Virus record (IMG/VR): IMGVR_UViG_3300045988_042432
DNA length: 64,000 bases
Direction: 5' to 3' (one strand)
Source: a virus
The notes beneath the pieces were generated by a model. The model searched no databases. It was given only the letters and a program-made list of their open reading frames with translations, and was not told the origin of the DNA. This document shows, in pieces, positions 1 to 64,000 of this stretch. Made by a program: the position numbers and the translations under genes. The number at the start of each line of letters is the position of its first letter. Positions within the stretch are counted from its first letter, which is position 1.

Positions 1-2
1 CT

Positions 3-554
3 ATGATGGGAACTCATCCGCATGAGTGGTTCATGTTCCACGGTGCTATGTATGGCTATAAACAGGCTAATTACATGGCTCTTGAGAATTGGGTAAATGT
101 GTATGACGGTGATTTGGGAATAGCATTGTCTGACACATATACTTCTGAAGTGTTCATGAAGAACCTGTCTCGCAAGCAAGCTAAATTGTTTGACGGAGTA
201 AGATGTGACTCTGGCGATGAGTTTAAGTTCATAAACAGTATGATTGCTCGTTATAAAGAACTTGGAGTAGACCCTACTACTAAGACTATAGTATTCAGTA
301 ATGCTTTGGACTTTGACAAATGCCAGGACATTATGGAGTATTGTGGAAGTAGAATCAGGTGTTCGTTTGGAATAGGCACTAATCTCACTAATGATACTGG
401 GTTTAAGCCGGCTAATATAGTGATGAAGCTTATTAGCTGTCAAATGAATGCTAATCAACCTGTTTATGGATGCGTGAAGCTGTCTGATGATGCCGGTAAA
501 CATACTGGAGAAAATAAAGAAGTTAATGCTTGTTTAGTTGAATTAGGATTATGA
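3..554 (+). CDS. pncB: Nicotinate phosphoribosyltransferase (PncB/NAPRTase family), C-terminal 183 aa; 5-prime end lies outside the window
   Basis: The ORF runs off the left edge. GTHPHEW, VRCDSGD and SFGIGTNLTND match conserved PncB signatures (GT.AHEW / R.DSGD / GIGT.LT.D). The stop overlaps the next start (ATGA at 551-554). Confidence 0.8.
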   Translation: MMGTHPHEWFMFHGAMYGYKQANYMALENWVNVYDGDLGIALSDTYTSEVFMKNLSRKQAKLFDGVRCDSGDEFKFINSMIARYKELGVDPTTKTIVFSNALDFDKCQDIMEYCGSRIRCSFGIGTNLTNDTGFKPANIVMKLISCQMNANQPVYGCVKLSDDAGKHTGENKEVNACLVELGL

Positions 555-1513
555 GTGAACTAAATTATGAACACGTATTTAACGTATTAGTTGATAAAAC
601 AGCTGAATACGTTACTTCTAACAACCTTAAAGCAATGGTATTGGGCATCAGTGGAGGAATTGACTCCACTGTTGTCGCTGCTATCTGCCATGAGGTTAGT
701 AAGAAGACTGGTATTCCTCTTATAGGAAGAAGTCTTCCTATTAAGAATAAAAGTGATGAGTTCGCTACTTCTGTACATGTAGGAGAAGCCTTCTGTAATG
801 AATTTAGTGTTTACAGACTTGAACGTTCCTATCGTGCAGCTTTGTTTGATGCCTGTGCTGATGCAGGTGATGTCAATATGGCTAATTCTTACTATCTCGA
901 TGAACTAGAAGAAATGCCTAGTAGAACTCCTATTGCTAATGGTAATCTTCAAGCTAGGTGCAGAATGATGTATCTATATGATATAGCTAGTCGCCATAAA
1001 GGATTAGTAATGAGTACAGATAATCAAACTGAATATCAGCTTGGATTCTGGACTATTCATGGTGATGTAGGTGATTTTGACCCAATTCAAGACCTATGGA
1101 AGACAGAAGTTTATGAGTTAGCTAAGTGGATTAGTAATCGCTATAAAAACATTGAACACCACCATACTATAATGACTGGTGCTGGAAGTAAATCTGATGC
1201 TATAGAGTTATCTATAGCTCTTACTCCTACGGACGGTCTTGGCATTAGTAACAGTGACTTAGAGCAAATTGGAGCTAAGAGTTACGATGAGGTTGATGAT
1301 ATACTCTCTAGATATATTCCATTTAAGGAGTATCGACAGAAGCATGGAGAACCACTTCATCCACATGATGAAATAGCAGAATCTGATTGCTGGTCACAAT
1401 TATGTGTTAGGCATGGAGAAGATGTAGTCAATAAGGTTTGGAGCCGACATTTAGCTTCCGAATTTAAACGTAAGAAAGCTCCAATTTATATATCTAGGGA
1501 ATTATATGAATGA
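551..1513 (+). CDS. nadE: NH3-dependent NAD+ synthetase
   Basis: 320 aa, single-domain size. The PP-loop SGGIDS lies at 650-667 after the hydrophobic strand AMVLGI. NadE-like downstream blocks are present (MSTDNQTEYQLGFWTIHGD; TPTDGLG..SDLEQIG..YDEVDDIL). There is no glutaminase domain. Confidence 0.88.
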   Translation: MSELNYEHVFNVLVDKTAEYVTSNNLKAMVLGISGGIDSTVVAAICHEVSKKTGIPLIGRSLPIKNKSDEFATSVHVGEAFCNEFSVYRLERSYRAALFDACADAGDVNMANSYYLDELEEMPSRTPIANGNLQARCRMMYLYDIASRHKGLVMSTDNQTEYQLGFWTIHGDVGDFDPIQDLWKTEVYELAKWISNRYKNIEHHHTIMTGAGSKSDAIELSIALTPTDGLGISNSDLEQIGAKSYDEVDDILSRYIPFKEYRQKHGEPLHPHDEIAESDCWSQLCVRHGEDVVNKVWSRHLASEFKRKKAPIYISRELYE

Positions 1514-2609
1514 TTTAGAGAGAAGGGTTCACACAGCTATTAAAGAGTGTTATGATGTAGTCATAGCCCCAACTTACGGGTTAGGTTCTGCATTAGCCGC
1601 TGTATTTATGAAGATACATGGAAGAGCTCCACATAGGGCGACTTTTAGAACAGATTATTATGCAGTAGACTTACCAGAAGGACGAGAATGGTCAGATGCA
1701 GAATCTAAAGGAAAGATTAAATCTATTTCCGGAAGTAAATCTATAGACTATTGGGCAACTCAACACAACCTTTTAAAGTTGTTTCCAGATGCAGTTCATA
1801 TAAGGTGGGGAGATGATTACTTCTTATTTACTGATGAGTATATTATAGACCTTCAGGACCTAGAAATTCTAATGTTGAATACTGATGATATTCCAAAAGA
1901 AATAGTAGATTGCTTGGTATATAAAGAGGCTAAAGCTACTATGGAATACGTAACCTACAGTAATCAAGGATTCAGAACCACACTAATGAAAGTAAAAGAA
2001 CAAGATTGTGATATACAATCTAATTATAATGATGACTTACCACATCAACAAATAACCGATATGATAAATTCCAAGGAAAGTGGAATTGCCATACTACACG
2101 GAGTTCCTGGTTGCGGTAAGACTAGTTATATTAGAAAGCTAATAGCCGACAATCCAGGTAAGAAGTTTGTGTTCTTAGACGCTTCTACGTTTCAATACAT
2201 TGGGGATGCTTCATTTATTGAACTTCTTACTAATAAGAGAGATTCAGTGTTTGTAGTAGAAGACTGCGAGGACTTATTAGTAAGTAGGGACACTAAAGGA
2301 AATCACAGAATATCCTCTTTACTAAACCTGTCAGACGGTATACTTGGAGACTCTTTAAACCTTAAGTTCATATGTACCTTTAATGCTGATATTAGTAGTA
2401 TTGATAAAGCATTATTACGTAAAGGAAGATTGAAAGTTAAATATGAATTTGGTAAACTTACCAAAGATAAAGCTACTGCCTTAGCTGTTAAACTTGGTAA
2501 GACTGAACCTGTAACTGAAGACATGGCATTGTGTGATGTCTATAACTTAGGCACAGACAATGGTGGTGAACAAATTGAAAGTGATAGACCTAAAATTGGA
2601 TTTAGATGA
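1506..2609 (+). CDS. AAA+ ATPase (classic clade) with an unrecognised ~190-aa N-terminal domain
   Basis: Motifs seen: Walker A GVPGCGKT (2100-2123), Walker B VFVVEDCED, sensor-1-like FICTFN, and the Arg-finger region ALLRKGRL. The start overlaps the nadE stop and the stop overlaps the next start. Confidence 0.8.
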   Translation: MNDLERRVHTAIKECYDVVIAPTYGLGSALAAVFMKIHGRAPHRATFRTDYYAVDLPEGREWSDAESKGKIKSISGSKSIDYWATQHNLLKLFPDAVHIRWGDDYFLFTDEYIIDLQDLEILMLNTDDIPKEIVDCLVYKEAKATMEYVTYSNQGFRTTLMKVKEQDCDIQSNYNDDLPHQQITDMINSKESGIAILHGVPGCGKTSYIRKLIADNPGKKFVFLDASTFQYIGDASFIELLTNKRDSVFVVEDCEDLLVSRDTKGNHRISSLLNLSDGILGDSLNLKFICTFNADISSIDKALLRKGRLKVKYEFGKLTKDKATALAVKLGKTEPVTEDMALCDVYNLGTDNGGEQIESDRPKIGFR

Positions 2610-2863
2610 AAATGAAATTGTATTATGGAGCCTTGGCCTTGCTTTGGCTCCTTTCTAGTTGTACTCCCAGTGATAATGTAACTGACAACCATGACAAGGT
2701 TGGAACTTGTCGTAATGGTCATATCAGAGCTCTTACTTTGAATGGTCATACATATTACTGGCAAAATCATTGGTTTGCACATGCAGGAGACTGTAAGAAG
2801 TGTAAGCATGAACTTGATAGTATAGTTAAAGCAGCAGTTAAGGAGGCAATGCAATGCGAGTAG
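2606..2863 (+). CDS. Small secreted lipoprotein (85 aa), Cys/His-rich mature part
   Basis: MKMKLYYGALALLWLLSSC gives a basic n-region, a hydrophobic core and a lipobox-like LSS|C (Cys19 codon 2660-2662). The mature part carries CKKC and several His. It is coupled to both neighbours by overlapping codons. Confidence 0.6.
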   Translation: MKMKLYYGALALLWLLSSCTPSDNVTDNHDKVGTCRNGHIRALTLNGHTYYWQNHWFAHAGDCKKCKHELDSIVKAAVKEAMQCE

Positions 2864-3429
2864 GATTATTCTTTGGCTCATTTGACCCTCCCCATATCGG
2901 GCATGTAAATGTGGTAATGGGAGCCATTAACTCCAATCAGGTGGATAGAGTGTTAGTGATTCCTGCTTATCAAAACTTATGGAAGGAGAATAGCTCTAAA
3001 TTTTCATATAGGTATGCTATGAGTTGTATGCAATTCGACACTTTGCCTTTTGTACATGTAAGTGATGTAGAGAAAGACTTAGCAGGTCCTGCTTATCCCA
3101 GAGGTATACCTACATACGTTGTACTGGAGGAATTAAAGTCTAGAATGCCAGAGGATGAATTAGTAATTATTACTACTCCAGAAACCTATAAGGATATTCC
3201 TGAATGGCATAAAGGGTCTGTAATATTGTGTGACTATAAATTCCTCATGGTGGTAAGTGGAGAGGAGACCCCACAAGACCTTCCGGAGAATGTACATGTT
3301 GTATACGTTCCGCAAATAACAATATGCTCTACTTGCATTCGCAATAGAGTAAAGCTTGGAATATACATCCAGCCATTTGTAAGAGATACTGTAGAAGCAT
3401 TCATTGACCAATATAGATTATATGTATAA
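2854..3429 (+). CDS. nadD: Nicotinate/nicotinamide mononucleotide adenylyltransferase, NadD type
   Basis: 191 aa. The nucleotidyltransferase motif GSFDPPHIGH lies at 2875-2904. The C-terminal ISxT.IR-type motif is ICSTCIRNR. The motif style is NadD-like rather than NadM/NadR-like. Confidence 0.8.
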   Translation: MRVGLFFGSFDPPHIGHVNVVMGAINSNQVDRVLVIPAYQNLWKENSSKFSYRYAMSCMQFDTLPFVHVSDVEKDLAGPAYPRGIPTYVVLEELKSRMPEDELVIITTPETYKDIPEWHKGSVILCDYKFLMVVSGEETPQDLPENVHVVYVPQITICSTCIRNRVKLGIYIQPFVRDTVEAFIDQYRLYV

Positions 3430-3457
3430 AAGCTGGATTAACTGAAGAATTTTACTA

Positions 3458-4012
3458 ATGAAGAATTATCCTATTACAATTGAAACAGGTGAACATGCTG
3501 GGGAGACAGTCTGGGTTCACCGTAGTATAGCCGTTGCAGGATTTATATTTTGTAAAATTAACGATGAATGGTGTGTTCTTGCTAATCAAAGAGGTGAAGG
3601 AGCACCAGACTTTCAAGGATATTGGAACTGTCCTTGCGGCTATTTGGACTTTGATGAGACATTAGCAGAAGCTTGCTCTAGGGAAATCTACGAGGAAACT
3701 GGAGTTAAGATTGAACCTAGTGCTCTTTATATGTGTAGCGTTAACGATGACCCGAAAGACTCTAACAGACAGAATGTTACTATGAGGTTCATGGCTGTAG
3801 TAGACGAGAGTCATATTGGAATTTCTACTAATGCTATCAAAGGACAGCTAGGCGGAGAGGAGAATGAGGTAAAGGCTATCATGTGGGTTAAAATATCTGA
3901 CCTTGATAATTACCAGTGGGCGTTTAATCATAGACATCTCATTGAAGGCATCTTTTATACTTATGTAGATTATGAAGAAGTAGAAGGTTTAGACGATTTA
4001 TTTGCTGAATGA
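3458..4012 (+). CDS. Nudix hydrolase (substrate unknown; ADP-ribose/NAD-derived nucleotide is plausible from context)
   Basis: A perfect Nudix box G-x5-E-x7-REUxEExGU is present: GYLDFDETLAEACSREIYEETGV (3638-3706). Confidence 0.88.
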   Translation: MKNYPITIETGEHAGETVWVHRSIAVAGFIFCKINDEWCVLANQRGEGAPDFQGYWNCPCGYLDFDETLAEACSREIYEETGVKIEPSALYMCSVNDDPKDSNRQNVTMRFMAVVDESHIGISTNAIKGQLGGEENEVKAIMWVKISDLDNYQWAFNHRHLIEGIFYTYVDYEEVEGLDDLFAE

Positions 4013-4554
4013 CATACTTCATTAGTGGACACAGAGACATAACTCCTGAAGAATTTGAGAAGTTCTACGTTCCAGCAATTGTTGATGTGATAGATACATG
4101 CAACGATAATTACGATGACTGTGAATTTGTAGTCGGAGATTGTAGGGGTTGTGATGAAATGGCAGCTAATTTCATAGCAAACTACATTAAGGAGAATACA
4201 GATGATACAGAGTGTCCTCCATGTATTTTGTGCATTTATCATATGTTCTCTGAACCTAGGTTTAGAGTAGGCGTAGCTGGACAAGACGGTTGTTATCATG
4301 TTGACATGGTAGATGAGCTCAATGCAGACTTATGCGAGGATGATGACCCATATACCATAGATGATTGTCCTATTGTACATTATGTAGGTGGATTTGAGAC
4401 AGATAGAGACCGTGATTCTGCTATGACCAATGTTTCAAGTGAGGATATTGCCTTTATAAGAAGCAAATCTAAATGGGATTCTGGTACAGCAGAGAATATA
4501 TTACGTAGGCACACTATGAAATATCTAAACCCTAGTTTTTATGGACAACAGTAA
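4009..4554 (+). CDS. SLOG-superfamily (YspA/DUF2493-like) nucleotide-binding protein, putative
   Basis: The ordered elements ISGHRD, FVVGDCRGCDEMAANF, DRDSAMT..SEDIAFI and DSGTAENI follow the conserved layout of DUF2493/DprA-LOG-like Rossmannoid domains. There is a Cys-rich acidic insert. The call comes from remembered family consensus only. Confidence 0.5.
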   Translation: MTYFISGHRDITPEEFEKFYVPAIVDVIDTCNDNYDDCEFVVGDCRGCDEMAANFIANYIKENTDDTECPPCILCIYHMFSEPRFRVGVAGQDGCYHVDMVDELNADLCEDDDPYTIDDCPIVHYVGGFETDRDRDSAMTNVSSEDIAFIRSKSKWDSGTAENILRRHTMKYLNPSFYGQQ

Positions 4555-4786
4555 AGATTGGGGTGAGTTCCTGGAGGGCATTAAGGCTGCACAACAGGCA
4601 ACTGAAGCTCAAAAGGAAGCTAATGAGCAACATGAAAAGTATGAAAGATTGAGATTTGAATTTACATTAGCATTAATCAATAACAATGACCTCTTACATG
4701 AGAGGTCATTTAAAGAGATATGTCAATTAGGAGTTGAATTAACAGATGAATTTATGAAACATGAATCTGAAAAAGGGAAAGTTTAA
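4541..4786 (+). CDS. Hypothetical protein (81 aa, helical/coiled-coil composition)
   Basis: The ORF sits in the operon frame pattern and overlaps its neighbours. No motif was recognised. Confidence 0.5.
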   Translation: MDNSKDWGEFLEGIKAAQQATEAQKEANEQHEKYERLRFEFTLALINNNDLLHERSFKEICQLGVELTDEFMKHESEKGKV

Positions 4787-5498
4787 AATTGTTGAGGGAA
4801 CAAGAGTTAGAATGGTTTCTTCAAAAGATACTCATATAGTCGAAGGAGCTTACGGTACTGTAGTCAGTCCTGGTATAAGAGAGTCGGAAGTGCGTTGGGA
4901 TAGTATGTTAGCAATTAGAGCAGATTATAGATACAGAAATGAACTAGAAGATGCTCTCATCATTCCAGTTTATAATGACTTATTGGACCCTTCTGGAAAC
5001 TTCCAAATTTGGACTCCTGAACCTATTGCGCGAATATACCTTGACGATTGTATCAAGTATATAGGAGAGGATACAAAAGACCTCAAATATGGTGATTTGC
5101 TTTGTGTATATTCTATGACTTTATCAGAGCATTCATTGTATGCAATACAGTTAAGTAATTACAAACTACACAAATTGGACACCAGTGTCTGTGCATTAGA
5201 AGGAAAGGGATATGCTTTAGCTAAAGACACTAAGGTCAAAGTAGTCCTAGACTCCGCTTATACAGAAGTTGGACAAACTGGTAAAATTTATCGTACTGAT
5301 TACAGGTCAGCGCTGCCCTATGAAGTTATTATAGATAAGGGTGATTGTGTTTGGGTTGCTGGATGTACCATACAGAATGTTGATACTGAAGTGTACATAG
5401 AAGAGTATTCAGCAGATGTTGAGAATGAAGTATCACCAGACGAGGATATACTAGAGAACGGATTCTCCAGACAAGTAACATTTTATGAAAAGGATTAA
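4761..5498 (+). CDS. Hypothetical protein (245 aa), possibly three small beta-rich modules
   Basis: A long ORF co-oriented in the operon. It shows a weak three-fold recurrence of the pattern G..V.V...(x)G..G.V. No catalytic motif was recognised. Confidence 0.6.
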   Translation: MNLKKGKFKIVEGTRVRMVSSKDTHIVEGAYGTVVSPGIRESEVRWDSMLAIRADYRYRNELEDALIIPVYNDLLDPSGNFQIWTPEPIARIYLDDCIKYIGEDTKDLKYGDLLCVYSMTLSEHSLYAIQLSNYKLHKLDTSVCALEGKGYALAKDTKVKVVLDSAYTEVGQTGKIYRTDYRSALPYEVIIDKGDCVWVAGCTIQNVDTEVYIEEYSADVENEVSPDEDILENGFSRQVTFYEKD

Positions 5499-6390
5499 CA
5501 AATATTTATTTCTAGACGTAGACGGGGTTCTCAATAGTGTCTCATGGTACAGAGCAGAATGGAATAAGGACCATGTGTATCCTCAAGGTGACTTTGACCC
5601 TAAGTGTGTTGAAATTGTAAACAGAATAGTCAAAGAGACTGGCTGCAAGGTAGTAGTCAGCTCCTCTTGGAGAGCTGAAATTAATTTGCAATCAATCTTT
5701 GACAAAGCTGGTTTAAAGTTCAAGATACATAGTATTACTCCGTTTGGAGTCCATAGAGGTTGTGAAATAAGGGATTGGTTAGCATCCGAAACCGAACCTT
5801 ATGTTTATGCTATATTGGATGATGACAGAAGTATGCTTGCAGAACAGAGGAAGTACTTCATTAAGACTAACACAGTTACGGGTATTACTGATGAAGACGC
5901 AAGACATGTAATTAACATTTTAAATAGAAATGATATGTGGAATGATAAATTAAACTCCTTAATTATGGAGTCTATGAAGAATCACGACGCTGTTCGGACT
6001 ACAGTCCTCCGTGCAATTAAGACGGAATTTAGCAACTATGCAACTGCTAAGAATGCTAAACCTCTTGACAATGCTGCTGAAATAGCCATTATTAAGAAGT
6101 TACGTGACCAACGTATTGATAATGCCGAACAGTATCGTATGGCAGGTCGTCAGGATTTATATGATAATGAAATGGCAGAATCTCTTATCTTGAATGAGTT
6201 TCTGCCCGAGGTCCCTGATGATAAAGTACTTGCTTTAGGGTTAGTAGAAGTCTGTGCATTACAAGGATGTGAAGACGGGCCTAAGATTCCTAAGAGCAAA
6301 ATGGGAATCATTATCAAAGAGCTTAAAGCTATGTTCCCTGCCGCAGATGGTAAACAGATTGCTGATTTAGTAAAATCTTGTGTAGTATAA
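5485..6390 (+). CDS. HAD-superfamily phosphatase fused to a GatB/YqeY-type domain
   Basis: The N-terminal half carries HAD motifs: I FLDVDGVLNS, II VVVSSSWR, IV AILDDD, plus RGCEIRDWL. This pattern recalls the HAD clade linked to RNA-repair proteins. The C-terminal half (about aa 165-301) reads VLRAIKTEF..AEIAIIKKLRDQRIDNAEQY..GRQDL..E..ILNEFLP, which is YqeY/GatB C-terminal-domain-like. Confidence 0.65.
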   Translation: MKRINKYLFLDVDGVLNSVSWYRAEWNKDHVYPQGDFDPKCVEIVNRIVKETGCKVVVSSSWRAEINLQSIFDKAGLKFKIHSITPFGVHRGCEIRDWLASETEPYVYAILDDDRSMLAEQRKYFIKTNTVTGITDEDARHVINILNRNDMWNDKLNSLIMESMKNHDAVRTTVLRAIKTEFSNYATAKNAKPLDNAAEIAIIKKLRDQRIDNAEQYRMAGRQDLYDNEMAESLILNEFLPEVPDDKVLALGLVEVCALQGCEDGPKIPKSKMGIIIKELKAMFPAADGKQIADLVKSCVV

Positions 6391-6391
6391 T

Positions 6392-6643
6392 ATGACACTA
6401 AAAGAAATTGTAACCTTACCTTATCCAGCTAAGATATCACATGCTATAGCTGGTGTACTTTATTATCAAATAATAGCTGGTGATAAAGCTATTGTCTTTC
6501 CAATAGACATGAATGACAGAGACGATGTAGGAACTACTACGTTTCTAGCAGAGTATCCGAAACCTATCACATTAATGAGATACATTCGTAAAGCAATTGA
6601 CTCTGGTGAGTTAGTAATAGCTACTACTGATGCCGAAGTATAA
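6392..6643 (+). CDS. Hypothetical protein (83 aa)
   Basis: The ORF is tightly packed in the operon. No motif was recognised. Confidence 0.5.
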   Translation: MTLKEIVTLPYPAKISHAIAGVLYYQIIAGDKAIVFPIDMNDRDDVGTTTFLAEYPKPITLMRYIRKAIDSGELVIATTDAEV

Positions 6644-6812
6644 TGTAAGTATCGATAGACAGCTTAGATGTCGTCTATGCTTTGACATAAAAGTTGAAGC
6701 CGACAGCGAAGACGAAGCTTGGGAAAAGGCTTACGATACAGTAGACCTAGGAGATTTAGAAGTGAGAGATTGTGAGTATAGCGACGATGAAATAACCCTT
6801 CTAGAAGAATGA
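6630..6812 (+). CDS. Hypothetical small, strongly acidic protein (60 aa)
   Basis: The ORF overlaps both neighbours. The C-terminal two thirds are dominated by D/E (DSEDEAWEKAYDTVDLGDLEVRDCEYSDDEITLLEE). Confidence 0.45.
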   Translation: MPKYNVSIDRQLRCRLCFDIKVEADSEDEAWEKAYDTVDLGDLEVRDCEYSDDEITLLEE

Positions 6813-7525
6813 TTATAGGTATAGTTGGTAAGAAGCAAAGCGGTAAGGATACAGTTTGTAATATCATTCGGTATATAAGTTGGCTTAAATCTTCCAAACT
6901 ATGGGGAGAAGTAACTCTGAATGCTAAACACTTTGAAGCTGTCTGTGAAAGTGAGGATATTGCTCCTATACTTAGTATATGGGAGAAACATCCATGGGCA
7001 GAGAAGCTGAAACAGTGTGCATCCATTATACTAGGATGTCATGTGTCAAGCTTTGAGACAGAGAGTATCAAAGAATCATTTACACATATTCCAATTAGTA
7101 ATAGTGAAGGAGAACCTATGACTCATAGAGAGTTCCTACAAGTACTAGGTACTGAAGTGGGAAGAACTATTGACCCTAACCTATGGGTTAAATCTATGAT
7201 GTCTGACTATGATAAAGGATTTAAGAGTTATCCTACTTATGGTACTGATGAATATGGCAATACTGCGTTTGTACACATGAATACAGTAGAGCCTTGTTGG
7301 ATTATGCCAGATACTAGGTTTCTAAATGAAGTCCAAGCTATCAAAGATAGGAAAGGAATTGTCATTAAGGTAAACAGAGATACCGGATTACTAGATAATC
7401 ATATTTCAGAACATGCTTTGGATGATTATAATGACTATGACTACGTCATTGATAATAACGGAACTCTTGGTGAGTTAATTGTCAAAGTAGCAACTATGAT
7501 GGAGACCTTAGGGGTGCTTCAATAA
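6809..7525 (+). CDS. Deoxynucleoside monophosphate kinase (phage T4 gp1-like)
   Basis: P-loop GKKQSGKDT. The blocks REFLQVLGTEVGR..PNLWVK, IMPDTRF.NE, NHISEHAL and VIDNNGTLGEL are collinear with T4 gp1 (GVKRSGKDT, RRLMQALGTDL..MYWVK, IVPDTRQ.HE, THITEAGL, VITNDGSLEEL). Confidence 0.85.
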   Translation: MIIGIVGKKQSGKDTVCNIIRYISWLKSSKLWGEVTLNAKHFEAVCESEDIAPILSIWEKHPWAEKLKQCASIILGCHVSSFETESIKESFTHIPISNSEGEPMTHREFLQVLGTEVGRTIDPNLWVKSMMSDYDKGFKSYPTYGTDEYGNTAFVHMNTVEPCWIMPDTRFLNEVQAIKDRKGIVIKVNRDTGLLDNHISEHALDDYNDYDYVIDNNGTLGELIVKVATMMETLGVLQ

Positions 7526-7533
7526 ACAATAAT

Positions 7534-7582
7534 GGCCTGTATGGTGGAGTGTAATGCTCTACTGTACAGGCCATTTTTTTTT
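7534..7582 (+). terminator. Intrinsic terminator at the convergence point of the two arms
   Basis: The GGCCTGTA/TACAGGCC core (7534-7541 / 7565-7572) extends to a 16-bp stem. The three non-Watson-Crick positions are G-U pairs only in the + strand RNA. Nine T follow (7574-7582). The 8-bp core plus the T-rich complement of 7525-7533 could also act on the - strand transcript. Confidence 0.8.
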
Positions 7583-7587
7583 GATTA

Positions 7588-10500
7588 TTACTCTGTATCT
7601 TCTTTAACTGTGTCAGCTGCTAATTTAGCTATATTCTTTAGTTCAGTAGTAGCTCCCTTGAAAGTTCTACCGAATCCTGTAGTTCCCATAAAGTATTGAG
7701 ATAGAGTCTTATCTCCAAATGCAAATTCATAGGTATTATTGAACACCGTGCTAAGATATCCAATAGATACAGGTTCCGAATTATTAACTAAGCTCAACAT
7801 AGTGTTGATAGGAGTTACATCGCCAAATGAATTGGTAAATCCTCTCTGGAATAGACTAAACACTGTATCTTCCATAGCCCTAGACATAGTAGGATTTAAT
7901 GGGTCTCTATCTTCCTCTCTGGCTTCAGCCCACAACCTTATTAGATACTGACCTAGAGCTCCTAATAACAACCACAGCATTAAGTCATGTCCTAATCTCT
8001 TTAAATTAGATTTCTTGACACCAGTATCTTCGTTCCATATGTTGTCTCTGACTCCTTTAAGCCCTCCGGATTTAAATTCCCTCCAGGCATCTTTAAGGGT
8101 GTAAAAGATTCCCTCTAGGTATCTGTCAGCCCAAGTTTCTACCGGCACTCCTGTATTCTCTGTAGTTACTATAGTTTTAGTTTCTCCATTATCGTCTACT
8201 ATATCCTTGTACCATAGGAGGTCTCCATTATCATTTTTAGCCTGAACTCTACCTGCCAGTCCATAGTTCTTTGGTTCTAGTAAATAAGCATTCCTGGTTG
8301 CGGACAAGAATGTTTTAAATTGACCAAGCAACGCTCCCATAAAGGTCTTCTCGGCCTGCATTCTTCCGTCATGGTCATAATAACCATAAACTAAATCTGA
8401 TAAAGTTTTAATAGCAAGTACTTCGTCCTGTGTATAAGCAAATGGTAATGCATCACCTTCTTTTAGATTCAGACCTTCAGTTTCATTGAAAGATTTCATC
8501 ATAGATAGATACAGACCTCTTTGCTTATTGTAGTCTGGATTACTCTTATTGCCAGAAGCATAAGCAGCTAACCGCTTGTCTTTCTTCCAATCATACTTTA
8601 ATCCATCCTTAGTCATTTCTATAGCATCCCAAGTCCCATCATGTAGACTTTGAGCTATAAACATGGTCATTCTATTATAGTAATCCGGTGCTGTAGTAAA
8701 CCAATAAGTATACCTGGATAGATTAGACAATCCTGACTTGTTACTTACTAACCTCTGTGACAATTTATTCATATCAAAATCAGCGAGTCTCATTCTAGCA
8801 TTAAGAGCCTCTATCTTAGTGACTCTTGATAAAAAGTCAGGCCCGTCTTTCATGATAATAGCTCCAGCCTGTAGTAATTCCTTATAAGTAAATTTCTCTC
8901 CAGTGTAATACATTTTACTAAAGGCCATTGCAGAGTTCTTCCACATTCCGTCAAATACATCTCTGACTGCACCAGTAACATTAAATGCCAACAGTCCGAA
9001 GGATGCTAATCTCTTAATAGGACCCACAGCTTGATATAGCTGTTTACCTTCCTCACTAATAATGGACTGGTTAAATACTGCAATTTTAAGGTAATTATCC
9101 ATTGTCTCATTAAACACTGTTAAATCAACACCAGTTTCTTTAGCATAGTTAAGAGCTAATAGTTTAATTGCTTTAATTGCCGGGAGCACATCATCAAAGG
9201 CATCTTTGCGTTCTGCGGCGAACACATAGCTAGTTACTAATGATTCCAAATTACGTTCCCAGAAATCAGAATTGTATTGTGCTAGTAATGCCTGTCTAGC
9301 ATCTTCACTAGATTCAGAAATGTTAAACCTATTATACATTTCATATCTAGTAATCATGTCAGACTTAGCTGTGTATTCTTCCTCCGAATATGCATCATTC
9401 TCTTCCCTATTCCAGAAGTCTTTAAACTTCATGGTAACATCTTTAGTTTCTTGGCTAGCCCATTTAGCAATTCCCATTTGCAATATCTTATTATTGGTCT
9501 GTTGCAATGGTACCCAGAACCATTTGTCTTGTTTCTTTAATTGTGCCACTTCTGGGTCAGATTCTGACTTGCCTTCCAGATTAAATCTGTACTTGTTGAT
9601 ATCCCATAATATCTTCTTCAGGAATCTTCTTTCTTCGGATGATAGTGGAGTATTATTATCGTAAGGATTAGCAAACAGCATTTGCTCATTTAGAGACCCG
9701 TCTGGATTTCTTCTAAACATATTATCATATATTTTAGTCTGGTCTCCTATTACTAAATTTCTGGCGTTTGAGTATCCCTTGTCCTTCCATAAGGCTTTAA
9801 CGTAGTCGTTAAAGAATGGATAGTAATATTCTTCAGTCTTCCTAGTAACTCCGTCAAATGCCTTTCTTACTAATTTAACAGCTTGTCTAATATTATTCTC
9901 TGGAATTAGTTCAGGGTTAGTATCCATACCTCCTGATAATGGAGCTCCTTTACGAGTATATCTTCCCATCTTCTCCGGCTGTGTAAATGGAATATCTCTA
10001 TAATAAAGCATCGCTCCTAGAACTGCTTTATAGAATCTTTCTATACCAGTATTAGAGTTCTCTTTCATTATATCCTCCACTGATGCTTTCTCAAGGATAG
10101 TTGGGAATGAAGTATACAACGTTTTGGCTATATCTTCTAACCTGTCGGCTGTAGCAGCTTTATCGTTTGCATTTATGTCAAATAATACCTTACGTACTTT
10201 AGTGTTTAATTCTTGCTGGGTTCTAGGAGTAGCATCTGGTCTACTCATAAGTGCTAAGAACTCTCCTTTTAAAACCTCAAGCTCATCCATAAATGTAACT
10301 TGATTAAGTCTATTAGTCACTCCAGTCTCCTTTGCTAATAAGTTGAACGTCTCTCTTATACTTCTCATATTAGCTATAGTAGCTGTAGATGTATCTGCAT
10401 TTAAGACCTTAAATGTTCCAATCCTAAACACATCTCCAAAGACTTCTGGCATCTCATTAATAGCTGCCATAATCTTCATCAACTCTATATTACCACTAGT

Positions 10501-12159
10501 GGCTCTTAATAGCCAAGGGTTATTCATGGCATATGCGTCTTTCTCATAATCTCCTAACATAGTAGTTCCTAAAGACAGTGGTATGATAGTATTTAAATCA
10601 TGTTTACTAAGTGCCACAAAATCCACCTGCTTAGTAATAACATTATGAATAGCTATAATTCCCAGCTGTTTAAGATTCTCCATATCAACCACTTCCCAAC
10701 CAGGGTCGTTTACATACTTCTGAAATGTGCTCACCACAAAAGCTGTAGTCTTAAACCCTGAAGGTGGTACGATTTGGTCTAAAGGTTTATAACCCTTTAA
10801 AGCCTTGTCCAAATCATATATAAATGCCTGTCTCTTCTCTGCAAAGATTCTATCCCTTTTCTTCAAGTATTCTTCAACCTTTTGTCTAAGTTCCTCATTA
10901 ACAGCTTTATCAGCTGTATCTTTAATATAGATAGGTTTACTATGATTGTAATAATCACTAAAGTACCACCTTCCTTCTGAAGGATGTGGTGAATCATGTA
11001 CTTGAGTTTGAATAAACGAATCTACGTCTATTCTATCCATTCTACTCTGTAATTTAGGATTGGGAATAAACTTTGATAAAGTGTTAAGCACTCCGTCCTT
11101 AATAGGATGTCCTACAGTCTCGTCAGTAATCCTTACAGGTATTATGTTACTAATATTTGAATAATATTCTCCTACTCCCCAAGCTAATCTATTAACAGCT
11201 GAAGATGTGTCTTTCTTCCTGTCTTGTACTGCCTCAAACTGAACGTCTGTTAAAGGACCCTCATCTAGGCCTTCTATTTTCATTGGAATTATATTAAGTT
11301 CCATATTTCTTACTGGGATTCCCTTAGAAGCTAGCATCTGCCTATAGAATCCCAATTGATAGTCATATTTAGATGCTTTAGCCGCATCCCAGTCGTTAGA
11401 AATTTTAGTAGAACTTTTAAATAAATACAAATGAGGTTGTCCTTCTTCATCTACAACTATTAAGTCTATAGAACCTACTAGTTTAAGTCCGTCGTTTGTG
11501 TTAGCATCAACCAGAAATTGAGACATTATTTTAGCACCTTTACCATGAGCTCTATATAGCTCACTTTTAAGTGTTTCTAAATTATCATACAATGATTTAA
11601 TAACAGCTTCGTTGTATTGCATTCCATATTTCTTAGTCAGGGCTTCTAAGTCATAATGCCCTGCAAAGTAGTCTCCAATCATAGAATGTATATCAATACC
11701 AGTTTCAGCTATTCTATCCCACATCTCTAACGTTTGGTCTACTCTAGCATGTGCTTCTTCTCTACTAATCTTCTCCTTATCCATTAATTCAGTAACAGTT
11801 CTGCCTCTCCAATTAGTAACATTAAAGGGCTGAATTAATGCGCCTTCACCGTCACCAGACCTTCCTTTCTCTAAGAAATCTGTAACGGACATATTACCGT
11901 CAGAAGCAGTATAACTTATATCTCCCCCAGTTAAATCTACTCCGTCTTCTCTAAGTCTAGCTTCACTTCTGATACCTCTTAGTTTAGCTACTATTTCAGC
12001 TTGCTTAGTGTCCTGACTAAGTACGATATCAGATATAAGACCATATTCTATCTGATTCTTATGTGCTATCAAGAAGTCAAATAGGTCTGCATAGTTGTTA
12101 TTACCCTCCCCAAATTGTACTACTTGACCATTTATATTTAAACTATATGAACAAGCCAT
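7588..12159 (-). CDS. Giant virion-associated (ejected/cargo-type) protein, ~1523 aa, with an N-terminal PD-(D/E)xK-like module and a C-terminal hydrophobic segment
   Basis: Uninterrupted ORF. The listed start at 12165 is TTG. The ATG at 12157-12159 overlaps the upstream stop (TAATG), so it is the likelier start. The C-terminal segment LMLWLLLGALGQYLIRLW looks transmembrane-like. Confidence 0.75.
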   Translation of the reverse strand: MACSYSLNINGQVVQFGEGNNNYADLFDFLIAHKNQIEYGLISDIVLSQDTKQAEIVAKLRGIRSEARLREDGVDLTGGDISYTASDGNMSVTDFLEKGRSGDGEGALIQPFNVTNWRGRTVTELMDKEKISREEAHARVDQTLEMWDRIAETGIDIHSMIGDYFAGHYDLEALTKKYGMQYNEAVIKSLYDNLETLKSELYRAHGKGAKIMSQFLVDANTNDGLKLVGSIDLIVVDEEGQPHLYLFKSSTKISNDWDAAKASKYDYQLGFYRQMLASKGIPVRNMELNIIPMKIEGLDEGPLTDVQFEAVQDRKKDTSSAVNRLAWGVGEYYSNISNIIPVRITDETVGHPIKDGVLNTLSKFIPNPKLQSRMDRIDVDSFIQTQVHDSPHPSEGRWYFSDYYNHSKPIYIKDTADKAVNEELRQKVEEYLKKRDRIFAEKRQAFIYDLDKALKGYKPLDQIVPPSGFKTTAFVVSTFQKYVNDPGWEVVDMENLKQLGIIAIHNVITKQVDFVALSKHDLNTIIPLSLGTTMLGDYEKDAYAMNNPWLLRATSGNIELMKIMAAINEMPEVFGDVFRIGTFKVLNADTSTATIANMRSIRETFNLLAKETGVTNRLNQVTFMDELEVLKGEFLALMSRPDATPRTQQELNTKVRKVLFDINANDKAATADRLEDIAKTLYTSFPTILEKASVEDIMKENSNTGIERFYKAVLGAMLYYRDIPFTQPEKMGRYTRKGAPLSGGMDTNPELIPENNIRQAVKLVRKAFDGVTRKTEEYYYPFFNDYVKALWKDKGYSNARNLVIGDQTKIYDNMFRRNPDGSLNEQMLFANPYDNNTPLSSEERRFLKKILWDINKYRFNLEGKSESDPEVAQLKKQDKWFWVPLQQTNNKILQMGIAKWASQETKDVTMKFKDFWNREENDAYSEEEYTAKSDMITRYEMYNRFNISESSEDARQALLAQYNSDFWERNLESLVTSYVFAAERKDAFDDVLPAIKAIKLLALNYAKETGVDLTVFNETMDNYLKIAVFNQSIISEEGKQLYQAVGPIKRLASFGLLAFNVTGAVRDVFDGMWKNSAMAFSKMYYTGEKFTYKELLQAGAIIMKDGPDFLSRVTKIEALNARMRLADFDMNKLSQRLVSNKSGLSNLSRYTYWFTTAPDYYNRMTMFIAQSLHDGTWDAIEMTKDGLKYDWKKDKRLAAYASGNKSNPDYNKQRGLYLSMMKSFNETEGLNLKEGDALPFAYTQDEVLAIKTLSDLVYGYYDHDGRMQAEKTFMGALLGQFKTFLSATRNAYLLEPKNYGLAGRVQAKNDNGDLLWYKDIVDDNGETKTIVTTENTGVPVETWADRYLEGIFYTLKDAWREFKSGGLKGVRDNIWNEDTGVKKSNLKRLGHDLMLWLLLGALGQYLIRLWAEAREEDRDPLNPTMSRAMEDTVFSLFQRGFTNSFGDVTPINTMLSLVNNSEPVSIGYLSTVFNNTYEFAFGDKTLSQYFMGTTGFGRTFKGATTELKNIAKLAADTVKEDTE
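11326..11718 (-). other. PD-(D/E)xK / RecB-Cas4-like nuclease-fold region (possibly degenerate)
   Basis: GIDIHS ... GSIDLIVVDEEG (Asp codon 11464-11466) ... LYLFKSS (Lys codon 11416-11418) ... YQLGFY (11344-11358) follows the order h-D / (D/E)xK / QxxxY. The acidic residue of the (D/E)xK triad is Leu. Confidence 0.4.
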
Positions 12160-14573
12160 TAGCAATTCTCCTTTAAGTTACCACTCTTTATTAATTTCTG
12201 AATTAAATTAGTTATAGTACGGGATTCAGAAGCTAAGTTCATATCAAAACCTGCTGCTAAATCGTTGTTAATAAGTGCACTACCAAATTCAGACATAATA
12301 TTATCTATAGACATATTAAGAAGTCTTCCTAACTTCTCATTCTTAATATCATCACTAGTTTGGAATGTCTTTTGAGTCTTCTCTTTAAATATTCTCCCCA
12401 TTTCCTCTAGTGAAGCTTCTTTACCTTCAAACCAAGGCTCTGCGATTCTAGCGAAGTAATTACCAAACTCTGTAACAAATATCTCCTCATTCAAGTCAGG
12501 AACAGCTCTAGTATCTCCTATCATCCTAAATGCTTCTAGTTTATCATCATAGTTCGCCAGAGACTCCACCTGTTCAACTAGCCCATAGTAAAGACCTGGA
12601 TTAGTCCTCTTCATAGAACCCATAATTAAATGTGCAAACTCATGCAGTGAATCAGCTGTAGTAGCTCTGTCTACATTTAGATAGACTTCTCCATTATAAA
12701 TAAATGCATTAGTTCTTCCAGCATTAGGAATCACTCCTCTGAATTTAGAAGCTATCTCTCTAGCAGTAACTACGTTAACATTAATGCCATAGTTCTTACT
12801 AAGGTGATTGGCTATCTCTACCATTTCACTTTTAAATGACCTGGGTACTTTCTTGTGAACTGGTACACTTCTTTCTGATTCTAGCTTTCTGAATGAGTAT
12901 TTGTCCCCATTTGCCCCAGTTACTTCATATACAGATTCGGTAGCATTCTGAATTGTATTTAAAGCTTCTGTCATTAATTGCAGCTCATAGTCTAGTTTGT
13001 CTTGAGTTAGCATACTAGGTACTTTACTGTTATATAGAGAAGCATGAATGTCTGGGTCTCTTAATTGATTCTTTAATAAGAAGAAAGTCTCCAATTTCTC
13101 TTGAGTGTTAAGTATAGATTCTATATTAAGTCCCTGCTCTTTAAGTATGCCAATTAGTTTCTTATATTGGGGCTTCTTATTAAGCTCTGATATGAAGTTG
13201 TTAAAAGTAATACTCTTAACTAAATCCTTATCATTGTATAGCTTTATGTTATCATTTAGTTCTATATCCAAAACGGAGAATCTGTCTCCAATTTGTAAAG
13301 ATTGATGACTTTGTATTGCTAAACTTCCATTTTTGAGTTTACTAGTAACCGATTTCAAATCTATAGGTCTGTCTAATAGTTTATTGGCAATACTTCTAGC
13401 ATATTTGAGATTATCTACTCCTGCTCCTTTCAGCCCGTCTGAAGTTGTAACAATCCTACTGTCTATATAATATCTGTCATTATATTTAGCGATGTTATAA
13501 CCCCCTACAGTTTCAATAGGCTCTATTAACTCTCCAGAGTATTCTGTGTTAACTATAGTCTTGTCAAACTCCGGCTGCTTAAACGTATTTCTTAATAATA
13601 TTCCCCCATCACTTATAAATGCAATGTCTAAGAACTTCTCATTGTCAATTTTATTATTCAAGTCTTGTATAGTAGATACTATAGATTCATCAGACAGTTC
13701 TCCGTAGCTATAAGCATCCATAAAGTCTTGCATATCTTTCTTAGATATACGTAAGTAGTTCCCAGATACTTCTGCTCTATCTACTAGTGCTTGAACTGTA
13801 ATATCTGAATAAGAAGGAATTTCAGTAGTAGGAGTACCTATTATTTGATTAAACAGCTCATTAAATTTACTAACAAGCCCATTCTTATATAATGCATCAT
13901 TGAAAGTAGCACTAGTATAGAAGTAATTCACAAAAGCAGGTATAACATTACCATGAATACTATTGGTGTTAAAGTTATACCCTATATATTTCATGATAGT
14001 CTGCACTCTAGATGAAGTATCATTACTTGCAGCTAGCATTTTTAACGCAGACTCTATATTCTTGTTTACTTCCTGAACTTGTTCTTTAGGAGCCTTATCT
14101 AATACTGTATTCACATATCTTTGCTTTAGATAGGTCTCTATATATTCTTCTTTAGGCTTAATAACTGCCAAACTGCCACTAGTGTCTCTAAATATACCAT
14201 AATTGGTATTCCAAGCAAGGCTAAATCTAGCATTAGTGAGTAGTATATTATTCCTATTTAAGTCCTCACCTTCCCCTTGCAACTTGTCTACTAAGTAGGT
14301 AATATTTGGAGTTGGGAACTCATTTTTAATTGTATTTAAATTATAATTACCAATTGGTAATCCGTCCTTGCCAAGATTCTTGGAATCCAAAGCTGTAATA
14401 GGAAATCCTCCTGAATTTACTGCATTAATAAAATCATTATAACTCTCTACATTTCCCATTAATGCTCCTATTGCATCTTCTAAAGACATTTCACTAACGT
14501 CAGGAACCTCTAGCTTAAATAAGCTAGGGGCTCCCTCGTTAGAATGTACTAAAAATTCTACTGTACAACTCAT
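12159..14573 (-). CDS. Virion-associated protein with a zincin (HExxH) metallopeptidase motif, 804 aa
   Basis: HEFAH lies at residues 644-648 (12630-12644) in the context SLHEFAHLIMG, with downstream Glu candidates (GLVEQVE). It sits between two giant virion ORFs with coupled stops and starts. Confidence 0.6.
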   Translation of the reverse strand: MSCTVEFLVHSNEGAPSLFKLEVPDVSEMSLEDAIGALMGNVESYNDFINAVNSGGFPITALDSKNLGKDGLPIGNYNLNTIKNEFPTPNITYLVDKLQGEGEDLNRNNILLTNARFSLAWNTNYGIFRDTSGSLAVIKPKEEYIETYLKQRYVNTVLDKAPKEQVQEVNKNIESALKMLAASNDTSSRVQTIMKYIGYNFNTNSIHGNVIPAFVNYFYTSATFNDALYKNGLVSKFNELFNQIIGTPTTEIPSYSDITVQALVDRAEVSGNYLRISKKDMQDFMDAYSYGELSDESIVSTIQDLNNKIDNEKFLDIAFISDGGILLRNTFKQPEFDKTIVNTEYSGELIEPIETVGGYNIAKYNDRYYIDSRIVTTSDGLKGAGVDNLKYARSIANKLLDRPIDLKSVTSKLKNGSLAIQSHQSLQIGDRFSVLDIELNDNIKLYNDKDLVKSITFNNFISELNKKPQYKKLIGILKEQGLNIESILNTQEKLETFFLLKNQLRDPDIHASLYNSKVPSMLTQDKLDYELQLMTEALNTIQNATESVYEVTGANGDKYSFRKLESERSVPVHKKVPRSFKSEMVEIANHLSKNYGINVNVVTAREIASKFRGVIPNAGRTNAFIYNGEVYLNVDRATTADSLHEFAHLIMGSMKRTNPGLYYGLVEQVESLANYDDKLEAFRMIGDTRAVPDLNEEIFVTEFGNYFARIAEPWFEGKEASLEEMGRIFKEKTQKTFQTSDDIKNEKLGRLLNMSIDNIMSEFGSALINNDLAAGFDMNLASESRTITNLIQKLIKSGNLKENC
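12630..12644 (-). other. HExxH zinc-binding motif (HEFAH)
   Basis: Read directly from the reverse complement (catgagtttgcacat). Confidence 0.7.
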
Positions 14574-14574
14574 G

Positions 14575-17500
14575 TTAACAATTAATTCTTATTTGTATAG
14601 TATTACGCTCCATTAAGCTCTTAATCTTATTAACTATATTCTCCATAGAATCATTCCTATTAAGGACTAACTCTTTCATTTTAGCATTCTGATTTGGAGT
14701 TCTAATAACGAAGTAATCATCATATAGTCTTCGCATGTCTACATTACTTGGGTCTGGGATGTCATTTACTTCATAGTAGTCTTCTCCGTCCCTTTCATAT
14801 AGTTCAAGACGACCTGTTTCTTCATTTCTCATTCTAATATACTTATCTCTAGCTCTACCCTTAGCACTTTCACTAATAATAGGAGCCATTCTAATGAGTG
14901 CATCTTCTAATGAGAATGTGTCCATGTTAACATCCAAATCATAGTCTGATTGTCCTACATACTTTTGATACTCTATTAGTAAGTCACTAACATCAGTCTT
15001 ATCAAATGTGTTCAGTAAAGTAGTAAGTCTGTCAGCACCGTACTTATTCTTATTAACAACTAAGTTATATAAGAAGAACCAGTCAGTAAGAGGTAATCCT
15101 TGCAGATTAATTCTCTTCAGTGCTGCAAAATCTTTCTGGTATCTACTGAACATTGCTTGGTCTGATTCAGTTCTTACGTTCATCATATCAATAGGTAATT
15201 TCATATATGTAGTATTACCTCTAGTAAATGGGTCAGTACGTCTGTTCCTACTTAATCCTTGCACAAACTGGTTGATTAATAAGGAGCGAACCCTCTTATC
15301 TCCAACCATTCCGTTATGAAGTTCCGGAATAACTGTTCTTTCCATCCAGAGTTTAAAGTTAGCAATTCCATCATTAGTAGCCAAACTAAATACCTCGCCT
15401 CCTTCTTTAATATCATGCAGAGTCATATCATTTCCGATATACTTCTGACCCTCATCCATTCTGAAGGTAATGTTGCGTTTAGCCAGCCAGCCAGTGATTA
15501 GTACATCGTCTACATGCTCACCGAGTGCATTTAATTGCTCTTTAGTAACAGCTCTACCATATGTAGGATTCTCTTTAATAAGAGCTTCTCTATAGGAATT
15601 TACTAGATTAAATTTAGTACTGATATTTACATCAGTTGTATCAGTAAGGTTATATACTTCGAACAATGCCTTAAAGTGAGGAATTTTATCAATCATGTCG
15701 AATATATTCCAAGTTCCCTTTATTAGATTATAGTAAGCTATGGTTGACTTCTTATAACCAGAGTTCATTGGGTCAAGGAATTTCCTCATACTAAATCCTC
15801 CATTAGTAATACCTTGTGCAACAGCATCGTTGACTACAGCTCTTACTTGCTCTTCGGATAGATAAGGCTTATCATTCAGGATGTTCTTAATAACTACTTC
15901 CGAGTTATAACCTTTCTCATATTTGTCATCTTTATATAGTTGCTCTCTGCTAGTAATTGCAGATTCATATGTATTTAACCTGGACATCTTACCTCCTAAA
16001 TCTGTAGGCATACCTTGATTTAGTCCGTAGAATCTTCCTAACAGTTCTGTCTCTCTAGCATTTCTATTTACCTTCTTAAATTCGGCAAATCTGTCCATGT
16101 CCAACCTATTTTTCATCTTCTGTAGGTACTTATATTCTTCCAAGAATCTGTGTTCTCTATAAGATACAGCTGGGAATATATCATCAATAGAATCACCTTC
16201 TGCAAACCTATCTTTGATAGCTTGAATCCAATTACCTCTCTTATCGAACGCTTCCTCTCCAGAGTCAAGTAGTTTCTCTTGCACTCTTTTGAAGAAGTTA
16301 CCTAAAGAAGTAGAATCGAAGTAGTTTCTAATATTAGGGCCTTCTTCCAATGCTCTAACTACAGAGTCTACTGATGCATGGTCATGATATTCATCAAATA
16401 CATTTACCTTCATTAAGTCATTTACAGTTTGTACTGTCGGGCTTGTCATGAATTTAGCGATATCATTAAAACTGAATCCTAACATAATCATATGTAAGTA
16501 CATACCAGCTAGATTAGGACCTGCATTAATTTTAGAAAGAATCAACTCTTTAGCATTATCAGTAGCAGCTGACAGTAATGCAGAAATTACTAATGACTGG
16601 TCTGGTTGCATACCTAATTGCTCTTGAACTACTCTAGCTACATCCTCCGGTGACAATTGCTGTTCTACAGCTCTGACTATTAAATTTCTCCAATAATCTT
16701 TCTTAACTGCCAAATCATCGAAGTTAACGTTGGCCATTATGTTTCTTAGAGTAGGTACTGTTATAGGTTTACCATTCTCACTTAACATTGTTTGAATGCC
16801 TTCAAATCTAGTGGAGAAAAACATGTTGTCTAACCAATCCTGGTCTCCATTTCTAACGCCTTCATTGAAATAGTAACAGTTGGCAAAGAATACTTTCTCA
16901 CCTACAGCTGCAATACCAATTACCTGTTTACCGTCCATATTCTGCATCTGCATTACCCATTTGGATGAGGGTGATGTCATGGTAATCTTATTAGCTTCTT
17001 GTCCAGATGCTGATTCCTTAGCTGCCCTTTGTGGGTCTCCCATTTCAATAGGAGAATAAGCCTGGTTCATATTCTTCAAATTCTGGATAATATTGCTAAT
17101 TTTAGATGATACAGAGTTTCTAAATGCAGGAAGTAAGTTGCTTCTTCTAATCTTCTGTCTACCATTTCTAGCTTTCTTTCCATTCTCATCAAATTCTTCA
17201 GTCATATACATAGTATGATTGTTAATTCTATTAAGAATGAAATTAGCATTATCGGTGTCAACTTCACCTGAATATGTTAATATTCTAGCATCATCAATAG
17301 CGTTAAGCATCTCTGCTATTACTGAAACAGACTCTGGATTATAGAAGTTCTCCTTGTTAAGTTGGTTTAGATAGTTAGTAATGTCTACTCCACCGCTTCC
17401 GTATGCGTATAACTTACCATTAGGAGTAGGTAGCATTTCGGATGCTTTGAGTGACTCGATACTATTAAAATTAAAATATGGAGACCAGCCTACATAATGT

Positions 17501-20500
17501 CCGCTGGTATCAAAATCATAACCCATAATATAAGCCTTGTCAATATCATAGTCAGAACCCTGCAACCATGTCTGCCAGTGAGATACATGTACCACATTCT
17601 TATCAGAATCATTAAATGCAACAGCTTTCATCTTCATAAATGACTGCATTGTCTGTGCAGGAATACGAGCTACTGTAAATTCAAGTGATTTCTGGAATGA
17701 TACAAACTTCTTCTTGGCATCTATAATCTTCTGATTCTTCTCTATTCCGTCTAATTGATAAGCCAACCTAGATACGCTAAACTCTTCTCCTTCGTTCTCT
17801 TTATAAGTATCAAATAGTAATTTAAGCAATCTATCATTTCTTTCAGAACCTGCTTCAATTACTTGTTGCATCATTTCCTTATTCTTAGTGTATTGGTTAA
17901 TTTTGACAGAATCGAAGCTGTCCATTCCGTAAATGTCAATTACACTGTCAGGAGTTTTAGCTACTAATACTTCTTCAGTAGTGTTATTACCTAATGCATT
18001 GTAAGATGTTACTACTTCATGATACTCTCCACTTTCATCATAGAATCCAGCCTCGTACATCTTCTCACCATTTTCATCTACCCTCATAACACTATTACCA
18101 ACTCTAACGAAATCAGATTCAGTAAGTGCTTTATTAACTGATAGATGTTCCATTAAGGAAGGAGTTTCTCCGAGTGCAACATACACATGTTTACCATTAG
18201 CTCTAGTAAACATCATATCATACCATTTAATTTTAGGAGCGTGATATTTATCATACCTATTAACGAAGAACTGATATCCTTGTGTAAGTACATCATTAAT
18301 ACTATCATTAGGTCCTAAGTTAAACTGGTCTACATATAGTTTACTAATAGAAAGTTCAGCAGGATTACTAACTAAATTCTGAATAGGAATAGCAATATCT
18401 CCATTGCCTAAATCCCTAATATAGCCATTGGCTGCATATTTATCACTGAATGCGACTGGGTCTGCTAAGTACTCTGCTTTCTGAATACCAGTTACAGGCA
18501 TATATCCGTTGTCCAGTAACGTAAATGTTGCTTGTATTTGTGCTTGTATTTCAGAATCTAAAGCTTTAGGAAGTTTACCTCCGTCATACTTAGTTCTTTC
18601 ACTGAATGACCTTTGTATAGCTGGCATATCAAATATGCTATGTCTCATACCGGTCATATCTTCCCAATAAATCTCTGCTGGCTTTAAGTCTGTAGGTCTA
18701 GTAATATCAGTATAAAATTGAGAGAAATTAGCTTTTACTAAGTTGTATGTATCAAAATCATTTACATACACTGGTACGTAACTGCCCTCTATACTCCAAC
18801 CTCTATCAGCTAGATATTGGTCTACAGTCATTAAAGAATTGGCTTGATTCTTAGCTTGTGCAGACACAGCTTTGTCATAATTATCCTGTGCTTTAGCTAT
18901 CTCTACACCTTCTCCGTCTCCATTTTGCGCTTTCTCAAGTTCTGTCAGAGTTCTCTTAACAGCCAAATCAAGAGCTATTTGCTTGTCTAATGCATTTTGG
19001 CTAATTCTAGCCACTACTGATGCTACTTCTTGAATAGGCAATTTGATTCTGTCTCCAGGAAGTAATCTATCTATAGTAGATGCTGGCTGTGCCTCTATTT
19101 TAGCTTGCTCGCTTTGTAAATATTCATCGGGAGTCATTCCTTGTTCGGAAGCAATCCTGTAAATATCATCATATTTATAATTAGTACCTCCTATGCGGAA
19201 TTGTTGTACTATATTATATGCGGGAGCCATAACTGCACCCATACCTGGGAACTTCCTCTTAATAGCAGTTTTATTAATATTAGATGTAAACGAAGATAAA
19301 GTTTTACCAAAGATAGAAGGGTCACTGTACGGTATTTTATATACATCAGTTCCATGAGAATTATTATTCTTTCTATCTAATGCAAACTCTGCTTTAGCTT
19401 TCTCAATAATAGTCTTAGCAGTACCAAGTTCATCTCCGTCCTTATTAAGCTCCTTAATAATAGCTTTACCTACTATCTCATAAATATCAGATTTAACATC
19501 GGGATTGTCAGTAGGTTTAATCCCAACTAATGTATACACTGCATCTCTAATGCCACCTATTGATGATAATGCCACTCTACCTAAGTCCTTGTATGCCATT
19601 TTAGCCATACTGTGAGTGAATCCCATGGCTTCCAATGCAGATATTACCTGTGAGAACTCTGTCATTGTGGATTGATGTTCTGGGTCAGTTACTACATGGT
19701 CTGCATCCATTTGAATACCAAGACCTTCAGTATTAAACTCCATTTCCATTAAAGGACTGTTATTAAACCAAGAACTATCCCCGTTTATATTTTGGGCTCC
19801 CACTTTAATTGCAGACTTGTTAACCAAGTAAGCAATCATTTTATGTTTGAGCGGTTGAATAGTATTACGTTGAGAAGGTATCTCTCCATTAGGTCTATAC
19901 CAACCTACATTGTTAGCATAATTAGCAGTAACGGCTAAAGAAGCATCACTGTAAGCAAGTTCTCCATTTCTAAGAGATTCACTATACACTCCACCTAGTG
20001 CTGCATGTAGTTCAAATAATGAATTAATAGGAACATTTAACTGAACCATTACATTAGCGTCTCCTACAGCTTTAACTGGATTACCATATTCATTAACTGC
20101 TTGAGTTCTAATATTATATAATCCGTCACCTACTCTATCAAGACCTAATATCTCATAATGATTGTTACCGTCCCTGTAGAATATTCTTTCACCACCAGTA
20201 ACATCTTTAAGCTCCATAGTGTTTCCGAATATGTTCTTAGTAAGGTCTATTCCTTCATAAGCTCTGTCGAACTGGTTTGTAGACTGATTCCATTTGAAAT
20301 CAGACATCTTTCTAAACATATTATATAGACTAATGTCAGATTTCATAGAGTTTCTCATCCTTTCGTTATATGTAGAGAATGTAGCAAATTTCAACAAAGA
20401 AGCAGTACCATAATCCCCATTAAAGTCATGCCCAATAGGCTTTTTATCATCACCTACAGCAGAATCCTGTAATGAGAAGTTCTCTAAATAAGACATAATA

Positions 20501-23500
20501 GGATTACAGAACGCAGAACCGTCATGTGCATCTACAGTAGATGTCTCACCTTTAAAGTTGTACACAAATGCTGCAACGTCGCTCATAATAGCCAATCTGT
20601 ATGTCTTAGGAATACCTAGCAAGCTGTTTTGTTGGAAATACTGTAGTGTACCTGGTATAATTACATTTCTCTTTAATTCTGCAAGTTCTCTAGAAGATTG
20701 CTCTAACTCTATACCATTAAATGACACAGGATTAACTTTACCATATTTAGCTTTATTAGGATGTGCTATACTACTACCTGTAGTGACTAGTCGCAAGTTC
20801 TCTGAAGTTAGAAAGTCAGCTAAGAAGTACCTTTCGAGAATAGGATTTAGAGTAATATCTTCATCATTTCTTAACCATGTACTATCTAAGTCAGACAACC
20901 TACTAAGTACCTTGTCTCCTTGCTTAGCTAGTATTAATTCTTGAGTATCATTGTTTATCCATGATGCCTTATCAGTAGGAATAAGAGTATTTAATGCCTT
21001 ATTTAAAACAGAGTTTACTCTACCGTTAGCGTATCTAAGAGGGAATGTCATATTATTATCAATCATATCTTTGACAAACTTCTTCTTCTCTCTCAAGAAC
21101 ATTTTATTATATACATCTTCCTTAGCATATAACTCATTAGCATTAAAATTCAATAAAGCGTTTGGAGACAGTCCGCCTTTCTTGTTTCCATTTAGGACAA
21201 ACGAACCTCCCTTATTAACATGTACATTATCAATATTAGGGACTCCATTTCGATAAGACATATCACCGTATTCTCCTTTAGTAGTTACTGACAATATTGC
21301 TTGAAAGTCTTTAAATGTCATTTTATCTACTAAGTCAATAGGTTCCTTAGGCTGTAATTCTGTTAATATATAGTTATTAATTGCATCAATTTCCATATAA
21401 TCTCCAGCCTGCAATGCCGCATCAGCTAATGCTTGTTGTTTAGCAACTTCTTCTGCCAATTTAGCATTATGTGCTTCTATTTTAGCATTCTCTGCATCCA
21501 CTGCTGCTTGCTTACCAACTATGCTATTATAAGCATCTGTTAGTCCATTCTCTTGTAGTCTCTGTAGGAATGTATCGAGACTTCCTCTATATACATTTCT
21601 ATAGTCATTAAGCACATTATTAAATGTGTTCTTATAGTAAGAACCAACAGTAGACCTAATAGCTTTGTTTAAATCGGAAATTGATGAATTAAGTAAGTCA
21701 ATAGTAAACTCTTCTCCATTCTCGTCAACAAGTTTGATTCCGTCGGCAGTTAAGGTCCACATTACGAATGTTCCCTTATCAGAATATACAGTAGGTTGAA
21801 CATTAATAGTCTTAGATTGTCCTTTGTCAACCTTCCTTAATAGATTAGCATAGAAGTCATATAATATTGAAGAATATCCAATCTCTGCTACAGAGAAACT
21901 AGTAGCACTCTTCTTAACTCCAGTTCTACTAACAACATCGGTTTTAATTGATGTACCTCTAAGCATACCTGGATTTAATCCAAATAATGTATTCTTTAAA
22001 GAAGAGTTCGGATTCTCTATAATGGTTCTTGTGACGTATCTTCTAGTCAATCCAGCTAAATTAGCAATCCTACTATTAGGAATATTATTACCTTCAGCGT
22101 TCTTAATAACAGATTTAAATATTTCTCCAGTTACTATTTGCTCTGCTGCTACTAAATCATTCAAAGTGTTAATTAAAGCACCATCAATAGCTTTTAATGA
22201 GTTAGATGACTTGTCGTAGTAGAATCTAGCTTCTGGACTATCCTCATCAACTTTATCAGTATAATATTTAAGGGTCTTAATAAATGAATACAGGTCTAGG
22301 TTGTCTGGATTGTTAGTCTCGAACTCATTATATACTGTATTTACAAATGCAGAACTATTAGCTAGAGACATTAAGTTCTCTGTTAGATATTTTAGATTGT
22401 CTGCTTCTTTTACATTCTTAAATGCCGCCAGTAAATCTATGTTGCCATTTAGGAATCTAGTATTAATGAAATCATCCATAAACTCTACTAAAGATACATA
22501 TAGTCTCTCCTGTGGAGTTATAGTTTGAGGGTTATTCTCTTCATAGATTGCTTTTAGTGTAGTAAATGAAGGCTCTTTTAATATAGTATCTAATGAACCA
22601 TATTTAACCTTATCAGAAGGACTTAACTCAAGTTTCTTTTGACCTTTACTACCAATAGCAGCCCTATTATATATAAGAGTAATAGTGTCGCCATTATAAG
22701 GTAATTTAAATGAGATGTCTCCCAGAGTAGCGTTATGTACTTCTACTCCCCACTTGTCAAGTAGTTCTTGTCTGTTGCCACGTAATTCATTACTAATATC
22801 AATATCATTCTCTCTCTGGATTTTACGTCTGTTGACATTAGTTTGTTTAATTTCCATAGAATCTAGGTCATTTGTGTCTTGATTCATGGCATACTGAATA
22901 TACTTAGCATTATTAGTTCTATCTACAACTCCAGATATTGAATCAAGCAAATCATAAGTGGTTATAGCTTTGGATTGCTTGTAATCGTTATTAATAATGT
23001 TATATAGAGAGTTAGCTCTGCTATCATTATAGAACTTCTCATAAATAGATTTAAATACATTCAAATCATTTATTTGAAATATTCTAGAACCTCCCCCATT
23101 GTTAATAATTTCTTCAAGAATCCTCTTCAAGTAATAATTAGGAGCTGAATGGAAGTTAATAACTAATTCTTGCAGTCTGTCTCCAAAATATAGAAAGTTC
23201 GCTTCGTCTTTAAGCTTATTCATTGAATGCAAGAACTGTTTAAGTGTAAGGTAATTGTCCCTTATTTGCTCTCCAGTGGTAAAGTTAAGCACAGGAGTTT
23301 GCTCAATAAGTAACCTAGACACATTACCTATTTCAGATATTGCATCCACATTCTCATTAGTTCTCCAGGTTTTAACCATGTTAGAACCAGCTCTAAATTG
23401 ATATTTATTAACTGATACGGGAATCTCTATTCCAATATATCCTTTGTTCTTAATCTCCATATTCTTTCCGAATAGATTCTTAAGAATAGTATCAAAATTA

Positions 23501-24339
23501 CCATTTGACAGTACAGCCCAAGCATTAAACGCATCAATCAGCATTTGATTCTTATACAGGTCTCCGAACTTCTGCTTTCTTGAGACATATGCATTGTCTA
23601 GTTTAGACCTAGGCATGTCCTTAAACAACTCATCAGCTAGTCTAAGAACTTTCTGCATACCTTCCACATCTGGAGTTCCATCTGTATAGATAGAGTTAGG
23701 CATATTGAAATCTGTAGTAATTCCATCTTCTTCATTAGTCACTTTAATATAATCGACTAAGTTCTTGAACATAGTATTCTTATATTTAGCAATATATATG
23801 TTCAAATCATCAGTAGTCTTGATTAATTTACCATCAGTAAAATTAACTAAAGACGATTCAATTATATTATATCTGAATTGATTTAGCATGTACTCTTTTA
23901 CTACTGTAGCAGAGCCATACGTATCATTCAAAGACGGAGTAAGTATTCTCTTCTCCGAGTTGGAAACCTCATTATTGATATTCTCTGGAGCATCCGGAAT
24001 GATAAGGTCTTTATCAGCTACTTCAATTGTAGTTGCTTCAGGAGAAAGTCCAAAATTCTGACCTAGAGGTTGTGCATATTCAGCTAACAGCTGTTCTTTC
24101 TGTGTATCTTTAAGTATTCTTGATGTTTTAATATAATCTTCAAAAACCTTAGAAAGCGAGACATACTCTGCCTCGCTTTCTAGGTTGAATAGGTTAGTAC
24201 CTTTCAAGTTAGTAAAGAAATGCTGAACAAAGTCTGTAGTAGACAACGGTTCAGCCTTTCTAAACTTAAGTACTGTTCCTCTAAGGACACTTTCGGCATC
24301 AATCCTATGTAGTCCTATGTCAAAGTTAGTACATGCCAT
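14575..24339 (-). CDS. Giant virion-packaged two-barrel RNA polymerase-like protein (crAss-like vRNAP class), 3254 aa
   Basis: Uninterrupted 9.8-kb ORF. The DxDxD motif is DYDID, residues 2263-2267, in the context HWQTWLQGSDYDIDKAYIMGYDFD. Position and size match the giant RNAP-containing ORFs of crAss-like phages. Confidence 0.6.
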   Translation of the reverse strand: MACTNFDIGLHRIDAESVLRGTVLKFRKAEPLSTTDFVQHFFTNLKGTNLFNLESEAEYVSLSKVFEDYIKTSRILKDTQKEQLLAEYAQPLGQNFGLSPEATTIEVADKDLIIPDAPENINNEVSNSEKRILTPSLNDTYGSATVVKEYMLNQFRYNIIESSLVNFTDGKLIKTTDDLNIYIAKYKNTMFKNLVDYIKVTNEEDGITTDFNMPNSIYTDGTPDVEGMQKVLRLADELFKDMPRSKLDNAYVSRKQKFGDLYKNQMLIDAFNAWAVLSNGNFDTILKNLFGKNMEIKNKGYIGIEIPVSVNKYQFRAGSNMVKTWRTNENVDAISEIGNVSRLLIEQTPVLNFTTGEQIRDNYLTLKQFLHSMNKLKDEANFLYFGDRLQELVINFHSAPNYYLKRILEEIINNGGGSRIFQINDLNVFKSIYEKFYNDSRANSLYNIINNDYKQSKAITTYDLLDSISGVVDRTNNAKYIQYAMNQDTNDLDSMEIKQTNVNRRKIQRENDIDISNELRGNRQELLDKWGVEVHNATLGDISFKLPYNGDTITLIYNRAAIGSKGQKKLELSPSDKVKYGSLDTILKEPSFTTLKAIYEENNPQTITPQERLYVSLVEFMDDFINTRFLNGNIDLLAAFKNVKEADNLKYLTENLMSLANSSAFVNTVYNEFETNNPDNLDLYSFIKTLKYYTDKVDEDSPEARFYYDKSSNSLKAIDGALINTLNDLVAAEQIVTGEIFKSVIKNAEGNNIPNSRIANLAGLTRRYVTRTIIENPNSSLKNTLFGLNPGMLRGTSIKTDVVSRTGVKKSATSFSVAEIGYSSILYDFYANLLRKVDKGQSKTINVQPTVYSDKGTFVMWTLTADGIKLVDENGEEFTIDLLNSSISDLNKAIRSTVGSYYKNTFNNVLNDYRNVYRGSLDTFLQRLQENGLTDAYNSIVGKQAAVDAENAKIEAHNAKLAEEVAKQQALADAALQAGDYMEIDAINNYILTELQPKEPIDLVDKMTFKDFQAILSVTTKGEYGDMSYRNGVPNIDNVHVNKGGSFVLNGNKKGGLSPNALLNFNANELYAKEDVYNKMFLREKKKFVKDMIDNNMTFPLRYANGRVNSVLNKALNTLIPTDKASWINNDTQELILAKQGDKVLSRLSDLDSTWLRNDEDITLNPILERYFLADFLTSENLRLVTTGSSIAHPNKAKYGKVNPVSFNGIELEQSSRELAELKRNVIIPGTLQYFQQNSLLGIPKTYRLAIMSDVAAFVYNFKGETSTVDAHDGSAFCNPIMSYLENFSLQDSAVGDDKKPIGHDFNGDYGTASLLKFATFSTYNERMRNSMKSDISLYNMFRKMSDFKWNQSTNQFDRAYEGIDLTKNIFGNTMELKDVTGGERIFYRDGNNHYEILGLDRVGDGLYNIRTQAVNEYGNPVKAVGDANVMVQLNVPINSLFELHAALGGVYSESLRNGELAYSDASLAVTANYANNVGWYRPNGEIPSQRNTIQPLKHKMIAYLVNKSAIKVGAQNINGDSSWFNNSPLMEMEFNTEGLGIQMDADHVVTDPEHQSTMTEFSQVISALEAMGFTHSMAKMAYKDLGRVALSSIGGIRDAVYTLVGIKPTDNPDVKSDIYEIVGKAIIKELNKDGDELGTAKTIIEKAKAEFALDRKNNNSHGTDVYKIPYSDPSIFGKTLSSFTSNINKTAIKRKFPGMGAVMAPAYNIVQQFRIGGTNYKYDDIYRIASEQGMTPDEYLQSEQAKIEAQPASTIDRLLPGDRIKLPIQEVASVVARISQNALDKQIALDLAVKRTLTELEKAQNGDGEGVEIAKAQDNYDKAVSAQAKNQANSLMTVDQYLADRGWSIEGSYVPVYVNDFDTYNLVKANFSQFYTDITRPTDLKPAEIYWEDMTGMRHSIFDMPAIQRSFSERTKYDGGKLPKALDSEIQAQIQATFTLLDNGYMPVTGIQKAEYLADPVAFSDKYAANGYIRDLGNGDIAIPIQNLVSNPAELSISKLYVDQFNLGPNDSINDVLTQGYQFFVNRYDKYHAPKIKWYDMMFTRANGKHVYVALGETPSLMEHLSVNKALTESDFVRVGNSVMRVDENGEKMYEAGFYDESGEYHEVVTSYNALGNNTTEEVLVAKTPDSVIDIYGMDSFDSVKINQYTKNKEMMQQVIEAGSERNDRLLKLLFDTYKENEGEEFSVSRLAYQLDGIEKNQKIIDAKKKFVSFQKSLEFTVARIPAQTMQSFMKMKAVAFNDSDKNVVHVSHWQTWLQGSDYDIDKAYIMGYDFDTSGHYVGWSPYFNFNSIESLKASEMLPTPNGKLYAYGSGGVDITNYLNQLNKENFYNPESVSVIAEMLNAIDDARILTYSGEVDTDNANFILNRINNHTMYMTEEFDENGKKARNGRQKIRRSNLLPAFRNSVSSKISNIIQNLKNMNQAYSPIEMGDPQRAAKESASGQEANKITMTSPSSKWVMQMQNMDGKQVIGIAAVGEKVFFANCYYFNEGVRNGDQDWLDNMFFSTRFEGIQTMLSENGKPITVPTLRNIMANVNFDDLAVKKDYWRNLIVRAVEQQLSPEDVARVVQEQLGMQPDQSLVISALLSAATDNAKELILSKINAGPNLAGMYLHMIMLGFSFNDIAKFMTSPTVQTVNDLMKVNVFDEYHDHASVDSVVRALEEGPNIRNYFDSTSLGNFFKRVQEKLLDSGEEAFDKRGNWIQAIKDRFAEGDSIDDIFPAVSYREHRFLEEYKYLQKMKNRLDMDRFAEFKKVNRNARETELLGRFYGLNQGMPTDLGGKMSRLNTYESAITSREQLYKDDKYEKGYNSEVVIKNILNDKPYLSEEQVRAVVNDAVAQGITNGGFSMRKFLDPMNSGYKKSTIAYYNLIKGTWNIFDMIDKIPHFKALFEVYNLTDTTDVNISTKFNLVNSYREALIKENPTYGRAVTKEQLNALGEHVDDVLITGWLAKRNITFRMDEGQKYIGNDMTLHDIKEGGEVFSLATNDGIANFKLWMERTVIPELHNGMVGDKRVRSLLINQFVQGLSRNRRTDPFTRGNTTYMKLPIDMMNVRTESDQAMFSRYQKDFAALKRINLQGLPLTDWFFLYNLVVNKNKYGADRLTTLLNTFDKTDVSDLLIEYQKYVGQSDYDLDVNMDTFSLEDALIRMAPIISESAKGRARDKYIRMRNEETGRLELYERDGEDYYEVNDIPDPSNVDMRRLYDDYFVIRTPNQNAKMKELVLNRNDSMENIVNKIKSLMERNTIQIRINC
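17539..17553 (-). other. Candidate catalytic metal-binding DxDxD motif (DYDID)
   Basis: The reverse complement of 17539-17553 reads gac tat gat att gac, in frame with the 3254-aa ORF. Confidence 0.6.
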
Positions 24340-24344
24340 TATTC

Positions 24345-27300
24345 TTATATATTTAATTTACAGTTCTGACTATCAATTATTTGCTTATTATTAGCAAGAC
24401 TGTTAATATATTCCATAACATCTAATATGTCAGGGTCGTCAAGTTGCTCATCAGTCAAGTAACCTTCGAAGTGATTGTCCACTAATCTTATCTTATCAAG
24501 AAGTGCATCAGCAGCTTCCGGAGTAAGAGAGGTAGTAGCTCTCAATTCTTGGATAACAGTCATGATTTCGGTCTCCCTAAGATTCTCATGGTCTCCAATG
24601 GTATCTTCGAATATCTTGAGTTTCTGTTCTCTATTAGGGTCAAATGGAACTTCATACATCACTGTATCAACTATATTAACTTCACTTCCAATAATGCTTC
24701 CTTTAATTGTTTGTCCACCTTGCAAATATACTGTAAAATCTTGTAAATTACCACTACTATAATCAACATTTTGAATACCCGTAGTATCAATCTCTCCGTC
24801 TTTAGTTTTGGGTAGTACAGACGGACTCTTAACATTTATTTCCTGTAATAGAGTATGTACCTTATTAATGACTGGCATGTTGTTAACATCAACAGTCATA
24901 TCTAGATGAATTACAGGGTCGTTATTAATTAATAGCTGTCTGTTATTTATGTCATTAGTAAGACTAGTATTTACCTTAGTTGCTACTCCTTTTAATATTT
25001 CATCTAATGCAATATCACCTTTCTCTAGATATTCATTGCGTGCATCATTAAGGATTTGGTCTATTGAGGTATAGCCAGTGAAAGCACTGGATACTCCATT
25101 AGCAATTAACGTAATGTTATTATCAAACTCTGACTGTCTGTTATGTGGAACTCCTTTATTAAATTGTCTCTCTGATAATACAGTAGGGTCAATGGTTATT
25201 TCAAAGTTAGGACTTTCTATAGCAGTATCAATATAGAATTGATTGTCATTATTTCTAGTTGGATAGAAATCAGAAGGTCTACTATCATGTGAAGTCGGAG
25301 TTCTAGGAGTATAATATATTCCATTTATAAATGGAGCATATGTAGTAGTTGCAGCTCCTTCTTTAATAGTTGGAGTACCATGGAATATCACATTAAACAT
25401 GTTATTTAGTACAGAGAAGTAGTTATCTCTACCTGCATCTCTAACTGCCCTAACTATATTAAATGATAACTCCTCTAACCTAGTTTCCTTCATTTTACCG
25501 TCTCTAGCCTTAGCTCGGAATACATAACTTTCATCTGATTTCTTACCAGCGGAGAATAGTTTGTAAACTGATGATAATAATCCAACCATTTTGAATGAAC
25601 CACCCATTCCACCTATATTAGATGCTGCATGTTTATAAGTATTCTTACCGTCAGTCAATTCTATGGCTCCGTCGTCAGCTATTAACTGTGCTAAGATATT
25701 GTCCATATCTCTGCCGTTAGTAGCTATGGTGAAGTTCGGATTACCTGGTAATGAAATATACTCTTCTAATATACTAAATAGATTATCCAATATAGATAGT
25801 TGAGCTTGAGCTACTTTAGGGTCTATGTAAACACCGTATGTAAGAGTTCTAGGAACTTTACCGTTAGAGTCAAATGTTTGCCATTCATTTCTACTTAAAT
25901 TTATAGGTCTTACTACCATACCAGGAGCATTAGTCTTGATAGCATCTGCGTATGTAAGTCTAAACATAAATCCATTATAAATAGAAGAATCCCAAGGAAC
26001 TCTCTTCTGTCCATCCACAGTAGATTGGTCGATTAGTCTATTAAACTCATTAACTTCAGAAGTACCTCTAACATCATCAAGGTTATTAGCCTGTCTGTAA
26101 GTGTCATAAGCCTTAATGAAGTTCTTTAATCCAGACCTGTAATTCCACATACTTACTAGCATTCTAGCAGCAGTAGTATTACTTCCAAATGTTCCTAAAT
26201 ATTCCTTTACTTGATTCTTGTCTAATTTAGTTTTACCGTCATCAGCAGTATGAACTAAATCATTAAAAGACAGTCTAAAGTAATTATCAATAAAGGTTCC
26301 ATTGGAATTAGCTACTATCATTCTTATAAGTGGTGGTACCGTCTTAGCTACTTCAGCTTGAGCATCCTTATCACTAAGACCTCTAGATTTAGCTTCATCT
26401 AGCGCGGCTTTACGCTTCTTCTGCATTCTTAGATACATCTCTGCAAGATTAGATTCAGTTACTTTCTCTCCGTCAATTTTAAGATGTTTGTTAGAAGTGG
26501 CAAATACTACACCTTTACCTCTTACAGACTTATCTACCATAGCTACTCCACCATGTCCTGCATAAAGATACATCGGACTAATAATGGCATTAGGAAATGC
26601 TTCTCTAACCTTATCCAAGTTCCAAGTTTGGTCTGGAACTTTCTTAAGTCTAGTCGCAGCAGAGAATGATATATCACTTTCATCAATTCCAAGATATTTA
26701 ACAGTACTAGGATTATCTAAGATTTCCTTCTGCATATTCTTATACCACTTCTTGTACTTATTAATTCTAGCAGCAATATCAGCATCTTTGCCGTTACTAT
26801 TGTTCCATTTCTGCCAAGTGTCAGGATTGGTTAATTTACCTATAGTGAATTGTAAATCATTACCTTTCTCCATAGGTATTCTATATACTATATTGAACGC
26901 AACAGGTTCTACTTTAGTAGAGTCATAACCCTGTTTGTCTCTAGCTTTATCAGTGCCTTCTTCGTTAGTATCATCTTTCCTGATTTCTAGATTGAACGTA
27001 CCATTATTCCAAACTTCTGCACCCAATCCAGCTAAGTATTTATAACCATTGTCGCTTAGTTTCTGAATGAAGTCAGCATCAAACTTCTCGCCAAATGTCA
27101 AGTAGTTTCTAACGTCTACTAACATATCCTTGGCAGGTTGTAATGTATTAGTATCATACTCTACATTACTTCTAGTGAAGACATTCAAATCATCAACTAC
27201 ATCATTCCTTACCACTCTAGTAAATTTACCATCGGAAGTTTCTGCCATACCATATCTCATATACCAGCCGTATGCTCTAATTCCAGAAAGAGGTTCACTT

Positions 27301-30300
27301 AGTAATAATTCATCTATAACAGATTCTTCTCCTTTACCCTCTATATCTGCTAAGAACTCATTTTCAAGCTCATTAGTGCCAGTCATAGTTCTACTAGGTG
27401 GTATAAATGTAGGAGCTTGCACTTCCTTAGATTTCTCTTTAGTTGTAGGAGTAGGCTCTGGTATATCAGTAGATTTTACTGGCTCCGGAGCTTCTTCTGG
27501 ATTAACTGGAGCAGGTTCAGGTATAGGTGGCTCCTGTGCTTTCCTAGAAGGAGTATATCCCTCTAATTCGGCATTAAATGCAGCCATTCTAATTACCTTG
27601 AATCTATCTATCACAGCAGAAGGGTCAGAAGTAGTAGATGTATATTCATCTTGACGTAAATTAGCTTCTTTGATAATAGTTCCCATGTTGCTATTAATAA
27701 AATAAGCTCCGTCCTTAGAACGAGACATCATAGTATAAAATGACTTCATATAATCAATAAGTCCAGAGACTGTATTTGTATTATACTTACTGAAGTTTAC
27801 ATCAATTATAGCATGTTTAAACTCAGAACCTTGAACTGATTTAGGAGTACGCATAATAATCCTACTATCTGCCATATTGGTTAGCATTTTGTAAGTAGGA
27901 GTATTCTCATCATCATACACATATCCGACTTCTCCGTCCCTTTCTAGTATTTGTCTAACGTCGTCTTCGGTAATAGCAGTGACAAATTTACTTCCATTAA
28001 GGATATTGTCTCCGTCTTGATAATAATGTAACTCCATCATGTTACTTATTGTATCTTTGACATTATTAACAGCATTAGCTTGACTCTCTGAATCAGCCAT
28101 TTGTTCTGGAGTAAATGTCAACACACTCAAAGCCGCATTTACCGTAGTATTATTATCATTCTGTTGAGTATTAGTAATACGTAAGCTAATATCCAGCTTA
28201 GGAGTTCTGACCATTAAAGATTCAGATGACTTAACATTATAGACACTGATGGTAGGATTCTCATATCCATTCTGATTTAAGTCTCCTAGTGGAACAATAG
28301 TTACATTGTTCTTATGTGCCCAATTAGACAAATGTTGCATATAAAGGCTATTTACCCAGGTAGCCTCATCAATAAATACAAGCCTCGGAGTTTGAACATC
28401 GTTATACTCTATATCTTCATTGATAATGGCAGCTCTATAAGATTCCATTACTGTTCCACCAGGCGATGTAATGGGGCCAAGTTCTTCTATTGTGAACTGC
28501 TTAGACTCCTTATTATTATGTAATATATCATTAGACAGCTCTGCATAATTAGATTCTCCCAATACATGACTCATTAAATCCTCTATAGTAAACGCTTTGC
28601 CTTCACTTCCTAAAGAAGACACTAGATTATCTACTTGCTGTTTAGTTGGACCTACTTTCCATATCTCTGCATCAGGATAGTACTTCTTAACAATGTTCTG
28701 AATTAACTTAGCAATAACAGCTGTTTTACCAGCACCACCAATACCGTCTACCATTACAGTATTCCAGTATCGTATTAACTCACTACCATAAGTTCCTTTA
28801 GGAGTATCTATATTATTAACAGCAGCATTCATTATATCCGGATTAACTGCCATAGCTGTAGCCAAATATGCAGCATATTCTTGTGAATATAAAGGGGCAT
28901 AATTAGCATCTGTCTCAACAAGGGATTCTCTTAAGTAATAATCAAAATCTGACTTCTTAAAAGCTATCATTGCATGTAATAGCATATAAACATCATAATC
29001 CTCTAAAGATTTAGTCTCCGGGCTAAATTTGGTGTTTCTTTGCTCTACCAAATTATTAATGTTGAATTGATTTCTTACATCAGAGAATAGGTCCTTCAAT
29101 ATAACTTGTGGAGAATCTCCAGTAGTTTGCACTATCTCCTGGAAGTTGTCATATAGCTTGTTCTGTAATGAACTAAGTTCCTTAGAGATAAGCGGATTGT
29201 CATAGCTAACATTGTCAATATCATCAAGAGTAGGGGTTGGCATAGTATCTATATCTTTAAATAGCTGCATGCCTTTATACTTAAGTTCTTTTAGGAACTG
29301 GTATCTATCCTTACCCTTTAATATATTAGCTGTCAATTTAGATATTTGTTGACCTGTTCTACCATGTTTGCTAAATTGATTAACAGCATTCATTCTAGAC
29401 AATTCTTTCAAGAATGTAAGTTGCCTAGTTATTAATGCCAACTCCTCTTTCATGATTGCAGCTATATCACCTCTAATGATTCCATACTTCTCTTCTTTTG
29501 GGAAGTAGGTTTCTAGGAAGTAATTCATAGTAGCATTGTGCCCAAATGGATTATTGATGTCTAAATCAGTAGTAGAACTGGCATCAATAACAGCACTAAG
29601 CATGTCTATGATTTTGAATGCTTGGTCTATTTCCTTCTCCTTATTACCGTCCAATACGTAGTCAGATACAGAAGGGGCGTTCTCTAGTCTTCTATTCTCA
29701 TCTCTTAGTAAGTCAAAGATAGTGAGTTTGCTTCCATATACAGTATTAGTAAGTTGGTCAAGGAAATCATATACTGGACTAGTTTTGATTTGTAAAACAT
29801 CCTTCCTTAATTGAGCTATAGTAGCATTAGTAGGATTAGACATTACAAGACTTTCCATATCCTTAGCTGCTTGTACAAATGTCTTCTCGAAATTATTTAT
29901 TCTCTCTTCGACTTTCTCCATTACTACAGGAGCGTCTTCCGAAGGGTACACGTCCCCATTGTTGTCCATGAAGTCTAAAGTGTCATAAACAAGTCTCTTT
30001 CTATGTACATCAGAATGAAGAATATTATGAATATTGTCTATAACAGTATCCAAATTATTACCGTCTATGTCTTTTAATGTTTCTAATAAGGCATCATATA
30101 TAGGATGTGGTATTCTGTTCCCGTCTATATCTAAAACTGGTACATCATTTGCAATAGCTTTTAATACTACATCAAATGCTGCTTCATTAGAGATTTTGTC
30201 TCCAAGTACACTTAATAGAATCTCCTTGGTATCAGCATCCATAAATCCAAACTGCATAGCTTGTTGTATTACAGCTTGCACTCTTCCGATTACTTCTAGA

Positions 30301-33248
30301 TTCTGAACTTCAATAGCTTGACGTCTTAGGTCTGCGTCAACTTCAGACTCACCTTCAATAGGAGAGAATCTTTCTCTTACGAACTTCTTGTTTAGTACTG
30401 GTCTAATATTCTTGTCTCTTCCTAATTTAGAAATAAGTACCTGTTCAGCATCAGCACCTTCTGGCACATCTAACTTGTCAACAGTGGCTCTTAAATCGAT
30501 TAGATTATTATATGCCCATGCTTTGAACTTATAATAATCATCGTAAGTTACTGTGCCTTCTTCAAGTTTAGTAGAGAAATCTTTATTAAGCTTCTTAAAT
30601 ATACCATAGGCTGTATCAAGAGCTTGCATCTTGTCTTGCTGTTTATAAGATGCATAATCAGACTCGTAACCTTTAACTTGTTCAGGAGCCATATCTTGGA
30701 ATCTTTGTCCTGATTTAAACTCAACAAAATCCCTAAATGTTGGTGCATAGAAGAATGCATTTACACTATTATCAATAGCGAACAGCATTTGACCAGTATA
30801 GTATTCAGAGAATGTTCCGTCTAGGAATTTCTGTTTCTTCAAATCAAGGTCAGCCTTCTCTTGTCTTAGCCTTTGTAAGTCGTCAGCATAAGTAGTACTC
30901 TTCTTACTTTCTGTTCCAGTGTCTTGTGTATTAGACTCTAATGCGGCTATCTTTCTACGAACTTCTACAATGTCAGAAACTAAACTATTAAAATCTTGAA
31001 GCATTTTGCCATTATATCCATTCTCTATAGCTCTACCGAACTTCTGCCCGTCTGATACTTCAAAGCTAGCTAGAGCTTTCATCCTAATGTCCCCCATTAC
31101 CATTTTGTCAAGGAGCTGTTCATCAGAGAAGTTTAATCCCTCTTGATTAATAACAGCGTCAAGATGCTGTAGGTAATTCTTAGTCATGGTATAGACTGCT
31201 TCGTTTTGATTGTCACTAGGAGTAGTAGGAGAGGTCCATATAGTACCTTGGTCTGTATCTTCTGTCTTAGTAGCAGACAGATTCTTATTGCCAAGCTTGC
31301 CCTTTTTCCGCATGTCATTTAATTCTTCCATTAACTCGCTAGTTCTGCCATTTCTAATAAGGTAGATAAGTTCTTGGTTAGTTTGTTCATTAGTGGCCTT
31401 CCTATTCTGTGCAATATCTACACCATAGAAGATAGCACCACCAAGAGCTCCTCCGAAGAAGTTCATACCATATCTTTCAGCTGCATTCTCCCAAGCATCA
31501 AGTTTCTGTTTACTCTTAGTGTAACCCATTTCTTGAGCCCAGTTAAATGTAGCTTTCGATAGGTCAACTACTAATTCTTCAGACATTTCTTCCAGACCTT
31601 CACCTATGGCCTTACCTACGAATCCTGTAGTATGATTTCTAATGTCAGACCAATAATTAGAAGAGTATTGTTTAGCAGTATTAAACATTTTAGCCAGCTT
31701 GTTAGGCTTAGGCATGTTACTAGTAGCAAGTTGACCCAATCCCTTATTAATTTCTCCAGTTACTTGTGAGATAGCCTTTCTGTAAGTGAGAGCGTCTCCT
31801 TTAAGCTCTGGGAAGAATAATTCACCAAGTCCAGTTCTATCAACTGCATACATGCCAGCTACTGCTCCCCATGCTATAGCTGCTGCTTCTGCTCTATCAG
31901 CTCCTTGCTCTATAGCATCTTCAAAAGTCTCAAGACCTTGCATCATAGCCATATAACCTAGAGCTGTATTAGCTGCCATTCTGTTATTTCTTTTAAGAAT
32001 AGTCTCAAACGCTTTTGTACCTTTAAGCCTATTCATCTCATACAAGCTGCCTATGGCTCCTTTATATTTATCAGGATTAGAAGCCAGTAATCTAGTTGAT
32101 TCCAAATCAGCAGCTTGCATTGCAGCTTTGTACTTCTTATCTGTACCTAGTAATGCATTCATGCCTTTGAAGATAGTTCTTTGCTGTCCCCACTGTAATG
32201 CCACATCGGTTACTAAATCAAAGAAATTCTCTGCTGACATCAATTTACCTTGAGAGTATTCTGATTTAGAGCCTTTAAATGTTCTACCTATACCTTGTAT
32301 TAGATTAGCTGTAGGCGTATCTTCGTTCAGTCCTAGAGTAGATTTATAAATAGTGGGTAGTATATCCATTAACTGAGCACCAATCATAGCTCCTCCATAT
32401 ACCAAATTCACATAAGGTACAAATAAAGGTGCTAGTGAAGTCACTGTCTTCATAACAGTACCAGTAACAGACTTATCAAGTCCGTCAGAATCAAAGAAGT
32501 CATATTTATTAGCAGCAGAACCGTCTACTGTGAAACTGTCAAACATAGATTTAAACTTACGACCATAAGCTTCTCTTCCGGCTAGTGTCTCATAGTAGTA
32601 GGTTCCTTCGTCATTGTATTTAAGGTCACCTTTACTATGCTTAACTATTCTGCCAGAGTATGGGTCTTTATGCTCTCCGTCTGAATCCCATTGGGCAAGT
32701 ACTAAAGGTTCTGAAAGTGATTTCAAGAAACCTAATGGGCTGCCAAATAGAACATTATCATTAGGAGTATAGTCTTCGTACTTACCAGTTTCGTAGTTAA
32801 ATACCTTCTGTGTTTGTGCTAGTTCTGATGCTGTCCATTCTCTATTATCTGTGCGTCCTATTTGTGACACACCAGTCTTCAATCTATCAGGATTAAGTAC
32901 CCTTCTAACATTAAAATTAATAGGTTTATCCTCTGCATCATTAGGTTTTAATTGAGAATATGGGTCCCAATCAACGTCCTCCATGATTGTATCCTCGAAT
33001 TGGTCATTGGCAAACTTTTGATAAGTAAATGCAGCACTATCATACTTTTGGTTAAATGCTACTTCATTAAACTTACCATTCTCATCCTTAAACATTTCTT
33101 GGACAAACTTACTATTCCTGTAAGTATTCTTATCTAGTAATCCAGTATTATCAGCTGTTAATCCTACATCTCTAAAATTGTCCATAGTAAATGAAGGATT
33201 CTCTAATTGAGCTACAAACCAATCATTAGGTTTCTTTATATCATTCAT
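24345..33248 (-). CDS. Giant polyvalent virion protein, 2967 aa, with an embedded SF1 (RecD/Dda-like) helicase core and a Pro-rich linker
   Basis: Uninterrupted 8.9-kb ORF. All SF1 motifs appear in order (see the helicase feature at 27700-28830). The N-terminal ~1450 aa and the C-terminal ~1050 aa are unrecognised. Confidence 0.7.
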   Translation of the reverse strand: MNDIKKPNDWFVAQLENPSFTMDNFRDVGLTADNTGLLDKNTYRNSKFVQEMFKDENGKFNEVAFNQKYDSAAFTYQKFANDQFEDTIMEDVDWDPYSQLKPNDAEDKPINFNVRRVLNPDRLKTGVSQIGRTDNREWTASELAQTQKVFNYETGKYEDYTPNDNVLFGSPLGFLKSLSEPLVLAQWDSDGEHKDPYSGRIVKHSKGDLKYNDEGTYYYETLAGREAYGRKFKSMFDSFTVDGSAANKYDFFDSDGLDKSVTGTVMKTVTSLAPLFVPYVNLVYGGAMIGAQLMDILPTIYKSTLGLNEDTPTANLIQGIGRTFKGSKSEYSQGKLMSAENFFDLVTDVALQWGQQRTIFKGMNALLGTDKKYKAAMQAADLESTRLLASNPDKYKGAIGSLYEMNRLKGTKAFETILKRNNRMAANTALGYMAMMQGLETFEDAIEQGADRAEAAAIAWGAVAGMYAVDRTGLGELFFPELKGDALTYRKAISQVTGEINKGLGQLATSNMPKPNKLAKMFNTAKQYSSNYWSDIRNHTTGFVGKAIGEGLEEMSEELVVDLSKATFNWAQEMGYTKSKQKLDAWENAAERYGMNFFGGALGGAIFYGVDIAQNRKATNEQTNQELIYLIRNGRTSELMEELNDMRKKGKLGNKNLSATKTEDTDQGTIWTSPTTPSDNQNEAVYTMTKNYLQHLDAVINQEGLNFSDEQLLDKMVMGDIRMKALASFEVSDGQKFGRAIENGYNGKMLQDFNSLVSDIVEVRRKIAALESNTQDTGTESKKSTTYADDLQRLRQEKADLDLKKQKFLDGTFSEYYTGQMLFAIDNSVNAFFYAPTFRDFVEFKSGQRFQDMAPEQVKGYESDYASYKQQDKMQALDTAYGIFKKLNKDFSTKLEEGTVTYDDYYKFKAWAYNNLIDLRATVDKLDVPEGADAEQVLISKLGRDKNIRPVLNKKFVRERFSPIEGESEVDADLRRQAIEVQNLEVIGRVQAVIQQAMQFGFMDADTKEILLSVLGDKISNEAAFDVVLKAIANDVPVLDIDGNRIPHPIYDALLETLKDIDGNNLDTVIDNIHNILHSDVHRKRLVYDTLDFMDNNGDVYPSEDAPVVMEKVEERINNFEKTFVQAAKDMESLVMSNPTNATIAQLRKDVLQIKTSPVYDFLDQLTNTVYGSKLTIFDLLRDENRRLENAPSVSDYVLDGNKEKEIDQAFKIIDMLSAVIDASSTTDLDINNPFGHNATMNYFLETYFPKEEKYGIIRGDIAAIMKEELALITRQLTFLKELSRMNAVNQFSKHGRTGQQISKLTANILKGKDRYQFLKELKYKGMQLFKDIDTMPTPTLDDIDNVSYDNPLISKELSSLQNKLYDNFQEIVQTTGDSPQVILKDLFSDVRNQFNINNLVEQRNTKFSPETKSLEDYDVYMLLHAMIAFKKSDFDYYLRESLVETDANYAPLYSQEYAAYLATAMAVNPDIMNAAVNNIDTPKGTYGSELIRYWNTVMVDGIGGAGKTAVIAKLIQNIVKKYYPDAEIWKVGPTKQQVDNLVSSLGSEGKAFTIEDLMSHVLGESNYAELSNDILHNNKESKQFTIEELGPITSPGGTVMESYRAAIINEDIEYNDVQTPRLVFIDEATWVNSLYMQHLSNWAHKNNVTIVPLGDLNQNGYENPTISVYNVKSSESLMVRTPKLDISLRITNTQQNDNNTTVNAALSVLTFTPEQMADSESQANAVNNVKDTISNMMELHYYQDGDNILNGSKFVTAITEDDVRQILERDGEVGYVYDDENTPTYKMLTNMADSRIIMRTPKSVQGSEFKHAIIDVNFSKYNTNTVSGLIDYMKSFYTMMSRSKDGAYFINSNMGTIIKEANLRQDEYTSTTSDPSAVIDRFKVIRMAAFNAELEGYTPSRKAQEPPIPEPAPVNPEEAPEPVKSTDIPEPTPTTKEKSKEVQAPTFIPPSRTMTGTNELENEFLADIEGKGEESVIDELLLSEPLSGIRAYGWYMRYGMAETSDGKFTRVVRNDVVDDLNVFTRSNVEYDTNTLQPAKDMLVDVRNYLTFGEKFDADFIQKLSDNGYKYLAGLGAEVWNNGTFNLEIRKDDTNEEGTDKARDKQGYDSTKVEPVAFNIVYRIPMEKGNDLQFTIGKLTNPDTWQKWNNSNGKDADIAARINKYKKWYKNMQKEILDNPSTVKYLGIDESDISFSAATRLKKVPDQTWNLDKVREAFPNAIISPMYLYAGHGGVAMVDKSVRGKGVVFATSNKHLKIDGEKVTESNLAEMYLRMQKKRKAALDEAKSRGLSDKDAQAEVAKTVPPLIRMIVANSNGTFIDNYFRLSFNDLVHTADDGKTKLDKNQVKEYLGTFGSNTTAARMLVSMWNYRSGLKNFIKAYDTYRQANNLDDVRGTSEVNEFNRLIDQSTVDGQKRVPWDSSIYNGFMFRLTYADAIKTNAPGMVVRPINLSRNEWQTFDSNGKVPRTLTYGVYIDPKVAQAQLSILDNLFSILEEYISLPGNPNFTIATNGRDMDNILAQLIADDGAIELTDGKNTYKHAASNIGGMGGSFKMVGLLSSVYKLFSAGKKSDESYVFRAKARDGKMKETRLEELSFNIVRAVRDAGRDNYFSVLNNMFNVIFHGTPTIKEGAATTTYAPFINGIYYTPRTPTSHDSRPSDFYPTRNNDNQFYIDTAIESPNFEITIDPTVLSERQFNKGVPHNRQSEFDNNITLIANGVSSAFTGYTSIDQILNDARNEYLEKGDIALDEILKGVATKVNTSLTNDINNRQLLINNDPVIHLDMTVDVNNMPVINKVHTLLQEINVKSPSVLPKTKDGEIDTTGIQNVDYSSGNLQDFTVYLQGGQTIKGSIIGSEVNIVDTVMYEVPFDPNREQKLKIFEDTIGDHENLRETEIMTVIQELRATTSLTPEAADALLDKIRLVDNHFEGYLTDEQLDDPDILDVMEYINSLANNKQIIDSQNCKLNI
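27395..27545 (-). other. Pro/Glu-rich low-complexity linker
   Basis: QEPPIPEPAPVNPEEAPEPVKSTDIPEPTPTTKEKSKEVQAPTFIPP lies immediately after the helicase core. It looks like a junction between two fused modules. Confidence 0.7.
27700..28830 (-). other. SF1 helicase core (motifs I-VI)
   Basis: Motifs seen: I GIGGAGKT (28722-28745, residues 1502-1509); Ia VGPTKQQVDNL; II LVFIDEATWV; III VPLGDLNQ; V TPKSVQGSEF; VI FYTMMSRSK. Confidence 0.75.
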
Positions 33249-33249
33249 A

Positions 33250-35082
33250 TCAATTATTTAATATTTTAGATGTACTTGGAGTCATAAATGAGTCTAATTT
33301 AGCTGCTCTAGCTGCCCTTCCCTTTAGGATTGTCATATCTCCCCAGTCAGCAGGTACAGTAGGATTCTCGCCAGCGACGTTAAGAGCTAATCCAGCACTC
33401 TCTCTTAGTGGCATATAAGCAACTGTTCTATATATGTCATCATAAGGTTTCATTCCAAGTGTTCCTTTAAATAAGTTCTCTATATCATCAGGGTCAACAT
33501 TAGGCATACTTCTGATATTAGTCATATAACCTTCCCCTGCCCTATCTACATCAATTGCACCTTTCTTGCTGCCAAACCATGGGTCTTCCCCGCTAGCATA
33601 TACGTTAGTCATTAAGAAAGGACGGAATTTAGATTTGTCCCAAACTAGTCTTCCGTTAGCATCTTGCACCATATATCCTTCTAAGTCATGCTTCATAAGT
33701 ATGCTCTGCACTTCATCAGCACTTATATTAGCTCCTCTGGATTCTATTTCTTTTTGAGCTTCGATGAATCTAGGCATAAGTTCAAAGTCTGGAGCTATAC
33801 TGCCGTTTTGGTCATATGTGTATGGTAGAACTGCCCTTGCAAGTTGAGTTCCGTCATACAGCACCTGCCCAAATTTAGAAGAATCGACTTTCTGATTGCC
33901 TAAATGAATGCTATTACTGTCAACAATACCTCCAATTCCAGACATTAGTAATGACTCTAATGAGCCTTTAGCAACTAAGTTACCGTCTTGTCCTTGTGGT
34001 GTACCATAAAATACAGCATCCGCTTCCATTTGGTAACCTTGTCCGGGATTAAGTATGTATTTACCAGCATCTCCATTCTCCCCCATGTAATAAGACATAA
34101 TAGGTTTAATCTGCATAGTCTTATTAGATTTAGAGCCAGATTCAGATGCTCCCTCTGTGGCATTCTTATCATAATCTACTTTAATAGAATAGTCAGAATC
34201 AATTCCAGATGAAATCATACCAGCCAGTAATTCATATGCACCTTTAGTAGGGTCCAATCCAGACAATGCAGCCTTACCTCTTAGTAAAGCCTTTGCATTA
34301 TTAGGCATGGTAGACAGCAAGTAAGTAAGAGCTACTCTAGCCTTCTTTGATTGGTCAGTATTACTTTCTGTAATTTTATACACTCCGTCCTGTCCAGTAG
34401 CTAGTAATTCGTCTATTCCCTCCTTTATATCTTTACCTTTCTTAGTTTTAAAGAACTCTTTAGAAGTGCTATCCTTACCTATTTTACCAATGAGGTCCCA
34501 TACTGTCTTATTAATACTATCCATGCTGACTCCATTAGCAATTACAGTTGATATATTATTAGCATATGGTAATTTATTAGCTCGTAGGTCAGCCAGGTCA
34601 GCATTAGTAAGAACTCTATCACCTTGCTCTAGAGTTGCTTTAGTAGTAATTCCGTCCTCTCCCATTACATAATATCTGCCGTCAGTAGTAATCGCCATTT
34701 CACCAAAGGAGCCATTCTTCTGTGACTCTGCTATAGCATCTTTTAGTTGAGTTTTGCCCTCTCTAAGTCTTGCCATTAGTTGAAGAGTTCTTCTATAAGC
34801 TGTGGCAGTTTGATTTGGATTGAATGGGTTGTTCTGACTACTGAATAGATTACCTATTTCTTCAGCCACTGCATCAGTGTCGCTAATAAGACCCTCTTTA
34901 TACAGAGCAGTAATCAATGATTTATCTATACCTCCTATTGTATTCTTATCTGCTTCTGCATTGCTGCTCATTGCTCCTTCAACATAGGGAGCCGTAGGTT
35001 GCGGTTGAGGAACGTTAGTATAGCTAACAAAGGCGGGAATACCCCCGCCCTGTAGCTTCTGTATTTTATTTATTATTTCCAT
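33250..35082 (-). CDS. Virion internal/ejection-class protein, 610 aa
   Basis: The N-terminus MEIINKIQKLQGGGIP carries the shared aromatic/Leu-Q-x-GG motif. The ORF is coupled to its neighbours. No enzymatic motif was seen. Confidence 0.6.
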   Translation of the reverse strand: MEIINKIQKLQGGGIPAFVSYTNVPQPQPTAPYVEGAMSSNAEADKNTIGGIDKSLITALYKEGLISDTDAVAEEIGNLFSSQNNPFNPNQTATAYRRTLQLMARLREGKTQLKDAIAESQKNGSFGEMAITTDGRYYVMGEDGITTKATLEQGDRVLTNADLADLRANKLPYANNISTVIANGVSMDSINKTVWDLIGKIGKDSTSKEFFKTKKGKDIKEGIDELLATGQDGVYKITESNTDQSKKARVALTYLLSTMPNNAKALLRGKAALSGLDPTKGAYELLAGMISSGIDSDYSIKVDYDKNATEGASESGSKSNKTMQIKPIMSYYMGENGDAGKYILNPGQGYQMEADAVFYGTPQGQDGNLVAKGSLESLLMSGIGGIVDSNSIHLGNQKVDSSKFGQVLYDGTQLARAVLPYTYDQNGSIAPDFELMPRFIEAQKEIESRGANISADEVQSILMKHDLEGYMVQDANGRLVWDKSKFRPFLMTNVYASGEDPWFGSKKGAIDVDRAGEGYMTNIRSMPNVDPDDIENLFKGTLGMKPYDDIYRTVAYMPLRESAGLALNVAGENPTVPADWGDMTILKGRAARAAKLDSFMTPSTSKILNN

Positions 35083-38000
35083 GACATTCCTTTCTTAATT
35101 AGTTCAGAAGTTAATGAAGACATATGTTTAATCATATCAGCATGTTGCTTCTTCGCTGCCATTATGTCTTTATGGAATTGCTTATTATCTGCTAGCATTC
35201 TTCTGTTGAAATCCTTAGCTCTTTGAATTATAATCCTTTCCTGGGCTGTCAACCTTCCACCCTTAGCATAAGTATATGGGGTATTAGGAGAAGGAGTAGT
35301 TCTTTGGAACATCCAAGGCATTCCAACATTATTTCTAGAATAATTAAGCATATCTGTATTGTACTGTCTTAATAATTGTTGCTGTTTAGCTGTATTCCCA
35401 GCTTGAACTGCTGCATCATATTGTGGCTGCATTGTAGATAGTAACCCCTGCCTATAAGATTCAGCATCGTATTGTTTACGAGCTGCTCTATTCTGTCTGA
35501 ATTGATTTTCAATACCAGATAGGTAAGGATTAATAACTTGCTGATAATTAGCTGTAGTCTTAGCAGAATCAATTTGCGCCTTAGCAGCATCAATTTGTAG
35601 CATTGAAGCTCTATTTCTATTGGCAACATCAGTTCTTCTAGCTTTAGCAGCATCCGACTCTTGTTGAGCCATCATTCTTGTCTTATAGAACATATCAGCA
35701 TCAGCCATATCTCCTTGGAATCTTATATCACCAGCTTTGTTCTGTGCTTCTAATTCTCCAGCAAGCTGAAGCGATGCATCAGAAGTTCTAGGTCTAGCGG
35801 CAAGAGATGTCAAATTAGAAGCTTGCCTATCAGCAGATGCTTTAGCAAAGTAGTTACCAGTAATGGGTACAGTGTTCTCATATGTATCTATTAGCAATGG
35901 TTTTAGTCCAGCTTTGTACTGTTCAGCTGCCTTGTTATTAGTTGCCAATCCTCCAACCATTCTGCCTAATGCTATCACATCCTCTGGCAATACACTAAAA
36001 CCTCCTAAACCTTTCTTTTCACCTCCAGCTGCTCCGCGTACAGTACCGTCTCCGGCAGCTTTCTGTGACCTTTTAGCATCTCTAATTTGCTTCTTAGTAG
36101 GATTACTACCCATAGCTGGAACTGGAGATTCTAGTTTAGTTGGCATAGCTGGTTGTGGATTTCCACTAGTAATACCTGCTGCCTTAGCTTTAGGCATAAA
36201 GTTTAGCATTCCAGTATTTAAGTTCTTAATAACATCAATATTATCATTAACTCCAGCTCTAACTTTAGCTAGATTATCAGCACTGATATTGTTAGTTCCT
36301 AGATGTCTTAACCAAGTTTGGTCTCCTGCATATCCGTCAGCAGTCCATTGAGTACCCTTGTCAGAACTTCCACCTCTACCTGTTATTCTACCAGATTTAA
36401 CCAGACTAGCCATAGTTCCAGTATTCACTTTAGTATTAGTATTAAAGTTAGTCTGATAGTTAGCTACGTTCTGATTATAAGATAATCTAGAAGCCCCAGG
36501 CTTAGTAGCAGTAAATCCAAGATTACTGTAATCTCTTTGCATATTATTGTATGTACTAGCATTTGCTGGGTTAATCATGCCTAATGTGTCGTTGTAACCA
36601 GCACTTCCTAAGACGTCTGTGTTCCAATTCAAATCATTAGCAGATTGTACATTACGTATAGCTTTACCTCCTTGATATTTAGGAATTAACACTCCTCCGT
36701 TAGCTTTCTTAGTAACTCTGTCATCCTTAGACTTCTTCTTAGTCTTAGGTTTAGATTGCTTCTTAGGAAGTTCTCTTTTAACATGAGCAGTACTACGTTT
36801 GGGCGGATTAACTAATTCCCATAAGTATCTGGCATTCTTATCGGTAATCTTATTAGTAGGAGTAACAGTAATTTCAGTTGGAGTTGGTGGAGTATACACA
36901 TTCCTTCTAGGAGTTACATCCTCATATCCAAAATCCTTTTTATTCTTAACTGCTTCATCCCATACTTTATTGTACTCACGTTCAGCTACTGGTTGGAATA
37001 CTTCTCTGTAAGTCCTTTCCTTATTAGCTCTGGCTGCTCCAGCTAATGGTTGTTTAGGTGAAGGTTGATTAGTAGCCCATGCAGTCAAAGCTTCATTTCT
37101 AGCTTTTTGAGCTTCTCTAGCTTCAGCCTGCTTATTAAGCCTTTCATTCCTAATAGCTTCATTACGTCTGTTTCTATCTCCTGTGGCTCTAGTTTGTGCC
37201 AGCTTGTTTGGGTCAGTAATGTCTACAACTTGTCTTGACTTACCATCTCCCATGTGAAATACCCTGTTAGACGGAGTTACTTGATTAGGGGCAGGTAATG
37301 CTAACAGCTCTGAAGGCTTAGCTTGACCTTTATTAAGATTTCTGTATTTGAAAGAGTTGTACCATTGAGCTGGCTTATCAAGACCAGGAATAGATATAAC
37401 TCCAGTTTGCATTCTTTTAACTATTCCCTTCTCTGAATCTGAATAGACTAGAGGCACTTCGATATCACCTTTAGTAGTGCTGACTATTTTAGTTTTGTTG
37501 AAGTTGTATTCTGGTCTTACTACAGAATTGGGCAAACTAGTTATAAACGGATTGTGCCATGAGAAATTAACTTGACGACCTAATCTATCATCACTCTTAG
37601 TAATCTTCTGGAAAGCTGCCTGTTGGTCTTTGAGTTTACCATGACTAGCTATCTCGTCCAACTGCGCTCCAGTGACAGTGTATTCTTTACCAGTAGCGCT
37701 AGTTATTACATGATTTCCAGTAGCAGCAGCATTTCTAAGCTGTTTAGATTGTATTTGGCGTTTAACCCCTTTACCACCCCCAACTACAACTTTTATTAGT
37801 TCAGCCAAGTTTCTATAATCATCTACGGAAAGGTCTTTTGGGTTAGTAGCCAACTTTCTAGCTGATTCTATACCAGGGCCTGTATAGTTTATTGCAGCTG
37901 CTGCCGATAATAGTCTTGGAGTCCATTTTATAAGATTCTTGACTACCTTACTACCTTTAGCTGCCGCACCCAGTCCGGGAATTAGTCCAACTGTATCTAA

Positions 38001-39737
38001 ACCTAAATTCATAGCTAGACGTCCTGCATCTCCCCAGTCAAGACCATCTTGGCCCCAATCAGCTCCAAAATTGGCCAGTGTTCCAGCATAACCTACTACC
38101 CCAGCTCCAGGTATCATAGATATTAAATCAGCACCTATAGCCCCAAGCCTTGCATAATCAGAAGCAGTGAATCCAGTATCTGCTGGCTTTCTGCTATCAT
38201 TAACGGCTTGTTGTGGAGATTTACCAGATGCTACAGATTGTTCTACTTTAGCTTCCTTGTCAGCTTGACGTTTAGCATCTCTCTCCCTAATAGCTTTAAG
38301 TATTTCAGCATTAGCAGCTTCCCTATTAAACCCTATGCTTCCTCCCTGTTGGAAATATGAACCTCCCCGCTTTGGTACTCTAGGAGCAACTCTAGGTTTT
38401 GAACTATCAGTAGGATTCTCATAATGAGCATAGGCTATCTGTTGCAACGCAGGTATATCTAGCATAGATACTTCCTTGTACTGTTTAGTTTCAGGATTAT
38501 ATGCTATACTAGTATAATTATTGAAATCATATGTAGTGGGCACTGCTACAAAGCCATCGCCTATGTCTGGGAACTGTGACCTCATGACACTTAAGGCAGC
38601 ATCCATATTATTAACTATATGCTGTCCGTTGTCTGGTCTAAATGAAGTTCTTCCTAATACATTGGTAAAGTAATTTGCCATGTCTGGTTGACCTTTCAAG
38701 TAATCCAGTAAGTTGTCAATATTGTAATTAGGATTAACATTGCCGAAATGTCCTGACATGGAAGATTTAAACGGATTATTCTTTCTATAATCCTCAAAGT
38801 ATTTCTTAGTAGCTTCAGTCTTCAGTTCAGCCTTGTTAGTATCTATTATTTCTTTCTCCTTATTAGCTTGGTCTCTTAGACCTTTCTCTACATAGGCGTT
38901 AATTGCTTCATCTCCTAATATTCCTTTGCTTTTGGCATCTGCTATTAAGGACTTCCTGTAAGCATCTATCAAGTTTACATCATTACCTCCTTTAGAGACT
39001 TCGTCATTTAAATAAGTACCTAAATCTCCATAGCCCATAGCGGCAGAGAATTTTAGGTCTTCAGGGTCATATTTATTGTCTTCTAGAGCTTTTAACAGGT
39101 TAGAGCTTCTCTCTATCCAATTCTCTCTAGTTCCGAATACATCTTTGTTATATTCTGCTTCTGGATTATTAATGAAATCATTATGACTAGATTGTATTGC
39201 TTGTCTTAGGAATCCTAAGCGGTCTTGTGAATTAAACTTCCTCCATAGACTATCATCCCAGTTTCCTCCCATAGCTATATTAGCTAGTCTTTGTTTAAAT
39301 GAAATTGGAGCTGCCTTAGTTTGAGGTTTCTCTTCAACCTGTGCCTTATAAGGACTCATACCTTTAATATAGCTTAATGCATAATCACCAACTCTGTTGA
39401 ATGCATTATTCTCTGTATTCTTAGTACCTAATCCTAGAAATTTCTTGTCATATTTACCAGTACTACTCATTTGCCCAGAAGCATCTGTAAAGGTTCCGTC
39501 TCCATTCATAGTCACAGTCCCGGACTTAAGACCCTCTATGAATTGACCAGCAGCCTTTCTGAATTGGTCAGCTTTGTCCCCTTTTAGTCCGTTATTCTGT
39601 ATATAGGTGTCAATGTTTCTATATAAGCCAGATACTAAATCTGATTTGTTATATTTGTTAACATCTTTCCACTCAAACAGCTCTGGTTCTTGTGAGGACT
39701 TGCCACCAGTTTGATACTTTCTTATTGCTTGTGACAT
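35073..39737 (-). CDS. Large internal/ejection protein, 1554 aa (tape-measure-like composition)
   Basis: The N-terminus is MSQAIRKYQTGG. Internal copies are YFQQGG, KYQGG and YAKGG. Gly-zipper hydrophobic stretches are present (IPGAGVVGYAGTLANFG, GLIPGLGAAAKG), along with a Lys-rich patch and a C-terminal coiled-coil-like Q/A/R-rich region. Confidence 0.6.
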   Translation of the reverse strand: MSQAIRKYQTGGKSSQEPELFEWKDVNKYNKSDLVSGLYRNIDTYIQNNGLKGDKADQFRKAAGQFIEGLKSGTVTMNGDGTFTDASGQMSSTGKYDKKFLGLGTKNTENNAFNRVGDYALSYIKGMSPYKAQVEEKPQTKAAPISFKQRLANIAMGGNWDDSLWRKFNSQDRLGFLRQAIQSSHNDFINNPEAEYNKDVFGTRENWIERSSNLLKALEDNKYDPEDLKFSAAMGYGDLGTYLNDEVSKGGNDVNLIDAYRKSLIADAKSKGILGDEAINAYVEKGLRDQANKEKEIIDTNKAELKTEATKKYFEDYRKNNPFKSSMSGHFGNVNPNYNIDNLLDYLKGQPDMANYFTNVLGRTSFRPDNGQHIVNNMDAALSVMRSQFPDIGDGFVAVPTTYDFNNYTSIAYNPETKQYKEVSMLDIPALQQIAYAHYENPTDSSKPRVAPRVPKRGGSYFQQGGSIGFNREAANAEILKAIRERDAKRQADKEAKVEQSVASGKSPQQAVNDSRKPADTGFTASDYARLGAIGADLISMIPGAGVVGYAGTLANFGADWGQDGLDWGDAGRLAMNLGLDTVGLIPGLGAAAKGSKVVKNLIKWTPRLLSAAAAINYTGPGIESARKLATNPKDLSVDDYRNLAELIKVVVGGGKGVKRQIQSKQLRNAAATGNHVITSATGKEYTVTGAQLDEIASHGKLKDQQAAFQKITKSDDRLGRQVNFSWHNPFITSLPNSVVRPEYNFNKTKIVSTTKGDIEVPLVYSDSEKGIVKRMQTGVISIPGLDKPAQWYNSFKYRNLNKGQAKPSELLALPAPNQVTPSNRVFHMGDGKSRQVVDITDPNKLAQTRATGDRNRRNEAIRNERLNKQAEAREAQKARNEALTAWATNQPSPKQPLAGAARANKERTYREVFQPVAEREYNKVWDEAVKNKKDFGYEDVTPRRNVYTPPTPTEITVTPTNKITDKNARYLWELVNPPKRSTAHVKRELPKKQSKPKTKKKSKDDRVTKKANGGVLIPKYQGGKAIRNVQSANDLNWNTDVLGSAGYNDTLGMINPANASTYNNMQRDYSNLGFTATKPGASRLSYNQNVANYQTNFNTNTKVNTGTMASLVKSGRITGRGGSSDKGTQWTADGYAGDQTWLRHLGTNNISADNLAKVRAGVNDNIDVIKNLNTGMLNFMPKAKAAGITSGNPQPAMPTKLESPVPAMGSNPTKKQIRDAKRSQKAAGDGTVRGAAGGEKKGLGGFSVLPEDVIALGRMVGGLATNNKAAEQYKAGLKPLLIDTYENTVPITGNYFAKASADRQASNLTSLAARPRTSDASLQLAGELEAQNKAGDIRFQGDMADADMFYKTRMMAQQESDAAKARRTDVANRNRASMLQIDAAKAQIDSAKTTANYQQVINPYLSGIENQFRQNRAARKQYDAESYRQGLLSTMQPQYDAAVQAGNTAKQQQLLRQYNTDMLNYSRNNVGMPWMFQRTTPSPNTPYTYAKGGRLTAQERIIIQRAKDFNRRMLADNKQFHKDIMAAKKQHADMIKHMSSLTSELIKKGMSWK

Positions 39738-39753
39738 ATCGTATTATAAACTA

Positions 39754-39791
39754 AGAAAGGGACATATACTGTTTGATATATGCCCCTTTCT
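39754..39791 (-). terminator. Hairpin (terminator/attenuator or processing site) after the 106-aa gene
   Basis: A 15-bp stem AGAAAGGGGCATATA/TATATGTCCCTTTCT in the - strand RNA. The single non-Watson-Crick position is G-U in the - sense but A-C in the + sense. CTTAGTTTAT follows. Confidence 0.55.
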
Positions 39792-39805
39792 AACTTGTTA
39801 AATGA

Positions 39806-40126
39806 TTATCTAACTCTTCTAAGTTTAGAACCATTTCTTGCAAAGGTTGGTTCCTCTTGAGGAGCTTCTCCAGGTCCCATACCTCCCTGTGCTGCCGACA
39901 TAAGAGTCTGACATACAGCTAGAGCTGCTTCGCAGTTACCTGTTTGCACTGCCTGTGCTGCCACTTGAAGAATCTGTTCCATAGGATTACCTGCTTGTGC
40001 TCCTTCCGGTGCTCCGCCTTCCATTGGTGCTCCTTCAGCAGGTGCGCCTCCTGCTGCGGGGTCTTGTGGTACAGGAGCTGCACCACCTTGTTGCATAAAT
40101 CTAGCTACTTTACTTTGAATTTTCAT
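39806..40126 (-). CDS. Small Ala/Gly/Pro-rich protein, 106 aa, probably an abundant internal virion protein
   Basis: The N-terminus MKIQSKVARFMQQGG carries the shared motif. The middle is low complexity (AAPVPQDPAAGGAPAEGAPMEGGAPEGAQAG). A strand-specific hairpin follows. Confidence 0.55.
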   Translation of the reverse strand: MKIQSKVARFMQQGGAAPVPQDPAAGGAPAEGAPMEGGAPEGAQAGNPMEQILQVAAQAVQTGNCEAALAVCQTLMSAAQGGMGPGEAPQEEPTFARNGSKLRRVR

Positions 40127-40133
40127 AATTATG

Positions 40134-40916
40134 TTAATTTAAAGATTGAATTGTGTTTATTATCTCTTGCAAGTCATCGTTCTTATAATCATACCTTAAA
40201 ACATACAACTTACAGTTATTAGCTTTACATTTCTCTAGTTTATAACTGTCTCTTTCAACAGTTTTATTATATCCAAGTACTCCTCCAAACCTAGCTATAG
40301 GTTTATAATGCTGCTCCCCATTATATTCTATAGCAATATTATATTTAGGTATGTAGATGTCAAATCTTTGCTTACCTAGCCAATCAGGACTATATTCATA
40401 TAATATTTCCAAATCTGGAAATTCATTACATAACCTACTATATAGCTTGTATTGTGACTTGTACAAGCATTTTGGGCAACCATTACCTGATAAGTGTGAG
40501 TGAGGAGTCTGGTAGAACTCACCATGAATGGGGCATACTATACAGACATTAACTCTATTAGTAACATATGTAACTTTAGAGTAGTCATATTTATAATTAT
40601 GTACTTCATTAGCTTTCTCTATAAACTTATCAGTGCTGTTTCTGCACTTCTTTCCTACAAGTGCTCTAGCACATTTGGGACATCCATGCCCGTTGAACAA
40701 ATGAAGTGGTTTAGCTTCAAACTCATGAGAGCATACGTTGCATTTAACTTTAACTTTGGTTTTAGCATCTATATATTTAACTTTAGATATGTCTAATTTA
40801 TCACCAAATGTGTTTGTCAGCCTGGTTATGACTTCTTCTTGTGTTAAGTACTTACCCATAACATTATATTTGACTACAAATTTAGTGACTAAATTAGACA
40901 TATCAAAGCTAACCAT
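40134..40916 (-). CDS. Free-standing endonuclease: two tandem Zn-ribbon modules plus a C-terminal Vsr/DUF559-like PD-(D/E)xK domain (homing-endonuclease-like)
   Basis: There are two copies of the module KV.Y....V.V.C..(C/H)..F......HL.G.GCPKC. The C-terminus FDIYIPKYNIAIEYNGEQHY...ERDSYKLEKCK...KLYVLRY matches the DUF559/Vsr-like pattern (DF...IE.DG..H...D..R...L...RF). Confidence 0.7.
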   Translation of the reverse strand: MVSFDMSNLVTKFVVKYNVMGKYLTQEEVITRLTNTFGDKLDISKVKYIDAKTKVKVKCNVCSHEFEAKPLHLFNGHGCPKCARALVGKKCRNSTDKFIEKANEVHNYKYDYSKVTYVTNRVNVCIVCPIHGEFYQTPHSHLSGNGCPKCLYKSQYKLYSRLCNEFPDLEILYEYSPDWLGKQRFDIYIPKYNIAIEYNGEQHYKPIARFGGVLGYNKTVERDSYKLEKCKANNCKLYVLRYDYKNDDLQEIINTIQSLN

Positions 40917-40929
40917 TACTATTGTTATT

Positions 40930-40941
40930 TACATTAATGTA
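40930..40941. repeat. Perfect 12-bp palindrome TACATTAATGTA in the spacer upstream of the endonuclease gene
   Basis: Read directly from the sequence; function unknown. Confidence 0.5.
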
Positions 40942-40968
40942 GATAGTAATTATATTAAAATACTATGG

Positions 40969-41535
40969 TTACTTTTCAGGAGCCTCCACATATTCAGGCT
41001 CACGTTCATCTTGCTGTTTTAAATAGGTAAACATCTTCTTCCCGAGTGCCTTATAATCTCTATCTGCCTTAGATTTATCTGCTCTCTTAGCCATACGAAT
41101 AAGAGTTTTAGTATTCTTTCTACTAAAGATTCTCTCTCCTCCATTTAATTCCATTTGAGTGGAACCATCGGGAGCTATAACCTTCATAGTTGGTACTTCA
41201 TCATCGTCATCTATGTCAAGCTCATCTCCTTCCTTAATTCCAGAACCTTGATTTACTTCTAATACAAACTGCACATCGTCTTCTTCAGCAATAGTTTCAT
41301 CGTGCGGTTGTCCCTTATAAACTGATATTACTTCAAAATCTTCGTCAATAAATATTATATCAAGTGGAATGTCAGTATCTTGCATCCAGAAACCAACTGT
41401 TTGAGGTTCATCATATATGAACAGCATACCTTCATCTTCAGCAAGCTCTTTCTTGCCTTGCAATCCTTTGGTCTTCTCCTCATCTGTTTGAGCTACCTCT
41501 ACATTATACTTCTTATCGCCAATTTCTATTCTCAT
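40969..41535 (-). CDS. DUF192-domain protein with an acidic/basic C-terminal extension
   Basis: VEVAQTDEEKTKGLQGKKELAEDEGMLFIY....VGFWMQDTDIPLDIIFIDEDFEVISV......VLEVNQG..IKEGDEL follows the DUF192 consensus (A.t...r.rGLm.r..l....GMLF.f.....fWMknt..pLDiiF.d......i....vLE...G). Confidence 0.75.
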   Translation of the reverse strand: MRIEIGDKKYNVEVAQTDEEKTKGLQGKKELAEDEGMLFIYDEPQTVGFWMQDTDIPLDIIFIDEDFEVISVYKGQPHDETIAEEDDVQFVLEVNQGSGIKEGDELDIDDDDEVPTMKVIAPDGSTQMELNGGERIFSRKNTKTLIRMAKRADKSKADRDYKALGKKMFTYLKQQDEREPEYVEAPEK

Positions 41536-42884
41536 TCTACTACCTCCATTAGACCTGTATTGTCAACAGTGTTATTAATAATTTCATGTGCAAGTAATTT
41601 GCCAGCTTCTATAGCCGCGTCATCGCTTCCGTCCTTCATAAGTTCTTCTAGTTTCTTAGTAACTTCTAACCTGAAGATGATTTCATTACGCTCAATTTCA
41701 GCATGTTGCTTCAATTTACCACCTTCCTCTTCCGTTACTACAGGTATTCCTTTACTAGTTACTTGTTCATACTCTGGACTAATATCCTCCAAATGATGCT
41801 TGTGTGCATGTAATGCTCCGTCTGGAATTACATTGACTGTACCTCCCTCTGCAAATTTTGGTGGTTGCTCTTCTAACTTCTCTTTAGGTCTAATCTTAGC
41901 TTTAGTAAGAACTTCCCTAGCCCATTGTGATTCAGCATCTAGTATCTTCATTCCGTTTCTACCAACTGCCATATTTCTATAACCTCCACTAAGTGCTAGT
42001 TCATTTCTAAGACCAATTCCACTATAATTAGATGCTGCAAATGCATCCTGTGCTTCTTGATTAATATCAGATACCAAATTCTGCTGCCGTTTAGCTTCTG
42101 CTATTTGTGCATTAGCTTTACGTCTAGCCTTACCACTGAAGGCTCCGTACTTCTTACCACTTTTGGTGAGAGCATCATCTACCTTAGCCATTGAACCTCC
42201 ATAAGCTGAACCTTGCTGTTCCCAGGTTTCGTTATCTTTATAAATAGTATCAGCCTTCTTAGCTCCGAAAGCATTTACTAACCCCATTGGAGTTAACTTC
42301 ATAAATTTACTATCAAGAATCTTATCAGTAGTAGTCATTTGGTCGGTTCCTACTCCTAAAGCTGTAAGTCCATCTGACAACATACCACCAATCTTCATTG
42401 CCCCTCCAACGATAGTTCCTACTCCAGGTACACTAGAAATCATATTAGCTGCTGCATCATATCCCTGATTTAAGCCAGTAGTAAGTGCTGATTGCTCCTT
42501 CTTCGGAATAAAACTGCCAATCATATCAGCATAGCCTCCTGCCTTAGACATGGTGTTACCGATATTTGCTTTACTAAACAGCCCTCCACCAGGTTTAACA
42601 GTACTTCCAGCAGTTCCAGTTGCCATATTAGCAGCTGATTTAGATAATCCATTGACAGCTTTATTAGTATTAGCATTCATTAGTAATGCCTTAGAAGCCA
42701 TGTCACCACTAGCCGCACCAGCTTGTAATAAAGGATTATTGGCGGGAGAGAATTTATCGAAGTTAGCGGATTGTAATCCAGTCATTGCTGTATAGAGGTC
42801 GCTACTAGACTGTAGGGGAGTTATACTCCCCATACCTTGTCTTAATAGCGAATTTCCCCATTGGAATTTCATAATTTTACGCAT
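41532..42884 (-). CDS. Gly/Ala/Ser-rich internal/ejection-class virion protein, 450 aa (446 aa if it starts at ATG 42870-42872)
   Basis: The N-terminus (MRKI)MKFQWGN and the internal KFAEGG match the shared motif. A Gly-zipper stretch is present (VPGVGTIVGGAMKIGGMLSDGLTALGVG), plus a His cluster ALHAHKHH. Confidence 0.6.
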   Translation of the reverse strand: MRKIMKFQWGNSLLRQGMGSITPLQSSSDLYTAMTGLQSANFDKFSPANNPLLQAGAASGDMASKALLMNANTNKAVNGLSKSAANMATGTAGSTVKPGGGLFSKANIGNTMSKAGGYADMIGSFIPKKEQSALTTGLNQGYDAAANMISSVPGVGTIVGGAMKIGGMLSDGLTALGVGTDQMTTTDKILDSKFMKLTPMGLVNAFGAKKADTIYKDNETWEQQGSAYGGSMAKVDDALTKSGKKYGAFSGKARRKANAQIAEAKRQQNLVSDINQEAQDAFAASNYSGIGLRNELALSGGYRNMAVGRNGMKILDAESQWAREVLTKAKIRPKEKLEEQPPKFAEGGTVNVIPDGALHAHKHHLEDISPEYEQVTSKGIPVVTEEEGGKLKQHAEIERNEIIFRLEVTKKLEELMKDGSDDAAIEAGKLLAHEIINNTVDNTGLMEVVE

Positions 42885-45800
42885 AACTTATTGTATATAA
42901 TGTCTTTAATGCTGTTATTATTGCTAACTCTTCGCCAGTATATCTTACTCTAATCTTGATGTATTTGTCTCTAAGTCTTGCTTCCTTCCTACCACTCCAC
43001 CAATCAGATGTGTCTATATCTTCAGGTCCATATCCTAAGTCTATTAAATCTTGAGGCATATAGTCTTCCACAGGAGTTTCTGAAGTTATATCAAATCCTT
43101 TTAAGTCGTTTGGTATAGGAGAATTACCTACAGAGATAGGAACCTTATCTATAGTTTCCTTAGTAAGTTTTGCTGTATTCCATGCTGGCTCGTTTCGCTG
43201 TACAAAGATAATAGGATTAATTTGAATATTCCAAACATCTCCTTGATAATTCATATTTCCTCTTAATCTTCCAATTCTTGGGTCTTTAATATCAGCAGCC
43301 TTAGCATGAGTCCAGACTCTAAACTCATCTAGCTTCTCATTATAAACTATTTCAGAACCTGACAGATTAACATAATCCTTATTAGGAGCAGTCTTACCTT
43401 TGTAGTAATCCTCAATCTCATTAAATGTATCTACTCTAGCATAGTATAATGGGAACATTGTAGATTTCACTTTCTGTCCAGTGGGTTTCCAGTTTCTAAG
43501 AATGTCTCTTTGCTTACCTCTTAGGTCTAAGAAATTCCTGTTGTACAGTATATCAGAACCATTATATTGATAGAAGTCCTTAGTAGCTTCTTGTCTTATA
43601 TACATGTTCTTCTTGTCCTCATGGAACTCATAACTTTCACCTACTACTTCATAATGGAATGAGTCCGGAACAGCCTTGTTACTTACAATTTGCAAGTTCT
43701 CGAATATTTTATGTGTAGCTGGGTTGTCAACTACTACAAATTCATACTCAAATGGATGTTGCTTACCATACCAATAACATGGTTTAATCTTGTCCTTAAT
43801 ATCAATGATTCCAGACTGACCATGTTTCCAGAAGTCTGTTGTTAAGTTAGGCAGCTTTTTATCATCTTCGGTAAGTCCAGGATTGTTCACTACTCTATCA
43901 GAAGTAATAGCGACTACAGACTGATAATAACCATAATTGGTAGTAGAGTAACTATTCCATCCATTAATATACTGTTTTATATTATTATCTGTTCCAGAGT
44001 ATCTATCTATTACTATACTTACTTTAATATTAAGCAACCACACAGGCTTAGAAGTTAATTCGTCATAAGTACCTAAATAAGTTAATATTCCATCCTCAGA
44101 AACACTGAACTGTTCACAATTCTTAAAGTTGTCTCTTTCTAGGCTGTACCTGTAGTAAACTGCTGGTAAACCTGTGTTGTATTCATTCGGAATTGGTCTA
44201 TTAACAAGACTCAATTTGGTAGATTTCATATTTTCAGTAAATATAACAGAGTCAGCCACAATTCCATCAGCACTGGTTGAATTTATATTAGATAGTGCTA
44301 ATTTACTTATCCATTTAGAGGTATCTCTATTAAAGCTAAAATGAATGTTGTCAATGTTAGCTGAATAGGAAGGAATCCAAGAGTAAAATGTTACAAACTT
44401 CTGCATAACCTCATTATAACAGATGTTCCAAGCCTTCTCTTCAAATCCATATAAATTATCATAGAAAGTGAACATAACATCTTGTTTGAATGCATTATAA
44501 TGACCCTTAACGTTTCTAACACCTATTACCGGGGTAAGCTCTCTTTCACTTAGTGTAATATTCTCATTTAAGAACTCCTGTATCTTAAAATCGGATATTA
44601 TTTCGAACTGGTCTCCATTAGTTCTCCAAATCTTCTTTCCGACTGTATCCACTCCATAAACGAAATACGGGGTCTGTACGACACTTTCCGGCCACTGGGT
44701 ACCATAGGTATCCGACAGCATCTTTGGATTCTCTGGGAGTACGTTAGAGGTGTTAATGAAGACATTTCCGCCTGAACCTTCACCTGCTACGGCACGTTCA
44801 TTAACTGGAATTAACGCTATACCGTGTTCGAATATACAGAGGATATTACCAAACAGCTCAACTAGTTTCATAATTCCTCCATATATTCTAGGATAGTCTC
44901 TATAGTGAGTAAACTGAAATACTCTATATCCATTCTTGAAGGCATCTGTAATTGCTAGGTCAGAATAAGCTATTCTAGTATCAAATCTGTTCTTTATATA
45001 GGGAACATCTGGTAATGTAAAGAAGTTCTTATCGCTAGTTGTACTACTCAATCCACTGTTAATGATAGATGCCTCAGGTATTTTATAATTTCCAGATGTA
45101 CTCATTTCTTGTAATGGATAGAACCCTCTCTTTAATCCGGTCAAGCCTTCCTCGGTAGGATAACTTGGGTCTAGAGACCTAAGAGATAAATTAACAGAAG
45201 AGCATAATTTAAATGTAATCCAACTGCCTAATTGAACCGCATTTATATCTCCTCTGTTTATATCTGCTAACTTCTCCGTATTCTCTACATCATAATTGTC
45301 CTTCCAAGTATTTTCATCCACAATTTCGTCATTTATAGGAGCAGACGGGTCTTGGAAATTTCTATTTAGTCTGTGAGTGTAATTGCATATATAGCAATCT
45401 CCCCTGTAGCATACTGTAGAATAAGCATGTATGTCACTTTGCTCTACTACGTCATAAGTCTCGCTTACTGTATCAAAACCAACTCTGTCTGATATGGCGT
45501 AATAAGGGGAGACGTCCTCATATCTTATCCTAAAGTAGTCAGACATGTTACCTATGGAATAACCAGGAATGTATATATTGATTATTCGTCCTACACTAGG
45601 AGTCCCCACTATTCCAATATATGATGAATATGAACCCCTGACTAGATTGGTTGCCTCATTATTTTTGTTCTCTATGCCTAAGTATCTAAATTTATATCCC
45701 TCCTCTGCTTCTCCAGCTCTAGCTCTGAAAGAATAGTCTTCTATAGCTATTATGGGAGTATTATCAGGTATTCCGACTATTTTAGCATCCATCTCCTTTA

Positions 45801-47682
45801 CAGAAGTATTATAAGTATAAGCATCAACATAATAACTTCTAGATTCGTAGGTACTCCTGGTTAATCCGGCACTAGCTGGGATTACTCTACTTTCTTTAAT
45901 AGGAAATGATGTTCCCGTGAACAAGGTGTTAAAATAGGATTGTTTTAAACTATATTCAGGACATATTCCAGCTCTAGACCACGTTGTATTCTCATTGTAA
46001 CCTTCTAACGTATACAACCTACTTAAATAGCTACTGTTTATGCCCTTGTTATTATCTAAGAATCTTTCTGCCACCACTGAATATTGAGGATTACTGTTTA
46101 CGTTTAACACATTGATTCCAGGAACTTCTGCTTTGGCTATCAAGGGTAATACATATGCTTGAGCTAATATAGTAGGTATTCTCTTTTGTCTAACTATAAA
46201 GAATCCTCGTACCTTACCTTTTAAATAGTTGACTACATCTATTGGTATAAACATTCCTAAGCCGTAAACTTTATGGGACCCAGTACTAAGATTAGAATTT
46301 ATTCTAATCACTCCCTTACTATTCTCTATATATCTAGAATCCTCAAGTTCGTAAGTAGATTCATCTACTTCTAAGTATTGACGTTCCCCAGAATCATCTA
46401 ATATAGAATAGTTTGATAAGGAGTACTTATCAAATAAAGTATTTATGTCTGGTAATCCGTTTATGCCTCGAATATTAAACACAGGAGACAATGAGCCATC
46501 AAACATTATATATACTATTCCAAGTCTGTATATCTCTTCATCCCAATAGCCTAAATGGTAGTAAATATTCTTAGTATTATAATATTCAAATGCAGTAATG
46601 GAATCAGAAACATCTCCATATTGAGGGGACACTTCACCTATAAGAGAATGGGCATCAGAAACTTCTAGATAAGGCAATATTCTAAGACTTATATCAGACA
46701 AGTCGGAGTATAGCATATCTGGTTTATTATAATTACCTAGAAATAGCATATTCTGGCAAGCCGCTTGTGCCTTAGCTTTGTCTGCTATTAAATACTGCAT
46801 ATTAATTTCAGACAATGGTATATCTTGTCCAGCTTCATTACCCGTTATTATTAAATTACAGGTGCGATTCTTGACAGGATACTTCTTAGAAATTCTAAAT
46901 GCAGTAGTAATCTCATTACCGTCTACATCCGATGTAGACCTAGTATAATAGACTTTTATATAGTCATAACTATCATCTACATCAGATATTAACAAACTTA
47001 TGGATTTGTTGGCAATCATATCCCTAAGTCCTCCGTTTATAGAGAAAGGGTCCCTATCCAACCCTTGGAAACATGATATTATTCCGGACTCAGCAACGAA
47101 GTCTGTTTCGTTATCATCTGCGTCTGCATATTTGAGATAGACTACATAATTACCAACTTTCAAATTACCATATGGAAGAACCTCGTTAAACGTTAAAGAA
47201 GGTATGTTATTTACTCTTTTATAAAGTGATGTATCTAAATCAAATTGAGAATCGTCATACAAATTGGTATCATTGTTACCAATTCTATCTACAATTTCGT
47301 ATGTGTTGTTTTGTAGCACAGAGAATCTAGTGTTGATTAGTCTTGGTATATTCTTGTTGTCATTTAATATAAGATTTACAGAACCGTCATATGACTCTTG
47401 TGCAATAATATCTACAGGGTGGTTTAAGCTGAATTGAAGTGATTCAGTATCTAAATCTAATATACTTCCACCTTCCACAACAACATCGTTCGGATTGAAT
47501 CCATCCTGACCAGATACTTTACCCTTACTATCAGTATCTCTGGTTATTCTATAATTATGTAGAGGATTATATTCATAGACTATGTTGCCCTCAGGTTTTA
47601 TTTGCCCTAGGAAGTATGAGAAAGCTAAAGTATCGAAGTTCAAGGAGTAATTATTAAATAATCCGTTCTCTAAAGTAGTCAT
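42877..47682 (-). CDS. Very large tail structural protein, 1601 aa (muzzle/tail-hub class by position)
   Basis: Uninterrupted 4.8-kb ORF. Its beta-rich, Asn/Tyr/Ser-rich composition is typical of tail proteins. It sits between the capsid genes and the ejection-protein block, as in crAss-like phages. Confidence 0.55.
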   Translation of the reverse strand: MTTLENGLFNNYSLNFDTLAFSYFLGQIKPEGNIVYEYNPLHNYRITRDTDSKGKVSGQDGFNPNDVVVEGGSILDLDTESLQFSLNHPVDIIAQESYDGSVNLILNDNKNIPRLINTRFSVLQNNTYEIVDRIGNNDTNLYDDSQFDLDTSLYKRVNNIPSLTFNEVLPYGNLKVGNYVVYLKYADADDNETDFVAESGIISCFQGLDRDPFSINGGLRDMIANKSISLLISDVDDSYDYIKVYYTRSTSDVDGNEITTAFRISKKYPVKNRTCNLIITGNEAGQDIPLSEINMQYLIADKAKAQAACQNMLFLGNYNKPDMLYSDLSDISLRILPYLEVSDAHSLIGEVSPQYGDVSDSITAFEYYNTKNIYYHLGYWDEEIYRLGIVYIMFDGSLSPVFNIRGINGLPDINTLFDKYSLSNYSILDDSGERQYLEVDESTYELEDSRYIENSKGVIRINSNLSTGSHKVYGLGMFIPIDVVNYLKGKVRGFFIVRQKRIPTILAQAYVLPLIAKAEVPGINVLNVNSNPQYSVVAERFLDNNKGINSSYLSRLYTLEGYNENTTWSRAGICPEYSLKQSYFNTLFTGTSFPIKESRVIPASAGLTRSTYESRSYYVDAYTYNTSVKEMDAKIVGIPDNTPIIAIEDYSFRARAGEAEEGYKFRYLGIENKNNEATNLVRGSYSSYIGIVGTPSVGRIINIYIPGYSIGNMSDYFRIRYEDVSPYYAISDRVGFDTVSETYDVVEQSDIHAYSTVCYRGDCYICNYTHRLNRNFQDPSAPINDEIVDENTWKDNYDVENTEKLADINRGDINAVQLGSWITFKLCSSVNLSLRSLDPSYPTEEGLTGLKRGFYPLQEMSTSGNYKIPEASIINSGLSSTTSDKNFFTLPDVPYIKNRFDTRIAYSDLAITDAFKNGYRVFQFTHYRDYPRIYGGIMKLVELFGNILCIFEHGIALIPVNERAVAGEGSGGNVFINTSNVLPENPKMLSDTYGTQWPESVVQTPYFVYGVDTVGKKIWRTNGDQFEIISDFKIQEFLNENITLSERELTPVIGVRNVKGHYNAFKQDVMFTFYDNLYGFEEKAWNICYNEVMQKFVTFYSWIPSYSANIDNIHFSFNRDTSKWISKLALSNINSTSADGIVADSVIFTENMKSTKLSLVNRPIPNEYNTGLPAVYYRYSLERDNFKNCEQFSVSEDGILTYLGTYDELTSKPVWLLNIKVSIVIDRYSGTDNNIKQYINGWNSYSTTNYGYYQSVVAITSDRVVNNPGLTEDDKKLPNLTTDFWKHGQSGIIDIKDKIKPCYWYGKQHPFEYEFVVVDNPATHKIFENLQIVSNKAVPDSFHYEVVGESYEFHEDKKNMYIRQEATKDFYQYNGSDILYNRNFLDLRGKQRDILRNWKPTGQKVKSTMFPLYYARVDTFNEIEDYYKGKTAPNKDYVNLSGSEIVYNEKLDEFRVWTHAKAADIKDPRIGRLRGNMNYQGDVWNIQINPIIFVQRNEPAWNTAKLTKETIDKVPISVGNSPIPNDLKGFDITSETPVEDYMPQDLIDLGYGPEDIDTSDWWSGRKEARLRDKYIKIRVRYTGEELAIITALKTLYTISYA

Positions 47683-47687
47683 AATAT

Positions 47688-50600
47688 TTAGCTTAATGTG
47701 CCCCAGTTGTTACCACTACCTTTGTCTAGCTCTATCTCTACAACAGGGAAGCCTGCAAAATGCACGGATATATCACCGTCTCCTAAACTATCCCTATACA
47801 CTGCAAAGTCCTTAGTGGTGGCAGACGTAGAATTTACTAACAAAGTTCCATCTTTTAATTTCAGGTTTCTGACTTTAGCCGCTCCTGTAGTTGACTGTTC
47901 TATTGGAATTATCCTGTCTACAGTTTCACCGTAGTAGATACGTCCTCCTATAAATGGATTACCAGTTCCGTCCAAAATAAAGAAAGTGTCGTCTCTGCTT
48001 AGAACCCCTACATTAGAGCTAACACTATCAGATTTAGCATTCTTATCCAATTCAGCATACACACTCTCCATACTTAGGGCTGTCATTGGCGTGGATAATG
48101 TGTAAGGAATAGTAGATTCATAAGTGGTCCCATCCACTTTATTATACCCAGAATCTGATTTTACATAAAATGTCATTAGATTTATATAGCTTTCCTTATC
48201 CTCTATTTTGAACAAATCTAGGAAGTCACTTATAGACGTTGTATTAACATCGTTACCATTAACCTGCAACAAAGATTTAGTACTTATGTTCCTTTTGCAT
48301 GAAACGTCGTAAGCTAGAGTTATTTTAACGTCTGGATTATATAAATAATCATTTGGATTATAAATCCAGTAACTTTGCACAGTAGAATCACTGGTTTGGA
48401 TGTAAACATCTCTAAACGTTTCATATACTATATTCGCCATTTCATTATTAATAAACAAACTGTCGCCGCCACTCTCTCCTGGATTTCTATATGCAAAGTC
48501 TTTAACCCAAGCATAAGTCGTACCAGTGTACCATAGAAGCATTTGGAATGAGCCTAATGATTTATCACTGACTAATCCCCCAACATGTGTAGCATCTTGA
48601 CTCCCTGGATATTTGTAACCCTTATTGTTAAATTCACTGATAGTTCCAAATATTACACATGGTGGATACCTTTTAAAAGCGGACCATACTGCCCCCATAA
48701 AATTATCCCAATAGTTTCTGAAGTCTTGACGTGTACCACTATTTTTGTCAGTGTATATTTGTGAATTAATAGAACTAGGTTCTCCAGTAGGAGAGTATCT
48801 ATTAATTGTGTCTAGGTATATTCTTCTACGTTTGTTTTTACTATATACATGAACTCCAAATTCTGAACTACTGTAATAAGCTCCAGTACTCTTCTTATTC
48901 ATGTTGGTCCCAAATACTTGACTCATGTCACTTACAAAGGATTTATAGATATTAGAATAGGTTATGGGTTTAGGAGTAGGGTCTTTAGCGGCTACTAATT
49001 CAGAAATAACAGCTCCATTAACTCCAATCTTATCTCCCTCAACTTCTATAGAATACTTATGACTATTATAATCAGGTCGTGCTTCAACTAATGGCAATCG
49101 TTCAAAATCAGAATCTACTATATAATCATCAGGCTTAGCTCCATTGCCTTCCAGAAAGTAGTCCTCATGTGTAGTCCTGGCTTCATCAGAATCTACTAAA
49201 TATTTAGTATCAATTGATGATACATTCAACTCGAATGGATATTTAGCCTCTGTTGCTATCTTATGGCTTTCTATCATAGTATACGAATAGTTATACAGAG
49301 TCACTGCTTTTACATCAAACTCACTTAGAGGTCTATTGGACAACGGAAATAAATCTGCACCATCTTTTACTAATGCTCCTACTTTCCTGGTATACGTATT
49401 ACTGTAGGTAGTATCTAATTGTAATGAATTGTACTTTTTAATTAAAGTATCATCAAATCTGTTATAGTCTAGCTGTGTATTATCTATGTAAGCTTCATTG
49501 TACAAAGGAGAAGCTACGAGCCATCTAAATTCGGAGTCTGGGTCCACTTCTGTAATATTCCCTTTTGTTATAGTCTTTTGTATCTCAACCAAATAGATGT
49601 TATTAGGCTCTAAAACATCCCCGAATCTTAGAACCTCTGTAAATACTCCGTTATAATTCCTTTTAGCTGGCACAACATACTCGGATGTAGGCATATCTGG
49701 TCTGCCGTCTGGAAATCTATAAAATTTAAACTTAATTTCATTTATAGAGGTGCCTTCCACTAAATAAGCTTCCAGTCCCCAAGTCAATATAATTGACATA
49801 TCATTGTAGTAATACCTCCAGGTATTTAGCTGAATTATACCGGAGCCTATCTTGGATAAATCCATAGCCCCATTGATGCTTAATCCTTGAAGCCTACTAT
49901 ATGTCATACATGGAGTAACAGTATAGCTTATTAAATTCCCAGTTACGTCACTTAAGTTAACCTGAACTGCTTGTTCTCTGGTATATTGCTTTGATTCTAG
50001 GCTGTAAACTGGAGCTTTGTCTGAGTTATCAAAGTTAACGTGGCCTTGAAGAGTAGCCTTGCTAGAATCAATCATAAAGAACTCACATCCCTGAATTACA
50101 TTTTGATGAGAACCGAAATCTTTTGCCTCTCCGTAGTATGAATTATAATACTCTATAACCTCATCATAATTATATGGCTTATTGTCCTCATAATACCCAT
50201 CTGGACAATTATACTTGTATGTTAAATCATATATTAGTGTATACTTGGAACCGGAGGGCATAACTATGCCAGATTGATTAGGAACTTCATATTCAATATT
50301 CATATCCGTTTCTTCAGGTCTTACATATCCAGTCACCGCTACATCTATTGAATCTATAGTATTCAAGGTAGCTATTAAAGTTAAAGAGCCTGATAACTTG
50401 TTATTGTATACATTTGCTGGATACGCCTTTCTATATTCATCCACATTAGATGAGTAATCCTCTGCCACAGTTTGTATATAATATCCCGCATTAGTTTTAT
50501 AAAGTGGGGCATCACTTTCGCTGAATACTATAGTTTTATTATCCTCATCAAATCTCTTTAATTGTTCTGTAATATCCCTAAGATATCCATTAGAATCACT

Positions 50601-51176
50601 TACAGCAAGAGTTAAAGTCATCAATTTGTTTTTAGGAGAATCGGGCTTGTTACTTGATGTATTAAAGCAATTTGATAGGTATGTCCTAAGTATTTTAGTG
50701 TCTATTTGACTCCCCTTAGATGCATCTAGCATAATAGTAAATTTGTCTCCTGACCTTATAATTGTGCCTTCAGGGAATATGTTTATTTTAGATACAAAAG
50801 TGTCTAAAATTCCATTAGACAGCGCTCCAAATGAACTGGGAGTAAGCACACTCTGTGCCCCTTGAATTTCGTTACTACTAATATTACGCTCTGGAGACGG
50901 GAATGAGCCAATCTGACCCTTATTAGTAAGAGGATTATATGACGCAACATATATTATTCCTCCATATTCTTTAATTCCAACTGGAACATAGCCTGAAGGT
51001 AAATAAGCAGTTTCGACTCTACCATTACCCATATCATTCTGAAGCACAAATTCATTACCATTATAAGTAACCATAGTAGCATTCAGAGCACTTGTAAGTA
51101 CATTGTTAGGAGTGGTTAATGGATTTAGGTCCATTATCATTCCATCTCCAAAGGTATTTGTTGCTTCTTGTTTCAT
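47688..51176 (-). CDS. Large tail structural protein, 1162 aa (ring/tail-hub class by position)
   Basis: Uninterrupted 3.5-kb ORF with beta-rich composition. It lies directly upstream of the 1601-aa tail protein. Confidence 0.55.
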   Translation of the reverse strand: MKQEATNTFGDGMIMDLNPLTTPNNVLTSALNATMVTYNGNEFVLQNDMGNGRVETAYLPSGYVPVGIKEYGGIIYVASYNPLTNKGQIGSFPSPERNISSNEIQGAQSVLTPSSFGALSNGILDTFVSKINIFPEGTIIRSGDKFTIMLDASKGSQIDTKILRTYLSNCFNTSSNKPDSPKNKLMTLTLAVSDSNGYLRDITEQLKRFDEDNKTIVFSESDAPLYKTNAGYYIQTVAEDYSSNVDEYRKAYPANVYNNKLSGSLTLIATLNTIDSIDVAVTGYVRPEETDMNIEYEVPNQSGIVMPSGSKYTLIYDLTYKYNCPDGYYEDNKPYNYDEVIEYYNSYYGEAKDFGSHQNVIQGCEFFMIDSSKATLQGHVNFDNSDKAPVYSLESKQYTREQAVQVNLSDVTGNLISYTVTPCMTYSRLQGLSINGAMDLSKIGSGIIQLNTWRYYYNDMSIILTWGLEAYLVEGTSINEIKFKFYRFPDGRPDMPTSEYVVPAKRNYNGVFTEVLRFGDVLEPNNIYLVEIQKTITKGNITEVDPDSEFRWLVASPLYNEAYIDNTQLDYNRFDDTLIKKYNSLQLDTTYSNTYTRKVGALVKDGADLFPLSNRPLSEFDVKAVTLYNYSYTMIESHKIATEAKYPFELNVSSIDTKYLVDSDEARTTHEDYFLEGNGAKPDDYIVDSDFERLPLVEARPDYNSHKYSIEVEGDKIGVNGAVISELVAAKDPTPKPITYSNIYKSFVSDMSQVFGTNMNKKSTGAYYSSSEFGVHVYSKNKRRRIYLDTINRYSPTGEPSSINSQIYTDKNSGTRQDFRNYWDNFMGAVWSAFKRYPPCVIFGTISEFNNKGYKYPGSQDATHVGGLVSDKSLGSFQMLLWYTGTTYAWVKDFAYRNPGESGGDSLFINNEMANIVYETFRDVYIQTSDSTVQSYWIYNPNDYLYNPDVKITLAYDVSCKRNISTKSLLQVNGNDVNTTSISDFLDLFKIEDKESYINLMTFYVKSDSGYNKVDGTTYESTIPYTLSTPMTALSMESVYAELDKNAKSDSVSSNVGVLSRDDTFFILDGTGNPFIGGRIYYGETVDRIIPIEQSTTGAAKVRNLKLKDGTLLVNSTSATTKDFAVYRDSLGDGDISVHFAGFPVVEIELDKGSGNNWGTLS

Positions 51177-51178
51177 TG

Positions 51179-51772
51179 TTATAAATATTCATAATTGTCG
51201 TTACTTACTAAGATGTCTTCAAACTTAGCATTTCTATCTCTTGTGAACGCTATCTCTGGATACTCACATTTAAGTACTTCTTTCTTATAGGAGAATCCTA
51301 AATCTACAAGCCCTTTGAATTTTATAATACAAGGACTGCCAGAGAATGATAGTTTACACTCATCTAGAATCTTAAACACCTTCTTATTATTGAAGGTGTA
51401 ATATTTCCTCTTCCTGCCTTTCTTATTAAAAGATTCTAGTAGTTCTTCGTATTCTTCATTGGTTAAGGCTACATAGTAGTACCCGTCCCATTGAATCTTC
51501 TTTCTAGTATACATCACTCTCAACTTGTTCTGCATCTTTCTCCTGTAATATCTAAAATGCTTAATAGGATTCTTAGTCAACTCCCCTATATATAACCAAT
51601 ACTTATATTTATGGCTATTAAGGATTGTATCTCCTCCTCTTTGGTTTAAGAAGTATATTTGTCTCCAGCCATATCTAACAATAATTTCTATGTCATGCTT
51701 ACTAAGATATGGAAATTCCTTCATTATTTCGTCTGTATAATCAGTAAACTTCTTAGTAGTATTGCATTCCAT
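51179..51772 (-). CDS. Basic small protein, 197 aa, possible IHF/HU-fold DNA-binding protein
   Basis: Lys/Arg/Tyr-rich. The segment DIEIIVRYGWRQIYFLNQRGGDTIL..HKYKYWLYIG resembles the helix plus G..V.L.GFG.F strand pattern of IHF/HU. It overlaps the upstream gene by 20 nt. Confidence 0.3.
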   Translation of the reverse strand: MECNTTKKFTDYTDEIMKEFPYLSKHDIEIIVRYGWRQIYFLNQRGGDTILNSHKYKYWLYIGELTKNPIKHFRYYRRKMQNKLRVMYTRKKIQWDGYYYVALTNEEYEELLESFNKKGRKRKYYTFNNKKVFKILDECKLSFSGSPCIIKFKGLVDLGFSYKKEVLKCEYPEIAFTRDRNAKFEDILVSNDNYEYL

Positions 51773-52193
51773 TGTTAGTATTCTCTGTGATTACGTTCTT
51801 ATTAACAGGGTCTAGATAAGCCATCTTCTCCCTTTGTATCTCTTGATTCTTGTAAGTTAATACCATTCTATATCCGCAGAAATCAGAAGCTAGAAAGTCT
51901 ACATCTTTCCACTTACCAAATCGTCTAGCTTCGGTAAATTCATTACCAGAAACTCTCTTCATGTATAACCAGGCATTTCTTCCTAAAGTTGGAAGCTCAA
52001 ATCTATTGTTTCTATGTATAATATCATCAATTACTAGCTTAACTGCGTATTTAAACACTTGCTTAGCAATTACTTCTTTATGTCTATTACCTATTAATTC
52101 CTCACATGTCTTACTGTCCAAGTCAAGTCTGCTGGTATCAAAACCAGCAAACATGTCATGGATGTTAAAGGCATATCCTAAAGCATAATTCAT
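51753..52193 (-). CDS. Small protein, 146 aa, possible IHF/HU-fold DNA-binding protein
   Basis: AKQVFKYAVKLVIDDIIHRNNRFELPTLGRNAWLYMKR parallels IHF-alpha [33 protein letters not shown]. crAss-like capsid modules are reported to carry IHF-like genes. Confidence 0.35.
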   Translation of the reverse strand: MNYALGYAFNIHDMFAGFDTSRLDLDSKTCEELIGNRHKEVIAKQVFKYAVKLVIDDIIHRNNRFELPTLGRNAWLYMKRVSGNEFTEARRFGKWKDVDFLASDFCGYRMVLTYKNQEIQREKMAYLDPVNKNVITENTNNGMQYY

Positions 52194-52194
52194 A

Positions 52195-52884
52195 TCATTT
52201 TAAGGGCTTATATGACTTATTAAATATCTTTCTATTCCAACTAGTTTTAGCATCTAAGATTTCATTCATGTCATTTTGACTTAAATGAATTGAAACTCTA
52301 GCTGCATCACATAGTTTCAACCACCTCTGTTCCAATAATTGTGCTTCCTGTAACATATTCTGGTTGTGATTCTTCCAACCTTCTTTAAATCTCTTAGTGC
52401 AAGCACAGTAACATGCAATGGCGTCTTTCTCTTTATAATTGATTTCAGGTAATCCGTCCTCATCTACCAGAATGCCCTTATAGAGAATGTTTACCTGTCC
52501 ATAATTCTTCTCAAAGTACAAAGTATCCCCCACTCTTTCAAATTTGGCATACTTGCCACTTATATAGAGAGGGTCACTATAAAGCTTTCTTGATTCTATA
52601 TAGTTTTCAGTAAACTGTGAAGAGTAATCTCCGTTTACTGTGTCATTCGTAACATAATTCCACTCTTCAAAGCCATAAGTGACTGCTTCAATTATGTCAC
52701 AGTTGCAAGGTAAATCCACTGTGTTGTCAGGGCATTGAATATCAGTAACATACCTGTATAATCTAGTTCTCCTGTTACCTATCTTATGCCAGGCAATCAG
52801 TCCAATTTCTTCGAACTCTTCAGGAGACAATTCTGTTCCATAGAGCAGATTCATTTGATAATAAGCTGAATTAAAATTCTCCAT
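52195..52884 (-). CDS. Virion-module protein, 229 aa, function unknown
   Basis: The ORF is coupled by a TAATG overlap to the upstream gene. No motif was recognised. Confidence 0.6.
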   Translation of the reverse strand: MENFNSAYYQMNLLYGTELSPEEFEEIGLIAWHKIGNRRTRLYRYVTDIQCPDNTVDLPCNCDIIEAVTYGFEEWNYVTNDTVNGDYSSQFTENYIESRKLYSDPLYISGKYAKFERVGDTLYFEKNYGQVNILYKGILVDEDGLPEINYKEKDAIACYCACTKRFKEGWKNHNQNMLQEAQLLEQRWLKLCDAARVSIHLSQNDMNEILDAKTSWNRKIFNKSYKPLK

Positions 52885-53561
52885 TATTTAGGTACTTGGT
52901 CATTAGGTAAAACAGGAGCTGCGAGCTGCCTATAATAACGAATCTTCTTTTCAGTTAGTCTCTTCTTAATTTCAGCATCAATGAATGTCATATTATTAAT
53001 ATCAACAGGGGCACAGCATCCGAACCAATCTAATTGTCTAGGGTCTTTTAATATTGCCACTACTGTTACTTTCTTTAATAATGGAGCATTAAATACAAAG
53101 CAATCGTACATATTGTTCTCGTTAGGAGTTATATCAATCCACACGTATGGTTTATTCTTTCCTCTTACTCTATATTTATGATACTTCATTACGATAGGAT
53201 TAGTATAATATATAAATGGATTACTCATATCAGTAGCTCCTATATATTCTATACCGTCTTCTCCGAACTCTGTAAGAAGTTGAGGAATTTCAAAATGAGC
53301 AGTTAATGTGTCACAGGGACTAGCATTACATCTACACCTTTCAATATTCTTGCAGTCAACTTCTATACAAGGTATAGTCATCAGTAAGTCCTTCTTAGGA
53401 ACTAATCCTTTAATAAAATATTCCTTAATAATTTGAAGTCTTTCATCAACGCAATCATCCTCTAACTGTTCTAATGACATTGTTGGAGTGGAGCTATAAC
53501 CTCTAAGACCACTCATTATGTCATTATATATGGCTGACGATAATTTCTCGTAATATCCCAT
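52884..53561 (-). CDS. Virion-module protein, ~225 aa (Cys-rich central segment), function unknown
   Basis: The listed start at 53609 is TTG and would read through a GC-rich terminator hairpin. The first ATG (53559-53561, MGYYEKL) is the likelier start. Confidence 0.6.
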   Translation of the reverse strand: MGYYEKLSSAIYNDIMSGLRGYSSTPTMSLEQLEDDCVDERLQIIKEYFIKGLVPKKDLLMTIPCIEVDCKNIERCRCNASPCDTLTAHFEIPQLLTEFGEDGIEYIGATDMSNPFIYYTNPIVMKYHKYRVRGKNKPYVWIDITPNENNMYDCFVFNAPLLKKVTVVAILKDPRQLDWFGCCAPVDINNMTFIDAEIKKRLTEKKIRYYRQLAAPVLPNDQVPK

Positions 53562-53567
53562 ATGATT

Positions 53568-53606
53568 ATAATAAATAAAGGCGAAGGCGTATGACGCCCC
53601 CGCCTT
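53568..53606 (-). terminator. Intrinsic terminator after the 346-aa gene
   Basis: The - strand RNA AAGGCGGGGGCG-UCAUA-CGCCUUCGCCUU forms a continuous 12-bp stem (two G-U pairs, 5-nt loop). UAUUUAUUAU follows. It is the most GC-rich patch in its neighbourhood. Confidence 0.8.
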
Positions 53607-53625
53607 CAATTACTGTTTTAAGTTG

Positions 53626-54666
53626 TTACGCTTTTGGCTCAAATTTAGCATCTGCTTCTGTTTTAGTATAAACATCAGCAACGTTAGCCTTGCCAGTCTT
53701 CAATTTAGCAATTTCAGCTGCATTAGCACTACTAGCTTCTAGAGCTTGTTGTGCAGTTTCACCTGGAGTAACTTCTTGACCGATAGTACCTATCTTAGCA
53801 AGAGCTGCTTCAAAATCAGCTGCCAAATCTTGTTTAACATAGAATACATGAGTCGTAAGTGACCTTGTAACTTCTCCTACAGCATCTCCGCCCATAATGC
53901 CTCTATTAACGCAATAGTTAATAATATACTCATTATACTTAGCTCCTGGAACAGGAAGCTCTTCTTCGTTAATACCAGCAAAGCGTCTAGCTTCCATAGT
54001 CGGAAGTCTTAGGTCTTTAAGAATCATCCAGTAAGTACCGAATCCTTCTTTAGATTTCACAATAGTGTTTTGTCCATCGTAGTCTGGGTCGTCAGCTGGA
54101 AGTGCTGTTGCAATTGTTTCAAACTCTCCACCAACTAAAGCAGTGTTCAAGTCTGGATTGAATTTCTGAATTTCAGCTTTAGTAAATAGTTGATATTCAT
54201 CCATTCCTTCAATAACAAGGTTGTTACCATTTGCACTAGCTTTAATCCAGTGGTCTCCATAGATAGTCTGAATCTTCTCAATTACTCTAGCCGCTTCTTT
54301 AGCAACATCTGCTGCTGTAGCACTTGCATTCTTAATTGCAAATTCATACATTAAAGGTTTGCCTTTGAATACGAAGTCATTTGAGTAATAAGAGTTCTGG
54401 CTTCCAGATAGTCTGATGTAAAGAGCAACTCTATAATTACCTACACCTTGATTGCTCATGGTGAAAGTAACTTTACCAAGTACTGGGTCTGATGCCTCTT
54501 TCTTATAGATTGCTACTACGTTTGGTTTGAGGAATTTGTTAACTCTTTTAAATTCGAAGCTACCTACAACTCCACTACCAGTGTCTTCAGCCTGTGCTGA
54601 CCATTTTGGTTTGCCACTAGAATCTAAATTAGAATTTACGATTAATGTGTTTGTCCACTTAAACAT
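53626..54666 (-). CDS. Abundant virion protein, 346 aa (decoration/head-fibre-like?)
   Basis: A strong terminator follows. The C-terminal Ala-rich helix ends with ADVYTKTEADAKF, a motif type common in phage fibre proteins. Confidence 0.45.
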   Translation of the reverse strand: MFKWTNTLIVNSNLDSSGKPKWSAQAEDTGSGVVGSFEFKRVNKFLKPNVVAIYKKEASDPVLGKVTFTMSNQGVGNYRVALYIRLSGSQNSYYSNDFVFKGKPLMYEFAIKNASATAADVAKEAARVIEKIQTIYGDHWIKASANGNNLVIEGMDEYQLFTKAEIQKFNPDLNTALVGGEFETIATALPADDPDYDGQNTIVKSKEGFGTYWMILKDLRLPTMEARRFAGINEEELPVPGAKYNEYIINYCVNRGIMGGDAVGEVTRSLTTHVFYVKQDLAADFEAALAKIGTIGQEVTPGETAQQALEASSANAAEIAKLKTGKANVADVYTKTEADAKFEPKA

Positions 54667-54677
54667 AATTTAAATAA

Positions 54678-55634
54678 TTATTTGGTTTGTGTCTGTTGCT
54701 GAGCTGGATTTGCAACTGACGTTGATATCGGAATATGTGTTTGTAATCTAGGATTACCTTCGTTCTCCAAGATTATATGTACCAGCTCATTAATAATCTC
54801 GTGACACACGTAATCAGGAAATTCCATAATTTGGGATGTGTCTTCTGTCATATCCATCTGTTCTTGTGTCAATCGTATAGTTTGTGGAGCTTTCAGGTAG
54901 TCCACATATACTTTCTTTAACTCAAATAGAGTATGGTCCTTCCCGTACCGTATCTCCATTCTAACAGTAGAAGGATTACCGAAACGAATCTGTCCTTCTC
55001 TTTCTACTGTGGTAACAGCATTACCACCAATAGAAATTGTTCTTGGCAATCCACCAGCTACATCTGTAGCATTAGTATCAGCATCAGTCTTAGCAGAACT
55101 AATATCAGTACCATGTGGATTATCAACAGCATCATACGGGTTAGTAGGATTGCTAGTATTTATGTCAACATTGTGTATGTAAAAATAAGGACGTTTATAG
55201 CTAGGTCTCATATAGATATTCTGAATGATTTGAGACCATGCGTCAGATGTTAAACGGCTAGCTCCGACTTGAACTCTGGAGCCAGCGTTATAACATTTGA
55301 AAGTCTTCTTTAGTTCAAAATCACATACACAATTAAGTAAATGTAAGTAATCACTAGGTAATTCCACTTCATACGTCGCGCCATATAGTGAATCAAGACC
55401 TTCTGTGTCTCCGTAAGCGGACGTAGCAAGTGTTACAGGAAGGGCTATTGTAGCTTTTAGAACCCTAATGTCGTCAGTAGTCTGTTGGTTAATATCATAT
55501 ATATTATATCTCTTATTAATATATTGATATATAGCCTTATTAAAGAAGTAGTTAAAATCCTCTAATAATAGAGTCATAGACTGTACTTTATTTACTTCAG
55601 TAGCGGTTCCTTCATAAACCTGTCTAGCAGTCAT
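54678..55634 (-). CDS. Virion-module protein, 318 aa, function unknown
   Basis: A long ORF coupled (TAATG) to the upstream gene and located after the capsid gene. Confidence 0.6.
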   Translation of the reverse strand: MTARQVYEGTATEVNKVQSMTLLLEDFNYFFNKAIYQYINKRYNIYDINQQTTDDIRVLKATIALPVTLATSAYGDTEGLDSLYGATYEVELPSDYLHLLNCVCDFELKKTFKCYNAGSRVQVGASRLTSDAWSQIIQNIYMRPSYKRPYFYIHNVDINTSNPTNPYDAVDNPHGTDISSAKTDADTNATDVAGGLPRTISIGGNAVTTVEREGQIRFGNPSTVRMEIRYGKDHTLFELKKVYVDYLKAPQTIRLTQEQMDMTEDTSQIMEFPDYVCHEIINELVHIILENEGNPRLQTHIPISTSVANPAQQQTQTK

Positions 55635-56509
55635 TATTTAATATAGTTACCAGTTGAAGATGACTTCTTAGTCTCTTCATCTTTTATTTTGTTAGTAAAA
55701 TCAGGCTCTGGTTGTTCATACAGTTCCGGATATGTGTCCCTCTTAATTAGTTCAAGAGTTCTTCTATTCTGTGGACTCTTCATCCAAGTAATAACTGCAT
55801 CATCACTTGCGCCCAATGGTATTTGATTCTCGCTATATAGATATACTTTATTCTTAACGTATATTACACGTTTGTCTTTAGCATCAATAAACAGAAGTCT
55901 AAGTGCAATGTCATCACCAGTATATAGATTAATAATCTTCTCTGGGTCCTTAGACGCAATGTTCATCAAGAAGTCTTCTACGTCGGCATCAGGGGCATTA
56001 CGCATGTTACGTCCAAGCAATTTAGCCATTTTAAGTCTACCAGCAGCACCTTGTGGGTCTTTAATGATATACTCTTCAGCATCATGGATAAGACGTCTCT
56101 TATTAACACGCTTATTAGTTTCATAACCAGGTCTCTCAACGTAAAGTTCAGCTCCTCCGTATCTCTTAGAGTCACCGTCAATCACTAAATTACCATTCTT
56201 GTCACGTTGGTCACGAGACATAGCAATCATAGGACAGTGTTGAATAGAATACCATTCAGCTGCTTGCCAAGGGTCAGTAAGGTCAAATGTTTTACCGTCT
56301 TCAATAATAAATACACGGTTCTCTGCAATTAAGCATTTACCTTTGTCTTCTTCTCCTCTTAATAGCATATCACCTTTACTATCTACTGGTCTTACACAGT
56401 CAGGGTATCTGCCTGTCTGTGGGTCTCTAACTGGATTAAGGAAGTACTTTTGTCCTACTTTACCGAATACACTTCTTAAGACAATTATGTTGTCTGTTTC
56501 ATTAGCCAT
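55634..56509 (-). CDS. Virion-module protein, 291 aa, function unknown
   Basis: A long ORF, first gene after the post-capsid terminator. Confidence 0.6.
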   Translation of the reverse strand: MANETDNIIVLRSVFGKVGQKYFLNPVRDPQTGRYPDCVRPVDSKGDMLLRGEEDKGKCLIAENRVFIIEDGKTFDLTDPWQAAEWYSIQHCPMIAMSRDQRDKNGNLVIDGDSKRYGGAELYVERPGYETNKRVNKRRLIHDAEEYIIKDPQGAAGRLKMAKLLGRNMRNAPDADVEDFLMNIASKDPEKIINLYTGDDIALRLLFIDAKDKRVIYVKNKVYLYSENQIPLGASDDAVITWMKSPQNRRTLELIKRDTYPELYEQPEPDFTNKIKDEETKKSSSTGNYIK

Positions 56510-56547
56510 ATTATTTCAATCATTTACTTAATATAAATTACTATCTT

Positions 56548-56583
56548 GTAAAATAATGTGAGGAAGGTCTATGCCTTCCCCAC
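56548..56583 (-). terminator. Intrinsic terminator after the putative major capsid protein gene
   Basis: The - strand RNA GUGGGGAAGG-CAUAGA-CCUUCCUCAC forms a 10-bp stem. The one non-Watson-Crick pair is G-U in the - sense and A-C in the + sense. AUUAUUUUAC follows. Confidence 0.75.
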
Positions 56584-56600
56584 AATATCTACTTATTTAA

Positions 56601-58022
56601 TTACACTTCTTTCATAATAAAGCTTCTGTATGGTGAGAATACACCAACACCAGAATAACCCCAGTTGATTAGTTTAGAAGCTGCTACAGGGCTAGAAACT
56701 ACACCTGAGCTTAGACCATCAAGTCCACCAACACCTGGATATTTATTAGAGATGAAGTCACCACCTTTAAGAGTGAACATTTGAATAGCTGGTTCTCCAC
56801 TTACTTTGTCAGCAGTCAAGTCTAACATTAGCATGAAGCCCTTGTCGCTACCCCATTCACGAGAGAATGTACGGTCAACCTTGAATGAAATTGTGTTACC
56901 ACCGATTTCATAAGATTGGAATGTAGCACCAACGTCAACATAGCCGTTAGCTTTCTTAGACCACAGATAAGTTCCGCAAGTTTTGAATCTTGCAAGCCAT
57001 TCTGATAGACAAGTTTGTACGTCTTGCCAAGCTTTCTCATTGCAAATAAGTACATATTTGTTACCAGTTGGATTCTCACTCTTTTCATTCATCATAGCGA
57101 TAGCAGTAGTGAATGCTTCCACAGTAAGCTTATTATATGCATATTTAGATGCAAATCTTTCTACTTGTGGGATGATACCATCACCAATGTAGATAGGACG
57201 ACCAGTGTCAGGGTCGAACAGTGTCGGTTTACCATTCTTGTCAACGTTAGTTTTGTTGAACAGCAAACCGTTGTTTCTTACATATAGGAAGTTCTTCAGC
57301 AAGTTAGATTGAGTCTTATCCATGCGGTACATAGTTTCAGACATCTGACCATTACCTTTACCTTCACCTATTTTAATAAGAACGTCTTCTTGTGCAGCAT
57401 ACAGAGCTGTATAACTGTCATCACATCTGTGAGTAGTAATATAACCTCTGTGTCTTTCAATGTTAGATTGATATTTAACATATCCCTCTTCGTGTGCTTC
57501 TGGCATAGCGTTAGATTGGAAACGAGTAGTGTCACCAATTTGGCATCCGCTAAGGTCAAGAACACTAGAGTAGTCGTTGTCAATAATTCTAACAGTTACT
57601 TCCCAGTAATTATCAGCTTTACGAACTGGTCTCTGGGTTACAAAGCATTGCTGCATTGTTTTGTCAATCTTGAAGATGTCGTACTTCTGGTAATAGTTCT
57701 CTTTGAAAGCCATTACGATTTCAGTTCCGTTCTCTCCAGTTTCAGTTGGTACATCTGCAAACTCAACTCTCTTAATGTAGTTGGTTTCAACTTCCCATTC
57801 AAAGTACATTGAGTCAATGCTTCTGTACTTGTTATTTGATTTAGAATCCATGTAGAAGATGTTTCTCAAAGATTCTGTTAGGTAAGAAGCAGTCAATTCT
57901 GGGTAGAGTCTTGATACTACACCAAGTCTAGTTGGTTTAGTTCCTAGAAACTTATAGAAGTCTTCATAAGTTCTAGTGTCGCCCATAGTGGCGCGATTAG
58001 TTACGAAATTTGCTACTATCAT
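56601..58022 (-). CDS. Putative major capsid protein, 473 aa
   Basis: The size is typical of HK97-fold capsid proteins of crAss-like phages. It lies directly downstream of an acidic scaffold-like gene and is followed by a strong terminator. No sequence motif was checked against a database. Confidence 0.55.
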   Translation of the reverse strand: MIVANFVTNRATMGDTRTYEDFYKFLGTKPTRLGVVSRLYPELTASYLTESLRNIFYMDSKSNNKYRSIDSMYFEWEVETNYIKRVEFADVPTETGENGTEIVMAFKENYYQKYDIFKIDKTMQQCFVTQRPVRKADNYWEVTVRIIDNDYSSVLDLSGCQIGDTTRFQSNAMPEAHEEGYVKYQSNIERHRGYITTHRCDDSYTALYAAQEDVLIKIGEGKGNGQMSETMYRMDKTQSNLLKNFLYVRNNGLLFNKTNVDKNGKPTLFDPDTGRPIYIGDGIIPQVERFASKYAYNKLTVEAFTTAIAMMNEKSENPTGNKYVLICNEKAWQDVQTCLSEWLARFKTCGTYLWSKKANGYVDVGATFQSYEIGGNTISFKVDRTFSREWGSDKGFMLMLDLTADKVSGEPAIQMFTLKGGDFISNKYPGVGGLDGLSSGVVSSPVAASKLINWGYSGVGVFSPYRSFIMKEV

Positions 58023-58038
58023 AATAATTTATTTGGAT

Positions 58039-59148
58039 TTAATCTAAATCGTAAATAGATGTTGTTTTAGGTTTACGACCAGTTTGCTGCTCTGGTCTTT
58101 TAACTACAGTCTTAGCAGGATTAGAGGCTCTGCCAGCCTTAGCATCCTCATAACCTTTCTTATAATTGGCTTTGGATTGCTCTGTAATCTGATGTTTATA
58201 ATATTCGGAGATTTGACGTATAGCTTCTTGTCCTTTAAGAGCAAACCACGACATCTGCACTAGCATTTGTGGGTCATTAATGGCTTTGGCTAAGTATCTT
58301 ACTCCAGCAGCATCTGAATCTAAGATAAAGGAAGCAATTTCATTCATATCGTCCTCTGATAGCGTTAATGATGACTCTCCCAAATCTATAGTTTCGTTAT
58401 CTTGAATAGCTTGTAAAATTTCGTCTTCGTAAGCTTCATACATTTCTTTCTGTTGAGCTTCTGCTTCTGCTTGAGCTTGCTGTATAGCTGCTTCTTCGCG
58501 TTGCTGATAGCTAGCTCTCATTCCGCTCATCTTCTTATTAAAGAGAGCTTCGTTTTGCTTCTCAAGATTTAACTGTTCTAAAGCTTCATCATCAGTAAGT
58601 TCTGGGACATTTGCCTTTAAATCTGCAATAAATAGTTCATCATCTGTCATGCCATCTACTTGATATTCTGGTTCATCTTCTAGGTGGTCTAGGTAATCCT
58701 GAATAGCTTGACGTCTATGAGATTCCAGGTAGTCATCTACACTTAAATTATTTCTTCTAAGCTCGTTAATAAGGTCAATCTCTTCTGGCTCTAAACCATA
58801 ATTATAATCTGTATCATCATAGTTTAAAAGCTCTAATTGCTCTTCCCTAGATAGTTCAGAGAATGGAATTTCTTCTACTTCTCCGTTATCATTTTGGAAC
58901 TTAATAGCCTCTGGATTGATTCCTTTAGCTTTGAGCATAGTTGTGATTAAATCATCCTCTGTAGGTTCTGTATCTCCGTCACCTTCTTTAGGTGGTTCTT
59001 GATTGTCCAATGGTTCATCCAAATCTACTGGAGTATCATTGTCAATCCAACGTTTAATGTCATCATCAGGGTCTCCTGTTTGCACTACACCGTCTTCACC
59101 TAGCAGGTCTTCATCGTCAAAACCTAATTCTTCTAATTTCATGTCCAT
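58039..59148 (-). CDS. Acidic coiled-coil protein, ~369 aa, putative scaffolding protein
   Basis: Very D/E-rich, with a central QQREEAAIQQAQAEAEAQQKE helix. The listed start at 59175 is TTG and overlaps a promoter-like box. The ATG at 59146-59148 (MDMKLEEL) is the likelier start. Confidence 0.5.
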   Translation of the reverse strand: MDMKLEELGFDDEDLLGEDGVVQTGDPDDDIKRWIDNDTPVDLDEPLDNQEPPKEGDGDTEPTEDDLITTMLKAKGINPEAIKFQNDNGEVEEIPFSELSREEQLELLNYDDTDYNYGLEPEEIDLINELRRNNLSVDDYLESHRRQAIQDYLDHLEDEPEYQVDGMTDDELFIADLKANVPELTDDEALEQLNLEKQNEALFNKKMSGMRASYQQREEAAIQQAQAEAEAQQKEMYEAYEDEILQAIQDNETIDLGESSLTLSEDDMNEIASFILDSDAAGVRYLAKAINDPQMLVQMSWFALKGQEAIRQISEYYKHQITEQSKANYKKGYEDAKAGRASNPAKTVVKRPEQQTGRKPKTTSIYDLD

Positions 59149-59172
59149 ATTATTCCCTTTTAAAGTTATTTG

Positions 59173-59180
59173 CAAATTTA
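59173..59180 (-). promoter_or_regulatory. Bacteroidota-type -7 promoter box candidate (TAAATTTG = TAnnTTTG)
   Basis: The - strand reads ACTAAATTTGCAAATAAC, with 24 nt between the box and the ATG at 59148. No clear -33 TTTG partner was seen. Confidence 0.3.
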
Positions 59181-59256
59181 GTGATAAATTTCCATACCTT
59201 AAAATTAAAGACTAATTATTCTTAATTTAACGTAAATTAGTAATCTATCACTAAAT
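59176..59256. repeat. 11-bp perfect inverted repeat ATTTAGTGATA / TATCACTAAAT separated by 59 nt in the fibre-scaffold intergenic region
   Basis: The arms lie at 59176-59186 and 59246-59256 and were read directly from the sequence. Confidence 0.6.
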
Positions 59257-59269
59257 ATTGCTATCTCCA

Positions 59270-61297
59270 TTAAGCCAATTTCATAATAAACACTAATGAG
59301 TAATATGTAATAGGAGTTTCAGTTGAACTACCGGAGCTTGCAGGTATAAATTCCCCTGTTTCACCAGCAGTTTCACTGGCTTTAATGAAGTTGCCAGTCA
59401 AGTTAGGAGTACCTTCAGTACCATCGCATATAGCCCAGCCCGCAGGTATTCCAGATGTTCCGTTATACATTACTATTGTGCCCGCAGGTATTCCAGATGT
59501 TGCAGTTGACATATCAGGAATACAAATAACAGAGACTGTATTATTGTTGTAATATACATCTTTTACCTTTTCATTATCATAAAGTAGAGCGTATACAGTA
59601 GTATCAAAGTCAACATCGTTTATATCTGAATGGAATGTAGTCCTTGAGAACGATTCATTAAATGTTACGTTAGTAAGACTTCTAATAGCTACCTCATCTA
59701 TAGTAGAATCTTCTTTAAATGTTACATTCTCTAATGTTCTGGACACATTCAATTTATTAGCAGTCCCGGAAAAGTTAAAGTTACTATTAATAGTTCCAAA
59801 GTTGTTATCAGAAAGAGTTCCTTGTAATGTAACAATATTACCATTATCACGTACAGTTACAGTTTCAGATTTAATCTCATAATTATTAACAGTTAATACA
59901 TTATTCCTACATGTATCAGTTAAACTTAAATCCTCTTCTCCGTTTCTAAATGTATAAATCCACTTATCTACACCGTCTTCGGTGATTTTAAATTTTAGAT
60001 GTTTAAAGTCATAGTTACAGGAATTGCCCTTCTCATCTGTTAATTTAGTAATTCTCCCCTTAGCCATTACATCTTCCATTACAGATGCTCCATCCTCATC
60101 AATTCCAGGAAGTTGAAACACTTCTTGGTAATTCACATCATATTCAATTTCCCAACTGGGAAAGTCTTTATAATATGCTATCGGATTTAAAGTAGAAGTA
60201 GTGGTTGCTGTAACTACTAGAGGTCGTGTGTTAACAGGAGGGTCTGGAGTACTTTCACTCTCATCAGTTAATTCTTCATCATCTTTTGTGTCATCCTCAT
60301 TGGAAGGCTCCTGTGTATCATCTTCAGTAGTTAGTTCCCACTCATTCTGAAAGTCTTTTATTACATACTTAGCCCCTACTATCAAGTCTTCATTATTGAT
60401 GAGTTCCAACAGCTCCGAAAAGGTTACTTCTACAGAATTGTCAGAAGGGCTACGTTCTATAACGCTGTCAACTACTAATTTAGATTTACCGTTCTCTATA
60501 TACAATTTAAATCCGTAATTATCTGAAAACGAATTTGAAGAGATAGAGTCAGATATGACAGAGCCGCTAGTTGTAATATCAGTAGAGAAGATAGTTTCAG
60601 ACGTTCCTGCAACTACCACGTTTGAATTACCTATTCTTAGTATTATGTTGCCTGCACTGTTTTTCACATATGTAGCACCGTTCTCTCTATATAAAGAAGC
60701 TCCATTAGAAGTGGTACCTAATACAAGAGCATTGCCAATTCCCTCTCCATTTATGATTATAGCCCCTACAGAACTATCAGACTTCTGGATAACAAATTGG
60801 CCTGTATAAGGCATACTTATTTCAGACGGATACTTAGTAAATATTCCATCATTGACAATAAAGAAACGTTCAGTTTCATCAATAAAAACCACCCCATTCC
60901 TTACTCCAGCTAAAGTAGCAGCCTCCTCAGTTTCATATCTGAATCCTATATTAGAACAGGCTACTGCCTTCTGCTCTTCTGTAGTGTCTTGCTTAGATAA
61001 AAACGATACAAATGTTCCTGACCCATCATCAGATAAATTGATAACAGTATTTCCTATTTTGAGCATTACTTCATTAGTGCTCTCCACATAATAAATACCA
61101 TCAGAACTTATTCTGTCAGGAGAAGATACTTTCTTAATGACCTCTGCATCAACATTAAGTTTACCGTCCTTTATAATGTCAATGAACTTCTTGCCCCATT
61201 GTACCTTAACCTGTCCTCTAGTTTTAATAATAAAGTCAGAATCAGAGTTACCTACTGTACTATAAGTTCTTCCAAATAATTTATCAAAGTTGCTCAT
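59270..61297 (-). CDS. Tail fibre/receptor-binding protein with a C-terminal Phage Tail Collar-type domain, 675 aa
   Basis: The C-terminus GTIVMYNGTSGIPAGWAICDGTEGTPNLTGNFIKA matches the Tail Collar pattern (G.I..f.g...P.GW..CDG....PdLrGrF). It has beta-rich repeats and an acidic insert. Confidence 0.7.
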   Translation of the reverse strand: MSNFDKLFGRTYSTVGNSDSDFIIKTRGQVKVQWGKKFIDIIKDGKLNVDAEVIKKVSSPDRISSDGIYYVESTNEVMLKIGNTVINLSDDGSGTFVSFLSKQDTTEEQKAVACSNIGFRYETEEAATLAGVRNGVVFIDETERFFIVNDGIFTKYPSEISMPYTGQFVIQKSDSSVGAIIINGEGIGNALVLGTTSNGASLYRENGATYVKNSAGNIILRIGNSNVVVAGTSETIFSTDITTSGSVISDSISSNSFSDNYGFKLYIENGKSKLVVDSVIERSPSDNSVEVTFSELLELINNEDLIVGAKYVIKDFQNEWELTTEDDTQEPSNEDDTKDDEELTDESESTPDPPVNTRPLVVTATTTSTLNPIAYYKDFPSWEIEYDVNYQEVFQLPGIDEDGASVMEDVMAKGRITKLTDEKGNSCNYDFKHLKFKITEDGVDKWIYTFRNGEEDLSLTDTCRNNVLTVNNYEIKSETVTVRDNGNIVTLQGTLSDNNFGTINSNFNFSGTANKLNVSRTLENVTFKEDSTIDEVAIRSLTNVTFNESFSRTTFHSDINDVDFDTTVYALLYDNEKVKDVYYNNNTVSVICIPDMSTATSGIPAGTIVMYNGTSGIPAGWAICDGTEGTPNLTGNFIKASETAGETGEFIPASSGSSTETPITYYSLVFIMKLA
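59438..59501 (-). repeat. 22-nt perfect direct repeat, 42 nt apart, inside the Tail Collar-coding region
   Basis: gcccgcaggtattccagatgtt occurs at 59438-59459 and 59480-59501. It encodes TSGIPAG twice, 14 codons apart. Confidence 0.9.
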
Positions 61298-61749
61298 TAC
61301 TCAATAGTTATTTCTATATTCTTGTCCTTATTAAGTTCAGTCATAAGTCTATTAAATGCAGCAGTACTATTAATAACTTGCCCTTTAACCTTATTCTCTC
61401 CAACTAAAAGACATCCCAATGTATCTTCTGGTTTATTACCAACGTGAATAAGAACTCCACTGTAACCTTTAACATCTAATAATCTAGGTAATTTACCACT
61501 ATATGGCTTAGCCCAAGTCCTATCCTTAAACTTAGGACTGACTGTATTCATATCAACCTTATATGTGCCGGTAGGTATAGCGGTTTTACCATACACCTTA
61601 ATCTTCTCAATTTCCTCTATAGGCATAGTATCTTTCAGCCCTCTGTCTGTATCCTCAAGAGTGTCACAGAAATACTTACCGTTTAGGTACAGCTTCCCTA
61701 TAGTATAAGACACACCTTTATAAATTCTCTCTAATCGTAAATTAATCAT
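61297..61749 (-). CDS. YkuD-like (L,D-transpeptidase-fold) protein, 150 aa; candidate peptidoglycan-acting enzyme
   Basis: GVLIHVGNKPEDTLGCLLVG matches the His...(S/T).GC(I/L) catalytic signature of the YkuD fold. The overall size and shape recall the small DUF5675-type proteins of Bacteroidota phages (from memory). Confidence 0.45.
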   Translation of the reverse strand: MINLRLERIYKGVSYTIGKLYLNGKYFCDTLEDTDRGLKDTMPIEEIEKIKVYGKTAIPTGTYKVDMNTVSPKFKDRTWAKPYSGKLPRLLDVKGYSGVLIHVGNKPEDTLGCLLVGENKVKGQVINSTAAFNRLMTELNKDKNIEITIE

Positions 61750-61763
61750 GGCTCGAATTTGGA

Positions 61764-62096
61764 TTAATTGTTCTGTTTAAATGTCTTAAATATTTCTACT
61801 AATTGATTAACGTCGTCCTCTCCAAACCTTACTGGCTTGTTAAGAATGTTAACTACAAACCCATCAGCAGACTTCTCTTTCATCTCTGCTTTAACTGCAT
61901 TGGCAAGCAATTCCAGATTAATATTGCCGTGCACGTCTGTGAATATGTCTAAATACTTACCATATTTATCTTCCATATTCTTAACTACGTATGTGATAAC
62001 AGCTTGACTTGCCACGCTATTAAAATGAAATAGGTTACTCGCCAAGTCTTTAGCATACTTATTAATAGCTTGAAATACAATTTCTTTATCGCTCAT
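61764..62096 (-). CDS. Hypothetical protein, 110 aa
   Basis: A co-oriented ORF coupled (TAATG) to the upstream gene. Confidence 0.5.
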   Translation of the reverse strand: MSDKEIVFQAINKYAKDLASNLFHFNSVASQAVITYVVKNMEDKYGKYLDIFTDVHGNINLELLANAVKAEMKEKSADGFVVNILNKPVRFGEDDVNQLVEIFKTFKQNN

Positions 62097-62536
62097 TACT
62101 TACTTTTACTTAACATAACTTCGTCTAATCTCTTCTTAATCTCTGGGTCCTGTTCCACAAGTTCTAATAATGTGTTAACCTTATCTTCTTTAGCTTTTAA
62201 TTGAGCATGAATGTGCTCTTTACTCTTTCTAATAGTAGCTAATAGATTATCAGCTGCTACTTTACCATCTGCTGATGACACGAACTCTTGACTAAACTTA
62301 GTGCCTAAGAATGACATAAAGCCAGCTTCATAGGTTTGCTTAGCCATTTGATATTCTGGCATCTGTGCTAGAACCTTCTGCTCATCTAAAGACAGAGACC
62401 CAACCTCTCTGTTTATTTCATCTAGAATAGGTTGGGTCTTCTGCTGTGCTTGTTGAGCTTGTTGCATCGCTTGTAATTGTTGCATGTAATGGTTCTGTAA
62501 ATCCGTGTAGTTACTACCGAATGGTTGTCCAAACAT
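62096..62536 (-). CDS. Hypothetical Gln-rich coiled-coil protein, 146 aa
   Basis: QQLQAMQQAQQAQQKTQ near the N-terminus, helical remainder, tightly packed in the operon. Confidence 0.5.
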   Translation of the reverse strand: MFGQPFGSNYTDLQNHYMQQLQAMQQAQQAQQKTQPILDEINREVGSLSLDEQKVLAQMPEYQMAKQTYEAGFMSFLGTKFSQEFVSSADGKVAADNLLATIRKSKEHIHAQLKAKEDKVNTLLELVEQDPEIKKRLDEVMLSKSK

Positions 62537-62537
62537 G

Positions 62538-63023
62538 TTATTTAGATTTAGCTACTGACGCAATTGCGGCTGTTGGTGCAGGAGCAGGTGTTACTCTAAC
62601 ATCAAATACTGAATATGCACAATGTCCCTTAACAGGAAGAGAAGTAGGCAATTCATCAAGTACTTGTTGACTAACAATACTAACTCCGTTAGGTATAATC
62701 ACATCTATAACTTTAGTTACTGTTGGTGTCAAAGTGGTAATAGTTTCACTAGTTGCAGCAGTCTCCATAATTGTAGATGTAGACTCTGTAGACACTCTTA
62801 CATTTCCTTTACAATCAGTGTATTGGATATTGTGAATAACATCAAATTTAGTAACTTGTACGTACTCCGTTCCTGTGGTTGAAACGTTAACGACTTTTGC
62901 CCATCTCTGTGTAACTGTTAATGTAGACACAGGAGCAATTGATGCATTTGCTCCACATGGTAACGATACATTAAACTCCATTACTTGAGCACTTTCTCCA
63001 GTTGGTGTAATTTTAACTTTCAT
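62538..63023 (-). CDS. Hypothetical beta-rich Thr/Val/Ser-rich protein, 161 aa
   Basis: The first ORF after a strong terminator. Its composition suggests an Ig-like or surface domain. No motif was recognised. Confidence 0.5.
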   Translation of the reverse strand: MKVKITPTGESAQVMEFNVSLPCGANASIAPVSTLTVTQRWAKVVNVSTTGTEYVQVTKFDVIHNIQYTDCKGNVRVSTESTSTIMETAATSETITTLTPTVTKVIDVIIPNGVSIVSQQVLDELPTSLPVKGHCAYSVFDVRVTPAPAPTAAIASVAKSK

Positions 63024-63040
63024 ACGATAATTAAATTTGA

Positions 63041-63085
63041 ATTAAATAATAAAAGGGAGACCACTTAGATTGTAGCCTCCCTTTT
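63041..63085 (-). terminator. Intrinsic terminator after the Gly/Cys-rich protein gene
   Basis: The - strand RNA AAAAGGGAGGCUAC-AAUCUAA-GUGGUCUCCCUUUU forms a 14-bp stem. Its two wobble pairs exist only in the - sense. AUUAUUU follows. Confidence 0.75.
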
Positions 63086-63100
63086 ATGGGTTATCTTAAG

Positions 63101-63997
63101 TTATTGGGCTGTACAAGAAGGACATCCGCCTGTAACTGTGTTAATAGCTGTATTTACAGCATTAAAGTTACTAGCAGCAGTTCCAGCATACATGCCAGTT
63201 CCGTAACTTGTGAATGGGCTACAGTATAGTGGAGCTATACTTGGAACAGGTGCACACAGGTCACTGTAAGCATATTTCAACTGTCCATCAATCTTGTGGT
63301 CAAGTTGACGCTGTAATCCATTAGCAGTCATTAACAGATTAGTTTCAGACTTGCAGCAGCAAGCATCAGTGTATCTTTCAGCATTAACTTTGTTAAGCTC
63401 GAACATTAGAGGTAGAGCAGCAGCTGTAGCAGCTTCTTTCTTCTCTAAATCAGAGATTCTAGTGCTTAGTCTAGCAAACAAATCAGCTTTCTCCTGAACA
63501 TCTTGTTCTCTCCTCTTGTAAAGCTCATCACATAATCTTAAATTCTGTGCATTATCACGAGATACGATATCTACGTACATTGCACTCTTCTCTTGAAGGT
63601 CTTCTACTCTACCTTTCCAGATTTGGTTAGTTAAAACTTGAGACTCGTTACCGATTCTCTCGTTAGTAGCCAAAGCACGGCTGTTAACGTAAGTGTACAG
63701 GTCAATGTCGTCTTGCATTGATTGTACTCTGTTCGCCCATGATAGGTTATCAGCTTGCTGTCCTTGAGCCATAGCTAAGGTTTTAGCATTTTCAGCTGCC
63801 TGCATAGCGCAACAGTTGTTGTTACCTCCAAAGAGGTTTCCAAGGATTCCGCCACCGTTACCACAACCACATCCTCCGTTGTTTCCAGCGAAAGCTGCTA
63901 ATGCAGTACCGATAATACCAAGTGTAAGTCCAGCGTTTGTTCTTCCTTTAGTACCGAACTTTGACTTAGCTTCGTCCATTGTTAGAAATTCTGCCAT
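63101..63997 (-). CDS. Gly/Cys-rich membrane-anchored coiled-coil protein, 298 aa, function unknown
   Basis: An N-terminal hydrophobic helix GLTLGIIGTALAAFAG is followed by GGCGCGNGGGILGNLFGGNNNCC. The centre is a heptad-like region. Cys clusters occur near the C-terminus (ACCCK, C..P....LYC, GGCPSC). Confidence 0.6.
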   Translation of the reverse strand: MAEFLTMDEAKSKFGTKGRTNAGLTLGIIGTALAAFAGNNGGCGCGNGGGILGNLFGGNNNCCAMQAAENAKTLAMAQGQQADNLSWANRVQSMQDDIDLYTYVNSRALATNERIGNESQVLTNQIWKGRVEDLQEKSAMYVDIVSRDNAQNLRLCDELYKRREQDVQEKADLFARLSTRISDLEKKEAATAAALPLMFELNKVNAERYTDACCCKSETNLLMTANGLQRQLDHKIDGQLKYAYSDLCAPVPSIAPLYCSPFTSYGTGMYAGTAASNFNAVNTAINTVTGGCPSCTAQ

Positions 63998-64000
63998 AAT

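Follow-up and report, generated by a model that had tools for sequence, protein, structure and literature searches.

Gene content and layout of the locus

The analysed window, a 64,000-nt stretch of viral DNA (IMG/VR record IMGVR_UViG_3300045988_042432), opens inside a series of genes for NAD+ metabolism. The features considered here are as follows, the first of them lying on an overlapping contig, L001.

L001:1676-2254, just upstream of window position 1: pncA, nicotinamidase (nicotinamidase structure matches)
3-554, plus strand: pncB, C-terminal 183 aa of nicotinate phosphoribosyltransferase, cut at the window start (NAPRTase, TIGR01514)
551-1513, plus strand: nadE, single-domain NAD+ synthetase, 320 aa (NAD_synthase, TIGR00552, PDB matches)
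1506-2609, plus strand: AAA+ ATPase, 367 aa, Walker A GVPGCGKT (Pfam AAA, 4e-11)
2606-2863, plus strand: 85-aa ORF with a lipoprotein-like signal (…LLSSC), from the sequence only
2854-3429, plus strand: nadD-type nicotinate-mononucleotide adenylyltransferase, 191 aa (NF000840, TIGR00482, PDB)
3458-4012, plus strand: Nudix hydrolase, 184 aa (Pfam NUDIX, 2e-13; canonical Nudix box)
4009-4554, plus strand: SLOG-superfamily (YspA-like) protein, 181 aa (homologue name, weak structural matches)
7531-7575, plus strand: terminator-like hairpin, a 20-bp stem followed by a T run, ending the cluster-bearing plus-strand module

The crAss-like origin given in the first-pass annotation is borne out by a Crass_capsid (Pfam) match at 56601-58019 on the minus strand (4e-14) and by CrAss_Ring_1 in a 117-kb relative. 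All the motifs quoted there are present in plus-strand ORFs of the window: GTHPHEW, CDSGD and GIGTNLTND in ORF 3-554, SGGIDS in ORF 551-1513, and GSFDPPHIGH and ICSTCIR in ORF 2854-3429. The idea of a discrete three-gene operon does not hold, as the NAD genes belong to a long, tightly packed plus-strand array that ends at the hairpin, between a dNMP kinase gene (6809-7525) and a convergent minus-strand block from 7588. Overlapping stop and start codons do join pncB to nadE (ATGA), but nadE and nadD are separated by the AAA+ gene and the 85-aa ORF. Likewise, the Nudix box (GYLDFDETLAEACSREIYEETGV) said to follow nadD directly is canonical and lies in a gene that starts after a 28-nt gap, and the 3' end of this gene overlaps the SLOG-like gene. 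Genes for replication and nucleotide metabolism surround the cluster (PNKP, PolA, CYTH and ThyX upstream, the dNMP kinase downstream), with NrdD and dUTPase encoded elsewhere in the genome, as seen in the 117-kb relative.

The AAA+ ATPase, whose PDB matches are AFG2, BCS1 and the Rpt ATPases, is absent from the syntenic cluster in divergent relatives (L011-L017, L020, L021, L052-L083). The 85-aa ORF, which had no match in Pfam, NCBIfam or PHROG searches, occurs only where the AAA+ gene is found. The two form a lineage-specific insertion outside the core pathway.

Enzymes of the predicted NAD+ pathway

The window holds only residues 205-387 or so of PncB, and this fragment matches Pfam NAPRTase (2e-37) and TIGR01514 (6e-66) in profile searches. 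The full-length gene of 387 aa lies at L001:2538-3701, on a contig identical over the shared genes. Because L001 encodes identical NadE and AAA+ proteins and the same 183 aa of PncB, and because GenBank contig MT835470.1 (117 kb, 93% DNA identity) has the same gene order, the upstream extension through L001 is reliable. Full-length PncB scores above the curated NCBIfam equivalog cut-offs (NF003704, 442.7 bits against 379; TIGR01514, 413.4 against 269.55). Its best solved structure is the nicotinate phosphoribosyltransferase 2im5 (8e-116), which we take to be the Porphyromonas gingivalis protein, and it is 65-70% identical to chromosomal PncB of Bacteroides, Phocaeicola and Parabacteroides. In that host lineage pncB is solitary, as 79 of the 80 Bacteroidales genomes have no gene for PncA, NadE or NadD within 6 kb of it, which suggests that the cluster was built in phages.

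The same extension places PncA, anticipated upstream of position 1, immediately before the window. It matches the nicotinamidases 2h0r, 3r2j, 1ilw and 3pl1, and alignment with yeast Pnc1 shows that DxQxDF, DFHPxxH, WPPHC, the lysine of IKG and the cysteine of GDYCV, including the catalytic residues, are kept; its score is below the NCBIfam equivalog cut-offs. With PncA present, the predicted enzyme set from nicotinamide to NAD+ is complete by homology. The other gene sought by extension, prs, was found neither in the phage module nor among the genes of the 117-kb relative.

NadE is well above its family threshold (TIGR00552, 135.5 bits against 63.65; Pfam NAD_synthase, 1.3e-37) and, having no glutaminase domain, is presumably NH3-dependent, as first annotated. 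Its PDB matches are 3p52 (7e-20), 1xng (3e-18) and 3fiu (1e-17), and the alignments keep the PP-loop SGGIDS, NGNLQARxRM, the Glu of TDNQTE and the Lys of WKTEVY. This catalytic core is invariant in about 25 phage variants. The protein also carries lineage-specific insertions and mosaic segments that vary between phages outside the core, and these segments presumably include the flexible loop that covers the active site in other NadE enzymes.

NadD aligns end-to-end with solved NaMN adenylyltransferases (8aih, 2h29 and 1kam; E 3e-14 to 6e-13) and has both signature motifs, GxFxPxHxGH and the ISSTxIR-like ICSTCIR, but its matches to NF000840 (1e-26) and TIGR00482 (7e-24) remain below the curated cut-offs, with a score of 85 against an NCBIfam cut-off of 112.45 (Pfam CTP_transf_like, 7e-7). 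The allele that L011 carries at this position, 30% identical, passes TIGR00482 (148.8 against 112.45). In profile searches, the PncB, NadE, NadD and Nudix ORFs fall far beyond chance into the families expected of them.

Nudix hydrolase and SLOG-like protein

The Nudix assignment can be narrowed to an ADP-ribose-binding clade by profile and structure searches. In NCBIfam the protein scores best against the Nudix half of a bifunctional NMNAT/Nudix protein, and the best PDB matches of the profile are 2fml, 3gz8 and 3dku, each near 1e-6. For the AF2 model (pLDDT 86), the top structure is 3gz8, an NrtR Nudix domain with ADP-ribose (2.5e-10, TM 0.76), followed by 2fml and by 2qjt and 2r5w, the Francisella NMNAT/ADPR pyrophosphatase. 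One homologue is named ADP-ribose pyrophosphatase by nr and one by JGI, with several labelled generic MutT. Sequence and model together make an ADP-ribose pyrophosphatase of the NrtR/NadM-Nudix clade the probable identity of the protein.

The SLOG-like gene starts before the Nudix gene has ended and is a conserved feature of the cluster's 3' edge. Its product had no match in Pfam or PHROG; among 379 homologues, one is named 'YspA' in nr. The AF2 model (pLDDT 89) gave weak Foldseek matches in the PDB to LOG, DprA and the ThsA SLOG domain (E >= 0.09). Against BFVD, it matched two uncharacterised giant-virus proteins at 3e-6 and, weakly, YspA/DprA-like viral proteins. Elsewhere, its homologues neighbour genes for SIR2, NADAR, Tpt1/KptA and a cytidylyltransferase-like protein.

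Conservation among relatives

A survey of crAss-like genomes recovered the order Metallophos-PncA-PncB-NadE-NadD-Nudix-SLOG in more than 60 crAss-like viral contigs (IMG/VR), with frequent partial deletions. PncA, NadD and SLOG diverge to 30-45% identity while the order from PncA to SLOG stays, and the retention of this order and of the NadE core despite such divergence suggests that the cluster is under selection in crAss-like phages. It is dispensable, since many related phages have lost parts of it (pncB, nadE, nadD or all four). Truncated or deleted versions occur, for example, in L009, L013, L027, L029, L040 and L044, and in L064, L070 and L084 there are neither NAD+ synthesis genes nor Nudix, and Metallophos and SLOG are adjacent.

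Proposed function and alternative explanations

On balance, we favour the view that these genes give a crAss-like gut phage of Bacteroidaceae a complete deamidated (PncA plus Preiss-Handler) pathway of its own for NAD+ salvage. The proposed conversion of nicotinate through NaMN and NaAD to NAD+ is supported by profiles, solved structures and motifs, and PncA upstream strengthens it; enzyme identities come from homology, from which we infer activities and substrates. PncA would deamidate nicotinamide to nicotinate and NH3, PncB would join nicotinate to host-made PRPP to give NaMN, NadD would adenylate NaMN to NaAD, and single-domain NadE would convert NaAD to NAD+ with ATP and free ammonia. The Nudix enzyme would most likely split ADP-ribose into AMP and ribose-5-phosphate, removing the second NADase product and feeding the regeneration of PRPP and ATP. 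If so, nicotinamide and ADP-ribose, both products of NADases, would re-enter NAD+ supply, and the infected cell could remake NAD+ from its cleavage products independently of host gene expression. The likely benefit would be an NAD+ pool upheld in the infected cell, even under depletion by TIR, SIR2 or similar effectors; a role in counter-defence is plausible.

The replication and nucleotide-metabolism setting could fit a general metabolic role as well as counter-defence. The cluster may simply raise NAD(P)+ for the heavy nucleotide and DNA synthesis of infected cells, or compensate for host shut-off, with no specific connection to NAD-depleting immunity, an explanation that is possible but doubtful. 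ThyX, one of the neighbours, is NADPH-dependent, and the host lineage has its own PncB, so the phage copy may just raise flux. Reports of these genes in jumbo phages and gut viromes read them as general metabolic (PMC11662467, PMC11780533). Service to the phage's own NAD+ users is disfavoured, however, because a search of the 117-kb relative turned up no gene for an NAD+-dependent ligase, SIR2, ART or Macro, and its ligase is ATP-dependent. Furthermore, the expected substrates of PncA and an ADP-ribose-type Nudix are precisely the pair of products that NADase effectors release, and the neighbourhood is conflict-associated: Metallophos matches PADLOC PDC-S10 (1e-38), Nudix matches PDC-S07 (9e-13), and SLOG stands beside SIR2 and NADAR in relatives. 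The cluster is also gained and lost frequently among relatives, and such turnover is typical of counter-defence genes.

A separate question is whether Nudix and SLOG act outside NAD+ recycling, by destroying or sequestering Thoeris-type cyclic ADPR signals, NAD-capped RNA or NAD(H). NudC-type NAD(H)/NAD-cap hydrolases rank closely behind the best matches in the Nudix structure search, and the SLOG model weakly matches, among others, the ThsA SLOG domain with 3'cADPR. The SIR2, NADAR and Tpt1 neighbours in other phages, and the Metallophos-SLOG pair in the three contigs devoid of NAD+ synthesis genes, point the same way. We consider this unlikely, though far from negligible: the top Nudix profile and structure matches (NrtR, NadM-Nudix) bind or hydrolyse ADP-ribose, Nudix was lost along with the NAD genes in those same three contigs, and the SLOG matches are not significant against the PDB.

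The order of the final two steps may be ambiguous between NaAD and NMN routes, because the relatives of NadE include 3fiu, which we take to be the Francisella NMN synthetase. Sorci et al. 2009 reportedly found the Francisella enzyme to be an NMN synthetase. NadE would then convert NaMN to NMN, which the NadD-like enzyme would adenylate, with NAD+ still the product; PMC7824862 cites Sorci et al. 2009 for this type of route. NadE does belong to the short single-domain group, with 3fiu close to the best match, its variable segments lie outside the catalytic core, and the window NadD has diverged and misses the NadD equivalog cut-offs. We nevertheless judge this order improbable, as the adenylyltransferase belongs to the NadD type rather than to NadM or NadR, and NaMN adenylyltransferases make up all of its best model and structure matches.

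Decaying host-derived passengers or an assembly chimera, as the truncated versions in several contigs might hint, are very improbable given intact ORFs, catalytic motifs conserved in the window and most relatives, synteny in more than 60 independent viral contigs from several samples plus a GenBank record, a cluster GC content of 35-39% equal to the phage's 36%, and start and stop codons that overlap those of flanking phage genes.

Comparison with known systems

The novelty attached to this route was overstated. A 2024 sequence analysis of gut jumbo phages described a complete Preiss-Handler pathway as well as a cluster of pncB, nadD and nadE (PMC11662467), and a 2025 study of human gut viral genomes noted pncAB, nadD and nadE (PMC11780533). 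What stands is that the experimentally established NAD+ reconstitution routes in the literature searched are NARP1, NARP2 and NARP3, the last being PnuC plus NadR (PMC13464706), none of which runs through the deamidated route, and that the search returned no paper on this NAD cluster in crAss-like phages. The deamidated route needs more ATP than either NARP1 or NARP2 and draws on PRPP from the host. A precedent is NARP2, in which phage Nampt and Nmnat genes once read as metabolic helpers proved to be counter-defence (bioRxiv 10.1101/2024.02.11.579819). The crAss-like cluster would resemble NARP2 in purpose, rebuilding NAD+, here through host-derived enzymes of the deamidated route.

Organization of the array and identity of the phage

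Positions 1-7525 of the window form a densely packed array of open reading frames (ORFs) on the + strand, ended by a terminator-like hairpin at its meeting point with a convergent - strand block.

Features of the window's array

3-554, + strand: PncB, C-terminal 183 aa; Pfam NAPRTase 2e-37 (profile positions 49-226 of 239), TIGR01514 6e-66 (216-395 of 399)
551-1513, + strand: NadE, 320 aa; NAD_synthase 1.3e-37, TIGR00552 135.5 bits versus a cut-off of 63.65
1506-2609, + strand: AAA+ ATPase, 367 aa; Pfam AAA 4e-11
2606-2863, + strand: ORF with a lipoprotein-like signal, 85 aa
2854-3429, + strand: NadD-type adenylyltransferase, 191 aa; NF000840 1e-26 and TIGR00482 7e-24, neither reaching its curated cut-off
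3458-4012, + strand: Nudix protein, 184 aa; NUDIX 2e-13
4009-4554, + strand: SLOG/YspA-like protein by predicted fold, 181 aa
5485-6390: fusion of a HAD phosphatase and a YqeY-like domain; PF18143 2e-27, PF09424 7e-22
7531-7575: terminator-like hairpin, 20-bp stem and T run, ending the + strand array

The pncB gene at 3-554 is open at the window start and runs off its edge. All motifs quoted in the first-pass annotation are present in the window ORFs, and its description of three ORFs with overlapping stop and start codons is correct for the pncB/nadE junction, an ATGA overlap; nadE and nadD are separated by two ORFs that it had missed (1506-2609 and 2606-2863). Overlaps also join nadE to the AAA+ ATPase gene, the latter to the 85-aa ORF, the 85-aa ORF to nadD, and the Nudix gene to the ORF at 4009-4554, and a 28-nt gap lies between nadD and the Nudix gene. 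A sigma-70 promoter scan gave 28 hits against 29.5 expected from shuffled sequence, with a tool that does not cover Bacteroidota promoters, and none was placed.

The AAA+ ATPase is BCS1/Rpt/AFG2-like, with a 190-aa N-terminal region without a family assignment. Its gene and the 85-aa ORF are confined to close kin of the window phage and to a single further lineage (L018), so the pair is an insertion. The AAA+ ATPase was rejected as a pathway component, since divergent relatives with the full pathway lack the gene.

The assignment to a crAss-like genome, made at first pass, is borne out by a - strand ORF (56601-58019) that matches Pfam Crass_capsid (4e-14), and by the CrAss_Ring_1 protein of MT835470.1, a 117-kb contig from human faeces that is 93% identical in DNA. 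The bulk of the - strand block consists of two giant ORFs (14575-24339 and 24345-33248; 3,254 and 2,967 aa) and further large ORFs of 1,525, 1,554, 1,601 and 1,162 aa. The capsid match was the only one in a Pfam scan of six - strand ORFs of 449-1,524 aa. The large ORFs of this block may correspond to the outsized virion or transcription proteins that characterize crAss-like phages.

Nicotinate phosphoribosyltransferase and an upstream nicotinamidase

An exact look-up of the NadE protein retrieved L001, a 5.8-kb contig that encodes identical NadE, AAA+ protein and 183 PncB residues, and that continues upstream of window position 1. The full-length PncB (387 aa, L001:2538-3698), with which the window's 183 residues are identical, passes both curated equivalog cut-offs (TIGR01514, 413.4 bits versus 269.55; NF003704, 442.7 versus 379) and comprises the domains NAPRTase_N (Pfam, 7e-30) and NAPRTase (9e-52). 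Its closest solved structure is the NAPRTase 2im5 (8e-116), which we take to be the Porphyromonas gingivalis enzyme; the GTHPHEW motif, presumably the bearer of the phosphorylated histidine, aligns with the same motif there. The match to the PHROG family named nicotinamide phosphoribosyl transferase is weak (3e-11).

The first-pass annotation had allowed that a nicotinamidase might lie upstream of position 1, and a PncA gene was found there on L001, with its catalytic residues intact.

Features upstream of the window, on contig L001

L001:736-1440 (equivalent to 9589-10293 of the related viral locus L003): metallophosphoesterase, 234 aa, about 2.2-2.9 kb upstream of window position 1
L001:1433-1672: predicted membrane protein, 79 aa
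L001:1676-2251: PncA, isochorismatase family, 192 aa, about 1.3 kb upstream of window position 1
L001:2245-2541: predicted membrane protein, 98 aa

The best solved relatives of this PncA are nicotinamidases, led by yeast Pnc1 (2h0r, 1e-21) and followed by 3r2j, 1ilw and 3pl1. The catalytic aspartate (VDPQVDF), the metal ligands (DFHPSNH and WPPHCVKG), the lysine (IKG) and the nucleophilic cysteine (GDYCV) are conserved in the alignment. The protein stays below the equivalog cut-off (NF008623, 73.8 bits versus 174) and passes that of Pfam Isochorismatase (38.4 versus 27). The gene order of MT835470.1 is the same as that of L001, and the two membrane proteins that flank pncA, neither with a family assignment, are kept in the close clade. 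The module and the remainder of the 117-kb MT835470.1 yielded no gene for a PRPP synthetase, PnuC, NadR or Nampt, and no Prs-like gene.

NAD synthetase and nicotinate mononucleotide adenylyltransferase

NadE carries the SGGIDS PP-loop and lies well above the TIGR00552 cut-off (135.5 versus 63.65; Pfam 1.3e-37). Alignment with the Campylobacter and Helicobacter enzymes (3p52 and 1xng) shows that the PP-loop, the NGNxxARxRM segment, the glutamate of TDNQTE and the lysine of WKTEVY are kept. A Pfam search found no CN-hydrolase/glutaminase domain in this 320-aa single-domain protein, and its nitrogen donor is therefore likely to be ammonia. Almost as close as the top structures is 3fiu from Francisella (1e-17), which Sorci et al. 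2009 reportedly identified as an NMN synthetase. Given this proximity, NadE may amidate either NaAD after adenylation, as in the classical route, or NaMN before it, as in Francisella.

Where phages share 97-100% identity in the flanking genes, the identity of NadE spans a wider range, 73-100%. Residues ~68-125, 195-230 and 250-285, all outside the invariant catalytic core, behave as reshuffled cassettes of varying length (protein length 320-335 aa), a pattern suggestive of surface or loop regions diversified through recombination. At E <= 1e-10 the protein database holds 5,631 NadE relatives, of which the best 120 clusters are all phage variants of 85-99% identity and thus give no information on a cellular source.

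NadD of the window falls below the equivalog cut-offs (TIGR00482, 85.0 versus 112.45; NF000840, 93.6 versus 150), and its residues 2-190 align with the solved NaMN adenylyltransferases 8aih (3e-14) and 2h29 (2e-13), whose motifs are matched by GSFDPPHIGH and ICSTCIR. The NadD proteins of divergent relatives, encoded in the same slot, are only ~30% identical to it, and the allele of one of them (L011) passes TIGR00482 (148.8 versus 112.45). It appears from these comparisons that nadD was swapped in place for a distant homologue.

L011:10426-10992, L020:4076-4636 and L071:4463-5023: alternative NadD allele, in phages whose PncB is 75-84% identical

The Nudix protein

The Nudix box (GX5EX7REUXEEXGU) is intact in the protein encoded at 3458-4012, where it reads GYLDFDETLAEACSREIYEETGV, and REx2EE is invariant across 41 Nudix homologues. 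In divergent relatives the box is one residue shorter (Gx4E). The best NCBIfam model describes the Nudix half of bifunctional NMNAT/Nudix enzymes. A profile of the phage orthologues searched against the PDB gave 2fml, 3gz8 (the NrtR Nudix domain) and 3dku as best matches, each at ~1e-6. The AlphaFold model (pLDDT 86) gave a concordant result with Foldseek, the top match being the NrtR Nudix domain with ADP-ribose (3gz8; 2.5e-10, TM 0.76, rmsd 2.2), followed by 2fml and the Francisella NMNAT/ADP-ribose pyrophosphatase (2qjt/2r5w), with NudC-type enzymes close behind. Homologues are named ADP-ribose pyrophosphatase once in nr and once in JGI, and several others carry the generic name MutT. A proline, a putative ADPRase signature, lies 16 residues past the Nudix box. 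Because the NCBIfam, profile, model and naming evidence agree, we read the protein, on homology, as a probable ADP-ribose pyrophosphatase.

The clade of NadM-Nudix and NrtR proteins, a family genomically tied to NAD metabolism, thus resembles the phage protein in its intact box and provides its best profile and structural matches. Unlike these proteins, the phage Nudix stands alone, with neither a fused NMNAT nor a winged-helix DNA-binding domain, and the identity is only ~22%.

Conservation, turnover and origin of the cluster

About 100 loci were collected by scanning IMG/VR with PncB and with the SLOG-like protein. Across crAss-like contigs of 64-188 kb the order Metallophos-PncA-PncB-NadE-NadD-Nudix-SLOG-HAD/YqeY-dNMP kinase recurs, Metallophos being the metallophosphoesterase, and it is kept while PncA, NadD and SLOG drop to 30-45% identity. 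That gene order outlasts such divergence argues for long-term selection on the gene set. Partial losses are common, so the cluster is accessory: PncA and PncB are missing in L029 and L030, PncB in L040, and NadE and NadD in L044; L049 retains only Nudix and SLOG, L013 has a truncated NadE, and in L064, L070 and L084 Metallophos lies directly against SLOG with no NAD genes at all. Nine loci form a natural deletion series (L009, L013, L027, L029, L030, L040, L044, L049 and L073), in which pncB is truncated or lost, nadE truncated or fused, and nadD and Nudix lost; these phages would be usable as ready comparators for the fitness effect of the cluster.

The GC content of the cluster (35-39%) matches that of the phage (36%), as would be expected of genes that have long resided there, and this speaks against a contaminant or a chimeric assembly. 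Near-identical contigs measure 96-147 kb, the longest with close homologues ~185 kb, and none of the lineage contigs seen exceeds 200 kb.

The origin of PncB was sought in a set of one genome per prokaryotic species, from which the best 80 loci were taken. These are chromosomal PncB genes of Bacteroides, Phocaeicola and Parabacteroides, 65-70% identical to the phage PncB, and in 79 of the 80 there is no PncA, NadE or NadD within 6 kb of pncB. Since the phage PncB is this close to that of Bacteroidales, where pncB is solitary, it is probable that pncB was acquired from the host lineage and that the array of four genes arose within phages; capture of a ready-made host operon was rejected on account of the same solitary position. 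The sole exception, L139 (JAFZDT010000057.1, 5,115 bp, from an Erysipelotrichaceae bin of a buffalo-rectum metagenome), has PncA (37%), PncB (69%), NadE (45%) and NadD (35%) in the phage order, and is probably a mis-binned piece of a more distant ruminant-gut phage with the same cluster. Among 50,697 GenBank phage records searched, 13 contain PncB homologues: three are unannotated gut contigs and most of the others phages of 460-735 kb, the remainder being one Moraxella phage (60 kb) and two records of Acinetobacter phages (133 kb each).

Neighbouring genes

The SLOG-like protein was modelled with a pLDDT of 89. Its PDB matches are non-significant (LOG 5its, E 0.087; DprA; ThsA SLOG), and in BFVD it matches two uncharacterised giant-virus proteins (3e-6) and YspA/DprA-like proteins (E 0.03-0.5); one homologue is named YspA in nr. 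Searches of PHROGs, Pfam (to E = 10) and PADLOC returned nothing for this ORF. The motifs FISGHR, FVVGDxxGxD, HMF..PR, D..RD.AMT and SGTA.N..RR are invariant. In crAss-like relatives devoid of NAD genes, the gene adjoins SIR2 (PF02146, 4.5e-41) and NADAR (PF08719, 4e-37), and in phages of 200-400 kb it adjoins Tpt1/KptA (7e-30) and a cytidylyltransferase-like gene, possibly NMNAT. That it repeatedly neighbours NAD+/ADP-ribose genes points to a ligand or substrate related to ADPR.

The metallophosphoesterase at the head of the cluster has MPPED2, a cyclic-nucleotide phosphodiesterase-like protein, as its best solved relative (5e-9), and may degrade nucleotide signals. It matches the PADLOC candidate defence family PDC-S10 (1.4e-38), as the Nudix protein matches PDC-S07 (9e-13). 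An identity as the aRES-countering phosphatase was rejected, that enzyme being a Macro-domain protein. The HAD phosphatase at 5485-6390 belongs to the 'Swiss Army Knife RNA repair' type, and other sites in MT835470.1 encode PNKP, an RNA ligase and a protein resembling CCA-adding/poly(A) polymerase; together with the HAD-YqeY fusion, these suggest a phage RNA-repair set.

Proposed pathway and its role

By homology, the phage lineage has all four predicted pathway enzymes and a putative Nudix hydrolase of ADP-ribose type. The first-pass annotation had proposed NAD+ synthesis from nicotinate through NaMN and NaAD, and this biochemical reading is well supported; extended by PncA to the series nicotinamide (Nam), nicotinate (Na), NaMN, NaAD and NAD+, it is very probably correct. 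We infer that the enzymes would be active and run in this order, with PRPP supplied by the host. NADase effectors leave nicotinamide and ADP-ribose as products. In the mechanism we propose, PncA would act on the nicotinamide, freeing ammonia for use by NadE, and the Nudix protein would split ADP-ribose into AMP and ribose-5-phosphate, a precursor of PRPP.

Counter-defence, the role proposed at first pass, is a reasonable reading of the cluster, and we consider it and a general supply of NAD+ about equally probable. The substrates deduced for the enzymes are the products of NADase effectors. Among the neighbours are conflict-flavoured genes (the PDC-S10 and PDC-S07 matches) and, within the same module, RNA-repair genes, and the pattern of gain and loss is typical of counter-defence genes. 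The position of the cluster among replication and nucleotide-metabolism genes (PolA, ThyX and dNMP kinase) favours general supply, and the route is costly in ATP, which also speaks against counter-defence. Counter-defence is favoured in turn by the lack of a detectable phage consumer of NAD+: no LigA, SIR2, ART, Macro, NADAR or Tpt1 gene was found in the window or the 117-kb relative, and the ligase is ATP-dependent. On the same two observations, the idea that the NAD+ is made for the phage's own ligase was rejected.

A wider reading, which we consider unlikely, is that the genes from Metallophos through SLOG form a composite NAD+/ADP-ribose island acting against NADase immunity at three levels. 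NAD+ would be rebuilt from nicotinamide by the deamidated route, as a fourth, mechanistically distinct reconstitution pathway; ADP-ribose would be salvaged into AMP and ribose-5-phosphate for PRPP; and SLOG and the phosphoesterase would bind or degrade ADPR-derived or cyclic-nucleotide immune signals. On this reading, the reshuffled surface segments of NadE in otherwise near-identical phages would record an arms race in which a host factor attacks NadE.

A conserved pathway that phages have assembled to convert nicotinamide into NAD+ would mark NAD+ supply as contested between Bacteroidaceae and the phages that infect them. If the cluster rescues infection from NAD+ depletion, it would be the deamidated-route counterpart to NARP1-3, the phage NAD+ reconstitution pathways, and thus a candidate fourth such pathway in a very abundant gut phage group; if true, this would explain the choice of route in phages of hosts that salvage through PncA and PncB. 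The cluster also has a bearing on NAD+ metabolism in the gut, where salvage through bacterial PncA reportedly supplies the NAD+ pools of the host. The hosts of crAss-like phages are difficult to work with, and a defined cassette of four or five genes, suited to E. coli defence assays, is of practical value.

Comparison with known systems

As a phage gene set the cluster is not new, and its novelty is smaller than the first-pass annotation had supposed. Complete Preiss-Handler pathways and the pncB-nadD-nadE cluster of Kuafu_71 have been described in gut 'NAD-jumbo phages' by sequence analysis and structure modelling only, the hosts in the human gut being predicted mainly as Bacteroidota (Microbiome 2024, PMC11662467), and nadE, nadD and pncAB were reported in viral genomes enriched in healthy controls (gut-virome study of 2025, PMC11780533), a study that correlates these viral genes with health status. 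By gene content, the jumbo-phage clusters resemble that of the window phage in grouping PncB, NadD and NadE in a gut phage genome. They differ in that the window phage belongs, by its Crassvirales capsid and ring proteins, to the crAss-like phages, with related contigs below the 200-kb jumbo cut-off, a size that would account for the absence of the lineage from the jumbo-phage survey, and in that its cluster adds PncA, a Nudix of ADP-ribose type and SLOG in an order kept across the lineage. Yutin et al. 2021 (PMC7886860), in whose survey crAss-like phages dominated the mapped viral reads from the human gut, make no mention of NAD, nicotin- or Nudix. Literature searches that paired crAss with nicotinate or nicotinamide returned no account of this cluster. 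What is new here is a well-conserved crAss-like case of the known phage Preiss-Handler class, together with an ADP-ribose-type Nudix and a SLOG neighbour.

The salvage pathway I of Bacteroidales (PncA/PncB/NadD/NadE) has the same chemistry as the phage set. However, the bacterial pncB is solitary, whereas the phage has four genes in one array with phage-like GC, and the phage NadE is a short, single-domain protein without the glutaminase domain.

Among phage counter-defence systems, NARP1 (Adps and Namat) and NARP2 (Nampt and Nmnat) are experimentally established (Osterman et al., bioRxiv 10.1101/2024.02.11.579819), as is NARP3 (PnuC and NadR; PMC13464706). None of the three proceeds by the deamidated route; the text of Osterman et al. 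(bioRxiv 10.1101/2024.02.11.579819) contains no nicotinic acid, NadD or NadE, and the name NARP4 was not found in the literature searched. Pfam families for Prs-like Adps, Namat, PnuC or NadR were not found among ORFs of the window's + strand module, of the upstream region or of the rest of MT835470.1. NARP1 and NARP3 would share with the cluster the phage-encoded restoration of NAD+ under NADase defence. However, NARP1 runs via a non-canonical ADPR-pyrophosphate intermediate and NARP3 imports nicotinamide riboside, and ADP-ribose, unlike in NARP1, would here be broken down by the Nudix protein and not re-used intact. NadV/NatV of KVP40 is usually taken as the NARP2 prototype, and KVP40 NatV has a Nudix domain too. 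If the cluster serves in counter-defence, its logic would be that of NARP2, in which canonical, phage-encoded salvage enzymes make NAD+ from nicotinamide, PRPP and ATP. Nevertheless, NARP2 has been shown experimentally, whereas the cluster is known from its genes, with a PncB equivalog in place of Nampt; and the two amidated steps of NARP2 (Nam to NMN to NAD+) contrast with four deamidated steps here, of which that of NadE needs additional ATP and ammonia.

Follow-up and report, generated by a model that had tools for sequence, protein, structure and literature searches.

The window analysed here, a 64,000-nucleotide stretch of viral DNA (IMG/VR record IMGVR_UViG_3300045988_042432), encodes directly downstream of a Nudix hydrolase a small protein for which confident structural models indicate a SLOG-type Rossmann-like fold, and whose family, large and mostly phage-borne, is not covered by any database model. 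This SLOG-like protein probably handles an NAD-derived molecule. More specifically, it may bind an ADP-ribose-type nucleotide and work with the upstream hydrolase in clearing NAD-derived molecules, a reading that is given slightly less than even probability.

Phage SLOG proteins are common and are predicted to counter NAD-derived immune signaling, and RyDEP is the sole enzyme family so far reported to degrade Thoeris signals. The core idea of an anti-signal function is not new: Iyer et al. (2022; PMC9503650) already predicted ADPr-derived immune signals to be targets on which viral SLOG domains act together with Nudix, NADAR, and Macro domains. The protein described here resembles those of that survey, which are stand-alone phage SLOG proteins found with Nudix, NADAR, and NAD salvage genes and predicted to sense or cleave ADPr-derived molecules; crAss-like phages are unmentioned in the survey, the word being absent from its text (PMC9503650). 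What is new is that Nudix, NADAR, and metallophosphoesterase genes replace one another in a single slot, that the gene persists without NAD genes, and that fusions to Nudix and His-phosphatase domains exist.

The gene and its family

The open reading frame at 4009-4554 and all the motifs that the first-pass annotation had read from it are present in the translation, namely ISGHRD (residues 5-10), FVVGDCRGCDEMAANF (residues 40-55), DRDSAMT (residues 134-140), SEDIAFI (residues 143-149), and DSGTAENI (residues 157-164). The reported ATGA overlap is likewise there, with the start codon ATG at 4009-4011 and the Nudix stop codon TGA at 4010-4012 (Table 1), which suggests translational coupling of the two genes; an offset of about -551 nt from the Nudix to the SLOG-like gene recurs in most crAss-like loci. 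The SLOG-like gene is under purifying selection, with a dN/dS of 0.18-0.20 in comparisons with the two relatives that are sufficiently diverged. Its product carries an acidic, Cys-containing insert of about 40 residues, modeled with a pLDDT above 90 throughout and absent from most relatives, which measure 127-145 residues.

Table 1. Coordinates of the SLOG-like gene and of the features around it in the window.
Feature	Position	Strand	Basis or remark
Nicotinate phosphoribosyltransferase, C-terminal part, cut by the window edge	3..554	+	PF04095 E 2e-37; TIGR01514
NAD+ synthase (NadE)	551..1513	+	PF02540 E 1.3e-37; TIGR00552 above its cut-off
NadD-like nicotinate-nucleotide adenylyltransferase	2854..3429	+	PF01467; NF000840/TIGR00482 E 1e-26, 7e-24, under cut-offs
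Nudix hydrolase, 184 aa	3458..4012	+	PF00293 E 2.3e-13
ATGA start/stop overlap, Nudix / SLOG-like gene	4009..4012	+	sequence
SLOG-fold protein, 181 aa	4009..4554	+	family without Pfam model, nearest DUF2493/YAcAr; ORF, homologs, AF2 model, fold matches, hhalign
Lineage-specific structured insert, about residues 80-121, between strands 3 and 4	4246..4371	+	alignment, model
81-aa ORF, no assigned function	4541..4786	+	start overlaps the SLOG-like gene end by 14 nt
HAD_SAK_2 phosphatase fused to YqeY domain	5485..6390	+	PF18143 E 1.7e-27, PF09424 E 7e-22; synteny
Intrinsic-terminator-like hairpin, strong, 20-bp stem and T-run	7531..7575	+	closes the + strand gene block

A word-indexed search returned 379 homologs, and an exhaustive search with the SLOG-like family gave 526 clusters at 50% identity, among which crAss-like gut phages, Lak megaphages, and also bacterial members can be found. 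No Pfam, NCBIfam, or PADLOC model matches the protein of the window, PHROGs yielded a weak match to phrog_289 and nothing stronger, and the sole match in a profile search of PDB sequences was a designed repeat protein (E 0.89). One family member is labeled 'YspA' in public annotation. The corresponding Pfam family, PF10686 (YAcAr, the former DUF2493, described as 'YspA, cpYpsA-related SLOG family' and corresponding to PHROG 289), has a curated membership cut-off of 28.2 bits. PF10686 does not match the protein of the window; its ortholog in the nearest genome scores 12.6 bits, the best score on a bacterial family member is 19.7 bits, under the cut-off, and 2 of 78 family members are hit at an E-value of about 1e-3.

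Fold, conserved residues, and place in the SLOG superfamily

AlphaFold2 models of the protein of the window (pLDDT 91.4) and of a compact family member (pLDDT 93.9) both display an alternating beta/alpha topology with five strand-helix units. The structure prediction and fold search proposed at the outset thus returned a Rossmann-like fold, and the SLOG members MCP, TM1055, and LOG were the best matches: in a Foldseek search of the PDB with the compact member, TM-scores of 0.67 (2iz5_B), 0.65 (1rcu_A), and 0.60 (1ydh_B) were obtained, with rmsd values of 3.2-4.4 A over about 130 columns and non-significant E-values of 0.14-0.5, and all non-SLOG matches stayed below 0.45. The full-length model of the window protein gave no significant PDB match, an outcome that the insert probably explains. 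In BFVD, the matches included YspA-related, DUF2493, and DprA-like viral proteins, at probabilities of 0.75-0.97.

Profile comparison with hhalign (165 filtered sequences with shuffle controls, earlier narrow alignments having spanned 22 columns) gave a score of 23.3 between the family and genuine DUF2493 members, over 98 collinear columns (E 0.0038, z 4.6-5.5, HH probability only 8.7%), which none of 300 shuffled or block-shuffled controls reached. Known SLOG families compared with each other score 26.6-30.9 (DUF2493-LOG 26.6, LOG-DprA 30.9). Judged from these alignments, DUF2493/YAcAr appears to be the nearest of the three SLOG branches tested, at about the distance that separates recognized SLOG families. 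The resemblance to DUF2493 claimed in the first-pass annotation thus stands for fold and motifs, on the strength of the TM-scores and the hhalign result, and falls short of the Pfam model.

Like PF10686, the family consists of stand-alone small domains (about 120-130 aa in PF10686) that are common in phages, and it shares with it a set of collinear blocks: G-x-R-D after strand 1, G-x-x-G-x-D after strand 2, R-[ND]-x-x-M at the helix after strand 4, and F-x-G...G-T-x-x-N before the last helix. Unlike DUF2493 sequences, it has an invariant set of its own (H8, D44, H78-M-F-x-x-P-R84, D132, D136, D146, and R166-R167), and the version in the window differs further from PF10686 by its additional insert of about 40 residues. 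Membership in the DprA branch was rejected, as hhalign gave only noise against a PF02481-type profile (14.7, z 0.5) and the TM-scores to 4ljr and 5mll were just 0.33-0.37. LOG, a cytokinin riboside 5'-monophosphate phosphoribohydrolase, has a PGGxGTxxE motif with a catalytic Glu. In the present family the corresponding block reads S-G-T-A-x-N, with N163 conserved at 100%, so LOG-type chemistry cannot simply be assumed, and membership in LOG was likewise rejected; whereas LOG, MCP, and TM1055 (1ydh, 2iz5, and 1rcu) give the best structural superpositions, sequence profiles stay at noise level (z 0.6 against LOG).

Across 261 domains, the key polar residues are 94-100% conserved. The near-invariant polar set comprises S6, H8, D44, G47-x-D49, H78, R84, D132, R135, D136, T140, S143, D146, T160, N163, R166, and R167, all of which lie at C-terminal strand ends or within the initial turns of the helices that come next, a location that in the models would correspond to the usual ligand crest of a SLOG-type fold. 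S6 and G7 (100%) and H8 (99%) directly follow strand 1 (residues 2-6), as is expected of a SLOG fold. Two further clade features can be recognized. The TIR-DrHyd-SLOG clade has distinct conserved residues in a loop or helix after strand 3 (PMC9503650), and H78-M79-F80-x-x-P83-R84, conserved at 90-95%, matches by position, following strand 3 (residues 73-79). The YpsA-like clade carries a GxD/E substrate-binding signature (PMC6459960), and G47-x-D49, invariant in the alignment and conserved at about 100% over the 261 domains, is found at the helix start after strand 2, apparently at the same position as G53/E55 of YpsA.

Gene neighborhood and fusions

Of about 86 viral loci, 51 have a Nudix gene directly upstream of the SLOG-like gene, and this coupling, which the first-pass annotation had regarded as meaningful, proved tight: it persists as protein identity falls from 99% to about 36%, and true Nudix-SLOG fusions occur in another lineage (P0250 and P0296, diverged and 56% identical to each other, with a Nudix half that is not orthologous to that of the window). 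Among named NCBIfam models, the Nudix protein comes closest, at scores far under the cut-offs, to the NadM-Nudix model for its ADPR-pyrophosphatase domain and to that of NtrR, which responds to ADPR. In crAss-like phages the upstream slot is variable and can be occupied by Nudix, by NADAR (in L058, E 4e-37, overlapping the SLOG-like gene), or by metallophosphoesterase (in L038 and L044). Further fusions join SLOG to His_Phos_1 (P0299) and to DUF1937 (P0307), and no Macro fusion was found among the family members scanned. The 81-residue reading frame downstream of the SLOG-like gene is kept in the closest lineage only.

Three relatives rated complete have kept the SLOG-like gene, with NAD synthase and Nudix absent genome-wide, which implies that the gene is more than an appendage to the NAD operon. 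A general link with NAD/ADP-ribose chemistry is supported, but the 'two-pronged island' with the NAD genes that had been proposed against host signaling is not obligatory. No defense or NAD signal was seen in 71 bacterial loci, where the neighbors are RlmL, FTR1, PALP, lipases, and the like, and no annotated NAD/ADPr neighbors were seen in a 345-kb soil jumbo phage, in phages of 115-167 kb, or in megaphage-type loci. The contextual signal comes almost entirely from one clade, the crAss-like phages, so the synteny counts are not independent. The NARP3 paper was considered as a match for the operon and rejected, since it describes a NadR-like system rather than the operon seen here and mentions no SLOG protein.

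Proposed function and alternatives

In the proposed mechanism, a soluble ADP-ribose-type nucleotide would be held at the conserved crest of the SLOG-like protein, whose tandem partner would be the hydrolase encoded directly upstream, i.e., Nudix here and NADAR or metallophosphoesterase in relatives. The role of the SLOG-like protein would be to open a ribosyl bond, N- or O-glycosidic, or else to present the ligand, after which the partner would cut the pyrophosphate or phosphate. In phages that carry NAD+ salvage genes, the pieces could feed these. The most likely purpose would be the clearing of NAD-derived molecules made during infection, whether host immune signals or NADase products. Granted this explanation, an enzyme is rated slightly better than even, a pure binder or sensor is possible though unlikely, and any other role is improbable.

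A functional analogue of the signal-destroying reading is RyDEP, a phage glycosidase with a RyR domain whose cleavage of 2'/3'cADPR feeds NAD+ synthesis, as described in a preprint (PMC13232231); its fold is unrelated, and the activity demonstrated for RyDEP is a prediction here. A bolder version, which is rather improbable, would make the SLOG-like proteins a second phage enzyme family after RyDEP, structurally unrelated to it, that opens ADP-ribose-derived immune signals such as 2'/3'cADPR or His-ADPR and passes the linear product to the interchangeable Nudix, NADAR, or metallophosphoesterase. If true, the abundant crAss-like phages of the human gut, and megaphages as well, would couple destruction of the signal to the rebuilding of NAD+. 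The two-gene Nudix-SLOG cassette, which occurs naturally in fused form too, lends itself well to experiments, and a ligand or substrate, once shown, would assign a function to an entire SLOG branch and tell whether gut phages that are abundant counter ADP-ribose-based immunity, repair RNA, or do both.

A non-catalytic role, in which the protein either sequesters cADPR-type signals in the manner of Tad1 and Tad2 or senses them like the ThsA SLOG domain, is given a low probability. SLOG domains do include non-catalytic 3'cADPR sensors, the present family has Asn where LOG has its catalytic Glu, and the ThsA SLOG domain (7uxs), a member of the same superfamily with an ADP-ribose-derived ligand and the precedent behind the idea of the first-pass annotation, is among the weak fold matches; however, the TM-score to it is only 0.25, no PADLOC model matches the SLOG-like protein at E <= 0.01, and ThsA is a host defense protein that carries the domain fused to a SIR2 effector, not paired with a phage hydrolase. 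The likeness to ThsA that had been invoked in the first-pass annotation is accordingly slight, and for the sponge as such nothing was found in favor; the SLOG-like domain has no homology to Tad1 or Tad2. One family member (P0160) is fused to a C-terminal domain resembling Tad2, the Thoeris anti-defense 2 sponge (PF11195, 53 bits), but PF11195 matches only this add-on, the fusion is known from a single contig of 1.9 kb, and several conserved residues have been lost from its SLOG half. An apparent full-length match in P0218 proved to be noise outside the SLOG core, so the Tad2 link was downgraded to weak evidence. The dense set of near-invariant polar residues, about 16 with His, Asp, and Arg among them, is more reminiscent of an active site and, with the repeated coupling and fusion to hydrolases, would favor an enzyme over a sponge. 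Two other readings are very unlikely. A DprA-like grip on single-stranded DNA might make the protein a nucleic-acid reader that helps NADAR erasers strip ADP-ribose from DNA or RNA bases, against DarT-type toxins, as DprA chains are among the weak fold matches, the NADAR gene of L058 overlaps the SLOG-like gene, and NADAR enzymes are reported to reverse guanine ADP-ribosylation (PMC11543638). Against this stand the noise-level hhalign comparison with DprA, the finding of a NADAR partner in only 1 of about 86 loci, and the fact that the Nudix and metallophosphoesterase partners have soluble pyrophosphates or phosphates as substrates rather than DNA adducts. An ordinary enzyme of nucleotide metabolism outside immunity, e.g., a LOG-like phosphoribohydrolase that converts AMP or another nucleotide into ribose-5-phosphate for nucleotide or PRPP supply, would agree with the LOG-type enzymes as closest solved folds, with a gene placed among auxiliary metabolic genes, and with solitary bacterial members adjoining housekeeping genes, but hardly with the Asn that replaces the Glu of PGGxGTxxE or with the noise-level LOG profile comparison.

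Somewhat less improbable, while still unlikely, is a function as an accessory of an NAD+-dependent RNA (tRNA) end-repair module, in which the protein would process ADPR>P or ADPR-1''-P left by KptA-like or sirtuin 2'-phosphate removal, or act on RNA itself. Such a role, or one in handling ADPr by-products, fits equally well with the constant downstream neighbor of the SLOG-like gene in crAss-like phages, the HAD_SAK_2 ('Swiss Army Knife RNA repair') phosphatase joined to a YqeY (GatB-tail-like) domain, and a single database ORF (P0269) unites SLOG, HAD_SAK_2, and YqeY. A phage sirtuin and a metallophosphoesterase can be found in L058 and L038, an Rnl2-type RNA ligase in all five crAss-like genomes tested, and KTSC-SLOG fusions in 12 clusters, and neighborhoods combining sirtuin, SAK-HAD, calcineurin-like, and Nudix proteins have been predicted to constitute an RNA-repair system (Iyer et al., 2022). 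That scheme is itself a prediction, however, the RNA ligase lies about 20 kb away, and the genome nearest to the window (G001) has neither sirtuin nor NADAR. The tightest coupling, seen as overlapping codons and true fusions, involves Nudix, NADAR, or metallophosphoesterase rather than the HAD/YqeY gene.

The SLOG-like gene and its surroundings

All the motifs listed in the first-pass annotation for the SLOG-like protein are found in the translation of its 181-aa ORF and, as also described there, its start codon (ATG, 4009-4011) runs into the stop codon of the Nudix ORF (TGA, 4010-4012). The next downstream ORF starts 14 nt ahead of the SLOG-like stop, and the 3' side comprises two ORFs without assigned function together with a HAD_SAK_2-YqeY fusion protein. 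From the window edge to position 7525, the + strand genes are tightly packed, with overlapping or abutting junctions. This packing, with the hairpin that follows, fits a single transcription unit, with which it is consistent without proving it. The top named matches of the Nudix protein are weak, namely the ADPR-pyrophosphatase part of NadM-Nudix and the ADPR-responsive NtrR. The AAA ATPase gene and the 85-aa ORF (1506-2863) are found in the closest lineages only.

Features around the SLOG-like gene (window coordinates)
Feature	Position	Strand	Remark
NAPRTase, C-terminal part	3-554	+	upstream of the SLOG-like gene
NadE	551-1513	+	upstream of the SLOG-like gene
AAA ATPase, 367 aa	1506-2609	+	between nadE and the nadD-like gene
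Small ORF, 85 aa	2606-2863	+	between nadE and the nadD-like gene
NadD-like adenylyltransferase	2854-3429	+	upstream of the SLOG-like gene
Nudix	3458-4012	+	directly upstream of the SLOG-like gene
SLOG-like protein, 181 aa	4009-4554	+	
Strong terminator-like hairpin	7531-7575		20-bp stem and T-run; where the + strand auxiliary block meets the convergent minus-strand block of giant ORFs

The window shares 95% identity with the unannotated human-faecal phage record MT835470, carries minus-strand giant ORFs of up to 3254 aa, and encodes a major head protein 22-24% identical to those of Crassvirales reference genomes; it therefore belongs to a divergent crAss-like gut phage, whose complete relatives measure 170-182 kb. 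With 379 homologs in a word-indexed search, 526 clusters at 50% identity in an exhaustive one, and a dN/dS of 0.18-0.20 against the two relatives that are divergent enough, the SLOG-like gene is a real one. Three near-identical database copies, P0012, P0015, and P0019 (162, 146, and 132 aa), have differing internal deletions that remove conserved motifs and might be artefacts of assembly or gene calling, or genuine variants.

Fold and position within the SLOG superfamily

No Pfam, NCBIfam, or PADLOC model matches the protein, and PHROGs gives phrog_289 only, weakly. Its AlphaFold2 model (55-sequence alignment, pLDDT 91.4) displays five strand-helix units. At full length, this model has no significant match in the PDB, DprA and the ThsA SLOG domain being among the weak ones, while in the viral fold library BFVD the significant matches are two uncharacterised giant-virus proteins, followed by "YspA cpYpsA-related SLOG", DUF2493, and DprA-like proteins (probability 0.75-0.97). 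Since most relatives have 127-145 aa and the window protein has some 40 additional, structured residues inserted between strands 3 and 4, the compact member P0076 was modelled (pLDDT 93.9). Its best three PDB superpositions, which are not significant (E 0.14-0.5), all belong to the SLOG/LOG superfamily: the Moco carrier protein 2iz5_B (TM 0.67, rmsd 3.2 Å), TM1055 (1rcu_A, TM 0.65, 3.6 Å), and the LOG protein 1ydh_B (TM 0.60, 4.4 Å); the rest are below TM 0.45. The protein very probably has a SLOG fold.

Regarding the branch, PF10686 (YAcAr, formerly DUF2493) scores 12.6 bits on the ortholog in G001, the nearest relative genome, as its sole match there, and 19.7 bits at best on a bacterial member (cut-off 28.2). 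By hhalign, a 165-sequence family profile was compared with 17 genuine PF10686, 30 LOG, and 30 DprA members, all from bacterial genomes. The score is 23.3 against DUF2493 (98 collinear columns, E 0.0038, z 4.6-5.5, reached by none of 300 shuffles), 11.9 against LOG (z 0.6), and 14.7 against DprA (z 0.5); the controls DUF2493-LOG and LOG-DprA give 26.6 and 30.9. These values indicate a separate SLOG family with DUF2493/YAcAr as its nearest branch, about as distant by sequence profile as recognised SLOG families are from one another. The name "YspA", given to one member in a public virome annotation, agrees with this placement, as would the apparent presence of the GxD/E signature of the YpsA clade (PMC6459960) as an invariant G47-x-D49.

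Among 261 domains from phages and bacteria, S6, G7, H8, D44, G47, D49, H78, D132, R135, D136, T140, S143, D146, T160, N163, R166, and R167 are 94-100% conserved, all at strand ends or helix starts, the predicted ligand crest of the fold in AlphaFold2 models. An invariant Asn takes the place of the catalytic Glu of LOG, for which reason LOG-type chemistry is not to be assumed. The family is a new one, without library model, but of a known kind, namely the SLOG proteins that phages have within the NAD/ADP-ribose network.

Neighbours, fusions, and proposed role

According to a published computational prediction (PMC9503650), YpsA-like SLOG domains of viruses are found together with Macro, NADAR, and Nudix domains and might act as sensors or cleaving enzymes of cADPr-type signals; the paper describes them as experimentally uncharacterised. 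The first-pass reading, a sponge or processor of ADPR-derived signals, matches this prediction. No experimental study of any phage SLOG/DUF2493 protein was found in the literature. A 2026 RyDEP preprint states that no further mechanism degrading 2'/3'cADPR is known (PMC13232231), and NARP3, a NadR-like system, is distinct from that of the window.

Among 80 viral loci fetched for context, crAss-like lineages with a 40-99% identical SLOG-like protein have a Nudix gene directly upstream at a near-fixed offset. A 43% relative displays the order PncA-like, NAPRTase, NadE, NadD, Nudix, SLOG, YqeY, and Nudix again directly precedes the SLOG-like gene in a 36% relative. Since all these phages are relatives, such counts are not independent, and more weight is given to the changing occupant of the upstream slot and to fusion. 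The slot varies among L058 (Metallophos, SIR2, overlapping NADAR, SLOG, HAD_SAK_2, YqeY), L038 (overlapping Metallophos, SLOG, one ORF, SIR2), L044 (overlapping Metallophos, SLOG), and L019 (Metallophos, PncA-like, one ORF, SLOG, HAD-YqeY). In an unrelated lineage, P0250 and P0296 (56% mutual identity) are Nudix-SLOG fusions with a Nudix half that is no ortholog of the window Nudix; further fusions involve a histidine phosphatase (P0299) and DUF1937 (P0307). Slot and fusion partners are all phosphoesterases, pyrophosphatases, or glycohydrolases acting on ribose-phosphate nucleotides.

The best explanation, tentatively held, is that the SLOG-like protein would work in tandem with the upstream hydrolase, clearing NAD-derived molecules. 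A role in NAD-dependent RNA repair, where it could process the by-product ADPR>P instead of an immune signal, is unlikely. It is suggested by the constant downstream genes: HAD_SAK_2 and YqeY lie 3' of the gene in nearly all crAss-like loci, one database ORF (P0269) unites the three, a sirtuin is added in two relatives, and an Rnl2-type RNA ligase occurs about 20 kb from the gene in all five genomes tested. Neighbourhoods of sirtuin, "Swiss-army-knife" HAD, calcineurin-like, and Nudix genes are predicted to perform NAD+-dependent RNA-end repair yielding ADPR>P (Iyer et al., PMC9503650). Immune-signal and by-product roles are not distinguished by the sequence data, and both imply an ADP-ribose-type ligand, which is the probable one.

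Three genomes rated complete (G207, G208, and G209) lack NAD synthase and Nudix genome-wide and retain the SLOG-like gene, which is therefore not merely an accessory of the NAD operon. Overall, what the first-pass annotation observed is confirmed, and its interpretation has partial support. A pure sponge or sensor is quite improbable. The SLOG-Tad2-like fusion (P0160, PF11195 at 53 bits) is known from one 1.9-kb contig, and no recurrence of it was found. Very improbable are both a nucleic-acid reader acting against DarT and a part in ordinary nucleotide metabolism. Annotated NAD/ADPr neighbours are absent from megaphage-type loci, from KTSC-SLOG fusions adjoining a ClpB-like ATPase, from a jumbo phage of soil origin, and from two further types of phage. 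The Nudix-SLOG pair offers a compact two-gene cassette open to testing, in a large family abundant in the human gut.

The L058 block (3214-8259, Metallophos to YqeY) lies in G208, a complete 176-kb crAss-like genome, and resembles an ADP-ribose or RNA-repair module lacking NAD synthesis. P0269 (516 aa, lineage of L018-L024) is a single reading frame on two contigs, which could reflect genuine fusion, read-through, or recoding. At L004:3578-4801, on a 209-kb phage contig, an IS605 OrfB/Cas12f-like TnpB replaces a 253-aa gene of the otherwise matching locus L003.

Distribution of the family

Among deposited phage genomes, the family is found only in MT835470, a near-identical gut phage, and in Lak megaphages of Prevotella (MK250015-MK250029, 34-40% identity). 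At L060, a metagenomic locus of comparable megaphage size, no scanned neighbour has a Pfam match. KTSC (PF13619)-SLOG fusions of about 240 aa are found on phage contigs of 130-390 kb (L043, L059, L061, and L067). In L043, the fusion gene is divergent from an adjoining ClpB-like double-AAA ATPase (848 aa), and in the other three an ORF of comparable size lies upstream. Bacterial members (L089-L159) stand alone as genes of roughly 120 aa, found in filamentous cyanobacteria, Myxococcota, Hahella, Planctomycetes, and Chloroflexota, with unrelated neighbours that look like housekeeping genes; a few are multi-domain (404-756 aa), and one of these includes a GNAT domain. Twenty clusters, including P0154, share a C-terminal extension of about 90 aa with no Pfam match and the pattern WPRFxV...VPxPxELxDR, one such member being L180:5001-5684 on a 345-kb soil jumbo-phage contig.

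Follow-up and report, generated by a model that had tools for sequence, protein, structure and literature searches.

Four giant co-directional genes with a virion-type RNA polymerase and an SF1 helicase core in a crAss-like phage, and a terminal-cysteine pattern in their products

The DNA analysed here, called the window, is a stretch of 64,000 nucleotides of viral origin (IMG/VR record IMGVR_UViG_3300045988_042432). On its minus strand lie four giant ORFs, A to D (Table 1), which together take up 25.66 kb or 40% of the window. The stop of A is separated from the start of B by 5 nt and the stop of B from the start of C by 1 nt, and with the ATG at 12159 taken as the start of D, C and D overlap in a TAATG. 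The ORF list gives D as 7588-12165 with 1525 aa from a TTG; the ATG gives 1523 aa with the N-terminus MACSYS and is likely the true start, since it matches all homologues. At the base composition of the minus strand, stops should come every ~13 codons; a frame would stay open by chance over 804 codons with a probability of about 1e-27 and over 3254 codons with one of about 1e-110. The ORF list, the junctions and this estimate confirm the four tightly coupled giant ORFs that a preliminary description had placed at 7588-33248. The head-to-tail coupling of A-D that it reported also stands, but the run does not start at A, as E and F precede it in the same run with equally tight coupling. Pfam and PHROG profile searches with E and F gave no match. 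Counterparts of similar size occupy the same position in phage Lera and in two distant relatives (L164 and L165), and E and F are probably further cargo proteins. A hairpin between the convergent ends of D and a plus-strand dNMP kinase gene is likely the end of the transcription unit.

Table 1. Coordinates of the ORFs, domains and other features in the window (aa, residues of the respective protein).
Feature	Window position	Strand	Size or note	Basis
ORF F	35073..39737	-	1554 aa; zero Cys	ORF list
ORF E	33250..35082	-	610 aa; zero Cys	ORF list
ORF A	24345..33248	-	2967 aa	ORF list
SF1 (RecD/Upf1-like) helicase core of A	27699..28760	-	aa 1497-1850	Pfam, motif conservation
ORF B	14575..24339	-	3254 aa	ORF list
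Segment of B matching gp66 1050-1248	19204..19851	-	aa 1497-1712	local hhalign
Insertion of B (~500 aa)	17695..19185	-	aa ~1719-2215	gap between two colinear hhalign segments
Catalytic barrel of B	16426..17694	-	aa 2216-2638	hhalign to gp66 1313-1656
ORF C	12159..14573	-	804 aa	ORF list
Zincin-like domain of C	12162..12836	-	aa ~580-804	motif conservation, AF2
ORF D	7588..12159	-	1523 aa from ATG at 12159	ORF list, homologue starts
PD-(D/E)xK (RecB/Cas4-type) domain of D	11320..11772	-	aa ~130-280	PHROG 1706, homologue Pfam, alignment
gp65-homologous region of D	7933..9123	-	aa 1013-1409	hhalign
Hairpin	7531..7575		20 paired positions	terminator scan, direct sequence reading

Pfam matches to Crass_capsid at 56601-58022 (E 4.2e-14, 52.2 bits against a cutoff of 27) and to crAss_MUZ at 42877-47682 (E 2.5e-32, 112.5 bits) in neighbouring genes bear out the earlier assignment to crAss-like phages, and by these marker genes the phage is a crAss-like (Crassvirales) gut phage. 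In Crassvirales the structural module ends in a set of giant multidomain proteins, one of which has the polymerase motif DxDxD (PMC7886860); in the window the giants are likewise found at the end of the structural module and one of them has DxDxD. A Lera-like gene order and few relatives by BLAST point indirectly to the Zeta group (proposed Echekviridae), to which the phage probably belongs. Homologues of B are interrupted inside the DxDxD motif, and a polymerase split inside DxDxD has been described for Zeta phages (PMC7886860). The phage seems common, since A, B and D fall into 90% clusters with 3,900-6,900 member sequences.

The motifs named in the preliminary description are all present, namely GIGGAGKT in A, DYDID (B 2263), HEFAH (C 644) and the PD-(D/E)xK-like region (D ~130-280). 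ORF B, for which we found 23 homologues, none of them annotated, accounts for the RNA polymerase of that description, which is borne out by two colinear profile-profile matches to gp66 of phage phi14:2. In the catalytic barrel (ARIPAQTMQSFM...QGSDYDIDK, with DYDID at B 2263-2267, window 17539-17553), hhalign with a 56-sequence gp66-family profile gave a probability of 98.8% (E 5e-17) over gp66 1313-1656, including DFDID 1361-1365, and a probability of 93.2% against gp66 as a single sequence. This region of gp66 (SALLSAATDNAKELIL) spans the bridge helix and trigger loop (gp66 paper). Residues R2225, P2227, Q2229, S2233, G2261, S2262 and D2263 are invariant in the 23 homologues of B. The Ile at position 4 of DYDID fits the rule that crAss-like polymerases have Ile or Val at this position of DxDxD (gp66 preprint). 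The other match (B 1497-1712; probability 94.5%, E 8e-8) has the motifs IKVGA, GLGIQMDADH, IPFSDP and INKxAIKRKxPG in common with gp66 and is taken to cover the last part of the first barrel together with the connector, which in gp66 is 1095-1238 (gp66 paper); the N-terminal half of the first barrel of B gave no hhalign alignment to gp66. Between the connector and the catalytic barrel lies the insertion, to which gp66 has no counterpart and which is confidently folded in the model (AF2 pLDDT mostly >70 and commonly ~80, at model residues ~570-1070). The AF2 model of B 1150-2300 as a whole has a mean pLDDT of 59.7, with values mostly <50 across both barrel motif regions, and a Foldseek search of PDB with this low-confidence core model gave no match. 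On the profile matches B is predicted to be a two-barrel virion-type RNA polymerase and the orthologue of phi14:2 gp66. Pfam and PDB sequence searches with B gave no match to single-subunit T7-like polymerases. The N4 virion polymerase is a T7-like single-subunit enzyme and B a two-barrel one, so that the comparison with N4 made in the preliminary description holds for function only.

The homologues of ORF A number >829; they are 2.8-3.2k aa long and mostly contain PF13604 or PF13245. Its most conserved part is the N-terminal ~700 aa, and the SF1 helicase is embedded in the middle of the protein. AAA_30 (31.9 bits, cutoff 27) and AAA_19 (29.1 bits, cutoff 25.1) both exceed their gathering scores and span A 1497-1662; Viral_helicase1 reached 22.3 bits (cutoff 21) and UvrD_C_2 scored below its Pfam cutoff. 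The residues of Walker A (GIGGAGKT; G1502, G1505, G1507 and K1508), Walker B (DEAT; D1627 and E1628), motif III (GDLNQ; G1655, D1656 and Q1659), motif V (VQGSE; Q1806, G1807 and E1809) and motif VI (MSRSK; T1839 and R1843) are at least 93% conserved in a 30-sequence family alignment. In a PDB profile search the P-loop region matched Upf1/NAM7, SMUBP-2 and RecD, in each case only weakly. The SF1 helicase core noted earlier was thus upheld, and by its conserved motifs A carries an intact, active-looking core.

In ORF C, with 461 homologues at E<=1e-3, a lineage-variable N-terminal part is followed by a C-terminal zincin-like domain, which is C-terminal in 130 of 131 aligned homologues whose lengths are ~350, ~800 or 1000-1700 aa. 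The HEFAH of the preliminary description (aa 644-648, window 12630-12644) proved to be a conserved zincin motif, as the HExxH residues and a downstream Glu are invariant in the 131 sequences (H644, E645, H648 and E697 100%; E696 97%; the terminal C804 98%), and E696/E697 are candidates for the third zinc ligand. The AF2 model of the domain has a mean pLDDT of 71.2 (blocks of residues ~41-170 mostly 76-95), and its core consists of three short strands followed by the HExxH helix (100-118) and the EE helix (152-172). Foldseek matches in BFVD (E 1.5e-6 to 2e-2) include a CrAss-like virus protein and 'structural proteins' of Tenacibaculum phage Gundel_1 and of a Flavobacterium phage; those to structural-annotated proteins of other crAss-like phages have E 3e-3 to 2e-2. 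The domain had no significant PDB or Pfam sequence match, and Foldseek against PDB was not significant either (anthrax lethal factor came 4th with E 1.6). Alignment of the HExxH core of C with the HExxH of phi14:2 gp65 gave an hhalign probability of 54% (E 1.3e-4) over a short stretch of 25 columns. In the literature, polymerase activation or peptidoglycan digestion have been proposed as roles of the zincin domain.

For ORF D we found 9 homologues. The motif residues of its RecB-like domain are H158, D163, GSID232, LFK248 and Q268xxxY272, of which GSID232 (the motif II Asp) and Q268xxxY272 (motif IV) are invariant in the family. D itself matches only PHROG 1706 (E 0.002) and has no Pfam match; PDDEXK_1 matches were found in 5 of the 9 family members, with 24.3 bits (cutoff 22) in a homologue 63% identical to D (P0147). 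In the alignment the motif III acid is replaced (L246-F-K248), the clade of the window having L/A/V/T-F-K, while the distant homologue from L165 keeps D-Y-K. Of the nuclease-like module described earlier, the PD-(D/E)xK-like region is therefore present and the canonical motif III acid is absent. Since this acid is Leu in D and replaced in its clade, the DNA cleavage that had been thought possible is doubtful, and DNA binding is a likelier role for the domain than nuclease activity. Further downstream, D 1013-1409 aligned with the gp65-family profile (gp65, GenBank gp076, aa 941-1310) with an hhalign probability of 95.8% (E 6.7e-9, 342 columns), and judged by these alignments C and D are together the likely split, colinear counterpart of phi14:2 gp65.

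The block contains 8 Cys in 10,712 aa (0.075%) as compared with 1.47% for the rest of the window's ORFs, a 20-fold depletion (P 8.5e-57). A has its sole Cys at residue 2963, C at residues 3 and 804 and D at residue 3, and B has Cys at residues 3, 1278, 2488 and 3254. The two internal Cys of B count against a simple chain reading of this pattern. In the cargo giants of Crassvirales, those of phi14:2 and crAss001 included, Cys is all but confined to the ends turned towards the adjacent protein. A terminal Cys is present in gp67-like proteins at the C-terminus (34/35) and not at the N-terminus (0/31), in polymerases at both (N 45/50, C 52/56), and in gp65-like proteins at the N-terminus (54/56) and not at the C-terminus (0/47). 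Where genes are fused, the fused side has no terminal Cys (C-terminal 0/6 for RD, N-terminal 0/3 for UR), and six polymerase+gp65 fusions have zero internal Cys. This rule across Crassvirales is apparently undescribed.

The block has close parallels in known systems. In phi14:2, gp67-gp66-gp65 (GenBank gp078-gp077-gp076) are likewise giant co-directional genes, three as compared with four here, that follow the muzzle and cargo genes; gp66 is homologous to B over the DxDxD barrel, the bridge-helix/trigger-loop region and the connector, an HExxH domain is encoded downstream of the polymerase, and the terminal-Cys pattern is the same. The differences are that B is 1074 aa longer than gp66, with the insertion before the catalytic barrel, that the gp65 counterpart is split here into C and D with a RecB-like domain gained, and that A, which holds the position of gp67 upstream of the polymerase, contains an SF1 helicase and showed no significant match when compared with the gp67 family. 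A helicase profile search of 80 gp66-type loci found nothing. Lera (PV725988; Zeta group) has the same order, judged by its published gene table alone: muzzle, proteins of ~500 aa and ~190 aa, two mid-size proteins, a 'RecD-like protein' (8346 nt), the polymerase, a ~2.9-kb gene and an 'exonuclease V' (4614 nt). Its polymerase is in two pieces (6321 + 2631 nt) with a homing endonuclease gene between them and TGA is recoded, whereas the window has B as a single ORF, unbroken in the standard code. The order is also found in L164 and L165. The block is thus already known for crAss-like phages and its order is published in Lera, and as the helicase protein A has so many homologues, the 'unusually rich' toolkit of the preliminary description was overstated. 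In crAss001 the polymerase-associated giants among the cargo proteins gp45-gp50 were found in the virion by mass spectrometry and a capsid cargo zone was described (PMC10172136); the terminal-Cys rule holds there as well, though gp47 is encoded on the strand opposite to gp50-gp49 and no helicase is annotated for the cargo proteins in the GenBank record. N4-like phages (Schitoviridae) eject a giant packaged polymerase for early transcription and strongly suppress Cys in the ejected proteins (PMC11445570), but their proteins are without any Cys while those of the crAss type keep the terminal ones.

Delivery of A-D with the genome is plausible, because B and the C-terminus of D are orthologous to virion proteins, the genes directly follow muzzle and cargo genes, and Cys is depleted 20-fold. 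The products of phi14:2 gp076-078 carry a structural annotation based on MS/MS (GenBank), gp47, gp49 and gp50 of crAss001 were detected in virions (PMC10172136), and Cys suppression is a conserved feature of the proteins of the N4-like ejection operon (PMC11445570). For gp66, presence in the phi14:2 virion and rifampicin-resistant early transcription have been shown (gp66 preprint). We consider it highly probable that the block is the Zeta version of the Crassvirales 'transcription gene block', whose giants are carried in the virion and ejected with the DNA. An intracellular DNA-processing module that is not packaged, either a phage RecBCD analogue or a means of host-DNA degradation, is very improbable; it would accord with the RecD/Upf1-like A, the PDDEXK_1 fold in D, the names 'RecD-like protein' and 'exonuclease V' in Lera and the fact that no report of packaging in any Zeta-group phage was found in the literature consulted, but the genes lie in the late/structural run after muzzle and cargo and flank the orthologue of a virion polymerase, the C-terminus of D is homologous to the phi14:2 protein annotated as structural, and the Cys depletion is set against ~2-5% Cys in the replication-side ORFs. 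The motif III acid of D is also lost, and the helicase (~350 aa) and nuclease (~150 aa) domains sit within proteins of 2967 and 1523 aa.

The preliminary description had also compared A-D with polyvalent proteins. This comparison found no footing in Pfam, where none of the signature domains (large polyvalent protein-associated, MuF, ArdC-N, ART-PolyVal and similar) occurs in A-D themselves. It is improbable, though less so than the RecBCD-like role, that the four proteins are delivered mainly against host defence with transcription as one job among several. They are multidomain and probably delivered, ~80% of their residues have no assigned function, and there are traces of such domains among relatives: one distant homologue of the C domain has Pfam ART-PolyVal (E 3e-5), among the BFVD matches of the C-domain model are weak ones (E 0.06-1.5) to 'large polyvalent protein-associated domain' proteins and a phage protein annotated 'Lethal factor', and the D homologues P0149 and P0150 match Anthrax-tox_M just under its cutoff (4 of 9 family members at E<=5). 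Against this, the block has gp65-gp66 orthologues at its core and a positional parallel to gp67, a set whose established role is early transcription.

As part of a transcription gene block, the giants would be made late, packed near the portal and threaded partly unfolded through the tail. B would then transcribe the early genes, as shown for its orthologue gp66 in phi14:2, and the helicase of A would open the incoming dsDNA for the polymerase. Such a helicase role would suit B because gp66 transcribes ssDNA efficiently and dsDNA poorly (gp66 preprint). By analogy we infer helicase-polymerase cooperation of A and B, for which QDE-1 of Neurospora, a two-barrel single-chain polymerase related to gp66 that prefers ssDNA and depends on a helicase and RPA, may serve as the model. 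It differs in being a eukaryotic RNA-silencing enzyme, and its helicase, QDE-3, is of the RecQ type, not SF1.

The restriction of Cys to facing termini, together with its loss at junctions where the genes are fused, suggests a disulfide-linked cargo chain. The facing Cys (end of A and start of B, end of B and start of C, end of C and start of D) would tie A-D together as a single chain inside the virion, a Cys pair doing what the peptide bond does in the fused lineages. The chain would set the order in which the proteins are ejected and would come apart when reduced in the cytoplasm. Our tentative proposal, to which we give somewhat less than an even chance, is that the Crassvirales giants, here as a four-link A-B-C-D of ~8,550 residues, are joined head to tail by terminal disulfides into one thread whose parts traverse the tail in a set order and separate once in the reducing cytoplasm, the Zeta thread also carrying an SF1 helicase that opens DNA for the ssDNA-preferring polymerase. 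Disulfides do form in crAss001 virions, and the tail proteins of that phage use many. The host gut and cytoplasm are reducing, which counts against the disulfide reading. The pattern as such shows selection on the termini and not their chemistry. The terminal Cys may alternatively be a packaging signal, and it is conceivable, if on balance unlikely, that they serve without protein-protein disulfides in metal binding, in anchoring to portal, muzzle or capsid, or as remnants of processing or recognition sites. What speaks for such roles is that the evidence consists of sequence patterns, that there is one Cys per terminus within 1-9 residues of the end, and that other partners exist, since the crAss001 tail proteins are rich in disulfides. 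Yet the numbers and positions fit pairwise junctions exactly: the outer proteins have one Cys each and the middle ones two, and the splitting of gp65 into C and D brings one further pair. In favour of the chain, gp47 of crAss001 also keeps its C-terminal Cys in spite of its opposite-strand gene. At every fusion both Cys are missing, which would not be expected if they anchored the proteins to a third partner.

The block as first described is an expected feature of a crAss-like phage and leaves the general picture unchanged. What the window offers is a Zeta-type polymerase that is uninterrupted and in the standard code, where homing endonucleases or recoding break it in many relatives, and B is a good template for expression and structure work. 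An intact helicase encoded beside a polymerase whose orthologue uses dsDNA poorly in vitro would give a concrete answer to how early transcription starts. The terminal-Cys rule bears on a question raised by the crAss001 structure, namely how a cargo of about a megadalton is ordered and moved through the tail.

The ORF table returned four giant ORFs (A-D) head to tail on the minus strand, exactly where the preliminary description had them, and all four motifs that it had noted were found within A-D. The tight coupling of the four is also borne out: the A/B gap is 5 nt and the B/C gap 1 nt, and C and D overlap in TAATG if D is started at ATG 12159, which gives the N-terminus MACSYS found in all homologues. 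The start of the run at A did not stand, since two further ORFs lie ahead of A, namely F (1554 aa) and E (610 aa), and are coupled just as tightly. With a stop expected every ~13 codons from the composition of this strand, the chance of such an open run is about 1e-27 for 804 codons and falls to 1e-110 for 3254 codons. A hairpin with 20 paired positions probably closes the transcription unit after D. No strong transmembrane segment was seen in A-F in a hydrophobicity scan.

Positions of the features in the window, and cysteine residues of the giant proteins of this phage, phi14:2 and crAss001
Feature	Position	Strand	Length (aa)	Cys residues	Position of Cys codons
ORF A	24345-33248	minus	2967	2963	24360-24362
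ORF B	14575-24339	minus	3254	3, 1278, 2488, 3254	24331-24333 (Cys3); 14578-14580 (Cys3254)
ORF C	12159-14573	minus	804	3, 804	14565-14567; 12162-12164
ORF D	7588-12165	minus	1525 from TTG; 1523 from ATG	3 (from ATG)	12151-12153
dNMP kinase gene	6809-7525				
Closing hairpin	7531-7575				
Hairpins on the F side of the HNH ORF	39754-39791				
HNH/homing-endonuclease ORF	40134-40916	minus		12 residues	
Muzzle protein	42877-47682				
Major capsid protein	56601-58022				
phi14:2 gp67			1797	1797	
phi14:2 gp66			2180	3, 2179	
phi14:2 gp65			1421	3	
crAss001 gp47			2341	2339	
crAss001 gp50			2412	5, 1334, 2404	
crAss001 gp49			1349	5	

Pfam matches to the crassvirus major capsid and muzzle proteins place the window in the Crassvirales, for which a giant 'transcription gene block' with a DxDxD polymerase is a published signature (PMC7886860). 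The window shares 99.3% identity with MT835470.1, a 117-kb human faecal phage that carries no annotation; this near-identical phage and one distant, likewise unannotated, were the only relatives found in the annotated phage collection, and no mention of MT835470 was found in the literature. The gene order is identical to that in the gene table of Lera, a published Zeta-group crAss-like phage: muzzle, two small proteins, two mid-size ones, a 'RecD-like protein' of 8346 nt, a polymerase interrupted by a homing endonuclease, a gene of 2.9 kb and, with 4614 nt, an 'exonuclease V' (PMC12386605). We infer that the window phage is probably of Zeta type. The order is also kept in two distant relatives located via B homologues (L164 and L165). 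In L165 (19630-26106) the C counterpart is just 358 aa long, a bare zincin domain, and next after the D counterpart, in the same orientation, comes a dNMP kinase gene; that of the window converges on D. The block therefore belongs to a known kind. Both the helicase and the nuclease-like module that it carries are typical of the Zeta lineage, and one annotation table in the literature already gives them names.

ORF B, for which we found 23 homologues, every one giant and unannotated, is assigned as the polymerase from profile matches to gp66, which has been shown to transcribe the early genes of phi14:2 (bioRxiv 10.1101/2020.03.07.982082). Two stretches are the most strongly conserved in the B family, KRNVIIPATL...DGSA...DKKPI (aa ~1223-1304) and ARIPAQTMQSFM...QGSDYDIDK (aa 2224-2268). 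A B-family profile against gp66 alone aligned B 2217-2641 with gp66 1314-1659 (93.2%, E 2.9e-7) and set the DYDID of B on DFDID 1361-1365. Against a 56-sequence gp66-family profile, B matched in two colinear segments, B 2216-2638 with gp66 1313-1656 (98.8%, E 5e-17), covering the bridge helix and trigger loop as placed in the gp66 preprint, and B 1497-1712 with gp66 1050-1248 (94.5%, E 8e-8), the end of the first barrel and the connector; the RNAP module claimed at the outset is thereby upheld. Position 4 of DYDID is Ile, as reported for crAss-like polymerases (bioRxiv 10.1101/2020.03.07.982082). The ~500 residues of B between the two matched segments have no gp66 counterpart and are the part that the AlphaFold model folds with confidence. 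In the AlphaFold2 model of B 1150-2300 (9 sequences) the barrel motifs were poorly predicted, which makes a Foldseek search of this model against the PDB meaningless. Searching PDB chains directly with the A and B sequences turned up nothing relevant, and a 13-sequence profile of B gave no match either. As the barrels are poorly modelled and structure search is uninformative, the polymerase assignment rests on profiles and gene order.

In several B homologues (P0005-P0008) the first polymerase ORF stops exactly at ...QGSDY, inside the DxDxD motif, and in L164 (10001-20095) the first polymerase ORF, P0009, has another end point, with a LAGLIDADG gene and more pieces coming after it. The split Zeta polymerases of the literature match these broken ORFs of the relatives, whereas B of the window is the uninterrupted form. 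Between the conserved barrel motifs (equivalent to B ~1150-2216) an extra HEYAHH (HExxH-like) segment is present in P0015 and an extra GHPALGKTT P-loop segment in P0010; judged by these sequences, this region takes up extra modules in other lineages.

The SF1 helicase reported earlier was recovered in ORF A at aa 1497-1662, where AAA_30, AAA_19 and Viral_helicase1 all score above Pfam thresholds. Homologues of A number more than 829, almost all of them 2.8-3.2k aa long, and in a 30-sequence alignment Walker A, Walker B and motifs III, V and VI are conserved, as are the N-terminal ~700 aa. The nearest solved proteins, Upf1/NAM7, SMUBP-2 and RecD, are weakly matched. Comparison of the A and gp67 family profiles reached a best probability of 3%, which is not significant, so that the orthology of A with gp67 is positional only. 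Among 232 large ORFs from 80 loci of gp66 type in other crAss-like phages, none matched the helicase profile, and the nuclease and zincin profiles found one match each. This near-absence indicates that the three modules are lineage-specific, yet usual within the lineage.

The C-terminal ~225 residues of C constitute a domain with 461 homologues, located at the C-terminus in 130 of 131 aligned sequences, in all of which H644, E645, H648 and E697 are invariant. The well-predicted core of its AlphaFold model consists of strands, the HExxH helix and the Glu helix. Foldseek gave no significant match in the PDB; among predicted structures of phage proteins the matches (E 1.5e-6 to 2e-2) include a protein from a CrAss-like virus, as well as 'structural proteins' from Tenacibaculum phage Gundel_1 and a Flavobacterium phage. 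Nothing among PDB sequences matched the D or C-domain profiles, BLASTP of A, C and D against the phi14:2 neighbours gave no match, and a pattern-based search of IMG/VR for gp65 and gp67 relatives returned phi14:2 itself only. The gp66 loci were re-taken with 7-kb flanks in its place. When C and D were compared with a profile of the gp65 family, the HExxH cores of C and gp65 aligned over a short length (E 1.3e-4) and D 1013-1409 aligned with gp65 941-1310 (probability 95.8%, E 6.7e-9), making C plus D colinear with gp65, whose zincin-like protease domain has already been described (bioRxiv 10.1101/2020.03.07.982082). One homologue of the zincin domain (alignment A5 of C-domain homologues) also carries Pfam ART-PolyVal (E 3e-5), the ADP-ribosyltransferase of polyvalent proteins, which hints that the domain family may be combined with effector modules elsewhere.

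DNA cleavage had been suggested as a possible activity of the block. The nuclease fold in D is supported, the catalytic acid is not: in the window the domain matches only a PHROG (E 0.002), a homologue 63% identical clears the Pfam cutoff for PDDEXK_1 (aa 131-276), and PDDEXK_1 matches are seen in 5 of the 9 members of the family. The RecB-type residues H158, D232, K248 and Q268xxxY272 are invariant in the family, which supports a predicted PD-(D/E)xK fold, but the acid position of (D/E)xK is Leu246 in the window; close relatives have L, A, V or T there, and one distant homologue keeps D-Y-K. Catalysis by this domain in this phage thus appears doubtful. In two D homologues (P0149 and P0150, aa 823-954, equivalent to D ~820-955) the Pfam anthrax lethal factor middle domain is matched near threshold (best E 3e-5; 24 bits, cutoff 25). 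The C-domain model is weakly similar to lethal factor (PDB rank 4, E 1.6) and, in BFVD, to a phage protein with the annotation 'Lethal factor' (E 0.08). A remote relationship to toxins is possible.

Across the six proteins of the block there are 8 Cys in 10,712 residues (0.075%) vs 1.47% in the other ORFs of the window (binomial P 8.5e-57). Cys content is 0-0.25% in eight consecutive ORFs after the muzzle gene (7588-42884, excluding the HNH ORF), among which those of 450 and 188 aa are Cys-free, and this low-Cys stretch likely marks the full cargo set, these two included. Cys suppression has been described as conserved among ejection-operon proteins in N4-like phages (PMC11445570). The phi14:2 virion is reported to contain gp66 together with the adjacent gp65 and gp67 (bioRxiv 10.1101/2020.03.07.982082; GenBank notes), and crAss001 gp47, gp49 and gp50 were detected in virions by mass spectrometry (PMC10172136). 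Packaging and ejection of the block are inferred because B and the D C-terminus are orthologous to phi14:2 proteins annotated as virion components, because the genes lie after the muzzle and cargo genes, and because Cys is strongly depleted as in the N4-like ejection operon. The overall reading as an injected toolkit is supported in part, the underlying observation being confirmed. The HNH ORF (PHROG 559, E 2.8e-46) lies between the small cargo genes and F. Rfam matched nothing anywhere in the window, hence no recognised intron surrounds it.

In the proposed mechanism a single long operon from F to D would be expressed late, the proteins would be packed into the cargo zone of the capsid, and they would be ejected partly unfolded, ahead of or with the DNA, after which B would transcribe the early genes. 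gp66 uses ssDNA well and dsDNA poorly, and its eukaryotic relative QDE-1 requires a helicase (bioRxiv 10.1101/2020.03.07.982082); by this analogy we tentatively propose that the helicase of A might open the incoming DNA for B, a role we consider rather less probable than not. The C zincin may act on partners, processing or activating them as has been proposed for gp65; a possible role for the degenerate RecB-like domain in D is to hold DNA ends.

The cysteines that remain sit almost only at the termini facing the neighbouring protein, a rule that on the sequences compared holds across Crassvirales including phi14:2 and crAss001. A terminal Cys is present in 87-100% of sequences of the A-D families against a chance level of 1-2.5%. 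Large ORFs of 80 IMG/VR loci were sorted into classes by homology alone (besides the window, L001, L084-L163 and L166 bear on the rule). N-terminal Cys was found in 0/31 gp67-like, 45/50 polymerase and 54/56 gp65-like proteins, and C-terminal Cys in 34/35, 52/56 and 0/47, respectively. Fusions of polymerase and gp65 have it at the N-terminus (2/2), not at the C-terminus (0/6) and have no internal Cys; gp67-polymerase fusions show the reverse (0/3 and 6/6). ORFs of ~5,000 aa running off the locus end have zero Cys, the stretch that connects B to the C-like part is Cys-free in B-C fusions (P0020, P0021), and a new pair appears where the gp65 counterpart is split into C and D, as in the window.

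Start/stop overlap could yield terminal Cys as a nucleotide-level by-product, but the spacing from the ends differs from phage to phage, and in crAss001 the Cys of gp47 is retained though the gene lies on the opposite strand, which rules this out. Inteins or split inteins at the junctions were also rejected, as no intein-like sequence is present and the residues misfit the splice-junction pattern. The simplest reading is that each Cys pair would be a link replacing the peptide bond of the fused versions, giving a disulfide-joined chain; crAss001 virions are known to contain disulfides. Such links would lie only a few residues from each end and so leave almost no side branch during threading through the tail. 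No mention of the terminal cysteines was found in the literature searched, and the rule, being general, apparently undescribed and cheap to test, raises the interest of these proteins.
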